Below, one piece after another: positions 1-48,258 of a stretch of DNA of 48,258 nt. Position 1 is the stretch's first letter. Each line of letters begins with the position of its first letter. Below the pieces are notes generated by a model. It saw nothing but the letters and a program-made list of their open reading frames with translations, made no database searches and was not told where the DNA came from. The translations under genes were made by a program, and so were the position numbers. The DNA comes from Deinococcales bacterium (GTDB lineage: Bacteria; Deinococcota; Deinococci; Deinococcales; JAAFIG01), in contig JANNVX010000046.1 in the NCBI GenBank assembly GCA_031414595.1, positions 1 through 48,258 on the forward strand, given 5' to 3'.

Positions 1-1
1 A

Positions 2-121
2 CGGGCGTATAACGAGTTGTTTGCAGAACGAATTATTCGTTTGTTGCCTTTGGAATTGAGCTTCGAGAAATACATTGTGTTGCTCGAGGACGCGCTTAAT
101 CTGGGAGTTAAGACTGCGTAA
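2..121 (+). CDS. 3' end of an upstream gene (partial, product unknown)
   Basis: Open frame from the window edge: RAYNELFAERIIRLLPLELSFEKYIVLLEDALNLGVKTA*, TAA at 119-121; contains a host-type CTCGAG. Confidence 0.55.
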   Translation, partial: RAYNELFAERIIRLLPLELSFEKYIVLLEDALNLGVKTA

Positions 122-135
122 AACATTCCAGACTA

Positions 136-2112
136 TTGTTAGTGATACTTGTTGTTAGTGGCTTCATTCTTGCAAAATCAGATGTGCAAATCAGCAACAG
201 TCCTGACTGGCTCGAAACTGAGCCTGGAAGTATTCGTCAAATAGGATTTGATAAAAACCAACGAAGGATTATTAGTGCTGGTTATGATGGGACAGCACGC
301 ATAACAAATGCGGCAACTGGTCAAATTATCACTACCTTGCAAGGACACGAAGCCAAAGAAATATTATCTGCTGAATTTAGTCCTAACGGAAATTTGGCAG
401 TGACCACTTCATTTCTTGATTTCACTGTTCGAGTTTGGAATACAATTTCTGGAGACCAAACACAGGTTTTTAAGTTTGATTGGAATGTTCGTTACGCAAC
501 ATTTAGTAATGATGGATTATTTATAGCCATTGCTGGTGATTTTGAAACAATTCAATTTTTTGATATTCAAAGTAAAAAGAAGCGGTTTTCAATTCCTATT
601 GAAGATGTTGCAACCCTGATTAAATTCAGTCCTGATGGTACAAAACTGCTCGTTGCAACTCGTAGTAAAGGGTTATATCTTTTTGATTTTAAGTCCAGAA
701 AGTTAATCAAAAAGTTTGTGGGTCATACAGAAGACGTTACATCAGCTTACTTTAGTTCAGATGGAAAACTGATTTCAACTGCATCGTATGATAAGTCTGC
801 TGGAATTTGGAATGCACAGACAGGTAAACCAGTTCGTTTTTTCAAAGGATTTAAAAACTACGTTAATGATGCTGTTTTTAGCCCTGACACCACCAAAATA
901 GCAATTGCAACTTTCTATGTTATGCACATCATGAATGTCAAATCTGGAAAGGAATTAAAACGCATAAACACTACATCAATGGGTTGTCATTCTCCAATCT
1001 TTACAAAAAACGGACAGCAGTTAGTAGCGGCTTGCTCAGATGGTTATGTTCGTTTTTGGGACACTCGTACTGGCAAAGAAATTCGGGGATTTCCTGTTCA
1101 TTCTGCTGAGATTGGTTCAGTTGTAATTAATCATAGCGCAACAAAGTTTAGTGCAACAACAATTGATGGTAAAGGTTCTGTGCGTGGACTAGATGGGAAA
1201 CCGATTTTTGAACTTGGTATTGGCAATGAATCAATCTGGGTTGGGGATTTCAGTTCGGATGATAAAAAATTCGTAACAAGTGGAGATTCACCTGACATTA
1301 AGATTTGGGATTCTGGAACAGGAGGTTTGATTGGCTCGCTAGGTGGGCATCTCAAAAATGAGGGACAAAATCCGCTCAATTTCAGTATTCCACTTGCTAT
1401 ATTTAGCCCTGATAACAAACAAATTGCTACAACTTCACCTGATGGAATTATTAGGCTTTGGGATGTTGATTCACAGGAATTACGACTAGAGCTTAAAGAC
1501 AAAAAAGAACTTATTCGTAAGTTAAAGTTTAGCCCAGATGGACAATATCTCGTTAGTCAATCAAATAACAACGCTAGAATTTGGAATGTAAAAACGGGCA
1601 AAAAACTACTTACACTACCAAAACAAATCAATGACACTCCAATATTGTTTAACTCAACAAGTAATAAAGCAATGATTTTTTATGGCATTTTCGACTTAAA
1701 AACTGGTAAATGGGAACGACTGGAAAAACGAGAACCGCAACAACCAAAAAACGAAGTACCACTCATGGTTGTGGATGGATATATTGAGCAAGACGGGAAA
1801 TTCTTTAACCTTATATTCAACAGTGGTTCTGTAGGTGTATGGGATTTTGAGGGTAGATTAATTCGTAAGACAAACCTTATTGGGCATACAGATAATATTT
1901 GGTTTGCTGTTTTTGCCCCAAGAAAAAATTTATTTGCAACAGGTTCTCCTGATGGCACGGTTCGTGTTTGGGACGCAAATAATGGAAACGAATTACAACG
2001 CTTTACAAATCATGCTGGTGGAGTATCGGCTTTGGCGATAACATCTGATGATCAATATATAATTTCTGGAGCAGGAAATGGATTAAGACGCTGGACAATA
2101 AAAGCAAAATAA
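136..2112 (+). CDS. WD40-repeat beta-propeller protein (probably two propellers), likely exported
   Basis: Many GH...FSPDG...D...RxWD repeats; hydrophobic N-terminus; start uncertain (see finding at 103-138). Confidence 0.9.
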   Translation: MLVILVVSGFILAKSDVQISNSPDWLETEPGSIRQIGFDKNQRRIISAGYDGTARITNAATGQIITTLQGHEAKEILSAEFSPNGNLAVTTSFLDFTVRVWNTISGDQTQVFKFDWNVRYATFSNDGLFIAIAGDFETIQFFDIQSKKKRFSIPIEDVATLIKFSPDGTKLLVATRSKGLYLFDFKSRKLIKKFVGHTEDVTSAYFSSDGKLISTASYDKSAGIWNAQTGKPVRFFKGFKNYVNDAVFSPDTTKIAIATFYVMHIMNVKSGKELKRINTTSMGCHSPIFTKNGQQLVAACSDGYVRFWDTRTGKEIRGFPVHSAEIGSVVINHSATKFSATTIDGKGSVRGLDGKPIFELGIGNESIWVGDFSSDDKKFVTSGDSPDIKIWDSGTGGLIGSLGGHLKNEGQNPLNFSIPLAIFSPDNKQIATTSPDGIIRLWDVDSQELRLELKDKKELIRKLKFSPDGQYLVSQSNNNARIWNVKTGKKLLTLPKQINDTPILFNSTSNKAMIFYGIFDLKTGKWERLEKREPQQPKNEVPLMVVDGYIEQDGKFFNLIFNSGSVGVWDFEGRLIRKTNLIGHTDNIWFAVFAPRKNLFATGSPDGTVRVWDANNGNELQRFTNHAGGVSALAITSDDQYIISGAGNGLRRWTIKAK

Positions 2113-2159
2113 GATCACTTGTTTACGTTCGTTTCATGACATGGGGATAAATATGTTTG

Positions 2160-2501
2160 TCAACTTAGCCCCGTTGCAAACCCTGTTAATTCTCGATTGA
2201 ATGGCGTTTGAAATGCCAGCATAATATCTTCTTTGGATACGCCTTGCTCGAGTAACAGCACCGCTAAGCTCGGTTCAGTAAAATCTTGTTCTATCCAAGT
2301 TTTATTGTTGCGAATACTGGCGTGCAAAAAGCAGTGGTAGACCCGTTTTGCTCCTTGTCAACCAATTCGCATCAGTTGGTAATTATCGGTGTTGCGGTCT
2401 GTTATCACTCGAGTTTCTGCGGTGCTGTCCGCTAAATCAGTGCTTTCATTATTTTTGAGAATGTTCTCGAGCGAATCGCGGTACTGGTTTAATCTATCCA
2501 T
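2160..2501 (-). pseudogene. xisI: XisI-family protein with an in-frame TGA at the conserved Trp
   Basis: Manual translation: MDRLNQYRDSLENIL...DNYQLMRIG*QGAKRVYHCFLHASIRNNKTWIEQDFTEPSLAVLLLEQGVSKEDIMLAFQTPFNRELTGFA; matches XisI motifs GW...RV, KIWIEED, GIPKEDIVLGF; TGA at 2358-2360. Confidence 0.85.
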
Positions 2502-2680
2502 TGAGTTATCGCTGCTTTAAGTTCATCGTACACAATCACACGAATTTTGGCTTCTTGAATCACGGCTTGGGCATACTCGAGGGCAAGAATGTTTGGTGTG
2601 CCACTTGGACGGCAGGATATAACTGACGTTTCGGCTCGAATGCGCGTACCATCTTCCGTGACAAAAAGCGTTGACTTACG
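2489..2680 (-). pseudogene. xisH: XisH-family C-terminal remnant (5'-truncated, frameshifted)
   Basis: ...FEPKRQLYPAV... then a frameshift into LEYAQAVIQEAKIRVIVYDELKAAITQWID*, resembling the XisH C-terminus (EPERxLYLAV...LIVYD...IxQW); overlaps the xisI start as in intact xisHI pairs; 5' limit approximate. Confidence 0.7.
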
Positions 2681-2776
2681 AATTTTCTGTCAAGACAGTT
2701 CCTAAATACCAAATCACTCAAAAAAATTTGATCATGCTTTAAGCACCAAAGCAATTTTTGTTTTACAATGACTCGC

Positions 2777-4408
2777 ATGGCTCATCCATTGGCTGGTTTA
2801 CCCGCTCCGATTGCCCTTCTCGAGAATATCCCGCGTTTGGTGGCGGCGTATTATGGCTTTGCGCCAGACCCAAGTAACCCAGCCCAGCGTGTGGCTTTTG
2901 GAACTTCTGGGCATCGTGGCTCGAGTCTCAAAAATACCTTTAATGATGCCCATATCGCAGCCATTGCCCAAGCCACCGCCGAGTACCGCACTTTTGTGGG
3001 GATTACAGGGGTCTTGTTTATCGGCGCAGATTCTCATGCTTTGTCTGAACCAGCCTTAAACACGGCACTCGAGGTGCTGGTTGCCAATGGTGTAGAAGTG
3101 CGTTTTGATCAGGATAGAGGTTACACGCCCACACCGCTTGTTTCTCATGCGATTTTAAGCGCCAATAAAAACAGTGGGCTGCAAGCCGACGGGATTGTGA
3201 TTACCCCTTCGCATAATCCACCCGAAGACGGTGGTTTTAAGTACAACCCACCAACAGGCGGACCTGCCGACAGCACTGTCACCAAATGGATTGAAAACCG
3301 TGCTAACGCGCTGCTCGAGAACGGACTTGAAGGGGTTAAACGCATCCCTTTAAGCGCGGCACTTGAGGCAGCCCACGGCTTTGACTTCGTTACGCCGTAT
3401 GTCGAAGATTTGGTCAATGTGATTGACCTTGAAGCCATAAAAAAAGCAGGTATAAAAATCGGGGTTGACCCACTGGGTGGCTCGAGTTTACCCGTTTGGC
3501 AAAAGATTTTTGATCGCTACAACTTGGATTTAACCATCGTCAATAACCGCATAGACCCAACTTTTGCCTTTATGCGGGTGGACAAAGACGGTAAAATTCG
3601 CATGGATTGCAGTAGCCCAAGTGCGATGGCGGGTTTAATTGAATTAAAAAACAGTTTTACAGTTGCCATTGGCAATGACCCAGATGCTGATAGACACGGC
3701 ATTGTCACCCCGAGCGGTTTAATGAACCCCAATCATTTTTTGGCGGTTTGTATCAATTATTTGTTCACCCATCGCCCAGACTGGAGCGCCAACATGGGTG
3801 TTGGCAAAACCCTTGTCTCGAGCAGCCTGATAGACCGAGTGGTCAAGCGCTTAAACCGCCGACTCGAGGAAGTGCCAGTTGGTTTCAAATACTTTGTGGA
3901 TGGGCTACTGAATGCCACAATTGGCTTTGGCGGCGAAGAATCGGCGGGTGCAAGCTTCCAGCGTTTTGACGGCAGCGCGTGGAGTACCGATAAAGACGGG
4001 ATTATTCTGGGTTTATTGGCGGCTGAAATCACGGCGGTGACAGGTGAAACTCCTGATGTCCATTACGCTAAACTCGAGGCGGAATTTGGCAAGAGCTATT
4101 ACAAGCGCATAGATGCCCCAGCCACTGCCAGCCAAAAGAAAACTCTATCGAACCTCAGCCCAGAAATGGTCAGTGCCACCACGCTGGCAGGTGAAATAAT
4201 CACGGCTAAACTGACTCGAGCGCCAAGCAATAACGAGCCAATTGGTGGCTTAAAAGTCTGCACCGAAAATGCTTGGTTTACCGCCCGTCCAAGCGGCACA
4301 GAAGAACTCTATAAAATCTATGCCGAAAGTTTTATCTCCGAAAGTCATTGCGAGGCGGTACTCGAGGAAGCCAAGAAAATAGTTTCCGATGCCTTTGAAG
4401 TGGCTTAG
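2777..4408 (+). CDS. pgm: Phosphoglucomutase (alpha-D-glucose-phosphate-specific)
   Basis: [15 protein letters not shown] (phospho-Ser), DPDADR metal loop, GGEESAG; start moved to ATG 2777 because TACAAT (2764-2769) lies 7 nt upstream. Confidence 0.96.
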
Positions 4409-4725
4409 GAATTGGCAGTGATTACAAAAGGCAAGACTTTCTGCTCGAGAATAGCAATTAACTCGGGCTGCATGTATTGGTAATGGTCTGGGATACCAAG
4501 GCAAATCACTCGCGGCTCGAATTTAGGAAAGAGGTTACGCAATTGTTTAATATGGCGTTGTTCCATCACAAAGACAATATCTGCCCACTCGAGGTCGTCA
4601 AGCCCTACCCGAGTTTCGGCATCTTTGGCTGTTCCAGCCGAACGCGTACTGGCGTACTCGGCAAAAATATGTTCAGCCGTTGGGCTGCGAAGTCGGTTTC
4701 TCGAGCAGATAAATAAAATATTCAT
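4405..4725 (-). CDS. Low-molecular-weight protein-tyrosine-phosphatase-like protein
   Basis: [15 protein letters not shown] (CX5R P-loop), [18 protein letters not shown]. Confidence 0.85.
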
Positions 4726-4810
4726 GGCATCTTGACTTTACTCAAGTTGCGTCTAAAATACATTCCTAGCGCCTCATTGTCTATCGCTGTCTTTTGCTTG
4801 GAGGATTTTC

Positions 4811-5101
4811 ATGGAAACCGTGCGCGTCTCAGGTCAGTCAAAACCCAATTCGGTGGCGGGGGCTATTGCTGCCCTGCTGCGGCTTCATGGTGAAGTCGAA
4901 GTCCAAGCCATCGGCGCAGTAGCGGTTAATCAGGCGGTCAAAGCGATTGCCATTACCAGGAGTTACTTAAGTGTGGACAACATGGATTTAATTTGCGTAC
5001 CGGCTTTTGTCAAACTCGAACTCGAAAGCGAGGAGCGTACCGCTTTGAAGTTCGTTTGCAAATCACACAAACTAGAAATTCACGAAATTCCCAAGCCATG
5101 A
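4811..5101 (+). CDS. spoVS: Stage V sporulation protein S family
   Basis: RVSGQSKPNSVAGAIA...QAIGAVAVNQAVKAIAITR; GGAGG RBS upstream. Confidence 0.93.
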   Translation: METVRVSGQSKPNSVAGAIAALLRLHGEVEVQAIGAVAVNQAVKAIAITRSYLSVDNMDLICVPAFVKLELESEERTALKFVCKSHKLEIHEIPKP

Positions 5102-6348
5102 GCCTGAATCTCGAGCCTACAGACCTTGAAATGCTGAACGGTCAGCACGGCGCAGCCTGTCAGTTTGCGATGAAATTATTGGTGCAGTATGCCCAGATGT
5201 TAGACGCTAAAAACCTGATTTCGGTGGTCGGAGCGCACATAGACGGTTGTTTATACCACGGACAAGCCAGTCTTGATTTTGCCGAGCGTTTGGTGCAATT
5301 TGGTGGAAAAGTGCGCGTTCCAACCACCTTAAATGTAGCTTCGCTTGACCGGCTGCACCCCGATTTATACCGTGGTGATGTGGTTATTGCCACCCAAGCC
5401 AGGGCTTTAATGGATGCTTATGAGGCGCTGGGTTGCACCGCAACCTGGACATGTGCGCCGTACCAACTGCCCAATCGTCCAGCCTTGGGCGAGCAGATTG
5501 CTTGGGCAGAATCCAATGCCATTGTTTTTGCCAACAGTGTCCTAGGCGCAAGAACCAATCGGTATGGAGATTTTTTAGATATTTGTGCCGCCATTACGGG
5601 GCGTGTCCCTGATGTCGGTTTGCACCAAACTGCCAATCGGCGTGGACAAATTGTTTTTTCACTCGAGCAGGTCAGTCCAGCGTGGCTCGAGGACAGTGTG
5701 TTATGCACCTTGCTTGGTTTTATTGTTGGAAAAATAGCTGGCTCGAGTATTCCTGTGTTGCTTGGGCTGCCAACTGGCACTTCTGAGGACGACTTAAAAG
5801 CCCTTGGTGCAACATCAGCTTCAAGTGGACGGGTTGCGATGTTTCATGCCGTGGGGATTACGCCCGAAGCCCCAAGTTTATCATCAGCATTGCAAGACCA
5901 AGCCCCTGAAAAAACCATTTTAATCACCGATACCGATTTACAAGAAGCACTCAATCGGTTAAATACCTTGGCAGTCGGTGCAAAACTGACCGCCATCAGC
6001 TTAGGCACACCACATTTTTCCTTAGCCGAATTTGCACGGTTAATACCGCTTTTAATGGGTTTACAGTGTCATCCAGCCCTCGAGTTTTTGGTCAGTACCA
6101 ACCGCAGCACTTTAGCCCAACTCGAGGAAAACGGCTGGTTGCAAGAATTGAAGCGTTTTGGAGCGCAAATTGTGGTGGACACCTGTACCTATATCACCCC
6201 GATTTTGCGTCAGGCAGACGGGGCAGTCATGACCAATTCGGGCAAATGGGCGCATTATGCGCCCGCCAATTTAGGCGTGACGGTGGCTTTTGGCTCACTG
6301 CGCGATTGTGTCCGTTCGGCTGTAGAAGGGCGTGTATGGCGCGAATAA
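5098..6348 (+). CDS. Aconitase X catalytic (large) subunit, DUF521
   Basis: AHIDGCLY, TCAPY, AWAESNAIVFANSVLGARTN, GTPHFS, DTC, TNSGKWAHY; start ATG 5098 overlaps the spoVS stop (ATGA). Confidence 0.9.
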   Translation: MSLNLEPTDLEMLNGQHGAACQFAMKLLVQYAQMLDAKNLISVVGAHIDGCLYHGQASLDFAERLVQFGGKVRVPTTLNVASLDRLHPDLYRGDVVIATQARALMDAYEALGCTATWTCAPYQLPNRPALGEQIAWAESNAIVFANSVLGARTNRYGDFLDICAAITGRVPDVGLHQTANRRGQIVFSLEQVSPAWLEDSVLCTLLGFIVGKIAGSSIPVLLGLPTGTSEDDLKALGATSASSGRVAMFHAVGITPEAPSLSSALQDQAPEKTILITDTDLQEALNRLNTLAVGAKLTAISLGTPHFSLAEFARLIPLLMGLQCHPALEFLVSTNRSTLAQLEENGWLQELKRFGAQIVVDTCTYITPILRQADGAVMTNSGKWAHYAPANLGVTVAFGSLRDCVRSAVEGRVWRE

Positions 6349-6749
6349 TCCATGCCAAAAGCCTTGTGGCTGGAATTGCCCAAGGCACAGCCCAAAAACT
6401 CGAGCCACTGAGTTTTTGGGGAGGTTTTGACAGCCGTACAGGGTGTGTCACCGAACCATCACATTCTGGGTACGGCATGTGTCTAAGCCAAAAAATTGTG
6501 GTCATGGAATCTGGACGCGGCTCGAGTTCCAGTTCCAGTGTGCTTGCCGAAGCCATCCGCCTAGGCACAGCCCCCGCCGCATTTTTACTGCTCGAGGTGG
6601 ACACGATTTTGGCAACTGGCGCACTGGTGGCAGCCGAATTATACCAACTCGAGTGTCCAATTATGGTTTTAACCGCCCAAGAATGGGCGCAACTCGAGAC
6701 TGGAATGCAGCTTCGCCTCGAGTCTGGCACAGTATTTATCGAGGATTGA
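6336..6749 (+). CDS. Aconitase X swivel (small) subunit, DUF126
   Basis: EPLSFWGGFDSRTG, GRGSSSSSSVLAE, APAA; ATG 6336 lies inside the listed 6066-6749 ORF. Confidence 0.88.
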   Translation: MARIIHAKSLVAGIAQGTAQKLEPLSFWGGFDSRTGCVTEPSHSGYGMCLSQKIVVMESGRGSSSSSSVLAEAIRLGTAPAAFLLLEVDTILATGALVAAELYQLECPIMVLTAQEWAQLETGMQLRLESGTVFIED

Positions 6750-6785
6750 TAGCATCGTTGTGCTTGGCGCGTTACACTGCTGACC

Positions 6786-7613
6786 ATGATTCTTGGTTTA
6801 GATTTTGGCATGACCAACCTCGATGGTGTGTTGCTCGAGCATAATGTTTTGCAACGTGGTTGGCGGATGGACTGTACCGGCGCAAGCCTTGACTCGACAA
6901 GGGCGGCACTTGGCGAAGGTGGGGTGCAACTCGAGACCCTCAAAGCCATTGGTACAACAGGCGGACGACACCGTGAACTGCCAACTTCGTTTAAGGGTAT
7001 CCCCGTGGTTAAAGTCGGCGAAGCCGATGCGGTTGGGCGAGGTGGTTTATTGATGGCGGGTCTGACCGAAGCGCTGGTGGTTTCGGCAGGCACGGGTACA
7101 GCCATGATTGCCGCAAGGGGCAAAACTTGTCAGCATGTGACGGGCAGTGCCGTGGGAGGCGGGACGCTCTTGGGTTTGGCTAAACTCTGCCTTGGGACTG
7201 CCGACCCACTCGAGATTGCCTACCTAGCGGCGCTTGGCAATCCTGCCGCAGTGGATGGCACACTTGCCGATGTGATTGGCGGTGGTATCGGTAGCCTCCC
7301 TGCTGATGCCACGGCGGTCAATCTGGGGCGAATCGTTAAACTGTCATCAGCCCCATCCCGCGAAGATTTAGCGGCGGGTTTGGTGACTTTGGTTTCGCAA
7401 GTGATTGCCGTGATTGCCTTAAATGCTGCCAAAGCCAATGGCTTAGAGCAGATTGTGATTGTCGGGCATTTACCCGACCTCGAGCCAATACAGAAAGCCA
7501 TCCACCGAGTTTGGGGATTTTATGGGGTCAGTACCCCAGCGATTATTCCGACTGACCGAGGCTACGCCACAGCCCTAGGCGCGGCACTGGTGGCAGGGGA
7601 TACGATAGAATAG
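6786..7613 (+). CDS. Fumble-family (type II pantothenate kinase-like) ASKHA kinase
   Basis: GLDFGMT, TTGG, E..AVGRG, VVSAGTGT, GSAVGGGTLLGL, ATALGA. Confidence 0.8.
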   Translation: MILGLDFGMTNLDGVLLEHNVLQRGWRMDCTGASLDSTRAALGEGGVQLETLKAIGTTGGRHRELPTSFKGIPVVKVGEADAVGRGGLLMAGLTEALVVSAGTGTAMIAARGKTCQHVTGSAVGGGTLLGLAKLCLGTADPLEIAYLAALGNPAAVDGTLADVIGGGIGSLPADATAVNLGRIVKLSSAPSREDLAAGLVTLVSQVIAVIALNAAKANGLEQIVIVGHLPDLEPIQKAIHRVWGFYGVSTPAIIPTDRGYATALGAALVAGDTIE

Positions 7614-7617
7614 AGAC

Positions 7618-8391
7618 GTGAAACCATTACTTGCCTTAAATTGGAAACTTCAAAAAGGTCCTGCCGAAAGCTACGCTTGGGGTCGGGCGCTGCTCGAGCA
7701 ACTGCCAGAAGAAATGAGCGCTGACCTCGCGGTGGTTGCACCTTCGGTCAGCTTAGACCGCCTCGGCAATGCCCTGCGTGGCTCTGAGGTGCGTTTGGGC
7801 GCTCAGGATGTCTCGCAGTATTCCAAAGGGGCGTATACAGGCGAAGTCGCGGTGCAGTGGCTGAACGAACTCGATTGTGCTTATGTGGTGATTGGGCATT
7901 CTGAGCGCCGCGAATACCACAATGAGACCGACATCATGGCTGGTGAAAAAACGGCTGTGGCAATCCGTGGCGGAGTCAAACCAATTTTATGTGTTGGCGA
8001 AAAACTCGAGACTCGAGAAGCAGGTCATGCCGAACAGTACACCCTTGGTCAACTGGAGACCGCCTTGGCATGGCTAACCCCAGAATTAGTGCAGAGTGAA
8101 TTTGCGGGTAGCCTCGAGTGGCTGACTGTGGCTTATGAACCGATTTGGGCGATTGGCACAGGCAAAACCGCTACACCAGACGATGCCGAGAACATGGGCA
8201 ACGCGATGCGAACGTGGTTTGTGGGCAAATACGGCGCAATTGCCAACGATATGCGTTTATTGTACGGCGGCAGTGTCAAACCCGATAATATCAAAGCCTT
8301 GTGTAGCCGCCAAAATGTCAACGGCGCGTTGGTCGGTGGGGCAAGTCTTGAACTCGAGAGTGTTTTGAAGATGCTCGAAGCATTGGCGTAA
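7618..8391 (+). CDS. tpiA: Triosephosphate isomerase
   Basis: NWK, GAYTGE, IGHSERR, AYEPIWAIGTG, LYGGSVKP, GALVGGASL. Confidence 0.97.
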   Translation: MKPLLALNWKLQKGPAESYAWGRALLEQLPEEMSADLAVVAPSVSLDRLGNALRGSEVRLGAQDVSQYSKGAYTGEVAVQWLNELDCAYVVIGHSERREYHNETDIMAGEKTAVAIRGGVKPILCVGEKLETREAGHAEQYTLGQLETALAWLTPELVQSEFAGSLEWLTVAYEPIWAIGTGKTATPDDAENMGNAMRTWFVGKYGAIANDMRLLYGGSVKPDNIKALCSRQNVNGALVGGASLELESVLKMLEALA

Positions 8392-8410
8392 ATTGCGGTA
8401 ACATTGCACC

Positions 8411-10390
8411 ATGCCGCTTTCCCTTGGTGTCTGCGATTACCCCGAACACATCCCAGCCGACGAATGGGCTGTGTTTCCTAAAAAAATGCGTGAGCTTGGC
8501 TTAACCTATGTGCGAATTGGTGAGTTCGCTTGGTCTAAACTCGAGCCAAGTGCAGGCAATTACCAATTTGCGTGGTTGGATGCTGCCATAGATGCGCTTC
8601 ATGCCGAAGGTTTGCGGGTGGTTCTCTGTACACCCACCGCAACCCCGCCAGCTTGGTTGGTACGCTTGCACCCCGAAATTTTACCAGTAGATGCCCACGG
8701 GCGAGTGCGTGAATTTGGCTCGAGACGACATTATGATTTCTCGAGCGATGTTTACTGGCAAGAATCGGCGCGAATTATCGAGGTACTGGCAAAACGTTAT
8801 GGCAATCATCAGGCAGTAGTGGGTTGGCAAACTGATAACGAGTATGGCTGTCACGACACCACCCGTTCGTACAGCTTGCAAGCCAAACAAAAATTTCAGG
8901 GCTGGCTCGAGAAAAAATACACTGCACTCGAGGCGCTTAATGCTGCGTGGGGCAATGTTTTCTGGTCGCAAGAATACGGTGCTTGGTCAGAGATTGGCTT
9001 ACCCAATTTAACTGTCACCGAAGCCAATCCTAGCCATGTCCTCGACTTCATGCGCTTCTCGAGTGACCAACTGATTGGCTACGACCAAATGCAAACCCAG
9101 ATTCTTCGCACCCACAGCCCAAACCGTTTTGTGACCCACAATTATATGATTTTCTTCTCGGACTTTGACCATTACAAAGCCGCCGCCCATTTGGATTTTG
9201 TGACTTGGGATAATTACCCGACGGGAATGCTCGAGTTTTTTGATACTTCCGAGGAGAACAAACTGGCGTTTGCCCGTACTGGACACCCCGATTTAATCAG
9301 TTTTAACCACGACCTCTACCGAGGACTGAAAAATAAGCCTTTTTGGGTCATGGAACAACAATGTGGTCAGGTCAATTGGTCGCCGTATAACCCTCTGCCC
9401 GCACCAAACGCAGTCCAACTCTGGACACTGCAAGCCATCAGTCACGGCGCAGATTCAGTCACTTATTTTAGATGGCAAGCCGCAAGGCAAGCCCAAGAAG
9501 ATTACCATTCGGGTTTACTCAGGCATGATGGCAGCGAAGACAGGGGCTTTTTAGAAGTCAAACGCCTCGCACCAAAATTATCAACATTGTCCGATGTCCT
9601 CGAGCCACACAAGGTTTGTCTGCTTCACGATTACGAATCCTTATGGGCATACGACGTTCAAAAACACAACGCAAGTAGTTCGTACTGGCTACAAGTCCAA
9701 TCTTTTTACACGCAACTGCGCCAAGTTGGTGTAGACCTCGACATCCAACACCCGATGTCGGACTTAAGTGCCTACGACCTGATTATTGCCCCCGCCCTCA
9801 TTGTTGGCTCACCCGAATTAGCCGCCCACCTCGAGCAGTACGCCGAAAATGGCGCAACCATTGTTTTTGGCACGCGCACTGGTTTTCGTGACCCGACTGG
9901 CGCAATCCCCAAAGAAAACCCGATGACCAAGCTGGCGGGGGTGAGGGTCAAAAACTTTGACAGCCTCCGCCTCGGACTGACCCCCAGAATCGAAGCCTTT
10001 GACCAAACGTTTGAAACCCACACCTGGAACGAATCCCTAGAAATCCTTGACCCGAACATCAGAATTCTAGGCACATACTTCGACGACCCGCTCTATAACG
10101 AGGCTGGCATCACCTACCGACCCTTAGGCAAAGGCGGCATCATCTACATTGGTGTTTGGGGTGAACGAATCCTAGGACGCACCCTCGAGTATGCCCTATT
10201 TCGGGCTGGCATCACCCACCAAGACTTAGAGCATGGACTGCGCCTGACCAAACGCGGCGGACTGGTTTACGCCCAAAACTGGACTCGAGGCGGAATTGCT
10301 CTTCCGCTAGACCCAGACACCGAATTTTTAATTGGGGACAGCTTAATCGAACCTTACGGTGTGGCGGTTTATAAAGAAGGCAAAAGTTAA
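8411..10390 (+). CDS. Beta-galactosidase, glycoside hydrolase family 42
   Basis: [48 protein letters not shown]. Confidence 0.93.
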
Positions 10391-10610
10391 AGGGCGAAGG
10401 GCAAAAGTAGAGCCTCCGAAAGAATGTCATTTTATCGTCAGTTACAGGACAGACACAGGGGTGTCTTGACCATAAACGCGCACTTGACGGGCATGGTCGC
10501 CTGTCCCTACAGTCATGGTATAAAAATGCGTGAGGTAGGGGCGAATCCCCGTGTTCGCCCTGTTTTTCCTAGGGCAAAAGTAAAACCCTTTCGCCTTTCG
10601 CCTTTTGCCT
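10377..10610. repeat. Composite intergenic element: inverted heptamer arrays flanking a REP-like cassette bounded by 12-bp direct repeats
   Basis: AAGGCAA/AGGGCGA/AGGGCAA units on the left, TTCGCCT-TTCGCCT-TTTGCCT (10590-10610) on the right; AGGGCAAAAGTA at 10398-10409 and 10571-10582. Confidence 0.7.
10535..10560 (+). repeat. GTAG-family REP-like palindrome
   Basis: GTAG + GGGCGAA-TCCCCGTG-TTCGCCC (perfect 7-bp stem), the architecture of RAYT-associated REPs; an interrupted opposite-strand copy lies at 10447-10510. Confidence 0.7.
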
Positions 10611-10623
10611 TTATACTCTCCCC

Positions 10624-11784
10624 ATGTCTAATTTTGATGCCCTTGAGCCGAGCCGCTTGCGTGACCCTTATTCGATTAAATGGAATTATTACCCAGAAGA
10701 TGTCTTGCCGCTTTGGGTAGCAGATATGGATTTTCCAGTTGCCGAGGAAATTAAAAAAGCGATAATCGCTCGGCTCGAGTACAACCTTGGCTATCCATTC
10801 ATGGGCGGCGACCCGCGTTTACTGGCTGCCATTATTCGGCAACAAGAGAGTTATGGTTTATTGGGCTTAGAAAATAAAAACCTGATGCTGGTCTCGAGTG
10901 TTGTTCCGGGCTTATACGCCGCAATTCAGGGCTTGACCAGTGTGGGCGACGAAGTAATTACCCAAACACCGATTTATCCACCGTTTTTAAGCAGTGTGCG
11001 CGACCATGGACGAATTGCGGTAGAGAACCCAATGCTGCAAACCGAATCTGGTTGGGAAATAGATTTTATTCATCTCGAGCGCTTGGTGACTCCAAAAACC
11101 AAGGTGTTTATGCTTTGTAACCCACAAAATCCGACTGGGCGGGTTTTTAAGCGCAGTGAACTCGAGCAATTAGCCGATTTTGTATTGCGTCATGATTTAC
11201 TGGTGATTACCGACGAACTGCATTCAATGCTGCGACTCGAGGGCGAACACATTGCCTTTGCCAGCCTCAGTCCAGAAATGGCAGTGCGTACCATCACGCT
11301 GACAGGACCTTGTAAAGCCTTTAACACGGCTGGTTTTGGTGGCGGGGTAATCATTGCCCATAACACAGCTTTACTCGAGCAGATTCAAAAAGCCACCAAA
11401 GGACTGATGGGACACCCAAACATTTTCAGCATGGAAATGTGGCGGGTTGGACTTGAAGAAAGCGGCGCTTGGCTTGAGGAGACCCTGAGTTATTTACGTG
11501 CCAATCGTGATTTCTTAAACAGTTGGCTCGAGCAGCACTTGCCCGAAGTCACTTGTATCCCCGCCGAAGGCACATACCTTGCTTGGTTGGATTTTAATAA
11601 ATTTGGGTTTGCCAAAGATATTTATAAAATTTTACTCGAAGAAGCCAAAGTCGGCTTAAACGACGGACCACCATATGGGGCTGGCTATTCTGGTTGGCTG
11701 CGAATTAACTTTGCAACCTCGAGAGCCATTTTACAAGAAGCCTTAACTCGAATAGAAACTTGTATTCGCAGTAAAGTGGATTAG
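10624..11784 (+). CDS. MalY/PatB-family PLP-dependent C-S lyase / aminotransferase
   Basis: SIKW, LPLWVADMDF, LCNPQNPTGRV, DELH, KAFN (PLP Lys), EGTYLAWLD, RINFAT. Confidence 0.92.
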   Translation: MSNFDALEPSRLRDPYSIKWNYYPEDVLPLWVADMDFPVAEEIKKAIIARLEYNLGYPFMGGDPRLLAAIIRQQESYGLLGLENKNLMLVSSVVPGLYAAIQGLTSVGDEVITQTPIYPPFLSSVRDHGRIAVENPMLQTESGWEIDFIHLERLVTPKTKVFMLCNPQNPTGRVFKRSELEQLADFVLRHDLLVITDELHSMLRLEGEHIAFASLSPEMAVRTITLTGPCKAFNTAGFGGGVIIAHNTALLEQIQKATKGLMGHPNIFSMEMWRVGLEESGAWLEETLSYLRANRDFLNSWLEQHLPEVTCIPAEGTYLAWLDFNKFGFAKDIYKILLEEAKVGLNDGPPYGAGYSGWLRINFATSRAILQEALTRIETCIRSKVD

Positions 11785-12059
11785 GAGTCCAATAATCTTT
11801 TCAGGTCTTTGTAGACTCGAGACCGATGTCCGATTGCACGAACCAACATGGTTTTTTCTGATTCAAACCGATAAACTATCCGGTAATCACCAACCCGCAA
11901 TTTGAACAGCCCCTTAAAGTTCCCTTCAAGGGCTTCTAGGGGAACATCGTTGCTCAAAAACCACTGCAAGCGCTCCACAACTTTAGCTTGCAAATCTGAA
12001 TCAAATTCATAGAATTGTTTTTTTGCGAGAACACCAAAATCAAGTGTTAAACCGACCAC
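11781..12059 (-). CDS. RelE/ParE-family type II toxin
   Basis: L.G.FKGLFKLRVGDYRIVY...IGHRSRVY; overlaps a small upstream ORF. Confidence 0.88.
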   Translation of the reverse strand: MVGLTLDFGVLAKKQFYEFDSDLQAKVVERLQWFLSNDVPLEALEGNFKGLFKLRVGDYRIVYRFESEKTMLVRAIGHRSRVYKDLKRLLDS

Positions 12060-12253
12060 TTCAAACCCACAGAAGCTGCCAAGTCTTGAATGCTAATCCG
12101 CCCTTCTAGCGGTTCTGGTTGAGATAAAATGATTTTCATTTCATCGCTCAATTCTAAACCCGCGTCTGGGTCGGTTTCACGCAGGGTTTCACGCACGGTT
12201 TCCTGAATAATAAACCGCAATTCGGCGACTGTTAAATCTGCGACTCGTTGCAT
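12047..12253 (-). CDS. Putative cognate antitoxin
   Basis: 68-aa acidic ORF upstream of and overlapping the toxin; VADLTVAEL...DPDAGLEL; TAGAAT 6 nt upstream of the ATG. Confidence 0.75.
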   Translation of the reverse strand: MQRVADLTVAELRFIIQETVRETLRETDPDAGLELSDEMKIILSQPEPLEGRISIQDLAASVGLKWSV

Positions 12254-12308
12254 GGAAAAATTCTAAACCCTAGGCTTAAAAAAAGCCAGCCTTGAAAACC
12301 AGATGATT

Positions 12309-13451
12309 TTAATTGTCTAGCAGTTCAACAATATCAAGCGGTTCTGGCACAACTTGCGGTAAGGTAAAAAAGAAACTCGAGCCTTTATCTCGAGCGCTTT
12401 GTACCCAAATGCTTCCGCCGTGTTGCTCGACGGCTAGTTTGCAAAATGCCAAACCCATGCCAGTGTCAAAGCGGGTGCTGTTGGTTAGCCTCGAACGCTC
12501 AAAATCCTTGAAGATGCGTTCAACGTCCTCATCGGGGATGCCTTCACCGTCGTCATGGACAGCAATTTCAATCATAGCAGCAACCACTCGAGCCTCGATT
12601 TGAATTCTGCCTTGAGCGATGGTGTGCTTAAAGGCATTGGAAACCAAATTGGCAAGGATGCGCCGTACAATGTCTTCGTCGGCACTAAAAAGGGCTAAGC
12701 TGTCGGGGACCCTGGCGCGGACGCGGCGTTGCTGCATACCAACACCAACATCCATTAAAGAATTTTCGATTACCCGCTTCAGGTCTCTGCCTGTCATTGG
12801 TTTAGGCTCGAGTTTGAGTTTGCCATCGCGCATTTTTCGCACTTCTAAAATATTACTGGCAAGGTGCAGCAAACGCTGCGATTCTTCATATGCCATTTCG
12901 ATTAAGTCGCGTTGTTGCTGTAGTAAATTCTGCCCATCAGAACGCACAAAATCGACTGCCCCCATAATTGCCGAAATTGGATTTTTTAAGTCATGGACAA
13001 GCATATGGGTCAGGCGGTCACGCAGCCGTTCTTCCTCGAGTAACTGATTGTATTTTTGATCCAAAGTATCAAAACGTACATTTAAGCCTTGTTGTGCCTG
13101 TTTTATTCTTAAGCCTAGCTCGAGCCGAACCTTAAAGCGATTCGCATCAAAAGGTTCTGGTTCGACATCGGTTAAACCAGCTTCATAAAATAAAGTCATT
13201 TGTTCAAAAGGACAGATTGCCAGTAACCATGTGTTTTTTAAGTCGGCACGGCGCGATAACAAACCAGCCACTTCAGGCGCGGCAATTGTGCCTCGCAGAT
13301 TGGCATGAATCACCACCACCAACGGGTTCGACAGATGCGCCTCGAGTAAGGCTTGGTCTGCCGAGTCAATATGACGCACGTCAAAGCCGTCCAAGGCAGT
13401 TTGAATGGCGAGGGTCATGACAACATCGCTGGAAGCGATTACGGCTTGCAT
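12309..13451 (-). CDS. Cytoplasmic histidine kinase with N-terminal degenerate receiver-like domain
   Basis: H-box LVHDLKNP, N-box NLVSNAFKH, G1 DDGEGI, G2 GMGLAFCK; no TM segments. Confidence 0.9.
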   Translation of the reverse strand: MQAVIASSDVVMTLAIQTALDGFDVRHIDSADQALLEAHLSNPLVVVIHANLRGTIAAPEVAGLLSRRADLKNTWLLAICPFEQMTLFYEAGLTDVEPEPFDANRFKVRLELGLRIKQAQQGLNVRFDTLDQKYNQLLEEERLRDRLTHMLVHDLKNPISAIMGAVDFVRSDGQNLLQQQRDLIEMAYEESQRLLHLASNILEVRKMRDGKLKLEPKPMTGRDLKRVIENSLMDVGVGMQQRRVRARVPDSLALFSADEDIVRRILANLVSNAFKHTIAQGRIQIEARVVAAMIEIAVHDDGEGIPDEDVERIFKDFERSRLTNSTRFDTGMGLAFCKLAVEQHGGSIWVQSARDKGSSFFFTLPQVVPEPLDIVELLDN

Positions 13452-13501
13452 AGGCTCATCTTAGCGCAAATTTCTGCTGATGATGACGAAAGTCCACACA
13501 A

Positions 13502-13993
13502 CTATAATTTGAGTGTCCAATTCTGACTGATTTGCCGTGCCGCTTCAAAGGCAGCAATGCCGACGCTGACCGATAAATTCAGGCTATGAAAACGATGATC
13601 TTCACGCGGGGCTTTTTCTGCGCCGGGCATTGGGATTCTTAAAGTGCGGTACTTCTCGAGGATTTCTCTTGGCACACCATCGGACTCACGCCCAAAAACA
13701 AGGTAATCGTCTTTTTGATACTCAATTTGTGAGTAAATTTCGGAAGCCCAACCCGAAAGCACAAAGACTCGAGCCTCTGGGGACAGACTCTCTTCAAAGG
13801 CTTGCCATGAAGCATGTTCGGTCAGTTCGGCATCCTCCAAGTAATCCATGCTGGCGCGTTTCATGCGTTTATCAAGCAGTTGAAAACCAAATGGGCGCAC
13901 CAGATGAAGCCGTGTTTCGATCAAAGCACAGGTGCGGGCGATTGCTCCGGTGTTGTGTGGGATTTCGGGTTGGTAAAGGACAACATTTAGCAC
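13502..13993 (-). CDS. trmL: tRNA (cytidine/uridine-34-2'-O)-methyltransferase
   Basis: VVLYQPEIPHNTG, RASMDY, LVFGRESDG, RIPM, SLNLS (SPOUT); GTG at 13993 is 7 nt from TATACT, alternative ATG at 13999. Confidence 0.92.
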   Translation of the reverse strand: MLNVVLYQPEIPHNTGAIARTCALIETRLHLVRPFGFQLLDKRMKRASMDYLEDAELTEHASWQAFEESLSPEARVFVLSGWASEIYSQIEYQKDDYLVFGRESDGVPREILEKYRTLRIPMPGAEKAPREDHRFHSLNLSVSVGIAAFEAARQISQNWTLKL

Positions 13994-14011
13994 AGTCATG
14001 AGTATACGGTA

Positions 14012-14067
14012 TTTGGGCTTTGAGCTTTGAGCTTTGAGCTTTGAGCTTTGGGCTTTGAGCTTTGAGC
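14012..14067. repeat. Heptamer tandem repeat (TTTGAGC/TTTGGGC) x8
   Basis: Eight contiguous units read directly; located between divergent genes. Confidence 0.95.
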
Positions 14068-14104
14068 TATGGTTTAACCAGTGGTTCTCGAGTAAACTTT
14101 TTTA

Positions 14105-14275
14105 ATGTGGGTTAGCACGCTTATTCTTTCGATCTTGTTGCTTGTGGATTTAATGGTGATTTTTATTCTGGGTGCAGGGTTTTCGCAACGCCGTGTCTTT
14201 GATTGGAATATGTTGTTAGTTACTTTTATTCTTAATGTCATTGGAGCGTACTTGTGGCGCAAGAGCCGTCAATAA
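14105..14275 (+). CDS. Small 56-aa membrane protein with two TM segments (absent from the ORF track)
   Basis: MWVSTLILSILLLVDLMVIFILGAGFSQRRVFDWNMLLVTFILNVIGAYLWRKSRQ*; TAAACT 6 nt upstream; TAATG overlap with the next gene. Confidence 0.7.
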   Translation: MWVSTLILSILLLVDLMVIFILGAGFSQRRVFDWNMLLVTFILNVIGAYLWRKSRQ

Positions 14276-15186
14276 TGCTTGCAGCCCAAGAGCCGTCAAT
14301 AAAAGCCTACTCGAGTAGTCATTACGCAATGCCGCTTCCCGATGGGCATAAATTCCCAATGCAAAAGTACGCTGGGGTACGCTTTTTAGTCGAACAGCAA
14401 AGAATTTTGGTTCTCGAGCCACCTCGAGCCGAGTGGGATTTGGTTGAACGGGTGCATGACCAAAGTTACTTAAAAAATTTGCGCTTTGGGACGTTATCGG
14501 GTAAAGAAATTCGTTTACTCGGTTTTCCGTGGTCTGAAATGCTGATTGAACGGGCTTTACGAGCCACTGGCGGGACTTTGGCGGCGGCAGAAAACGCGCT
14601 GCAAACAGGTTTGGGCATCAATTTGGCAGGTGGCACGCACCATGCCTACCCCAGTCATGGCGAGGGATTTTGTGTCCTGAACGATGTGGCGATTGCTTGT
14701 CTGGAATTACTAGAGCGCGGTCTTGAGCGGATTTTGGTACTGGATTTGGACGTTCATCAGGGCAATGGTACAGCCTTTGTTTTTAAGGATGAGCCTCGAG
14801 TCTTTACCTTGTCGGTGCATGGGGAGCGCAATTATCCTTTTCATAAAGAAGCCTCGAGTTTAGACCTTGGTTTACCCGATGGTGTGGACGACCAAGCCTA
14901 TTTGCAACTTCTCGAGGAGCGTGTGCTGCCTGTGGTGCAGCGTTTCAAACCGCAGTTGGTCTTTTACCTAGCGGGGGTGGATGTGCTGGCTCGAGACCAA
15001 TTTGGGCGTTTTGCTTTGACCCTAGCTGGGGTGCGCCAACGCGATGCTCGAGTTTTTGAGTTTTGCCAAATTCTGGGCATTCCAGTCGTGAGTTTAATGG
15101 CGGGTGGCTACAACAAAGACCTTGGTTTGACGATACAAGCCCATGCCAATACGGTCTTGGCTGCCCTAGGGATTTTTGGTGGCTAA
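14275..15186 (+). CDS. Zn-dependent deacetylase, histone deacetylase (HDAC/AcuC) family
   Basis: HKFPM, GGTHHA, GFC..ND, DLDVHQGNGT, AGVD..D, GGY; start probably ATG 14275. Confidence 0.93.
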   Translation: MLAAQEPSIKAYSSSHYAMPLPDGHKFPMQKYAGVRFLVEQQRILVLEPPRAEWDLVERVHDQSYLKNLRFGTLSGKEIRLLGFPWSEMLIERALRATGGTLAAAENALQTGLGINLAGGTHHAYPSHGEGFCVLNDVAIACLELLERGLERILVLDLDVHQGNGTAFVFKDEPRVFTLSVHGERNYPFHKEASSLDLGLPDGVDDQAYLQLLEERVLPVVQRFKPQLVFYLAGVDVLARDQFGRFALTLAGVRQRDARVFEFCQILGIPVVSLMAGGYNKDLGLTIQAHANTVLAALGIFGG

Positions 15187-15193
15187 ACAGCAC

Positions 15194-15352
15194 TTATCCA
15201 CAAGCTGGTTTGACCTGTGGATAAGTTGAACGGCTCGATTTTTAGCATCTTCTTTTGCGGTACTGAATTCGTGAATAACAATTTGGTTTGAGATTCAACA
15301 TTCGTGTCATGGGTTTGTCAATCCCCAAGGTTATCCACAGGGGTGTGGATAA
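15194..15352. promoter_or_regulatory. DnaA-box cluster
   Basis: TTATCCACA 15194-15202, TGTGGATAA 15216-15224, TTATCCACA 15331-15339, TGTGGATAA 15344-15352, plus near-consensus CGTGAATAA 15270-15278. Confidence 0.85.
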
Positions 15353-15400
15353 CAAAAGGGGTTTCACTTTGGGCGTTTGGCGCGTTAGACTCGGGCTTAC

Positions 15401-18400
15401 ATGGCTTTTCATTTGCGTTTGGTTGGTGGGTGCGTTTTGGAGCGCGAGACTGCTCCTGTGCCTTTGGGCAAACGTTCCAATGCACTGCTGGCGTATTTGG
15501 CACTCGAAGGAATCACGGCTCGTGGAACAATTGCCACCCTGCTGTGGAATGAAACCGACGAGGAACGCGCCAGAGCCAGTCTGCGCCAAGAAATTTACCG
15601 CATCAATCAAATTGGTGAAATTATCCTGAATGACCGACATCATGTTTGGTTAGCCAGTAGTGTCGAACACGACTTAGAGCAGTTCAATACCTTAGAAGGC
15701 GAATTTGCGGCTGGGCTAACGCTGGACGAACTCGAATTTGAGGCTTGGCTGGATGGCGCTCGGGCGTTACTGCGCGATAAACGCAGTGCTTTTTTAGAAG
15801 TTGAAGTACGGCGTTTGACCTTGGCTCGAGCATGGCGTGATGCGATGCTGATGGCACGGCGGGTCTTAAGTTTAGACCGTTTTGCAGAAAAATCGCACCG
15901 AGATTATATTCGCCTTGCCTATTTAGCCGATGACCGCGTGGCGGTGCGAACCGCGATCCTCGAGTTACGGCGGGTGCTACGTGAAGAACTTAGCACAATT
16001 CCAGAATCTGAAACAGTGCAGTTAATCGAAGCTATCGAGCAAGGACGTTTACCCAAACCCGATGCGCCACAAAACAGACGAATCCCGATGACGGTCTTGC
16101 GACCACCAAAATTGGCTGGCTCGAGGGCATGGCAGGCTTTGGTTGGCGGGGTGACTCGCGGCAAAGCGATGTTTATTTCGGGCGAACTCGGCAGTGGCAA
16201 AACCCGTTTGCTGTCCGAACTGGCAGCTTCACGCAGTGCGCTTGGGGCAAAGGTACTCGAGTTGCGTTGCCGTGAAACCGAAAGTACGATTCCTTTTGCT
16301 TCGCTGATTCAAGCTGTGCGTGACCATGTGATGCTTGAAAAACACTTGGGGACACCTTCGCATTTCCCCGAATTATGGCGCGGTGAACTCGCCCGTTTAA
16401 TCCCCGAATTACGCGACCCTAATTTGGTCTACCGTTCGCTTGAACAAAACAGCGAATTTGGTGATGCTCGAGCGCGGGTTTTAGAGTCCTTTACCCAATA
16501 CGCCCTGTCTATTTCTGCGCCCAATGGCATGTTGATCATAGACGACCTGCATTGGGCAGACCCTGCCACCCTCGAGTGGCTCAGTTATGCCACACCGCGT
16601 TTACTGCCGTTTGGGGTGGCGGTGCTGGCGGCTTTTACCAATCTCGAAGTTGGCGTGGCACTACGAGACTTAATCTCTAAACTCGAATCAGCTGGTTTAG
16701 CCAACCGCATAGACTTAGAACCTTTTGCTCTACCCGAAATCGAGGAGTTACTGGGCGGGATTGACCGCCGCGCCACACCATTAGCAGCCGATTTACTACG
16801 GGTGACAGGTGGCAATCCACTGTTTATTGTCGAAACCTTAAAGCATCTGCTCGAGACTGGACAACTGAGTTTAGAATGGCAACTGCAAGGTCAACTCGAG
16901 CCTCCCGAACGAATTGGGGCGTTGTTGCGGCGGCGTTTAGAACGCATGACCCCTTTGGCAAGGCGGGTGCTTGGGGTGGTGGCACTGCTTGATTCAAGCG
17001 ATGGCGCTCTGGTGGCTGGTACATTACGCGCCGACGAACTCGAAGTTGCCCAAGCCTTATCCGAAGCCGAACAGAACCATATGCTGCGTCAAGACGGAGC
17101 ATTTTCACACGATGCAGTTCGCCGTACTGTCCTCGAGTTCCTGCCTGAAGCGGTGCAACGCGCCCTGCACCGTCGGGCTGCTCAAATACTGGAAAGCCAA
17201 AATGCTGATGCCAACCGCATTGCCTCGCATTACACCAAAGCCTCGGATGCTCGTTTGGCTGCCCCGCACCTGATTCGGGCGGCAGAACTGGCGCTCGAGC
17301 AACTTGAACCAAGCCGTGCGATTGCCTTACTCGAGGGCTTGAGTCATTCAAACTTAGAACCTCAACTCCAAGCCCGTTGGTTGATTGCCCATGCCGAAGC
17401 CTTGTTAAGCAGCAAACGCTACCTAGAAGCCGAACGTGATGCCCAAAACGCCTTACTCGTGGCAAAACGCAGCAGCGATATTTTACTCGAGCATCGTGCC
17501 AGTTTGGTCTTGTCCGAAGCGCACTTGTTACAAGGCAAATTACTCGAGGTGCGTTCAATGCTCGAGCCGCTTGTGCCTAAACTTGGTTTTGACCATCAAC
17601 TTCGTGCCAACGCTGCCCTTGGTTGGGCTTCAAGCATTTTAGGTGACACCACACGAGCCACCAAAGCCTTTGCCCAAACCGTGCCGTGGGGTGCAGAAGC
17701 CCAATTGGGGCGTGCCTTAACCGCTTGGTACACCGGAAAAACCCGCGACGCGCTGCATGCTGCCCAAGTCGCTTTTGAAAGTAGCCCCGACGGTTTTAAG
17801 CGGGTTCAGAGTAACATTGTGCTGGGCATTGCCTTATGGACACGCGGACAATTCTCCGATGCCATCAGCACCCTCAATTCTGCTTTAGAACATCCCGAAG
17901 CCCAGCCGCAACAACGGGTTGCAGTTTGGTTGGCTCGCGCTCCGATTTATTTGTCTCGAGGACAGTTTGATTATGCTCTCCAAGACATCGAATACGCACT
18001 TGCCAACCCACGGGCAATGCAAAAAAATCAACTCGCCGATGCTAAAAATCAACTGGGCTTGCTGTACGGTTTATGTGGCGATTTAGAAAGTAGCCTGATG
18101 TGCTTTGCCGAAAGTATCAGGCACTGCGAAACCGACAGCCTCGAGGCAGTGCTGATTCCACGTGGTTTACAAGCTGCACTGCTGGCACTGCACCAAGACC
18201 CACGCCACCACCAAGCTGCCCAAGAAGCCCTGCACTACTATGAACCAAGTCAGCATGCCCTAGGACGCTGCTATGCTCTTTTGGGGGCAGCCGAAAGCGC
18301 TTTGGCTGACCACAACCCAAAACTGGCACTCGAGTACGGGCAAACCCTACTAAACTTAGCCCTCGAGTACGAAATGCCCGAAATGCGAGCCTATGCCCAA

Positions 18401-18619
18401 CTGATGATTGGTAGCAGCAAATCGGACACCAACGCCTTAGAAAGTGCTTTAACTTTGGCGCAAAGCATTGGGCTAACCCTTGTAATTGCCAGAGCCGCGA
18501 TTGCCTTACAGCGCAGGAGTGTTTCGCAAAGTGCCATCGAAATGCTGCTCGAGCATATCCCCAGTTCTTTGCGTGGTTTTGCTGCCCAAAGTATCGCTGC
18601 CAAATTACTGCTAATCTAA
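15401..18619 (+). CDS. SARP-type (wHTH-BTAD) AAA-ATPase/TPR transcriptional regulator
   Basis: ALLAYLAL..R..IATLLW, ARASLRQ; Walker A GELGSGKT; IDDLHWAD; TGGNPLF; C-terminal helical repeats. Confidence 0.88.
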   Translation: MAFHLRLVGGCVLERETAPVPLGKRSNALLAYLALEGITARGTIATLLWNETDEERARASLRQEIYRINQIGEIILNDRHHVWLASSVEHDLEQFNTLEGEFAAGLTLDELEFEAWLDGARALLRDKRSAFLEVEVRRLTLARAWRDAMLMARRVLSLDRFAEKSHRDYIRLAYLADDRVAVRTAILELRRVLREELSTIPESETVQLIEAIEQGRLPKPDAPQNRRIPMTVLRPPKLAGSRAWQALVGGVTRGKAMFISGELGSGKTRLLSELAASRSALGAKVLELRCRETESTIPFASLIQAVRDHVMLEKHLGTPSHFPELWRGELARLIPELRDPNLVYRSLEQNSEFGDARARVLESFTQYALSISAPNGMLIIDDLHWADPATLEWLSYATPRLLPFGVAVLAAFTNLEVGVALRDLISKLESAGLANRIDLEPFALPEIEELLGGIDRRATPLAADLLRVTGGNPLFIVETLKHLLETGQLSLEWQLQGQLEPPERIGALLRRRLERMTPLARRVLGVVALLDSSDGALVAGTLRADELEVAQALSEAEQNHMLRQDGAFSHDAVRRTVLEFLPEAVQRALHRRAAQILESQNADANRIASHYTKASDARLAAPHLIRAAELALEQLEPSRAIALLEGLSHSNLEPQLQARWLIAHAEALLSSKRYLEAERDAQNALLVAKRSSDILLEHRASLVLSEAHLLQGKLLEVRSMLEPLVPKLGFDHQLRANAALGWASSILGDTTRATKAFAQTVPWGAEAQLGRALTAWYTGKTRDALHAAQVAFESSPDGFKRVQSNIVLGIALWTRGQFSDAISTLNSALEHPEAQPQQRVAVWLARAPIYLSRGQFDYALQDIEYALANPRAMQKNQLADAKNQLGLLYGLCGDLESSLMCFAESIRHCETDSLEAVLIPRGLQAALLALHQDPRHHQAAQEALHYYEPSQHALGRCYALLGAAESALADHNPKLALEYGQTLLNLALEYEMPEMRAYAQLMIGSSKSDTNALESALTLAQSIGLTLVIARAAIALQRRSVSQSAIEMLLEHIPSSLRGFAAQSIAAKLLLI

Positions 18620-18623
18620 CATC

Positions 18624-19508
18624 ATGCAAATACGCATTCTTGGTATTCCAATGGATTTAGGGGCGGGCAGACGTGGTGTGGATATGGGCGCAAGTGCGCT
18701 GCGCTATGCCCAGCTTTCCGAAACCCTGCGCGACCTTGGGCATGAAGTCCGTGACCTCGGCAATGTCCCCGTAGCGGTGGTCGAAACCATAGACCGTTCA
18801 AGTGGCAATGCCCATTATCTCGAGGAAATCCGTGCGGCTTGTGGGGCAGCCGCCACCATCCTGCAAAATCTCGAGCCAGAAGTTTTTCCCATTTGCATTG
18901 GCGGCGACCACAGCATGAGCATGGGAACAGTGGCAGGCACATTTAATGGCGAACGGCGCGGTTTAATTTGGGTGGATGCCCACACCGATTTTAATACCCC
19001 AGACTCGAGTCCAAGCGGTAACATTCACGGGATGCCGGTTGCCAGTTTGGTCGGACTGGGCGATGAACGCTTAATTAACATTGGTGGCGTGGGCAGAAAA
19101 GTCCGCCCTCAAGACATTGTGATGATTGGCATTCGCAGCGTAGACACCAATGAACGCCAACTCTTAAAAGAACACGGCATCAAAGTCTTCACCATGAAAG
19201 ACATAGACCGCCTTGGCATGGCAGAAGTGGTTAAACAGGCTTTTGAACACCTCGCGCACTTAGAAAAATGGCACGTGTCCTTTGATGCCGACAGCCTCGA
19301 CCCAAGCATTGCGCCCGGCGTAGGCACACCCGTCCCCGGCGGATTATCGTACCGCGAGGCGCACTTGCTGATGGAACTTTTATCCGACACACGCCGCGTC
19401 GCCAGCCTTGATTTGGTCGAAGTCAACCCTGTGCTAGACCGCGAGAACATGACGGCTGGGCTGATGGTTGAAATGACTGCCAGTTTACTGGGCAAAAAGA
19501 TTTTATAA
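18624..19508 (+). CDS. rocF: Arginase
   Basis: GGDHS, DAHTD, SGNIHGMP, SFDADSLDP, GTPVPGG, EVNP. Confidence 0.95.
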   Translation: MQIRILGIPMDLGAGRRGVDMGASALRYAQLSETLRDLGHEVRDLGNVPVAVVETIDRSSGNAHYLEEIRAACGAAATILQNLEPEVFPICIGGDHSMSMGTVAGTFNGERRGLIWVDAHTDFNTPDSSPSGNIHGMPVASLVGLGDERLINIGGVGRKVRPQDIVMIGIRSVDTNERQLLKEHGIKVFTMKDIDRLGMAEVVKQAFEHLAHLEKWHVSFDADSLDPSIAPGVGTPVPGGLSYREAHLLMELLSDTRRVASLDLVEVNPVLDRENMTAGLMVEMTASLLGKKIL

Positions 19509-19616
19509 GCTGTGACGCGAAAATAGGCAGGACTGCCGAGTCTGCCACGTAAAATATGGGTGAAGACCCAAGGCAGTATCGGCATTTCGCCCCCGTTCGA
19601 GCCATATAATCGCCCT

Positions 19617-20759
19617 ATGACCACCACCATCAGCATTCTTGGCAGCACTGGCAGCATTGGCACACAAACCCTCGAGGTCGCTCGTTGGCGTAGCTGGCAT
19701 GTAGCTGGACTAGCCGCAGGAAAAAATCTTGAATTGGCTGTGAAGCAAGCCCTCGAGTTTAAGCCAGAAATGTTAAGCGTAGACCCAAGTATTTTAGCCG
19801 AGGCTCGAGCCGCCCTACCCCAGACCAAAGTAGTATCCGACCCCAAAGAAGTGGCAGTCTTAAAGGCTGATGTGGTGGTCGGGGCAATCCCTGGACTGGC
19901 TGGGCTTGCGCCTACCAAGGCGGCACTCGAGGCTGGGCGACATGTGGCGCTTGCCAACAAAGAAGCGATGGTCTGCGGCGGCAAGCTGATGTGGCAGATT
20001 GCCAAAGCAAGTGGCGCAAAAATTACGCCGATGGACAGCGAACACAGTGCGCTCTACCAGTGCCTTGTGGGTGAACGGATACAGGATGTTGCCGAACTGA
20101 TTTTAACCGCCAGTGGAGGACCTTTTCGTGATGCCCCCGAGGATTTGAGCAGCGTTACCCCACAAATGGCACTGAAACACCCCAATTGGGTGATGGGCGC
20201 GAAAGTCACGATAGACTCGAGTACCCTGATGAACAAAGGACTAGAAGTCCTCGAGGCACATTATTTATACGATTTTCCGCTCGAGCAAATTAAAGTCTTG
20301 ATTCAACCGGGCAGCATTATTCACAGCTTGGTGCGCTTTAAGGACAACCAAATTAAAGCCCAACTTGGTGTGCCGGATATGCGCCTCCCAATTCAGTATT
20401 CGATTCTGACTGCCTTAGAAACTTTGGGCATAGAATTTCCGGGCGCACGCCGCCCAAGCACGCCACTCGAGCCGTTGAACCTGATTGGCAGTCTCGAGTT
20501 ACGGGCGGTCAATTTCGAGCGTTTTCCGTGTTTAGGCTTGGCTTATGAGGCTGGTAGACTTGGCGGGGTTGCGCCTGTTGCCCTCAATGCCGCCGATGAA
20601 ATTGCGGTACAAGCCTTTCTCGAGCATCGCTTAAGTTACTTGGGGATTCCAAAGTTAATCGAAAAAGTGTTATCCGAAGCACCAAGTACCGAACTGACTT
20701 GGGAGAGCATTGAAGCCACTGACACTTGGGCGCGAACTCGAGCCGTAGAACTCATTTAA
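19617..20759 (+). CDS. dxr: 1-deoxy-D-xylulose-5-phosphate reductoisomerase
   Basis: [42 protein letters not shown] 19617 lies 6 nt after TATAAT. Confidence 0.96.
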
Positions 20760-21961
20760 GCCTTGTTAGAACGCCGCAACATCGGTAGTAAACACAACAC
20801 TGCCACCAATCCCAAACCACCCAAAACAGCAATCCCACCTCGAGAACCAAGCGTTGCCATCAACCAACCTGCAAACAACGATCCCGGCGGTGACATCCCC
20901 GCAAACACCAAAGAATAGACCCCCATGACTCGAGCGCGAAGCTCATCGGGTGTCTGTAACTGCACGGTTGAATTGGCTGAAACTGTAAAGAAATTCATGC
21001 CACTGCCCGCAAAAAATAAACTCAAACTAGCCAGCCAAATATTTGGCGCAAGCGATAAACAAATCATCGCTAAAGTCAATTGCAAACCGCCCCAAACCAT
21101 AAACCCTTGTTTATTGCCACCCAGAGCCGCTTGTAAAACTGCACCACTTACCGCACCAACCCCAAAACCAGCGCTCAGTAAACCAAAACCAGCTTCGTTT
21201 AAGCCGAGTGCAAACCGAGCAAAAGTCGGAATAATCACCTGAAAATTAATCACCGTTAAAGACAGCATCATCAGCATTAAAATAGGAACACCAACATTTT
21301 TTTCATTTTTAACATACGCTAAACCGATGCGAATATCCTCGAGTAAATTGGTTTTTTTAGGTTCTGGTTGCGGAATTTGAATTCGCCAAATCGCATACAA
21401 GACCCCCAGAAAAGACAAAGCATTGAACAAAAAAATACTTTGTAAACCAAGCGGCGCAACAATCCCAAAAAGCGCCCCGCCAAGCACCCTTGTGGTATTA
21501 AACGCCAAAGTATTTAAGGCAATCGCATTTGACATCAGTTCACGAGGCACAAGATTTGGCACTAAACTCTGGCGTGCCACCATATCCACGACATTGGCAA
21601 GTCCAGCACAAAACGCCAAACTTGCCACCAGCGCAAACGACTCGAGTTTTAAGCTCAGTACAGCCGTAAACCCAAGCGCCACACACATCAGCATGATTTG
21701 TGAACACAACAAGGCAGTTCGCCTCGAGACCCGATCCAGCACTGCCCCCGCAAAAAGCGAAAACACCAAACTTGGAGTCCACTGAATGGCAGTTAAAACC
21801 CCAAGCTGCGAAGTTGCCAAAGCTGGCTGATTTGGGTACAAAATTGTTACCACCAACCAAGAAATTGCACTGGCTTGCAACCACGAACCGATTAAAGAAA
21901 AAACTTGGGCAAACCAAAAACGGCGATACGCCACCACTGCAAATGCCGCGAAGATATGCAC
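20756..21961 (-). CDS. MFS transporter (MFS_3/DHA3-like)
   Basis: About 12 hydrophobic segments; [10 protein letters not shown] motif [18 protein letters not shown] 6 nt upstream of the GTG. Confidence 0.9.
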
Positions 21962-21963
21962 GG

Positions 21964-23292
21964 TTAAAGCATATTACTTTTAGCTTGGGCTTTGCGCTGA
22001 CGCAGCAGCCAGTTGTCGTACCTAAAATTTTCTTTGAAGAGGTTTGGCGAGTTCATATCACCCATAATCTCAAGCGGTAAGCCATCCACTTCAATCCAAG
22101 CATGACCCTCGAGTTTGCCGTTTACTTTACGGACACCACTGACAAAACTGGCGGCAAAACCATCTCGAGATAACATTTTAAGGAGCGCCAAGGATTTTGG
22201 CACACATGGATTTTTATGCAGACGCAAAACTCGACTGGCTAGTTTTACAGCTACACACCACTTAATGAGTTTCCCGAATTGTGCTTTGACTTGTGGTTGT
22301 GCATCAAATTGTGCAACCAACAAATTTAAGTCCGAAAATGTATCTCGAGCCCTGGTTGCTTTAAGCAGTAAGAATAAGCTGTACCAGAGATAAACAATTC
22401 TTGAAGGTGCATTCTTAATTCGGTCAAAATAATAATCAATTTCATAAGACCCTAATTCAGAAGCACACTGAACATCCCACTGAATTTGTTGCAACCGCGA
22501 AGGTTGTTGTAAGTCAAGTTTTTTTAACCACGGGTCGCAAGTTTCAAGGGTCAGTAAAATATTTTGCGCACAACCCAATTCTTTTGCTCGTGTCAGAACA
22601 GCTTCCCTTGTTACACTACTATATTCTTTTAGTGCGAATAAATCAGTGTAATCCGAAGCCTTTCGCTTCCACCTATCCCCCCAACGGCGGTTAATCAAAA
22701 ATGCAATCACATGATCTACAGGTTGCGGAATCCACATTGGTTGCCCCATTAATTTAACCTGCACAGCATTATCAGCAATGCTTTTTGTGAATCGCTCTCG
22801 TTTACTCGAAAAAGCATCAGTTTGTAGCAACTCGAGGTGAATATCTATTCGCACGGTTCGGTCTGGTGTGAACAAATGACTATACTCATGGTCGTACCCA
22901 AGGGCTTCCTCGTCCATACGGCAACTCTCGAGCCAACCAGCTTCTCGAGCTAAGCGCACTGCTATTTTGGCTTCCTCGAGACTAAAAAGCACATCTATAT
23001 CGCCATAAGAGCGCTCAAAAGAATTGGTATACACAAATTCTGAAAACGCAAAACCCTTAAAGACCATTGGGTGTAAACCAGCCTCAGACCAGATTTTGAG
23101 TAAACCAGCAAAGTGTTGACGTACCAGACTTTGCTGGGCGGCTCGAGCCAAGACAATTGGACGCAAGGCTTTTCGCGTTGGGTGTTCAGAATCTAGTTTT
23201 GCATATGCCCAACCCTCCAACTTATGAGCCTGAATGTCAACTGCTAAAGAAGCATTAGAACTGTGACCAAGCAAGAAATCAACAACACTCAT
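21964..23292 (-). CDS. Fusion: NTP_transf_5-type nucleotidyltransferase + lasso-peptide B2-like transglutaminase-fold protease
   Basis: N-term FKG...VY....RSYGDIDVL and IDIH; C-term NPCVPKSLAL...G......GVRK....EGHAWIEVDG. Confidence 0.82.
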   Translation of the reverse strand: MSVVDFLLGHSSNASLAVDIQAHKLEGWAYAKLDSEHPTRKALRPIVLARAAQQSLVRQHFAGLLKIWSEAGLHPMVFKGFAFSEFVYTNSFERSYGDIDVLFSLEEAKIAVRLAREAGWLESCRMDEEALGYDHEYSHLFTPDRTVRIDIHLELLQTDAFSSKRERFTKSIADNAVQVKLMGQPMWIPQPVDHVIAFLINRRWGDRWKRKASDYTDLFALKEYSSVTREAVLTRAKELGCAQNILLTLETCDPWLKKLDLQQPSRLQQIQWDVQCASELGSYEIDYYFDRIKNAPSRIVYLWYSLFLLLKATRARDTFSDLNLLVAQFDAQPQVKAQFGKLIKWCVAVKLASRVLRLHKNPCVPKSLALLKMLSRDGFAASFVSGVRKVNGKLEGHAWIEVDGLPLEIMGDMNSPNLFKENFRYDNWLLRQRKAQAKSNML

Positions 23293-25139
23293 GAGGCAAT
23301 AAAATCCCTGAAAGTAGGAATTAAGCGCTTAAACTCAGCCCGAACGGCACCTGCATCGCCTCGAGCCGCCGCTTCTTTTAGCGCTGCCAATTGTGCTTCA
23401 AAATTTGCGGGTGCTGCGGATTCCTTTGCCACAAAAATTTTGGTGTGCTTAGAAGCCGATGTCCCTTCCTCGGCAGTTAGTAATTCCTCAAATAATTTTT
23501 CGCCAGGTCGGACACCACTAAAAACAATTTCTATATCCTTACCAACTTCAAAACCAGAAAGCCGAATCACATCTTTGGCTAGGTCAACAATTTTAACAGG
23601 TTCGCCCATGTCCAAAACATAGACCGCACCATTATCTGCAAGTCCACCCGCTTGAAGCACCAACTGTGAAGCCTCGGGAATGGTCATAAAGTACCGTGTC
23701 ATCTCTGGATGCGTAATTGTGACAGGACCACCAACTTTAATTTGTTCTTGGAACAATGGGATAACGCTTCCTCGAGAACCCAATACGTTCCCAAAACGCA
23801 CCGAAACAAAATCTTGTTCAGGTTTAGCCTTGCTCGCACCGCGTTGTACCAAAAATTCTGCCACGCGCTTGGAAGCACCCATCACCGAAGTTGGATTAAC
23901 AGCCTTATCGGTCGAGACATTGACGAGGCGTTGCACCTCAAACTCAAGGCACAACTCTACGATATTCGATGAACCCTGAATGTTATTCGCTACCGCTTCC
24001 CAAGGATTTTCTTCCATCAGAGGCACATGCTTATGGGCTGCGGCATGAAACACCACTTGTGGCTTAAAACGCTCAAAAGCCCGACGCAGTGTGGCAAAGT
24101 CCCGCACATCGGCAATGACTGCGTAGGTCTCGAGTTCAGGGTATGTACGACGCATTTCTTGTTGAATAATATAAACACTATTCTCGCCACGCCCAAGCAA
24201 GATAACTCGAGTTGGCGCAAACCGAGCCACTTGACGCACAATCTCCGAGCCAATACTGCCACCTGCACCAGTCACCAAAACCGTGCGCTGCTCGAGGTAC
24301 CCAGCGATTTCTGAAGTCTCGAGTTTTACAGGGTCACGTCGCAGTAAATCTTCTAAAGAAACAGGACGAATCTGAGAAATACCAACCTTACCAGACAGAA
24401 TCTCAAAAACACCGGGAATGATGCGGTACGGGACACCAGCTTCCCGTGCCAAATCCACCACGCGCCGCACAATCTGACCAGGGGCGCTCGGAATGGCAAT
24501 CAGCACTTCGTTTGCACCAGTTTCTAAGACAACTCGAGGCAGAGCATCCACCACACCCAAAAGCGGCAAGCCAACAAAGCTCTGTCCAGCCTTAGCGCAT
24601 TCATCGTCCAAAAAACCAATTGGTTGTAAGCCCGAGGCAGGATGGCGAATCATTTCTCTGGCAATAATTGTTCCAGCCTCACCAGCCCCGACAATCAGTA
24701 CCCGCTTACCGCGTCCAGACTCGAGACCCGCAAGACTGATGGCTTGGCGTTCAAACAAGACTCGAGCCAATAAACGCAATCCGCCTAGTGCTAAGGCTGC
24801 CAGAACACCCTCAATCAATGGAACGCTGCGCGGTACGAGTGTCCAACCAGATAGGACAAAATTAAGTAGGTAAATAGGAACAGTCCAGAGCGCTAAAACT
24901 GCACCCAAACGGTACAAGTCACGCACACCAACCTTATGCCACGATTGCCGATGCAAACCAAAAAAATACAGTAAAGCCGCCTTTGGAATAACACCAAAAG
25001 CTACATACCATGCGATCACCCGTTTATGCTCGAGCAGTGGCAAATCTATCCGCACAAAAAAAGCCAGTAGCCCAACGAAAGACCAAGCCAGTAAATCCAG
25101 TATAAACTTTTCTTTGGTGGGACGCGACAACTTATTCAT
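23289..25139 (-). CDS. Membrane-anchored UDP-GlcNAc 4,6-dehydratase (CapD/WbpM/PglF family)
   Basis: N-terminal TMs, GAGEAG, VTGAGGSIGSE, HAAAHKHVP, STDKAV, RFGNVLGSRGSV, RPGEKLFEEL. Confidence 0.93.
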   Translation of the reverse strand: MNKLSRPTKEKFILDLLAWSFVGLLAFFVRIDLPLLEHKRVIAWYVAFGVIPKAALLYFFGLHRQSWHKVGVRDLYRLGAVLALWTVPIYLLNFVLSGWTLVPRSVPLIEGVLAALALGGLRLLARVLFERQAISLAGLESGRGKRVLIVGAGEAGTIIAREMIRHPASGLQPIGFLDDECAKAGQSFVGLPLLGVVDALPRVVLETGANEVLIAIPSAPGQIVRRVVDLAREAGVPYRIIPGVFEILSGKVGISQIRPVSLEDLLRRDPVKLETSEIAGYLEQRTVLVTGAGGSIGSEIVRQVARFAPTRVILLGRGENSVYIIQQEMRRTYPELETYAVIADVRDFATLRRAFERFKPQVVFHAAAHKHVPLMEENPWEAVANNIQGSSNIVELCLEFEVQRLVNVSTDKAVNPTSVMGASKRVAEFLVQRGASKAKPEQDFVSVRFGNVLGSRGSVIPLFQEQIKVGGPVTITHPEMTRYFMTIPEASQLVLQAGGLADNGAVYVLDMGEPVKIVDLAKDVIRLSGFEVGKDIEIVFSGVRPGEKLFEELLTAEEGTSASKHTKIFVAKESAAPANFEAQLAALKEAAARGDAGAVRAEFKRLIPTFRDFIAS

Positions 25140-25166
25140 GAGGCTAGGATACCACCGAAAACAAAT

Positions 25167-26693
25167 TTATGATTCCTTGGCAACCCACGCCACAAAAGCT
25201 TTTTGCTCGAGACTAAAAACTACGCCAAGTTGCACCACAGGTAACTCGAGACCCGCCGCATACTGATTCTGCTCGATCTGCAAAAGCGCTTCTTCGGGTG
25301 TACCACTGGTTTTAATCTCAAAAATAACCTGATGTGTGAAGGTCTCGAGCAAAATATCCATGCGTCCAAGACTGGTTTGAACCTGACTCTGGGTTCTAAA
25401 ACCTGTGGCAAGCAGCATAATGTGTAGCAAACTATGCGGATAGGCTTCTTCGCGCCGAAAAATCTCGTAAGGGATACTGGAAAGTACCTGATTAACCACA
25501 GTAAAAAAACCATCCCAATCTAATTTCTCGAGTAAGCGGTACAATTTTATGTTAAACGAATCGGGGTAAGTTTGCTGTGTATACTCGAGAATCAGATCAT
25601 TAGAAAAAGCCTGACGCACCTCCTGATTAGGATACCCCAACGTATAGGCTACGCCAAATGCTCCACTTGACTGCGACAAAATGGTTAAATACCCCGTTTG
25701 AAACATCAGCGAAGTCGGATTAATACGGTCTACATTGGTTGCCCTAATTTCTGAATCTGGTAGCTCGATATTCTCAAACTCGAGCGGATTGATTTTAGCA
25801 GCCCGAATCAAATCTACTAAAAAAGTAGGTGTGCCTGTTTCGTACCAAAAGGACTTAAATACTTGCTGCTCGAGAAAAAGTAAGAAACTAAACGGACAAT
25901 ACACCCGATTTTCTCCATCCCACGAATAGCCGTTGTACCAATGCTTAATGCTTTCCCAAAGTGTCTCGAGGTCAAGGTTAAATTTTTGCGCCAAGGCTGT
26001 CAGGTAGGTCGGGAAACCAACTTCGATTTCGCTTCTCGAGTAGCCACACAAAAGCGCATACTTGGTGTTCAGGCTAATATCTTGCAAATTATTTAAGTCC
26101 GAGAACAAACTGAGTTTGCCAATTTTTGAAACACCTGTTAAAAACACCAACTCGAGATAGGCATTCATCGGTTTTAAGACCCCATACACACCACGCAAGA
26201 CAACCGTATGTTCAGCCCGTTTTTCTGGCTCGAGCAGGTAATCGGTGATTGGTTTATCGTACTCATCTATCAGCACCACGACTTTGGCGGTTTTTGACAA
26301 CTCGAGAATCAGTTCCCGAAACGCATCTTTGGCATTGGAGTTTTGCAAAACAACTCCATACTCGAGCGCGTTAATCCGCAACCAATCGGTGATGCCTTGG
26401 TCTAAAGAAACATTGGTAAAGTTGATATTGGAAAAATCAAGCCGAATGACTGGATGCACCGCAAAATCAAAGATAGTCTCGAGCCAAAGACCCGCGAATA
26501 AATCCTTACGCCCATCAAAAATAGCTTTTAAGGTAGACACCAGTAAGGACTTCCCAAAACGCCTTGGGCGCGACAAAAAATAAGACTTACCCGACTCGAG
26601 TAAACCATAAATTAAATGGGTTTTATCCACATACGCATAACCCGTCTCGCGCAACGTAGGAAAATCCTGAATGCCAATTGGCAGGGTGTTCAT
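25167..26693 (-). CDS. AAA-ATPase-like + PD-(D/E)XK nuclease domain protein
   Basis: LPIGIQDF, YVDKT, LSRPRRFGKS, LIDEYDKP, WYNGY, PNQEV, GRMDI...FEIK. Confidence 0.9.
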   Translation of the reverse strand: MNTLPIGIQDFPTLRETGYAYVDKTHLIYGLLESGKSYFLSRPRRFGKSLLVSTLKAIFDGRKDLFAGLWLETIFDFAVHPVIRLDFSNINFTNVSLDQGITDWLRINALEYGVVLQNSNAKDAFRELILELSKTAKVVVLIDEYDKPITDYLLEPEKRAEHTVVLRGVYGVLKPMNAYLELVFLTGVSKIGKLSLFSDLNNLQDISLNTKYALLCGYSRSEIEVGFPTYLTALAQKFNLDLETLWESIKHWYNGYSWDGENRVYCPFSFLLFLEQQVFKSFWYETGTPTFLVDLIRAAKINPLEFENIELPDSEIRATNVDRINPTSLMFQTGYLTILSQSSGAFGVAYTLGYPNQEVRQAFSNDLILEYTQQTYPDSFNIKLYRLLEKLDWDGFFTVVNQVLSSIPYEIFRREEAYPHSLLHIMLLATGFRTQSQVQTSLGRMDILLETFTHQVIFEIKTSGTPEEALLQIEQNQYAAGLELPVVQLGVVFSLEQKAFVAWVAKES

Positions 26694-28237
26694 GATTTAA
26701 CTATAGCACTGCCCTCGAGTACCCCCGCAGTTGAGTCAGGTTGTTTAAGCCCAGCTGCAGCCATCCAAAATGCCAAATGCACAGGCGCATAGAAAAAGAG
26801 GTAATCCACAGAATTAATCACAAAAATAGCCGCTAAAAGTGCCAATGCACCTGCGTCTCGAGAACGCCAAGCCCGTAAAATCACCCAAGCCCACAGCCAA
26901 AGCATGGCGCATAAGCCGAGCAAACCAGATTCGCCAGCCGTTTGCAACCAAAGGTTATGGGCATGGGTTAAGGAGTCTTTGGTCAGCCCATAGCCAGTGG
27001 CTCGAGCATCGAACTTAACTTTCATTGCGGCAGATAAATCGCCAGTGCCAATCAAAAAAGTACGTGGATTCTCGAGCCACGCTTTAGCAGCTAAACGCCA
27101 AATCTCGAGCCGCCCTCGAGCCGAGTCTTGGTCTGAAATGTTAAGAGAACGTATGCCGGTTTGAGATTGGATAGTAATTGGTATAGACGTGCTACGAATA
27201 GTACCTGTTTGGAATACTACAATACCAAAAAGTGTCAAAATGAAAAGCCAAGGCAAGGCTTTATAGTATCGAGTACGAGCAACAAAAAAAAACACTAAAC
27301 CAACGGCAAGAGCAGCCAACGCACCTCGAGAACCAGAGAAGAAAATAGAGAGTAAAGAAGGGGAAAAGACGAAAAACGACCACAAGTACGAAGGTGCAAT
27401 AATTATCGCGAGTAATCCAACAACCGTTATTTGTGCGCTAAAAGCGTTGGGGCTAAATGCAAATCCAGAATCTCGGGAAAATTGTAATAAAGATATGCGT
27501 TCACGCAAACTCGGTGATGGGTTCTCGGAAAAGATAATAGAACGAAATTCAATAGGTGCATCTCCTTTTTTCCAAGCACTTTGCCCTCCAATCTGAAAAA
27601 GTGTATAAATGCGACTAGGAATGCTTAATCGTACTACGCATACGGACCATACTCTTTTGACATTACAAAACTCATCTGACCTTGTAGAGGTAATTAAACT
27701 TATAGGTACACGCACTTCTTTTTCGGAACGTAGTTCAATACTGTACGTGATGGTTGCAGGTCCTTTGTATCCTAAATGTTTAACTACCCACGCATCTTTC
27801 TGGTCTTTTGGGACAATCATTGTCGTATTATTTAAAAATCGAAGATCTACTTTACTGGTATTTTCAAATGCTGTCGGAAAACTGAAATACCCTAGTGAAC
27901 GAACTCCAGAGAAGAGACACATGAAAAAAATTCCAACCGTAAGTCCAAGAAAGAACTTATTGATTCCATATATTCCGTAAATAAGTGCAATAACAAGTAT
28001 CAACTCAGCTATTTTGATGTAATTTTGTGTAGTTATAAAACTACACAAATAATATACCATCGTCGGAATTATTAATTTATTAACATTCAAATCTTTTCGT
28101 TTAAACAGTAATTTATTTATTCCATTTAACCAAAAGAGAATTACATTTGCATATATAAAAATTGAAAAGAATAGTCCTATAAAAAAAGAAATTATACTTT
28201 TCAAGCCGTATTCACCGATTTTTTCAATAGTTACCAC
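26690..28237 (-). CDS. O-antigen ligase / O-oligosaccharyltransferase-like (Wzy_C) membrane protein
   Basis: SPNAF, SGSRGA, GRLEIW, IGTG, HAHNLWLQ...E.G; start uncertain. Confidence 0.85.
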   Translation of the reverse strand: MVTIEKIGEYGLKSIISFFIGLFFSIFIYANVILFWLNGINKLLFKRKDLNVNKLIIPTMVYYLCSFITTQNYIKIAELILVIALIYGIYGINKFFLGLTVGIFFMCLFSGVRSLGYFSFPTAFENTSKVDLRFLNNTTMIVPKDQKDAWVVKHLGYKGPATITYSIELRSEKEVRVPISLITSTRSDEFCNVKRVWSVCVVRLSIPSRIYTLFQIGGQSAWKKGDAPIEFRSIIFSENPSPSLRERISLLQFSRDSGFAFSPNAFSAQITVVGLLAIIIAPSYLWSFFVFSPSLLSIFFSGSRGALAALAVGLVFFFVARTRYYKALPWLFILTLFGIVVFQTGTIRSTSIPITIQSQTGIRSLNISDQDSARGRLEIWRLAAKAWLENPRTFLIGTGDLSAAMKVKFDARATGYGLTKDSLTHAHNLWLQTAGESGLLGLCAMLWLWAWVILRAWRSRDAGALALLAAIFVINSVDYLFFYAPVHLAFWMAAAGLKQPDSTAGVLEGSAIVKS

Positions 28238-28820
28238 GTCCAGAAAAAATGATTAATATCGTGGCAAATAATATACTTAGATCTTGATGCAAAGAAAGAT
28301 TTTTCACATACTCCATATCAAACTTTACTTTTTCCGCATCACTTAAATCATCACGCCCACGAACTTGCGCCAAACCCGTAATTCCAGGCAACAAATTGTC
28401 TACGCCTGCATTTTTCCGCATTAGTACAACAAATTCTTGACTCGGTAAAGCTGGTCTTGGACCTATAAAGCTCATTTGTCCTAACAGAATATTTATTATT
28501 TGGGGTAATTCATCCAAGCTTGTTTTTCTAAGCCAAAATCCAATTCTAGTAATCGGACTTATCCCAGCTTTGAGCATTTCTGCTGTTGATATATTGGGAG
28601 TTCCTATCTTCATGGTGCGAAACTTTAAACATTTAAAAATTTGACCCTCTTTTCCCACTCGATCTTGCATAAATAACACACCACCCTTAGAGTCCAATAC
28701 AATAATAATACCAACTACAAACAAAATGGGTATTAAAGGCAATAAAATGACTAGAGCAAATATCAAGTCGAGTAATCTCTTAATAAAAAAGTAATTGCCT
28801 AAAGACTTAGCTTTTTCCAT
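28224..28820 (-). CDS. Initiating phosphoglycosyl transferase (Bac_transf, PglC-like)
   Basis: KRLLD, KFRTM, SLDELPQ, GPRP, PGITGLAQV. Confidence 0.93.
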   Translation of the reverse strand: MEKAKSLGNYFFIKRLLDLIFALVILLPLIPILFVVGIIIVLDSKGGVLFMQDRVGKEGQIFKCLKFRTMKIGTPNISTAEMLKAGISPITRIGFWLRKTSLDELPQIINILLGQMSFIGPRPALPSQEFVVLMRKNAGVDNLLPGITGLAQVRGRDDLSDAEKVKFDMEYVKNLSLHQDLSILFATILIIFSGRGNY

Positions 28821-29695
28821 TACAACAACCCTTGGTTTCGCATTGAGTCTATCTCGAGTTTGATTCCTTGCTCAAAACTTCGAGGTGAGTAGCCTAACTC
28901 AGAAACCGATTTTGATATATCAAAAACCTTATCCTCCTGTAACCTTAGCACTTGTTCAACAGTCACAGGGAATTTAGGAATATAACTACCGATTTTCGCC
29001 CCCAACTTAGCCAATTCAAATGGAATGTTTAGAAGATAAACATTTCGGTCTAACATCTCTAAAATACTCTGAACCAATTTCTTATAGGAAATTGGTTCAG
29101 GACCACATAAATTATACTCGTTATTAGCAGAATTACTTGAAACAATAGCTGCCACAATTCCATCTGCCAAATCATCCACAAATACAGGTTGCATTAAACT
29201 GGTTCCATCACTAAAAAGCGGAAACATAGGATACTTAGATAAAAAACCTATTAGACGACTCATATTACGGTCTCGAGTATGTCCATAAATCATGCTAGGA
29301 CGCAAAATAGTATAGGTAATTCCACTAGAACGAATTTTTTCTTCATTAATTTTATAGATTTCAGAGAACTGATTGTATGAAGAAAAAACCCCAGTAGTCG
29401 TGACAAAAAAAGCACGCTTGGTTTTAGAATTTTGGAGTGTATTGAGCGAAATGTGGTAGTGCTTAGGGTGAGTCATATCAATAAAAATAGTATCAAGATC
29501 AAGTAATTTTTCAAATGATGTAGGATCTGTAACATCTGCAATAACGGTTTTTACCCTCAGTTCTTGATGAGGACTAACATCTGATGAGTGACGCACTAAA
29601 CAGGTGAGGTTTTCAGCTCCTACTTTCTCAACCAACCTACGCAGAACTGCATGACCCGTTCCAGAAGAAGATCCCGCAAAAACATATTGTGTCAT
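28820..29695 (-). CDS. NAD-dependent epimerase/reductase (atypical SDR)
   Basis: Rossmann-like GSSSGTG, Y...E, TILRPSMIYG, QPVFVDD. Confidence 0.75.
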   Translation of the reverse strand: MTQYVFAGSSSGTGHAVLRRLVEKVGAENLTCLVRHSSDVSPHQELRVKTVIADVTDPTSFEKLLDLDTIFIDMTHPKHYHISLNTLQNSKTKRAFFVTTTGVFSSYNQFSEIYKINEEKIRSSGITYTILRPSMIYGHTRDRNMSRLIGFLSKYPMFPLFSDGTSLMQPVFVDDLADGIVAAIVSSNSANNEYNLCGPEPISYKKLVQSILEMLDRNVYLLNIPFELAKLGAKIGSYIPKFPVTVEQVLRLQEDKVFDISKSVSELGYSPRSFEQGIKLEIDSMRNQGLL

Positions 29696-30792
29696 ACGAC
29701 TCCGAGACCTCTTGGTTTTGCATTTCCAATTATTAAGCGAACAATCTTATCTGACACATTAGGATCAAGATATTCTAGTGGGACTTTCCAATCAAAACGG
29801 CTTCCAACAGCAACCCCTACTCCATTTACAATTCTTTCAGGGTCGCAACCCGTCAATAGGTTGCTGCCACACTCAACGGTTTCTGGTCGTTCAGTTGTGT
29901 CTCGAATTGTTATAGAAGGAACACCCAAAATGCAAGCCTCCTCTTGAACAGTACCACTATCTGTAACAATACAAAAAGCATTCTCTTCTAACTTTATAAA
30001 CTCGAGAAAGTCAAATGGTGGTAATGGTCTGATGAGAGGATGCAATCTAAGTCCTAGGGATTCGACTTTTGAAGCAGTACGCGGATGAAAACTCCAGATG
30101 ATTGGAAAACCATACTGATCCGCTAATTTCCCTAAAGCTGCGGCAATTGCATTTAATCGTTCAGGCACATCCACATTTTCAGCGCGATGGGCTGTGACAA
30201 GAATGTATTTCTGTGGCAAAAGCTGTAATCGTTCAAGAATACTCGAGTCTTTGATTTGCGGCATATAATGCTGCATAACCTCGAAAATTGGGTTTCCAGA
30301 AACAAAAATATGCTCTTTGTTGATTCCCTCGTTGATAAGATTCTGTTTGCTATTATCTACATAAGGTAATAACCATGTACTGACATGATCAATCAATTTT
30401 CGATTGCGCTCTTCGGGAACACGGAGATCAAAGCAGCGATTACCAGCTTCCATGTGAAAAACAGGAATACCCATTTTTTCGGCAACAATGGCTGATAACC
30501 CACTGTTTGTATCACCTAAGATGAGACACGCATCTGGTCTCACACTAGCTAATACTTGTTCTGTAGCTTCAAGAATCTTTGCAATTTGACCTATTGGAGT
30601 ATCAGACCGAGAATCAAAGCGAACATCAGGCTCACGAATACCTAGTGATTGAAAAAAAATCGTATCGAGTTCTGGAGTATAATTTTGCCCAGTGTGAACT
30701 AAAGTGTGTTCTGTGAGTAAATCAAGCTTTGCAATAATCAGGCTTAACCGAATAATTTCGGGACGTGTCCCTAGTATCGTTATAACTTTCAT
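29692..30792 (-). CDS. Non-hydrolysing UDP-HexNAc 2-epimerase (FnlC/WbjD/QnlB-like)
   Basis: GTRPEIIRL, HTGQNY, GDTNS, HMEAGNR, TDSGTVQEE, ERPE. Confidence 0.92.
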   Translation of the reverse strand: MKVITILGTRPEIIRLSLIIAKLDLLTEHTLVHTGQNYTPELDTIFFQSLGIREPDVRFDSRSDTPIGQIAKILEATEQVLASVRPDACLILGDTNSGLSAIVAEKMGIPVFHMEAGNRCFDLRVPEERNRKLIDHVSTWLLPYVDNSKQNLINEGINKEHIFVSGNPIFEVMQHYMPQIKDSSILERLQLLPQKYILVTAHRAENVDVPERLNAIAAALGKLADQYGFPIIWSFHPRTASKVESLGLRLHPLIRPLPPFDFLEFIKLEENAFCIVTDSGTVQEEACILGVPSITIRDTTERPETVECGSNLLTGCDPERIVNGVGVAVGSRFDWKVPLEYLDPNVSDKIVRLIIGNAKPRGLGVV

Positions 30793-31835
30793 TATGCACC
30801 CCGCACTTCGGAAACCTCAAGTTCACCAGCATCAATCAAGAGTTTACGCAGACCAGCTTTATCCATCGTGACTTGTTCAGACGAATACTCTCCAACGAGT
30901 GGGGGCGTATGAGTATTACCACCAATTTCTGGAAGAATAGAAGCGATGACATAATACTGGTCACGCACAGATGTACGCCACATTTCTTCCTCGGAGATCA
31001 TCGCTTCATGTAACTTCTCACCAGGTCGAACACCTGTTTCAATCACTTCTATTGGTTGACCATCTATCATCACATCTACCAAATCGGCAATACTAGTTGC
31101 TGGCAAACGAGGCACGAATGTTTCACCAGGAAGACCTATACGAACACAATCAAAAACAGTATCCACAGCCTGGTCTAAGGTAATTAAAAAACGTGTCATG
31201 GTTTTTGAAGTTAGTGTTACAGGACCACCACGCCGAATTTGTTCCTTAAAAAGCGGAACAACTGAACCTCGTGAGGCGATCACATTACCATAGCGTACAC
31301 AAGTAAAAGTAACCTTATTTTGTCCTAAATTACCTTCTAATAAGATACGTTCTTGTAATGATTTAGTCATACCCATAACATTGACAGGCTTACAGGCTTT
31401 ATCTGTAGAGATACCAACGACCAGTTCCACAGGCGTATCATTTTCACGAATAGTGCGAACTAAATTTATTGACCCTTCTATATTCGTTCGCACTGCTTCT
31501 ACAGGAAAATATTCGCATGAAGGGACTTGTTTTAAGGCGGCAGCATGAAACACAACTTCGGATTTACGCACAGCTGCAAGTACCGATGAATAGTCTCGCA
31601 CATCGCCAACTCGAAACTCGAGTAACTCTTCAAAATTTCGATAGAAAATATCATCTGTTGCTGCCCCTACGTGTTTCCAGTCTACTTTCATTTGATGGTG
31701 CTTACCTTCATCCCTTGAAAAAACAGTTACACTAGCCGGACGACCCATTTCCCCACTTAAAATTCGGCGTACCAATGCTTTACCAAGTGATCCTGTGCCA
31801 CCCGTCACCAACACTCTTTTACCTTCTAAGTTCAT
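30792..31835 (-). CDS. UDP-GlcNAc 4,6-dehydratase/5-epimerase (FnlA/WbjB/CapE-like)
   Basis: TGGTGSLG, SRDE.K, HAAALKQVPSCE, STDKA, RYGNV..SRGSV. Confidence 0.9.
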   Translation of the reverse strand: MNLEGKRVLVTGGTGSLGKALVRRILSGEMGRPASVTVFSRDEGKHHQMKVDWKHVGAATDDIFYRNFEELLEFRVGDVRDYSSVLAAVRKSEVVFHAAALKQVPSCEYFPVEAVRTNIEGSINLVRTIRENDTPVELVVGISTDKACKPVNVMGMTKSLQERILLEGNLGQNKVTFTCVRYGNVIASRGSVVPLFKEQIRRGGPVTLTSKTMTRFLITLDQAVDTVFDCVRIGLPGETFVPRLPATSIADLVDVMIDGQPIEVIETGVRPGEKLHEAMISEEEMWRTSVRDQYYVIASILPEIGGNTHTPPLVGEYSSEQVTMDKAGLRKLLIDAGELEVSEVRGA

Positions 31836-32722
31836 AACTTCTCCTCTCTAACATTCACGCTTGCTGCCACCGTTTGAATCATTTCAGACCAAGAGGGGGC
31901 AACATAGCCCGTTTCGACCCTAAAACGAGTTGAATCCAGTGTCCGATCTAATATAAATGTGTCATCTGGCTCAATAAGGGTATTTTTTTGAAAACAATCA
32001 TTGATTATTTTCAATAAATCAAATTTTGAAATTGGTTGACTCGAAACTTGATAGAGACCGCACAAACTAGGAAAGTCTAAAATTAAACGTTCAATCAAGG
32101 AAGCCAATTCGATTGTTGTAACTCCGTTGTACATGGCTTTTGTGAAACCCTTAACTGGGGATTTAGCGTTTAGAAACCATTCAATTAAACTGGCTTTGCG
32201 ATCTAGTTCTAAGCCAACAATTGAAGTACGCAATGTAAGTGAGTTAGTTTGAACAACTTCACCCAAAAGTTTAGTACGTCCATACAAGTCTAGTGCGTCT
32301 GGCTCATCAGATTCTGTATACATTCCGCGTTTACCACTAAACACGCAATCAGTGCTTGGATGAATAAGTCGCGCTTGAAATGCCTCGCAAAGTAAAGCAA
32401 TTCGGTGTGGCAATAGTGCATTAATTTCAAGGCTAATAATTGAATCCTTTGCTGTTGGTCTTTGTTTGACAATCCCGACAGCATTTAAAACGACTTGAGG
32501 ACGAAAATCAGTAAAAACTTCCAAAAGCCGATCTGTGTTTCTTACATCAATACCCATATAAGTACAATCAGCTTGGAAAATTCTGTAATGATCATACTGA
32601 CTAAAATCACTCCGTAAGGTTACTCGAGTATCGAAAGCGGGTAACACACTAAAGTGTTTCCACAGCTGGTGTCCTAACATACCATCACCACCTAGGATTA
32701 ATACACGAACTGGTTGTGTCAT
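31832..32722 (-). CDS. RmlD-like 4-keto-sugar reductase (WbvR/QnlA-like)
   Basis: GGDGMLG, STDCVFSG, YGRTK, LRTS. Confidence 0.85.
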   Translation of the reverse strand: MTQPVRVLILGGDGMLGHQLWKHFSVLPAFDTRVTLRSDFSQYDHYRIFQADCTYMGIDVRNTDRLLEVFTDFRPQVVLNAVGIVKQRPTAKDSIISLEINALLPHRIALLCEAFQARLIHPSTDCVFSGKRGMYTESDEPDALDLYGRTKLLGEVVQTNSLTLRTSIVGLELDRKASLIEWFLNAKSPVKGFTKAMYNGVTTIELASLIERLILDFPSLCGLYQVSSQPISKFDLLKIINDCFQKNTLIEPDDTFILDRTLDSTRFRVETGYVAPSWSEMIQTVAASVNVREEKL

Positions 32723-33933
32723 AAAAGACCTCTTGTTAAAATTTGTTTTAATTGTCCTAGAATGCGACTACGCGAAAAATGTGCCTTGTAATATGTTATT
32801 GCTTTTTGACCTATTGCTTGCCTTTCGTTGATGGACATTTTATACACATGAACGATAGCATCCCGCATTGCTTCTGGATTTTCTGGTTCACAAGTAATTC
32901 CACCTGAACTATCAACAACATCTTTACCGCTCCCCTCTAGCCCTGCGACAATAACACGACCGCAGGCAAGGTAGGACTGTATTTTAGATGGGATTGTCAG
33001 TGCAAATAATGGATCACGTCGCAAATGCACTAAAAGAACATCCGCAATTGAAAAGTACATAGGCATAGACTCGAGAGGTTTACGTCCCTTAAAAATAATA
33101 TTTGATACACCTTTCGCATAATCTTTGAGTTGTTGAAAATTTGCACCATCCCCAATAATTACAAACTGAATATCTGCGTAGTTTTGGAGGAGACGAGCAG
33201 TATCAATAATGGTTTCTAAACCTTGAGCTGCACCAGTGTTTCCTGCAAATACGACCTGAAACCCACCACTCATGGACTCTTTTTGGGCAAATTCAGAATT
33301 TGACTCAATCGGTTGATACAAATCTTCTGCCCAATTCGGTACATATTCAATTCGATCTTTTGCCACACCATACTCGAGGATACGGGACTCAAAACCCTGA
33401 GATTGGATTAATACTTTTGCTGAATGATGATACAGAAAACCCGCAAGTCTACGAATGGCTTTTGTTATTTGTGGGCTAACTTGTAGCCCTGATGCTGCTA
33501 GGCTTTCGGGCCAAATGTCTTGAATCCAATGATAAATTGGAATTCGGAATCCGCTCAAAGCACGAATTACGACACTAGGAATACCCATTGAAATTGGTGA
33601 AAGTTGAAATGTAAGAATTGCATCATACTTGGAACCTACTAAGAATGGACCAATTAAGGAAGCAGAAAGAAAGAAAGAAACATAATTTAGAACGCGTTGT
33701 AACTTATCAAAACTGGTATTAGGAAATAATGGAACACGCCATATCACTACACCTTGATGGACATCGCGTCGAAAAAATCTTAATGGGTAGCCTGAATACA
33801 GTTTTCCGTGTGGATAATTTGGGAAACCAGTTAAAACAGTTACCTCAAAACCTTGTTCCTGTAAACCCTGCGCCAGGTCACCAACCCTAAACGGTTCAGG
33901 AGGATAGTATTGGCAAACAATAAGTACCTTCAT
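32719..33933 (-). CDS. GT4 glycosyltransferase, WbuB-like
   Basis: QYYPPE, TGFPNYP.G, QDIWPES, FAGN.G.AQ, PSKIQSY. Confidence 0.9.
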   Translation of the reverse strand: MKVLIVCQYYPPEPFRVGDLAQGLQEQGFEVTVLTGFPNYPHGKLYSGYPLRFFRRDVHQGVVIWRVPLFPNTSFDKLQRVLNYVSFFLSASLIGPFLVGSKYDAILTFQLSPISMGIPSVVIRALSGFRIPIYHWIQDIWPESLAASGLQVSPQITKAIRRLAGFLYHHSAKVLIQSQGFESRILEYGVAKDRIEYVPNWAEDLYQPIESNSEFAQKESMSGGFQVVFAGNTGAAQGLETIIDTARLLQNYADIQFVIIGDGANFQQLKDYAKGVSNIIFKGRKPLESMPMYFSIADVLLVHLRRDPLFALTIPSKIQSYLACGRVIVAGLEGSGKDVVDSSGGITCEPENPEAMRDAIVHVYKMSINERQAIGQKAITYYKAHFSRSRILGQLKQILTRGLL

Positions 33934-35075
33934 GAATTAACCTCTTGCGCTAATTTGATCAATGCACACCAAGTTAGATTTGCCGAAGTACGCCAGTCGA
34001 ACTTCTTAGACTGTTCAAAGGCTGCACTAGCCATTTTTTCTAGTTGATTTGGCGTATCAAGCACATCAGCAAGAATCTGAGCCAATTCGCTTGGCTTATA
34101 AGGATCAAAATAAACTGCTCCATTTTCAGCAAATTCAGGCATGGGTTGATAGCTTGAGCTTAAAACGGGAGTCCCAGAACCCAAAGCCTCGAGTAATATA
34201 TTGGGGCAGTTTTCACAACTAGAGGCAAAAAGATTGACTTTGGCATTCTGGTAAACAGCAGGCAAATCCTGATAATTGACTTTTCCTAAGTATAAGACCT
34301 CGTTTTCAAGACCATACTTTTGTATTCGCTTGCGTACTTGAGTACCATAAGACGGGAATTCTTCGCCAACAAGTACAAGTTTTTCATTTGTAGAACGCGA
34401 TTTTCTAAGTTCGTACCACGAGTCAATCACCTCAAGTTGTGCCTTATAGGGATTTAGAATAGAAACATACAAAACATATTCTTGAGGGAGAAAAGTGGGT
34501 TTCGGTAGTGACACGTTGCTTCGCCGAAATTGTTCACTTATACCGTGTGGAATGATTACATTTTTTCCACGCCGACTAAGTGCGAACCGATCAATAACGG
34601 TTTTTGCATAGTTTGAAATAAAAATAACTAAATCTGCGCGGCGAAAAGAACTTAACTGCAAAAAACGTAACACAAATAACCTTGCTCGCTTAAATCCTAA
34701 AGGATAACGTTTGCGTTCTTCATCCGAGAAAGGTAGCATATTGCGAAATGCGACAGCTGATTTCATATTTTTAGGAATACGACTTGTAATAGAACCACCT
34801 GGAAAATAGACAACATCCGCTTTTAGCTCGCGCAATAGATTTGGAAGACTGAATATTTCCCAAATTGTACGCTGTAATAGCCCTTTTGAAGCATAAGGAA
34901 TGGTTATTACTTCAACATTTGCACAATGGAGTTTGTTCGCCAACTCTGGGGGTGATAAAACTGTGACCTTGATTTCCGTATGTTCACTAGCAAAACGAAG
35001 CAAATTGATGAGGTAAGTCTGCCCACCCCCAATTAACGCAGAAAGTCCATTAATGACAATATGGATTGGCTTCAT
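33930..35075 (-). CDS. GT4 glycosyltransferase
   Basis: GGQTY, ENCPNILLEA, YFDP. Confidence 0.88.
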   Translation of the reverse strand: MKPIHIVINGLSALIGGGQTYLINLLRFASEHTEIKVTVLSPPELANKLHCANVEVITIPYASKGLLQRTIWEIFSLPNLLRELKADVVYFPGGSITSRIPKNMKSAVAFRNMLPFSDEERKRYPLGFKRARLFVLRFLQLSSFRRADLVIFISNYAKTVIDRFALSRRGKNVIIPHGISEQFRRSNVSLPKPTFLPQEYVLYVSILNPYKAQLEVIDSWYELRKSRSTNEKLVLVGEEFPSYGTQVRKRIQKYGLENEVLYLGKVNYQDLPAVYQNAKVNLFASSCENCPNILLEALGSGTPVLSSSYQPMPEFAENGAVYFDPYKPSELAQILADVLDTPNQLEKMASAAFEQSKKFDWRTSANLTWCALIKLAQEVNS

Positions 35076-36934
35076 AGTATTTTATAGGTCTCTTTCCAAC
35101 GTTGGTACTGAATAATTGCCCAAATCAGGTTTTCATGGTTATGACTGCCTGAAAAGTGTTGACCTACAATCTTATCTACTGCCGAATCATTTAAAATTGG
35201 ATCACCTTTTAGAGCTGAAGATGAGGCAAAGTCACCTACAAATTCACGTAGGGTGCTGCGAAACCAAGACCGAATTGGCACAGCAAAACCGCGTTTTGGC
35301 AAATTCACAATGCTCGAAGGCAAATGTTGTGCTAACGACTTACGCAATAAATGTTTACTTACTTGGTTATCCCACAATATTGAATCAGATTGTGCCAATG
35401 CGAACTCGAGCATATGTTTATCTAAAAACGGATTCCGTGCCTCCAAAGAATGCGCCATACTAGCACGGTCAACTTTAGCCAAAATATCATCTGGTAAATA
35501 AGTTGCTAAATCCATAGCCATAGCCTGTATTGCTGGTGTATTCCCAGAACGCCACTGGCTTACCCTTCTAAATAATGAAGCAGTATCCAGTGGGGCAATA
35601 AGAAGCAATTCGTTCCAATCAACACCTTTTGATGCTGAACGCATAAATGCAAGTAGCGATGCAGTATCATGAGACTGTAAAGCACACAAGCCCATTGCCA
35701 AAGATGGATATGGTATGTATTTCCCTATACCACTTAAGCCATTACGCACCAGTTGCGGTAATTTCTGGAATGGTTGATATTGGATTGAATGACGATAATA
35801 TGGATACCCACCAAAAAGCTCGTCACCGCCATCACCACTTAGCGCAACAGTTACCTGAGTACGGGCAAGTTGTGAAACAAGTAAGGTCGGAATAGCGCTC
35901 ACATCAGCGAAAGGTTCATCATATGCAACAGACAACCCATCTATCTGAGCCAGTAAATCGTTTGATGTAAGAATTAACTCAGTATGGTCTGTACCAAAAT
36001 GCTCCGCGATTGCTCGAGCCACAGGGGATTCATCATGAGTAGTTTCTTCAAAACCGATTGTAAATGTTTTTGCGCTACCTGATACCAATGCCTGCATATG
36101 AGCAACGATTAAAGAAGAATCAACACCCCCACTTAAGAAAGCTCCCACTGGAACGTCACTTACTAAGCGATATTTGACGGCTTTCCTTAAAATATCGTTT
36201 AGCTGCTCAAGCGTTTCCGGCTCAGTTTGACAACGCTTACCTCGAGTTGCAGCCATTTGTGGTGTCCACCAAGTATGGTATTCAAAGTTACCATTCGCAG
36301 TGTAAGACGCAACAGACCCAGATGGCAACTTAATTACATTCTTCAAAGCCGAATGCGGCGCTGGAACGTATAAATTCCGAAAATAAAATCCAAGCGCTTC
36401 AGTATCCAATTCATGATTTGTTTGTTCCAAAAAGGTCAAACACCCAAGCGTGGAAGCAAACCGTAACGAGCCGGAAACGCTCATATCAACATAGAGTGGC
36501 TTCACACCCATACGGTCTCGAGCGAGAAGCAACTTACGCTCTACAGTGTCCCACAAAGCAATGGCAAACATACCATTGAATCTATCAAAAGCTAATTCAC
36601 CCCACTCGAGAATAGAGTACAAAACGACTTCAGTATCTGAACTGGTTCTAAACGCATACCCTTTTGCCTCGAGTAGCGGACGAATTTCATTATGATTATA
36701 GATCTCACCATTAAAAATAATCACATAGCGCCCAGAAGCATCCAGGAATGGCTGATTTGACCTTGGATCAAGATCAATAATTGCCAAACGATTAAAGGCA
36801 AATGCTGCGCCCTTAGACTGCCATTGCATTTGAGAGTCAGGACCACGCTTAACTATGTGCTTTGCCGCCCTAGATAGACTCTCGGCATTAATTTCAGTTT
36901 GATTTACATTTATTTGACCAACAAAGCCACACAT
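35072..36934 (-). CDS. asnB: Glutamine-dependent amidotransferase, asparagine synthase family (WbpS-like sugar amidation likely)
   Basis: N-terminal MCG, RGPD, RLAIID, NGEIYN, LSGGVDSS, SGDGGDELFGGY, KVDRASM; embedded in the glycan operon. Confidence 0.9.
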   Translation of the reverse strand: MCGFVGQINVNQTEINAESLSRAAKHIVKRGPDSQMQWQSKGAAFAFNRLAIIDLDPRSNQPFLDASGRYVIIFNGEIYNHNEIRPLLEAKGYAFRTSSDTEVVLYSILEWGELAFDRFNGMFAIALWDTVERKLLLARDRMGVKPLYVDMSVSGSLRFASTLGCLTFLEQTNHELDTEALGFYFRNLYVPAPHSALKNVIKLPSGSVASYTANGNFEYHTWWTPQMAATRGKRCQTEPETLEQLNDILRKAVKYRLVSDVPVGAFLSGGVDSSLIVAHMQALVSGSAKTFTIGFEETTHDESPVARAIAEHFGTDHTELILTSNDLLAQIDGLSVAYDEPFADVSAIPTLLVSQLARTQVTVALSGDGGDELFGGYPYYRHSIQYQPFQKLPQLVRNGLSGIGKYIPYPSLAMGLCALQSHDTASLLAFMRSASKGVDWNELLLIAPLDTASLFRRVSQWRSGNTPAIQAMAMDLATYLPDDILAKVDRASMAHSLEARNPFLDKHMLEFALAQSDSILWDNQVSKHLLRKSLAQHLPSSIVNLPKRGFAVPIRSWFRSTLREFVGDFASSSALKGDPILNDSAVDKIVGQHFSGSHNHENLIWAIIQYQRWKETYKIL

Positions 36935-36958
36935 AAAATATCCTTTATAAGTATATTG

Positions 36959-38275
36959 TCACGCAGATAGAGGGTTTTTTACTTTCAAAGAAGTCGGATT
37001 TCGGAGTCTAGAACCGTTTTGTTCTTCAGCATATAAAACGCCAAGTAAAAAAATAAAAGTTCTGCCTGTAAAATTTTGATACAACATTGGTTCCTTGATT
37101 TCAAAGATAAGTAGTACAAGTAAAATAGGAATCAATAGCAGTAATGCTTTTTTGTTTTTATAAAATTTAAAAACATACGCAATAAAAATTCCATAAAATA
37201 AAAGGCTTCCTATAATTCCTATGGAGAAGATGGTTTTTATAAATCCAGAATCTGAACGCCCATATTTATAACCATCACCCTCAAAATATCCAATGCCAAA
37301 TAAAAGGTGTACTGGATCGCTGGGTAAAAATAACATTTGTTCCGTTAGTATTTTAAAAGAAGATGTATTTGCTAATCCGTTATCAAATAATTCAGAAGAC
37401 CATGTAGCAAGTTCCAGATTATTTTCACTCGCTGTCAAAAAAGAAGTATAAGAAAAATAGAATACAATCAAAAAAATGGGAATAACAAAAAATTTAAATT
37501 TTCCAATGACAGATACATTGAACATGGATTTGTAAAATAAATAGAAAAAATAAATAGAAAAATAAATTAGTACACCTACTAAACCCGTTCTTCCGATCAA
37601 AAAAGTAGCAAACGAGATAATTATTGCAAATAGAAATGTGGTCGGGATATCGATCTTTTTCAAAATATTTAAATAAAAAATTAGCCAAATACTTAATGCA
37701 AGATAAGCTGACATTGCAGCACCACCAGCCGCTGAAAACCCTCGCGCTCGGAATGAAGTTTCATAATCAATGTTTGCCAAAGGGTCTTGATATAAAAAAC
37801 CTTCAATAAAGTCTTTAAGGCTCGGAATAACAAACTGAGCTATAATTATTATAGAGTGGACCAGTGAAACCATTACCATCGTATATACAATTATTTTTTT
37901 ATGTCTGCTATGACCATTTGTATTTAGAGCATATTGTCTACTCAAAATAAATCCCAAAATGAAGTATACGATAGTAGAAATGGGATAGGTATAAAAAATC
38001 TGATTTTCAAAACCATAGATATGGGAAATGAATAAAAAGTATAAAGATAAAAAAATTAATACTGAAGCAACTATTAAATGCTTTACATTTAATGATTTTT
38101 TAATCGAAGCAACAATAGTAGGAAATGCAAAAAAAAAGAGTAGTACAAACGATAAATTCCCAAGATTAAACCCGCCAAGAAAATTAACCCTAGGTGTAAG
38201 TAAAAATAAGTAAATAATAAAAAACACCAATATCTTGTTGGAAGAGTCACTTAAAGAATTCATACTAATTATCAT
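36959..38275 (-). CDS. wzy: Putative Wzy repeat-unit polymerase
   Basis: Very AT-rich polytopic membrane protein (about 10-11 TMs), RARG, LFGIG, DSG, located between GT genes. Confidence 0.7.
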   Translation of the reverse strand: MIISMNSLSDSSNKILVFFIIYLFLLTPRVNFLGGFNLGNLSFVLLFFFAFPTIVASIKKSLNVKHLIVASVLIFLSLYFLFISHIYGFENQIFYTYPISTIVYFILGFILSRQYALNTNGHSRHKKIIVYTMVMVSLVHSIIIIAQFVIPSLKDFIEGFLYQDPLANIDYETSFRARGFSAAGGAAMSAYLALSIWLIFYLNILKKIDIPTTFLFAIIISFATFLIGRTGLVGVLIYFSIYFFYLFYKSMFNVSVIGKFKFFVIPIFLIVFYFSYTSFLTASENNLELATWSSELFDNGLANTSSFKILTEQMLFLPSDPVHLLFGIGYFEGDGYKYGRSDSGFIKTIFSIGIIGSLLFYGIFIAYVFKFYKNKKALLLLIPILLVLLIFEIKEPMLYQNFTGRTFIFLLGVLYAEEQNGSRLRNPTSLKVKNPLSA

Positions 38276-38276
38276 A

Positions 38277-39206
38277 TTAGGCTCTGTTTTTTAGCAAGAA
38301 TCGAAGACACGTATTAAAAAGATGGTAAATTGACTTTAAGTAATATATATTGAAAAATCGGAACGAAAAAATTACTTTAAAAAAGTAGTAACTTGCATTT
38401 AATATATCTTTATTTAGTCCATAAGAAATACCTGAAAAATAGTACAATCGAATCCTACCATTATTCGCAAATTTTTTATACTTAGGATGCGTAAATTCTA
38501 CTATGTCTAAGGTTAACGCACAGTCTACCATTCGTTTGTTATTAATAGTATCTGTGATATTATTTGAATGTCGTTTGTAAATACCCAATACTTCTTTTAT
38601 ATAGCCATAAGAAAAATCATTGTTTGTTAGCGCATCAATGCATAATTTCCAGTCAGATACAACAAGTAAACGTTCATCATACCCGTACTCTGGAATACAC
38701 GACCTACGAAACATAATTGACATTGCACAATAAGGCTGCCCATATTCAATGATTTTTGTGCAACCTGAACCTTCAAACGGATATTGCCTTTGACTATACA
38801 AGCCCAGTGATTTTGATTGTAGAGTGCTATACACATCCACATCATGTCCACAAAATGCTAAATTTGAATTTTCCTGTAACCTATCCACCTGTTTTGATAC
38901 TTTTTCCGAATGTAACTCATCATCTCCACCCATAAGAACAACAAAAGTACCCTTACAGGCACGAAGGACTATGTTTGAGTTTTTTGTTATTCCTAAGTTT
39001 ACAGCATTAAAGATATATCGAATACGACCTGGGTATTTCTCTACAAACTGAATAATAATGTCTCTCGTTTTATCTTGCGAGCAATCATCAGCGACAATTA
39101 CCTCAAAATTATCATAGGTCTGATTAAGACAAGATTGCAAACAGTCCCCAATTAAATCTTCTTGGTTATAGGTAATGATTCCTATTGATACTAATTCATT
39201 GATCAT
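38277..39206 (-). CDS. GT2 glycosyltransferase
   Basis: VSIGIITYN, VADDCSQD, GDD, SDW; ATG 39206 overlaps the wzx stop (ATGA). Confidence 0.9.
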   Translation of the reverse strand: MINELVSIGIITYNQEDLIGDCLQSCLNQTYDNFEVIVADDCSQDKTRDIIIQFVEKYPGRIRYIFNAVNLGITKNSNIVLRACKGTFVVLMGGDDELHSEKVSKQVDRLQENSNLAFCGHDVDVYSTLQSKSLGLYSQRQYPFEGSGCTKIIEYGQPYCAMSIMFRRSCIPEYGYDERLLVVSDWKLCIDALTNNDFSYGYIKEVLGIYKRHSNNITDTINNKRMVDCALTLDIVEFTHPKYKKFANNGRIRLYYFSGISYGLNKDILNASYYFFKVIFSFRFFNIYYLKSIYHLFNTCLRFLLKNRA

Positions 39207-40663
39207 AGATTTACCCTCAGTTGATTGACAGATTTTATGTTGAGTAATTTTGCACAAGTTAGCAAAAAAATAATTGAAAAAGTAAAAATTATAGCCAGCT
39301 TATAGATATTAAATTGCTGTTCGTTCCACATTAAAATCGAAGAAAAAATAACTAAGGCAAGACCAAAAAGCCAAATTACTAGTACTTTTCTATCAAAATA
39401 CATGCCAAGTTTACTTACAATGTAAATATTCATAACAATAAAATGCAGTATATATATCAATGAAAATCCCAGACCCAGCAACTCTAATTCATTAAACGGA
39501 GTCAAAAGATATACTGATGTCAACAATGTTAGACTAAAAGCCAATTCAGTTATCAAAATACTTTTTTTATCCCCAAAAGCAAGCATACAAGTCCCCAAGA
39601 CCCAACTCAAAAGTTTAAAATAATCCCCTATGAGCATCCAGTTTAACTGCTCTATTGATTTTGAAAATTCTGAGGAAAAAAGAATAAGAATTAACAGATT
39701 TTTTACTCCTATAATAAGCGGAATTAGCAAACCGCCAAGTATAGTGGTGAATAAAAAAACGTTTTTTAGCAATACTCTTTTATCTTCTTTTAATTTTAGT
39801 TCGCTCATTTTTGGTAATAAATATGTCGAAAATGAAGTTGTCATTAGCGTAATGTATACAGTACTTAAATTCCACGCTGCCTCAAAGTTACCCAAAAAAA
39901 TTATACCGTTTTTCTCTAAAATCATACCCTTAATTGCAAGTAAAGTTAAACTGGTAACTATGGAGGTTAAAGCCACTGTCAAAGAGAAGAGAAGAAATGA
40001 AGTCATTTCTTGCGGTACAATGCAAAGCTGCCGAGTGTAGAGTTTTTGTAGGAGATTTTTCTTCCACATAATATGAAGCAGAAAAAAAAGTGAAGAAACC
40101 AGAGGAATAAGAATTAAAAATGATAAAACCGCATAAGACTGCATTGAATTTGCGAAATTAGAGATTTGAAAGGAAATCAAACATAAAATAAAACTACTAA
40201 CAACTTGGGAAATGGCAATTTCTTTCAGGTAATTATGAATGTTTAAGTAACCAAAAAAATAACCATTGAGTCCCCCAAAAATAAGCGCAATTGCTAACAC
40301 ACGAATGGTATCTATTGCTTGTTGCGTATTTTGCTTTAATGCAATAGCTGATACAATTGGAGCGAATAAAATAACAGCTAAAGAAACAAGAATTGAGATG
40401 GTTAAAAATACATAAAATGTTGCCTTAAGAAACTTATCTCTCTGCTCACCTTGCTTTGACGAAGCACCTTGCACCAAAGCTGTTTGTCCACCAAGTGTTG
40501 TAAGAGTAATTCCAGATACATATACTTGGCGAATTAAACCTAGTTGCCCAACACCACTAGGTCCTAAGACAACAGCGACTATTTTCATTGCAATACTCTG
40601 AAGAATAAATGTCAATAACGTACTTGTTGATGTTAGAAAAAACACCTTAGAGATGCTAAGCAT
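39203..40663 (-). CDS. wzx: Wzx flippase
   Basis: KIVAVVLGPSGVG, YLLPKMS, LFSSEF, GDYFK; about 12 TMs. Confidence 0.85.
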   Translation of the reverse strand: MLSISKVFFLTSTSTLLTFILQSIAMKIVAVVLGPSGVGQLGLIRQVYVSGITLTTLGGQTALVQGASSKQGEQRDKFLKATFYVFLTISILVSLAVILFAPIVSAIALKQNTQQAIDTIRVLAIALIFGGLNGYFFGYLNIHNYLKEIAISQVVSSFILCLISFQISNFANSMQSYAVLSFLILIPLVSSLFFLLHIMWKKNLLQKLYTRQLCIVPQEMTSFLLFSLTVALTSIVTSLTLLAIKGMILEKNGIIFLGNFEAAWNLSTVYITLMTTSFSTYLLPKMSELKLKEDKRVLLKNVFLFTTILGGLLIPLIIGVKNLLILILFSSEFSKSIEQLNWMLIGDYFKLLSWVLGTCMLAFGDKKSILITELAFSLTLLTSVYLLTPFNELELLGLGFSLIYILHFIVMNIYIVSKLGMYFDRKVLVIWLFGLALVIFSSILMWNEQQFNIYKLAIIFTFSIIFLLTCAKLLNIKSVNQLRVNL

Positions 40664-41294
40664 ATACAGTGCCTAGTATCTTTGCAGGATTTCCACCAAC
40701 TATTGCACCACTAGGAACACTTTTAGTAACAACTGCTCCAGCACCGACTACTGCATCTGTTCCTATCTCGACACCTTTAAGAATGATTACATTACTGCCC
40801 AACCAAACATTATCTCCCAACCTGACTGATTTAGGAATACTTGCTTTATCGCGTTCCGTAGGTGCTTTTTCATGAAAATCAGTATCATAAATAACACAAT
40901 TTGAACCAATTCGACAATTTTTACCAATAGAAATCAGTATGCAGGCAATGAATTGACAACCATTCATAATCGTCGTACCCTTAGCTATCAAGATTTGCGA
41001 GTTGGTATTTCTTGGCTGTAGCATAATCGCAGGTGTCACTCCGCCTAGCCAATAACCTAAGCTGACTTGATCTTCTAGGACTAATTTTCCTAAGCCCATA
41101 AAATAGACAGGTTGATTAAGCCTCACATTTTTTCCTAAAACCACTTGTCCACCATGAAAAAAGGCAGATAACAGGAGTTTTAATTTTCTTAAATAATAAA
41201 TAGGATTTAGTTTTACGATCACCAAGATTGGCGAAGCAATAACACTTTTTGTTAAAGTCCTCAGTTTTTTCCAGTTATTTGAACTATCCATCAA
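40656..41294 (-). CDS. Hexapeptide-repeat O-acetyltransferase
   Basis: [35 protein letters not shown]. Confidence 0.88.
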
Positions 41295-42397
41295 ACTGTT
41301 CCCATTCTATTTAGAAAGCCGACTAATTCTGCTGTGACCTGCTCAGATTGTTGAGGACCAATTGGCAAACTTAAAACTTCAGCATGAATTGACTCGCTGA
41401 TCGGAAATGAACCTTTCCTCATTTTTAAGTCAGAATAAGCTTCTTGAAGATGTGGAGGTATTGGATAATGAATCAAATTCCCAACATTATTATCATCAAG
41501 ATATGTTTGTGTTTTCATACGATCTGTGTAGCGCACAACAAATAAATGCCAAACAGGGTCTGCCCAATCGGGTACAAAGGGTAATATTAAATCCGTACAA
41601 TCCAACTGCTCGAGATAGGTATGAGCAATTACTTTCCTGCGGCTGTTCCATTCATCCAGAACCTTAAGTTTAACCCTTAAAGTAGCCGCTTGAATTGGAT
41701 CAAGGCGACTATTATAACCAATGATTTCATTAACATATTTAACTTTTGACCCATAATTGCGGAGCATTTTAATTTTTTCAGCAATTTCAGGGTCATTTGT
41801 GGTGACTGCACCTGCATCTCCCATTGCTCCTAGGTTTTTGCTAGGGTAGAAACTCCATGCAACAGCATCTCCATGTCCACCAATTCGCTTGCCTTTGTAC
41901 CGTGCACCATGAGCTTGAGCGCCATCCTCGAGAACCCGCAGGTTGTGGCGTTTTGCAATCTCGAGAATTGGGTCTAGGTCTGCTGGTTGACCATAAAGGT
42001 GAACTGGAATAATAGCCTTGGTACGTGGTGTAATTGCAGCTTCGATTAAATCTGGGTTGATGTTATAGGTACGTTCGTCTGGTTCTACAGGAACTATTGT
42101 TGCACTTGTATAAGAAACAGCTAACCAAGTGGCGATATAGGTGTTGCTTGGAACAATCACTTCGTCGCCTTCGCCAATGCCAAATGCCTTTAAGACAAGA
42201 TGCAAAGCATCCAAACCATTACCAACACCAACGCAATACTTAGTATCACAGTAGTCAGCATACTCAGCTTCAAATGCTTCAACTTCTGCTCCACCAATAT
42301 ACCAACCCGAATCTAGTACCCGCAGCACAGCAGCATCTATTTCAGGCTTTAACTCGAGATACGCAGCACGCAAATCCAAAAAAGGTATCTTATTCAC
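41291..42397 (-). CDS. fdtB: DegT-family sugar 3-aminotransferase (FdtB/QdtB-like)
   Basis: [37 protein letters not shown]. Confidence 0.88.
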
Positions 42398-42803
42398 GAT
42401 CTTTCACCGATTCTACAAACGCCCCATAGTCACGAATATAGTCTGCTGCCGCATATACTTCTGAGGTCAACACTAAACAGACAGAACTTGAGGAGAAGTT
42501 ATCTATTTCTCTCCATACATAGGTTGGTAAGTACAATCCAAAATAGGAACGGTTCAAATGAAACCGTTTTTTGTTCTTACCATCATCAACAACAACATCA
42601 AAACTACCCGACACGGCAATAATGACTTGTTCTGAGTGAATATTTGAATGCCCCGCTCGAGTTTCACCGCCAGGAACATCATAGAGATAAAATACCCGTT
42701 TGATGTCAAAAGGTATGTGATTATTCCCTTCAACAAAAGTAAGATTCCCTCGAGGGTCACTGATTTTTGGCAAATCTATTATTCTGACTTTTTCAAGACT
42801 CAT
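42390..42803 (-). CDS. fdtA: dTDP-6-deoxy-hexulose 3,4-ketoisomerase (FdtA/QdtA cupin)
   Basis: [35 protein letters not shown]. Confidence 0.9.
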
Positions 42804-43294
42804 AAGTTATTTCCTTTATCTGAATTTATAAACCTTTTAACTTTGGCGGGATTACCAACCATCACAGCAAAAGGTGCAACGTTTTTCGTAATGACCGCGC
42901 CAGCTCCAATCATAGCCCCCTCTCCGATAATAAGACCAGGTAATATTGTGGCATTAGCTCCAATAGAAGCTTTTTTTCTTATCACAGTTCTCAGAAAATT
43001 ATTCGGATACATCTTACTTCTTGGAAAAATATCATTTGCGAATGTTGCATTAGGACCTATAAACACATCGTCTTCTATGGTGATACCATCCCAGATTTGT
43101 ACTCCACATTTTATTGTGACACGATTACCAATAGAAACATCGTTTTCCACAAAAACATGATCGCAAATGTTGCAATCATCACCAATTTCAGCATTTGGTA
43201 AAATATGTACAAATGCCCAGACCCGTGTGCCACTACCAATTTTCTGACTCTCTACAAGTGCTTGTGGATGCACAAAAAACTTATCCATACTCAA
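42800..43294 (-). CDS. Sugar N-acetyltransferase, hexapeptide family (WxcM/QdtC-like)
   Basis: IG.GTRVWAF, IG.DCNICDH, GPNATF.ND, GNPAK. Confidence 0.88.
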   Translation of the reverse strand: MSMDKFFVHPQALVESQKIGSGTRVWAFVHILPNAEIGDDCNICDHVFVENDVSIGNRVTIKCGVQIWDGITIEDDVFIGPNATFANDIFPRSKMYPNNFLRTVIRKKASIGANATILPGLIIGEGAMIGAGAVITKNVAPFAVMVGNPAKVKRFINSDKGNNL

Positions 43295-44226
43295 TTATTC
43301 CTATAAGTTGGGACAACATACCCGATTCCTTGCTGAAATTCAATTAATGGAACATATCCAAACGATTCTTTAGCAGCTTCGATACTTGCCCTCGAGTGCT
43401 GAACATCACCTGCTCTTGGTGAACCAAATTCTGGCTTTATATCCTTACCTAAAACCAGATTGATTGCTTCCACTAAATCGAGAAGACTATATTGCTGGTT
43501 ACAAGCAATATTAAAAACCTTTCCAGCTACACTTTCAGATGGGGCATTGGCGGCAAGTAAATTGGCAGCAACATTATTCGCAACGTAAGTAAAGTCTCTC
43601 GAGTGCTGACCGTCTCCGTTAATAACGGGTGCTTGACCTGCTAAAATAGCAGTGATAAACTTAGGGATAACCGCCGCATATTGGCTATCTGGACGTTGAC
43701 GTGGACCAAAAACATTAAAGTACCGTAAAGCGACGGTCTCGAGACCATAAACCTGATAAAAAATTCGACAGTATTCTTCAGCAGCCAACTTAGTTAAAGC
43801 ATATGGTGATTGTGGCGTGGCTGGCATGGTTTCGACTTTGGGCAGGGTCGGTGTGTCGCCATAAACACTTGAACTCGAGGCATATAAGAACCGTTTGACG
43901 CTTGCATCTTTGGAAGCCACTAGCATATTCAGTGTTCCCTCGACATTGACTGCATTGCTGGTAATCGGGTCAGCAATACTGCGCGGCACACTGCCAAGCG
44001 CCGCCTGATGAAATACCCAATCTTGTTCAAATACCGCCTCTCGTACCGTCTCGAGATGACGAATATCACCTTCAATAAAGCGAATACGTTCTATGCAGTG
44101 GTCTAGGTTGCTGCGTAAACCAGTGGCTAAGTTATCTAAAACCGTTACTGTATGCCCACCCTCAAGTAAGCCATCTACCAAATGACTACCAATAAAACCC
44201 GCCCCGCCTGTGACCAATGCTCGCAT
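43291..44226 (-). CDS. UDP-GlcNAc(A) 4-epimerase (WbpP/TviC-like)
   Basis: TGGAGFIGS, HQAALGSVPRS, ASSSSVYG, YALTK, YAAVIP. Confidence 0.92.
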   Translation of the reverse strand: MRALVTGGAGFIGSHLVDGLLEGGHTVTVLDNLATGLRSNLDHCIERIRFIEGDIRHLETVREAVFEQDWVFHQAALGSVPRSIADPITSNAVNVEGTLNMLVASKDASVKRFLYASSSSVYGDTPTLPKVETMPATPQSPYALTKLAAEEYCRIFYQVYGLETVALRYFNVFGPRQRPDSQYAAVIPKFITAILAGQAPVINGDGQHSRDFTYVANNVAANLLAANAPSESVAGKVFNIACNQQYSLLDLVEAINLVLGKDIKPEFGSPRAGDVQHSRASIEAAKESFGYVPLIEFQQGIGYVVPTYRNN

Positions 44227-45522
44227 TTACAAACTCCAATAGGTTTGGCTCGAGCTTACAACACTCGGCTTGAATACAGACTTAACATCTATTAGCACTG
44301 CACCATTTTTAAGTTTAGGCATTAATATTTCTGATTGCTGGTATTCTTTGTGTGCTACAGCTAAAATGATAGCATCTAACTCTATAAGTTTTTCAAAATC
44401 TTGTAATTCAACTTGGTATTCGTGCGTAGCTTCAACTGCCGAGGCAATTGGGTCATGCACTAGAACTTCAATTCCAAAATCCTCAAGTTCATGGATAATA
44501 TCTGGTACTCGGCTGTTGCGAAGGTCTGGCACATTTTCCTTGAAAGTAAGCCCCAACACTCCAACTCGAGCGCCTTTAATTGGTAAACCCGCAGCAATCA
44601 TTAATTTGACGGTTTTTTGTGCAATAAATTGCCCCATACCATCGTTTAACCGCCGTCCTGCCAGAATGACTTCGGGGTGATAACCAAGTTGCTGGGCTTT
44701 TTGCGTCAGGTAATATGGATCAACTCCGATGCAATGCCCACCTACTAACCCTGGACTGAATGGCAGAAAATTCCACTTGGTACGGGCAGCCTCGAGTACA
44801 TCTTGGGTTCGTAAGTTCATACGGTCAAAAATCAGGGCGAGTTCATTCATTAAGGCAATGTTGACATCTCGCTGCGTATTTTCAATCACTTTGGCAGCTT
44901 CGGCAACCCTAATACTTGGAGCGCGATGGATTCCAGCAGTGATAGCCGCTTCATAAACAGCAGCAACCCGCTCGAGTGTAGCTGCGTCTTGACCCGCCAC
45001 CACTTTAGTGATTTTCTCAACAGTGTGCAACTTATCGCCTGGGTTAATGCGTTCTGGTGAGTAGCCTAATGTAAAATCCATACCACATTTTAAGCCAGAA
45101 CCCGCCTCGAGAATTGGACCACAAAAGTCCTCAGTAACACCAGGATAAACCGTAGATTCGTAAACTACAATATCACCTTTTTTGAGATATGGCGCAATGG
45201 TTTCTGAGGCTTTACGCATCGGTGTTAAATCTGGGTTTTTATGTTCGTCTATTGGTGTTGGAACAGTCACAATGAAAAAATTCGCATTTGCTAAATCAGG
45301 CTTATGGGTACTGTACGTTAATTGTGAATTCTCGAGGGTAGTTCTATCAATTTCGCCTGTGTGGTCGAAGCCTTGTCGTAAAGCAGCCACTCGAGATTCG
45401 TTAATATCAAAACCAAGAACCCGCCTATGGGCTTTTGCGAGTGCAACTGCGAGTGGCAGCCCAACATAACCGAGACCGAGAACTGCAATATGGAAAGATG
45501 TGGAAGAAGTGAAGTTTGTCAT
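44227..45522 (-). CDS. UDP-HexNAc 6-dehydrogenase (WbpO/TviB-like)
   Basis: GLGYVG, VYESTVYPG, SPERINPGD, AKVIENTQRD, GGHCIGVDP, FKEN. Confidence 0.94.
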   Translation of the reverse strand: MTNFTSSTSFHIAVLGLGYVGLPLAVALAKAHRRVLGFDINESRVAALRQGFDHTGEIDRTTLENSQLTYSTHKPDLANANFFIVTVPTPIDEHKNPDLTPMRKASETIAPYLKKGDIVVYESTVYPGVTEDFCGPILEAGSGLKCGMDFTLGYSPERINPGDKLHTVEKITKVVAGQDAATLERVAAVYEAAITAGIHRAPSIRVAEAAKVIENTQRDVNIALMNELALIFDRMNLRTQDVLEAARTKWNFLPFSPGLVGGHCIGVDPYYLTQKAQQLGYHPEVILAGRRLNDGMGQFIAQKTVKLMIAAGLPIKGARVGVLGLTFKENVPDLRNSRVPDIIHELEDFGIEVLVHDPIASAVEATHEYQVELQDFEKLIELDAIILAVAHKEYQQSEILMPKLKNGAVLIDVKSVFKPSVVSSSQTYWSL

Positions 45523-45644
45523 AATTCTAAGCTCTGTGATATTTTCACAAAAAGCACCGTAACGTACCCCGTGTACCTATGATTTTTGTGAGTCTCTTCA
45601 AAATGCCCTATTGATCTAATACACCAAACCCAATTTTCGACTTC

Positions 45645-47045
45645 TTAATTTACCCCAATATAGCGAAAAATATCCAGTCTGACCTGCCCAACTTCGCCTG
45701 CGGTCTCAAGTCGGATTGACTTTAAGCCATTAGAGCGTTTTAGCTCAAGAAAATACTGACTTAACATTAAATCCGAATTGGCATGAGAATGTTTAAGTGT
45801 CAATACTTCGTTATGGTCAGTATTCTCATAATTAAGTATCACTTTAACTTCTCGAGTCCGAAAAGTATCGAAGTTAAACTTAATAAAATCAGCCCCTATT
45901 AAATTCCTAGGCGACACATTTACTTCCGTAGTTTTTTTAAGAGATGTCGAGTACGAATCTAACAGCTTATTCTGTACTGAAAACACTGGCATCAATTGTC
46001 TGAACATTGTTGAACTCAATGGATTATACGACCACACTGGAATTGTAAAATTAGGGATTTCCCAAATGAGTAACTTGGGCATATCTTGTTTTACATCAGC
46101 ATTAAAAAAATACGCAAGCATCGCCCCCAAAGGACCCCCGCCATTAAGAGAAGTATTCAGAACTTCTGTCCCAAGAGCTTCAGAAAGATATGGGACAAAA
46201 CCAAATTCTGGCGGCTTTGAAGAGTAGCTTGTTCCAACAACAACAACTTTTGGCGAATTATTACCCAATAAATCTTGACTTGCTACTGGGTTTACCTGCT
46301 CAACAGCTAGGATTGGAAAGGGTTCAGGTAATGGCTTGTGATCTGGACATGATTGTAAGATCACACCATCCCAACCACCTAAACTTGTTCGCATTATCAT
46401 TTCTTTTGTAATCACTGAATATTTTTCAGTGTTAATTTCAGAAAAGAGCTTTGGAAAATTATCCAATAAGTAGCTTCTGACACCTAGTGCTGCTGCCTGC
46501 GTTCCATCAGGATGCCAGTGTGCATCGTGTTTAAAGTAAAGTTTAGCATCGGGGGTTTTAGACTGGTGTAGAAGCATTGCGTTCAATATATTTGGAGTCT
46601 CAAAACCAGTTTTTTGAAAGCTCAAAAGCGTTTTTGAGTAGCCGCTTTGAATTTTTGAAAGCATCCTAGGAGAACTAAGGTTTTCAAAAATCGTTCCTTT
46701 GATTGTTTCTGGATCTAGTTTTCCTAAAAAGGCAAACCCTTCAGGTGGCGTAGTAACTATCAAAGGCAAAATCCCCCGCTTTTTCAAGGCTACTGAAATC
46801 CGCCTTAGATAAATCAATGATTCAGTTGGTGGTAAATACGGATCGGTTCTAAACTGAGACTCACCAACAATTTGATTATCTGGTCCGAAATAGGCATTCC
46901 TAGCTGAATCGGTTCGATTGAGGTAATTTTCACAGGGTAATTTTCCGGCAGTTCCAGAAAGACTTTGTTGGACATTTGCTCGACTAGAAAATAATGTGAG
47001 CATAAAAAAAAAAAGAACGCATTGACCAGCGGTTTTAATATTCAT
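45645..47045 (-). CDS. AlgX-like SGNH polysaccharide O-acetyltransferase with C-terminal beta-rich domain, exported
   Basis: Signal peptide; YFKHDAHW (DxH), VGTSYS, LLIWEIP. Confidence 0.8.
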   Translation of the reverse strand: MNIKTAGQCVLFFFMLTLFSSRANVQQSLSGTAGKLPCENYLNRTDSARNAYFGPDNQIVGESQFRTDPYLPPTESLIYLRRISVALKKRGILPLIVTTPPEGFAFLGKLDPETIKGTIFENLSSPRMLSKIQSGYSKTLLSFQKTGFETPNILNAMLLHQSKTPDAKLYFKHDAHWHPDGTQAAALGVRSYLLDNFPKLFSEINTEKYSVITKEMIMRTSLGGWDGVILQSCPDHKPLPEPFPILAVEQVNPVASQDLLGNNSPKVVVVGTSYSSKPPEFGFVPYLSEALGTEVLNTSLNGGGPLGAMLAYFFNADVKQDMPKLLIWEIPNFTIPVWSYNPLSSTMFRQLMPVFSVQNKLLDSYSTSLKKTTEVNVSPRNLIGADFIKFNFDTFRTREVKVILNYENTDHNEVLTLKHSHANSDLMLSQYFLELKRSNGLKSIRLETAGEVGQVRLDIFRYIGVN

Positions 47046-47064
47046 TAGTACACCTTTCCAAATT

Positions 47065-48108
47065 TTATTTCTCTACAATAGCCAATAATCGCTCTGGTAC
47101 TTCCCAAATAGCCAGCTTGGGAGTTGTATCTAAAACTATACTAAGAAAAGATTTCATTGGTGCAACAAAACCCTTGCCTTCAAGTGCTAAATTTAACACA
47201 TCTAAGCCAAGAGCAGATTTTAATTCATCGGCAAAACCAAAATTTGTATTGGCACTGTAGCTTGTTCCAACCAGAGCAACTTCAATCGGGGCATCCCCCA
47301 GTAAGCCACCACTTGAACTCGAGATTTCCACTCGAGGAATTTCTAAAAATTCTGTTTTGATAGCACCATAACGACCTAGCGGAATAAACTTTGCTAAATC
47401 CCCTGAGTATTCTTTTCTGCTACTTTCCAATCGTGTTGTTTGAACTCGAGTCAAGGAAAGTGATTCTGTAACACTCTGAATGCTTTTTGCCACTGCTTGC
47501 GCCCCTAGGGGTGTCCAGTGTGTGTCAGTTTTTACAAAGACAGCACCTTCTTTCTTGGCTTTCTCGAGAGCAGTAAGTGTATCCACTGCCCATACCCCTT
47601 TTTGCTCGAGTGATGCCAAAAACGCAGAATACACTGGCTTCCAGTAATCAGGGACTCGATAACGCCCCAAAAACTCTGGATAGACTCGAGCTTTGGCGGG
47701 TAGGGGAACAACAAGCAACTGAATTCCCTTATTTTCTAGAATTTTCTTAACGTCCACAATGTACTGGATTTTCTTCTGAATCTCGGCTTCAAAATTCGGT
47801 GCTTTAGCGAACTCTTCATCGGAATATAACCAGCCTTCATCACCAACTAAAACACCCATACGACCTGTAGAAAAAATGGCGTATTCAAAAGCACTCCAGA
47901 GATTGATAGCTTCTTGAGTTATTGGTGATGAATCACTGAGTAATTTTTCAAATTGACGATTCCACTCACCAGTCAGCACACTTTGATTTTTTGGCATTAG
48001 TTTGGAATTTAGTGTCAAAAAATTTAATCCAAACCCCAAGGTTAGAATAGTCAGAAAAAAGATTATTATGGTTATTTGATTTCCCTGATTTGTGTTTTCT
48101 CGAGACAT
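47065..48108 (-). CDS. AlgJ-like SGNH O-acetyltransferase, membrane-anchored
   Basis: GVLVG.EGWLY..EE, PAKARVYPE, KTDTHW, LVGTSYS, WEVPER; start ATG 48108 has a GGAG RBS. Confidence 0.85.
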   Translation of the reverse strand: MSRENTNQGNQITIIIFFLTILTLGFGLNFLTLNSKLMPKNQSVLTGEWNRQFEKLLSDSSPITQEAINLWSAFEYAIFSTGRMGVLVGDEGWLYSDEEFAKAPNFEAEIQKKIQYIVDVKKILENKGIQLLVVPLPAKARVYPEFLGRYRVPDYWKPVYSAFLASLEQKGVWAVDTLTALEKAKKEGAVFVKTDTHWTPLGAQAVAKSIQSVTESLSLTRVQTTRLESSRKEYSGDLAKFIPLGRYGAIKTEFLEIPRVEISSSSGGLLGDAPIEVALVGTSYSANTNFGFADELKSALGLDVLNLALEGKGFVAPMKSFLSIVLDTTPKLAIWEVPERLLAIVEK

Positions 48109-48258
48109 GCTTGCTCCGGTCGTCCTATGGAATGATTCCGCATGGGTCAAAAAACTAGGTAGAAACGGCGACAATTCCGTCTGTGAAAACAAAAAAAAGA
48201 TTCACCGTCTCCGTCCGCTAGTTTAGCCTGCCCATTCACGACTTGTAAAGACTACGCA

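Follow-up and report, generated by a model that had tools for sequence, protein, structure and literature searches.

Why is one six-base palindrome, CTCGAG, iterated so heavily along a stretch of uncultured Deinococcales DNA, and what holds it there? The window (the whole stretch analyzed, 48,258 bases) contains 196 exact CTCGAG hexamers, forming a field from 83 to 48104 (the first at 83-88 and the last at 48099-48104; as palindromes they read alike on both strands). In 100 dinucleotide-preserving shuffles of the window the mean count was 5.05 and the maximum 11, and 0/100 reached 196. An earlier note on this DNA had called the word HIP-like, after the highly iterated palindromes of cyanobacteria, and the description is apt: CTCGAG is hyper-abundant, dispersed, present in all frames, and conserved in position between relatives.

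Abundance and distribution of CTCGAG

The source genome, designated G000 (an assembly of 120 contigs, 94% complete), carries 23,235 CTCGAG in 4,488,778 bases, or 5.2 per kb and one per 193 bp, with a genome-wide zero-order O/E of 23.9. It is the top hexamer of the genome, at three times the count of the runner-up. Density ranges from 2.6 to 8.6 sites/kb across the 78 longest contigs and is mostly 4-6/kb, and each of 837 five-kb windows has at least 6 sites. Counts in 5-kb windows are over-dispersed (mean 25.9, variance 40.4). Inter-site spacing is near random (CV 0.99), which is compatible with the presence or absence of drive and neither supports nor excludes it. The flanks show no base preference genome-wide. 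CTCGAG pairs spaced by 7 bp, such as the doublet CTCGAGNCTCGAG at 8005..8017, occur 101 times in the genome, and many of them top hairpin-like stems. Neither an rRNA operon nor an origin could be placed in the 120-contig assembly, and a conserved primer motif retrieved no 16S gene.

The force acting on the six bases is all-or-none. None of the 18 one-mismatch neighbours is enriched: transitions have an O/E of 1.06-1.26 (CTTGAG/CTCAAG, 1.06-1.08; TTCGAG/CTCGAA, 1.20-1.26) and transversions 0.16-0.70, and genome counts of one-mismatch words are alike at positions 1, 2, and 3, with no outer-position bias. These neighbours had been put forward in the earlier note as a check, and they show no asymmetry of the kind expected from deamination repair, the C-to-T neighbours not being depleted relative to the T-to-C neighbours. 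Many other palindromes are scarce in G000, where 34/64 palindromic hexamers fall below an O/E of 0.1, GATC has an O/E of 0.14, and GGCC and CGATCG are present in 152 and 3 copies, respectively.

Within the window, sites and open reading frames delimit a native, motif-saturated segment at 2247..27330, with 154 sites in 25.1 kb (6.1/kb) and a GC content of 0.45-0.54. Its genes include pgm, AcnX, TIM, a GH42 beta-galactosidase, an aminotransferase, a histidine kinase, a deacetylase, an AAA_16 protein, an arginase-family protein, DXR, MFS, and polysaccharide genes. The per-gene counts first made by eye proved exact, with 10 sites in pgm (2768..4408, plus strand), 11 in the beta-galactosidase (8411-10390), 15 in the AAA/PD-(D/E)XK protein gene (25167-26693), and 7 in the AlgX/AlgJ-like gene (47065-48192). 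The sites in pgm do fall in three frames, which from their coordinates are 6 CTC|GAG, 1 xCT|CGA|Gxx, and 3 xxC|TCG|AGx.

CTCGAG accumulates only with DNA residence time. A low-GC (0.33-0.40) polysaccharide/O-antigen-type cluster at 27331..41608 has 15 sites in 14.3 kb; we read it as recently acquired DNA short of saturation, and it encloses the longest CTCGAG-free gap of the whole genome (36,674-41,608 of the window; 36,667-41,608 of C46, its contig, in the genome-wide gap count). A motif-free 2.2-kb stretch at 89..2246, with a GC content of 0.376 and a gene for a WD40-repeat protein (136-2112), is another of the 11 gaps of at least 2 kb found genome-wide, all of which have a GC content of 0.32-0.44; Poisson spacing predicts 0.7 such gaps. 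Low-GC methyltransferase genes also lack CTCGAG, tRNA genes have few or none, and a mobile 160-bp repeat has 0 in 3,306 bp versus 17 expected.

Retention of CTCGAG as a DNA word

The force targets DNA, neither protein nor mRNA, and acts on coding and non-coding sequence alike. With genes called crudely from ORFs (3,832 of them, over 88% of the genome), density was 5.37 sites/kb in non-coding versus 5.15/kb in coding DNA. Coding sites were set against 20 synonymous-codon shuffles, which preserve each protein sequence and the codon usage of the genome. Per-frame counts were 12,065, 3,981, and 4,280 observed versus 1021, 324, and 221 expected, or enrichments of 12x, 12x, and 19x. The earlier view that the word is no codon or protein artefact is thus borne out, since the excess survives codon control, extends beyond the Leu-Glu frame, and is as dense outside genes as within them. 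With every sampled member of the family also enriched (18/18, below), the proposal of a genome-wide DNA-level process likewise stands.

Retention is so strong that even conservative amino-acid positions are overwritten. The CTC|GAG frame holds 59% of coding sites, and Leu-Glu, spelled CTC-GAG in 60% of its occurrences, is the most over-represented dipeptide (2.23x; Glu-Leu, 0.98). Outside the motif, CTC and GAG are minor codons (7.9% of Leu and 20% of Glu). The DXR gene (19560..20759, plus strand) served as a test case and was aligned with homologues. At nine of its 11 sites (8 CTC|GAG, 2 xCT|CGA|G, and 1 xxC|TCG|AG), the encoded residues are seldom or never seen at the corresponding position of 76 homologues of other phyla; IE (71/76 homologues), for example, has become LE, and DSA (72/76) has become DSS. 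Leu-Glu occurs 11 times in this protein versus a homologue mean of 4.2.

Comparisons between relatives show how closely the word is held. Our main comparison was with G005, which has 93% identity to G000 over 67.6 kb aligned. The third position had changed in 6/209 CTC codons before GAG versus 41/166 other CTC codons, and in 9/212 GAG codons after CTC versus 41/185 other GAG codons. CGA had changed in 3/62 cases within the motif versus 19/112 elsewhere, and TCG in 1/57 versus 29/178. Non-coding motifs were conserved in 36/38 cases, and other hexamers in 73.6%. Overall, change inside the motif was 2-9x below that outside (5-9x at synonymous positions, relative to identical codons away from the motif), and the constraint spans the six bases and no more, with an O/E divergence of 0.29-0.58 within them and about 1 in the flanks. 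This restriction of synonymous-site conservation to the hexamer agrees with the earlier suggestion of a DNA-level system by which CTCGAG is created or kept. In more distant relatives, motif conservation was 69% versus 24% for other hexamers (G003) and 66% versus 16% (G006). Among the 40 variants listed from public runs, beyond which there are 1,655 more, none lay in the motif (about 1.3 expected), a number too small to bear on motif sites.

Sites nevertheless turn over. Gains and losses against G005 balance (40 vs 36), and site differences by position pair number 18 (1/6), 9 (2/5), and 13 (3/4). In an unpolarised comparison, 6/16 CTD-GAG sites are CTC-GAG in G005, versus 33/857 CTD codons elsewhere. 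When seven genomes of the genus were aligned over the AAA_16 gene stretch (15919..18603, plus strand), only 2 of 43 site columns were common to all 7, and Leu-Glu positions switched between CTCGAG and TTAGAA, CTTGAA, or CTAGAA among genomes. Multi-nucleotide differences were considered as a signature of patch replacement and rejected, as their share of site differences fell from 13/17 in 28 kb to 42%, versus 27% in controls, in 67.6 kb; the excess at differing sites is modest. The flanks of differing sites diverge by 10.2% versus 8.65 +/- 0.56% in Hamming-matched controls (P=0.0045), as tract-borne turnover would give, but greater flank divergence could also reflect faster-evolving regions.

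The trait is inherited across the family, and its strength varies across the phylum. All 18 relatives sampled in family f1 have 4.3-6.8 sites/kb, a density that stays steady while locus GC spans 0.47 to 0.65. Two congeners at equal GC differ sharply, with 7.2 sites/kb in G255 versus 0.27 sites/kb, the chance level, in G203. The earlier assignment to a Deinococcota lineage holds insofar as the four nearest named DXR loci are Deinococcales (72-91% identity), but the trait is wider than one lineage and is graded across Deinococcota, with genus g7 depleted in CTCGAG. Enrichment is independent of restriction load: G202 is enriched 10.7x with 3/64 palindromes avoided and few methyltransferase genes, and G020 is depleted despite its methyltransferase matches. 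A scan of viral contigs for tight CTCGAG triplets returned, among the matches listed, mostly high-GC tandem repeats, which have no bearing on the phages of this lineage.

Possible causes of the enrichment

The explanation that we favour, to which we give a probability of about one in three, is that CTCGAG would be a self word of the HIP or uptake type, brought to about 5 copies/kb by a fixation bias for the hexamer and acting as a self-DNA signal when cells exchange DNA. A symmetric, highly specific protein would read CTCGAG as duplex DNA, and methylation of the word may form part of this recognition. The bias would arise as members of a population exchange DNA, with fragments that carry CTCGAG being preferentially taken up and/or recombined; it would promote perfect hexamers at whatever place in resident DNA they appear and would resist their loss. 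Given the 24-fold excess, the bias required would be about ln(24), or roughly 3.2 scaled units. Molecular drive of this type has been documented for USS and DUS, and a role as an uptake signal has now been proposed for HIP1 (PMC13756078). The uptake-signal and self-mark examples offered in the earlier note suit the phenomenology at least as well as the methyltransferase link that it also raised.

G000 has both ComEC and DprA, which were counted in favour of the exchange reading. Both genes are found in 10/10 genomes, motif-neutral G203 and depleted G020 among them, and the core machinery therefore fails to separate the motif states. On the other side, a six-base palindrome at 5 per kb is much denser than fragment-level uptake should require. 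A fitness-valley model, in which one-off sites are harmful and perfect sites protected, was set aside on theoretical grounds: at equilibrium it depletes one-offs and cannot enrich the perfect word. We tentatively suggest a self-DNA recognition system that is methyltransferase-independent, of Deinococcota origin, switchable within a genus (G255/G203), and responsible for some 11,000 extra Leu-Glu in one proteome; CTCGAG could then be a palindromic uptake/recombination signal or a repair/nucleoid mark.

Methylation-coupled biased repair or gene conversion, as in Elhai's HIP model, is a doubtful alternative. A methyltransferase specific for CTCGAG would mark it, and a mismatch-processing activity would resolve near-cognate mismatches in favour of the perfect, methylated word, so creating and restoring sites; strong site retention is what such restoring repair would give. 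A six-base palindrome is the sort of word that Type II enzymes typically read, and HIP1 and alternate HIPs are reported to co-occur with cognate methyltransferases (Elhai 2015, PMC4390886). G000 has many methyltransferase matches (5 C5, about 9 Eco57I-like, about 9 N4/N6, and several HsdM-type), and G203 has none to four DNA methyltransferase families (PF01555, PF07669, PF02384, and PF00145). Since the palindrome is Type II-like, G203 is without these families, and methylation of CTCGAG is known in other organisms (PMC8112702; 2026 preprint), a mechanism linked to methylation is possible.

No methyltransferase orthologue, however, is common to the motif-rich genomes. Specificity is not readable from sequence, so non-orthologous enzymes of the same specificity may exist. 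Each candidate was rejected in turn. The C5 gene L085 has an orthologue in G007 only (92% identity), with short fragments in G001, G003, and G006. L086, a TaqI-like gene with a TaqI_C domain, has a single weak match in f1, and TaqI_C is present in G000 only. L094 seemed common to G000, G010, G013, and G255 but belongs to the Type I HsdM group, with about 62% identity to HsdM proteins of wide occurrence, and L111 proved to be of the Type ISP class. The D12 genes have 26-37% identity between genomes and are not orthologous, and the "D12" match in G203 is an unrelated conserved gene. G013 has no PF01555 match and G010 no PF00145 (C5) match, and G202 and G000 have no methyltransferase pair at >=35% identity.

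Associated enzymes did not fit the model either. Vsr (PF03852) had no match in G000, a genome 94% complete, and MutH occurs in 1/8 genomes, G000 only, where it and an adjacent D12 methyltransferase form an ordinary pair of the GATC type. The XhoI endonuclease family had no match in a search of unproven sensitivity, its control having been found in no genome. Deamination repair also leaves unexplained a bias that must act on each of the six positions, and the C-to-T neighbours are not depleted relative to the T-to-C neighbours. In keeping with the earlier note, a scan of 34 window ORFs turned up no DNA methyltransferase domain. The methyltransferase link that the note raised, the suggestion closest to the HIP1 precedent, found no support, as neither a methyltransferase orthologue nor a Vsr, MutH, or XhoI-type gene follows the trait.

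Direct selection for a chromosome-wide mark in replication, repair, strand discrimination, or nucleoid organisation appears unlikely. Such a mark could stand in for GATC where GATC is depleted, and one CTCGAG per 193 bp approximates the density of GATC in E. coli. In Dam-positive bacteria GATC serves as the mark, and in E. coli it occurs about once per 240 bp. The steady density in f1 across the GC range also fits selection, as does positional conservation within and between ORFs, an argument made for HIP1 by Xu et al. (PMC5861425) that holds here. Selection for a minimum density, though, should produce evenness, against the near-random spacing and over-dispersed 5-kb counts seen, and the word overwrites conserved residues where it could have been placed silently or in non-coding DNA. 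The searches yielded no conserved orphan methyltransferase, MutH is confined to one of eight genomes, and G203 and genus g9 do without CTCGAG.

Mutation shelter, in which bound or modified perfect sites mutate far less and accumulate through a low exit rate, is improbable. As enrichment is the ratio of entry to exit rates, a steep enough fall in exit might in principle account for it by itself, and change within the motif is indeed lower. The measured 2-9x reduction falls short of 24x, however, entry from one-off sites looks raised (the unpolarised 6/16 versus 33/857), and the one-off pool is below expectation, which lower exit alone does not predict. An artefact of coding (Leu-Glu richness or codon or codon-pair preference), or a by-product of palindrome avoidance under heavy restriction-modification, could draw on the share of sites in the CTC|GAG frame and on the many avoided palindromes of G000, but is refuted by equal coding and non-coding density, the 12x and 19x enrichment of frames 1 and 2, the minor status of CTC and GAG outside the motif, the absence of Glu-Leu enrichment, and the opposite states of G202 and G020.

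CTCGAG and known systems

Whatever its cause, CTCGAG carries a measurable protein-sequence cost and is a sharp marker of native versus foreign DNA in these genomes. Because it skews codon, dipeptide, and k-mer statistics, it also has to be reckoned with in binning, gene calling, and HGT detection in this group. To our knowledge, about 5 per kb is the highest density for an element of this kind. No earlier report of CTCGAG enrichment was found in the literature searched.

Restriction-site avoidance is extreme in G000 for other palindromes, and genus g7 avoids CTCGAG itself, but within the family the sign is reversed to a 24-fold excess. From a Dam/MutH-type mark the system differs in that MutH is in 1/8 genomes and the D12 genes are not orthologous. 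Dcm/Vsr very-short-patch repair at CCWGG in E. coli is a case in which methyltransferase-linked repair shifts oligonucleotide frequencies towards its own site. Here there is no Vsr match, C5 methyltransferases lack conservation between genomes, deamination-product neighbours show no depletion, and the effect is an order of magnitude larger than that of very-short-patch repair.

The uptake sequences USS (Pasteurellaceae) and DUS (Neisseriaceae) are asymmetric, 9-12 bases long, and found about once per kb. CTCGAG resembles them in having thousands of copies of a lineage-specific word, in its sparseness in recently acquired DNA, and in the presence of competence genes, and molecular drive would be sufficient in principle. 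It differs in being a six-base palindrome with no flank preference, present at 5.2 per kb and using minor codons; uptake bias has been demonstrated for USS and DUS and is hypothetical for CTCGAG. The peptide footprint is similar, since Leu-Glu is raised 2.23x and the tripeptides encoded by USS are described as "approximately doubled," with USS missing from genes without homologues (PMC2817400).

The nearest parallel is HIP1 (GCGATCGC), likewise a short, GC-containing, hyper-abundant palindrome (24x here; 15-300x for HIP1 in cyanobacteria [Xu 2018, PMC5861425]) found in genes and spacers and in all frames, with positions conserved between relatives, variation among lineages, and an unsettled function. 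CTCGAG is a different word of six bases versus eight, occurs in Deinococcota, and reaches about 5/kb versus roughly 1/kb for HIPs (Elhai 2015, PMC4390886). Its one-mismatch variants lack the outer-position bias of the nested HIP core. A HIP-specific or core-specific methyltransferase is reported wherever HIP is abundant (Elhai 2015, PMC4390886); for CTCGAG, orthology searches, which would miss unrelated enzymes of the same specificity, found no cognate methyltransferase among the many methyltransferase genes present. A periodic distribution at 10-90 kb is a further trait of HIP1. With 3 copies of CGATCG and a Deinococcales host, this is an analogue of HIP1 and not HIP1 itself, and CTCGAG is a second, independent case of highly iterated palindromes, outside cyanobacteria. 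Three decades of work on HIPs in cyanobacteria have brought no agreed function, with repair, chromosome structure, and DNA uptake all argued (PMC4390886, PMC5861425, PMC13756078). Because the case is independent of HIP1, a protein that reads CTCGAG, if such a recognition system exists, would reveal what these palindromes are for. This system also offers natural contrasts that HIP1 lacks, namely congeners at 7.2 versus 0.27 sites/kb, graded families, and one genus that avoids CTCGAG; they bring within reach both a search for the responsible gene by phylogenetic profiling and direct tests in any motif-rich relative in culture.

Abundance of CTCGAG in the window, genome and proteome

Exact CTCGAG occurs 196 times in the window, versus 5.05 expected from 100 dinucleotide-preserving shuffles, among which the maximum was 11. 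When the site list was set against ORFs and domains, the per-gene counts of the earlier note proved exact for pgm (10), the GH42 beta-galactosidase (11), the AAA/PD-(D/E)XK protein (15) and the AlgX-like gene (7), and the word does occupy all three reading frames of pgm, as had been claimed. The whole genome assembly (4.49 Mb in 120 contigs, 94% complete, with the window as contig C46) holds 23,235 copies, a density of one per 193 bp and 23.9 times what composition predicts; the word ranks first among hexamers, with a count three times that of the runner-up. Density is even, with 2.6 to 8.6 sites/kb (mostly 4 to 6/kb) on the 78 longest contigs and a minimum of 6 copies in each of the 837 five-kb windows. 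Spacing is near-random (CV 0.99) and window counts are over-dispersed. Because the flanking bases are close to uniform, the word is exactly six bases long, and 69% of the genome's TCGA tetramers are located within it. Among short spacings, CTCGAGNCTCGAG doublets are in excess (101 places in the genome, e.g., window 8005 to 8017), and many of them top inverted repeats that resemble hairpins or terminators. No two copies in the genome are 6 apart, since that spacing would make GAGCTC, an avoided word.

Genes were called crudely, as ORFs (3,832, covering 88% of the genome); on this set, density was 5.15 sites/kb in coding and 5.37 sites/kb in non-coding DNA. Coding sites numbered 12,051 as CTC-GAG, 3,972 as xCT-CGA-Gxx and 4,270 as xxC-TCG-AGx, against expectations of 1,021, 324 and 221 from 20 synonymous shuffles that preserve every protein and the codon usage of the genome. 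The resulting 12-, 12- and 19-fold excess is conservative, because the motif already contributes to that codon usage. Leu-Glu dipeptides (n = 20,112) are spelled CTC-GAG in 60% of cases, versus 1.6% expected if the codons were independent; outside this context, CTC makes up 7.9% of Leu codons and GAG 20% of Glu codons. The word is thus not a coding artifact, as the earlier note had argued, since the excess persists in every frame under codon control and is not confined to the Leu-Glu frame.

Leu-Glu is also the dipeptide most in excess in the proteome (O/E 2.23, with Glu-Leu at 0.98), amounting by our arithmetic to about 11,000 surplus pairs, and Ser-Ser, favored by the third frame, reaches 1.50. 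The DXR gene (window 19560 to 20759) carries 11 CTCGAG sites, 9 of which specify residues that are rare or absent there in 76 homologs of other phyla (e.g., IE in 71/76 becomes LE, and DSA in 72/76 becomes DSS). It encodes 11 Leu-Glu pairs, versus a mean of 4.2 in other phyla.

Regions that lack the word and its spread across Deinococcota

CTCGAG-free gaps of at least 2 kb number 11 in the genome, versus 0.7 under a Poisson model, and GC is 0.32 to 0.44 in all 11. The longest (window 36,667 to 41,608) lies within a polysaccharide or O-antigen-type cluster (window 27331 to 42400, GC 0.33 to 0.40) that encodes a Wzy-like protein, a sugar transferase, epimerases, glycosyltransferases, an asparagine synthase, a flippase-like protein, an acetyltransferase and an aminotransferase and is probably a recent acquisition. 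Inside another gap is the gene for a 658-aa WD40-repeat protein at the window start (136 to 2112; GC 0.376, no CTCGAG), which is probably foreign. Methyltransferase genes of low GC carry few sites as well.

A repeat dispersed through the genome, about 160 bp long, has no CTCGAG in 3,306 bp of its copies, versus 17 expected. Its window copy (10407 to 10569), flanked by the direct repeat GGGCAAAAGTA, has about 35 blastn matches elsewhere in the genome (e.g., contigs C75, C104, C17 and C97), with copies 69 to 94% identical. Neither a related genome (G001) nor the contigs from two public runs carry it at this spot, so it is a MITE-like mobile insertion. The repeat folds strongly (-52 kcal/mol, a single fold taken without shuffle comparison), and no Rfam match was found in the window. 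The tRNA and tmRNA genes (n = 69, 5.68 kb) hold 7 CTCGAG copies, fewer than the 29 expected at genome density but more than the 1.2 expected from composition. This scarcity in low-GC gaps, the mobile repeat and tRNA genes shows that the word builds up the longer DNA has been resident and gives way where functional constraint is strong. On contig C56 (144 to 2945), the five tRNA genes of a cluster within 3 kb (Ser, Ser, Cys, Thr and Glu) have one copy apiece; beyond this cluster, 2/64 tRNA or tmRNA genes contain the word.

The phylum was surveyed in a sample of 251 genomes, with bulk DNA retrieved for selected ones. The nearest named relatives of the window's genome are MAGs of uncultured 'Deinococcales bacterium'. 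Its family, sampled in 18 members from five genera, has 4.3 to 6.8 sites/kb throughout, and GC at the sampled DXR loci runs from 0.47 (window) to 0.62 to 0.65 (G013 and G010). Across the phylum the trait is graded. In family f3, G255 (genus g37, sample GC 0.51) has 7.2 sites/kb (O/E 28; 8.0/kb in non-coding DNA) and a Leu-Glu O/E of 2.34, with 81% spelled CTCGAG; G202 (g36, GC 0.675) has 3.7 sites/kb (O/E 10.7) and a Leu-Glu O/E of 1.93, with 73% so spelled. Two members of family f5, G204 (g13, GC 0.66) and G107 (g22, GC 0.65), have 4.1 and 3.6 sites/kb (non-coding 4.0 and 3.2/kb) with every frame enriched; genomes of g13 and g22 are 99 to 100% complete, at 3 to 4 sites/kb. Values are 2.2 sites/kb in G059 (family f2, GC 0.61) and 0.9 sites/kb, close to codon expectation, in G022 (g9, GC 0.69). 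G203, a second member of g37 (GC 0.50), has 0.27 sites/kb (O/E 1.08; synonymous-shuffle ratios by frame 0.9, 0.9 and 1.2) and a Leu-Glu O/E of 1.29, with 7% as CTCGAG (8% expected). The word is depleted in G020 of f3 (g7, GC 0.66; 0.02 sites/kb, O/E 0.06, Leu-Glu O/E 0.95, 1% as CTCGAG) and low in all 92 sampled g7 genomes. The on/off contrast inside g37 is real, because DXR identities group G255 with G203 (71%) and G202 (69%), versus 62 to 64% for the window's family. At 5 of the 15 DXR positions with CTC-GAG in G202 or G255, G203 retains Leu-Glu in other codons; this single gene and the mildly raised Leu-Glu point to a secondary loss of the word in G203.

Retention and turnover among relatives

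Orthologous DNA was retrieved from relatives, and the alignment to G005 covered 67.6 kb at 93.3% identity. The two genomes have 338 sites in common, with 40 specific to the window's genome and 36 to G005, so that gains about equal losses, and 89% of sites are conserved versus 70% for other hexamers. For the more distant congeners G003 and G006, these values are 69% versus 24% and 66% versus 16%. Third codon positions in the G005 alignment gave our cleanest test of retention. CTC had changed in 6/209 cases before GAG versus 41/166 elsewhere, GAG in 9/212 after CTC versus 41/185, CGA in 3/62 within the motif versus 19/112, and TCG in 1/57 versus 29/178; 17.1% of four-fold sites overall had changed. 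Non-coding motifs were kept in 36/38 cases versus 73.6% for other non-coding hexamers. The lowered divergence spans exactly six bases (O/E 0.29 to 0.58), with flanks at background.

One-mismatch sites behave in the opposite way from perfect sites. Compared pairwise with G005, with direction unassigned, CTD-GAG in the window's genome is CTC-GAG in G005 at 6/16 positions, versus 33/857 for CTD codons elsewhere, and CTC-GAA sites differ at 5/14 versus 43/673 other GAA codons. The 18 one-mismatch neighbors are not enriched in the genome (transitions O/E 1.06 to 1.26, transversions 0.16 to 0.70), so the advantage is restricted to the perfect word; no position-specific asymmetry was seen among them. 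Over seven congeneric genomes, Leu-Glu positions switch between CTCGAG and the preferred TTAGAA, CTTGAA and CTAGAA; just 2 of 43 site columns are common to every genome, and homoplasy is seen in several patterns. Multi-base differences are in modest excess at sites that differ from G005 (42% versus 27% in control hexamers over the 67.6 kb); the stronger excess of an earlier, smaller sample was overstated. Flank divergence at differing sites is raised (10.2% versus 8.65 +/- 0.56% in Hamming-matched controls, P = 0.0045), which is consistent with tract-borne turnover, although short of proof.

These results show a bias at the level of DNA that favors the intact hexamer in an all-or-none fashion. 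It acts throughout resident DNA, retaining sites 5 to 9 times better than equivalent synonymous positions, emptying the one-mismatch pool and overruling conservative protein constraint. The 24-fold excess would require a scaled bias of about 3.2, through selection or conversion-like drive. Under a model that only makes one-off sites harmful, the perfect word would not become enriched at equilibrium.

Possible mechanisms and known systems

The leading explanation, to which we assign a probability of roughly one in three, is that CTCGAG may be a self-DNA word that would be propagated by DNA exchange. We chose it for the likeness to uptake sequences and for the proposal that HIP1 acts in uptake. 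Core competence genes are present irrespective of motif status.

More tentatively, methylation-coupled repair could maintain the word. A single data point speaks for such a link: motif-neutral G203 (2.3 Mb in 5 contigs, 95% complete, without palindrome avoidance) had no match to the four methyltransferase families PF01555, PF07669, PF02384 and PF00145, and its sole D12 match is an unrelated conserved gene. G203 is a reduced genome that appears to have no DNA methylation at all. The window's genome has more than 25 DNA methyltransferase matches (5 C5, about 9 Eco57I-like, about 9 N4/N6-type and several HsdM-type), in agreement with the near-absence of many other palindromes: 34/64 palindromic hexamers fall below O/E 0.1 versus 81/4,032 non-palindromic ones, GGCC has 152 copies (O/E 0.01), GATC has an O/E of 0.14, and several hexamers have 2 to 6 copies. 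The same avoidance is found in G005 and G255 and not in G202, G203 or G020. G202 avoids just 3/64 palindromes and has few methyltransferase genes, yet it is 10.7-fold enriched in CTCGAG, so restriction load does not account for the enrichment.

The earlier note had suggested a methyltransferase link, but by orthology, under which non-orthologous enzymes could share specificity, no methyltransferase, Vsr or MutH gene follows CTCGAG status. The C5 locus L085 and the TaqI-like locus L086 are unconserved in the window's family; TaqI_C was found in the window's genome alone, and PF01555 had no match in G013, nor PF00145 in G010. D12 genes are just 26 to 37% identical between genomes, save a G013/G255 module missing from the window's genome. 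The one protein common to that genome, G010, G013 and G255 proved to be a Type I HsdM, and locus L111 a Type ISP enzyme. The Vsr-type genes that had been proposed for a search gave no match in the 94% complete genome. MutH was found there alone among 8 genomes searched, where a D12-class adenine methyltransferase is followed by a MutH/Sau3AI-like protein (loci L195 and L341, contig C1 26904 to 28480); the two probably form a restriction-modification pair specific for GATC, which would account for the GATC depletion. The XhoI endonuclease family had no match, in a search whose positive control was uninformative. G013, a one-contig genome from the window's family, and G255, from another, have in common an HsdM (69% identity), a D12 methyltransferase (73%) and its adjoining gene (53%) at loci L155/L158 and L200/L197; DXR identity is 62%, and the higher methyltransferase values suggest exchange of restriction-modification modules between lineages.

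That the word is a chromosome mark under direct selection is doubtful, as the near-random spacing and over-dispersed counts argue against selection for a minimum density. A role as a mutation shelter is highly improbable.

In the literature searched, whose coverage is incomplete, we found no report of CTCGAG abundance and none linking 'highly iterated palindrome' with CTCGAG. Elhai 2015 does not mention CTCGAG, and the literature on CTCGAG and Meiothermus is, by title, cloning work, with nothing on abundance. CTCGAG carries m5C in a Halorubrum (PMC8112702, in excerpt) and is a methylated motif in hot-spring communities (2026 preprint, in excerpt). Relative to the literature searched, what is new is an HIP-type element outside cyanobacteria with a demonstrated proteome footprint.

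As for the DNA-exchange explanation, uptake sequences are described as about doubling the peptide they encode and as missing from genes without homologs (PMC2817400, in excerpt). CTCGAG is similar, with Leu-Glu about doubled and the word missing from probably recent DNA. Its phenomenology also agrees with the current proposal of HIP1 as an uptake signal in PMC13756078, a study that tested correlated evolution for HIP1 under phylogenetic correction. Compared with cyanobacterial HIPs, the CTCGAG word is different, shorter and denser.
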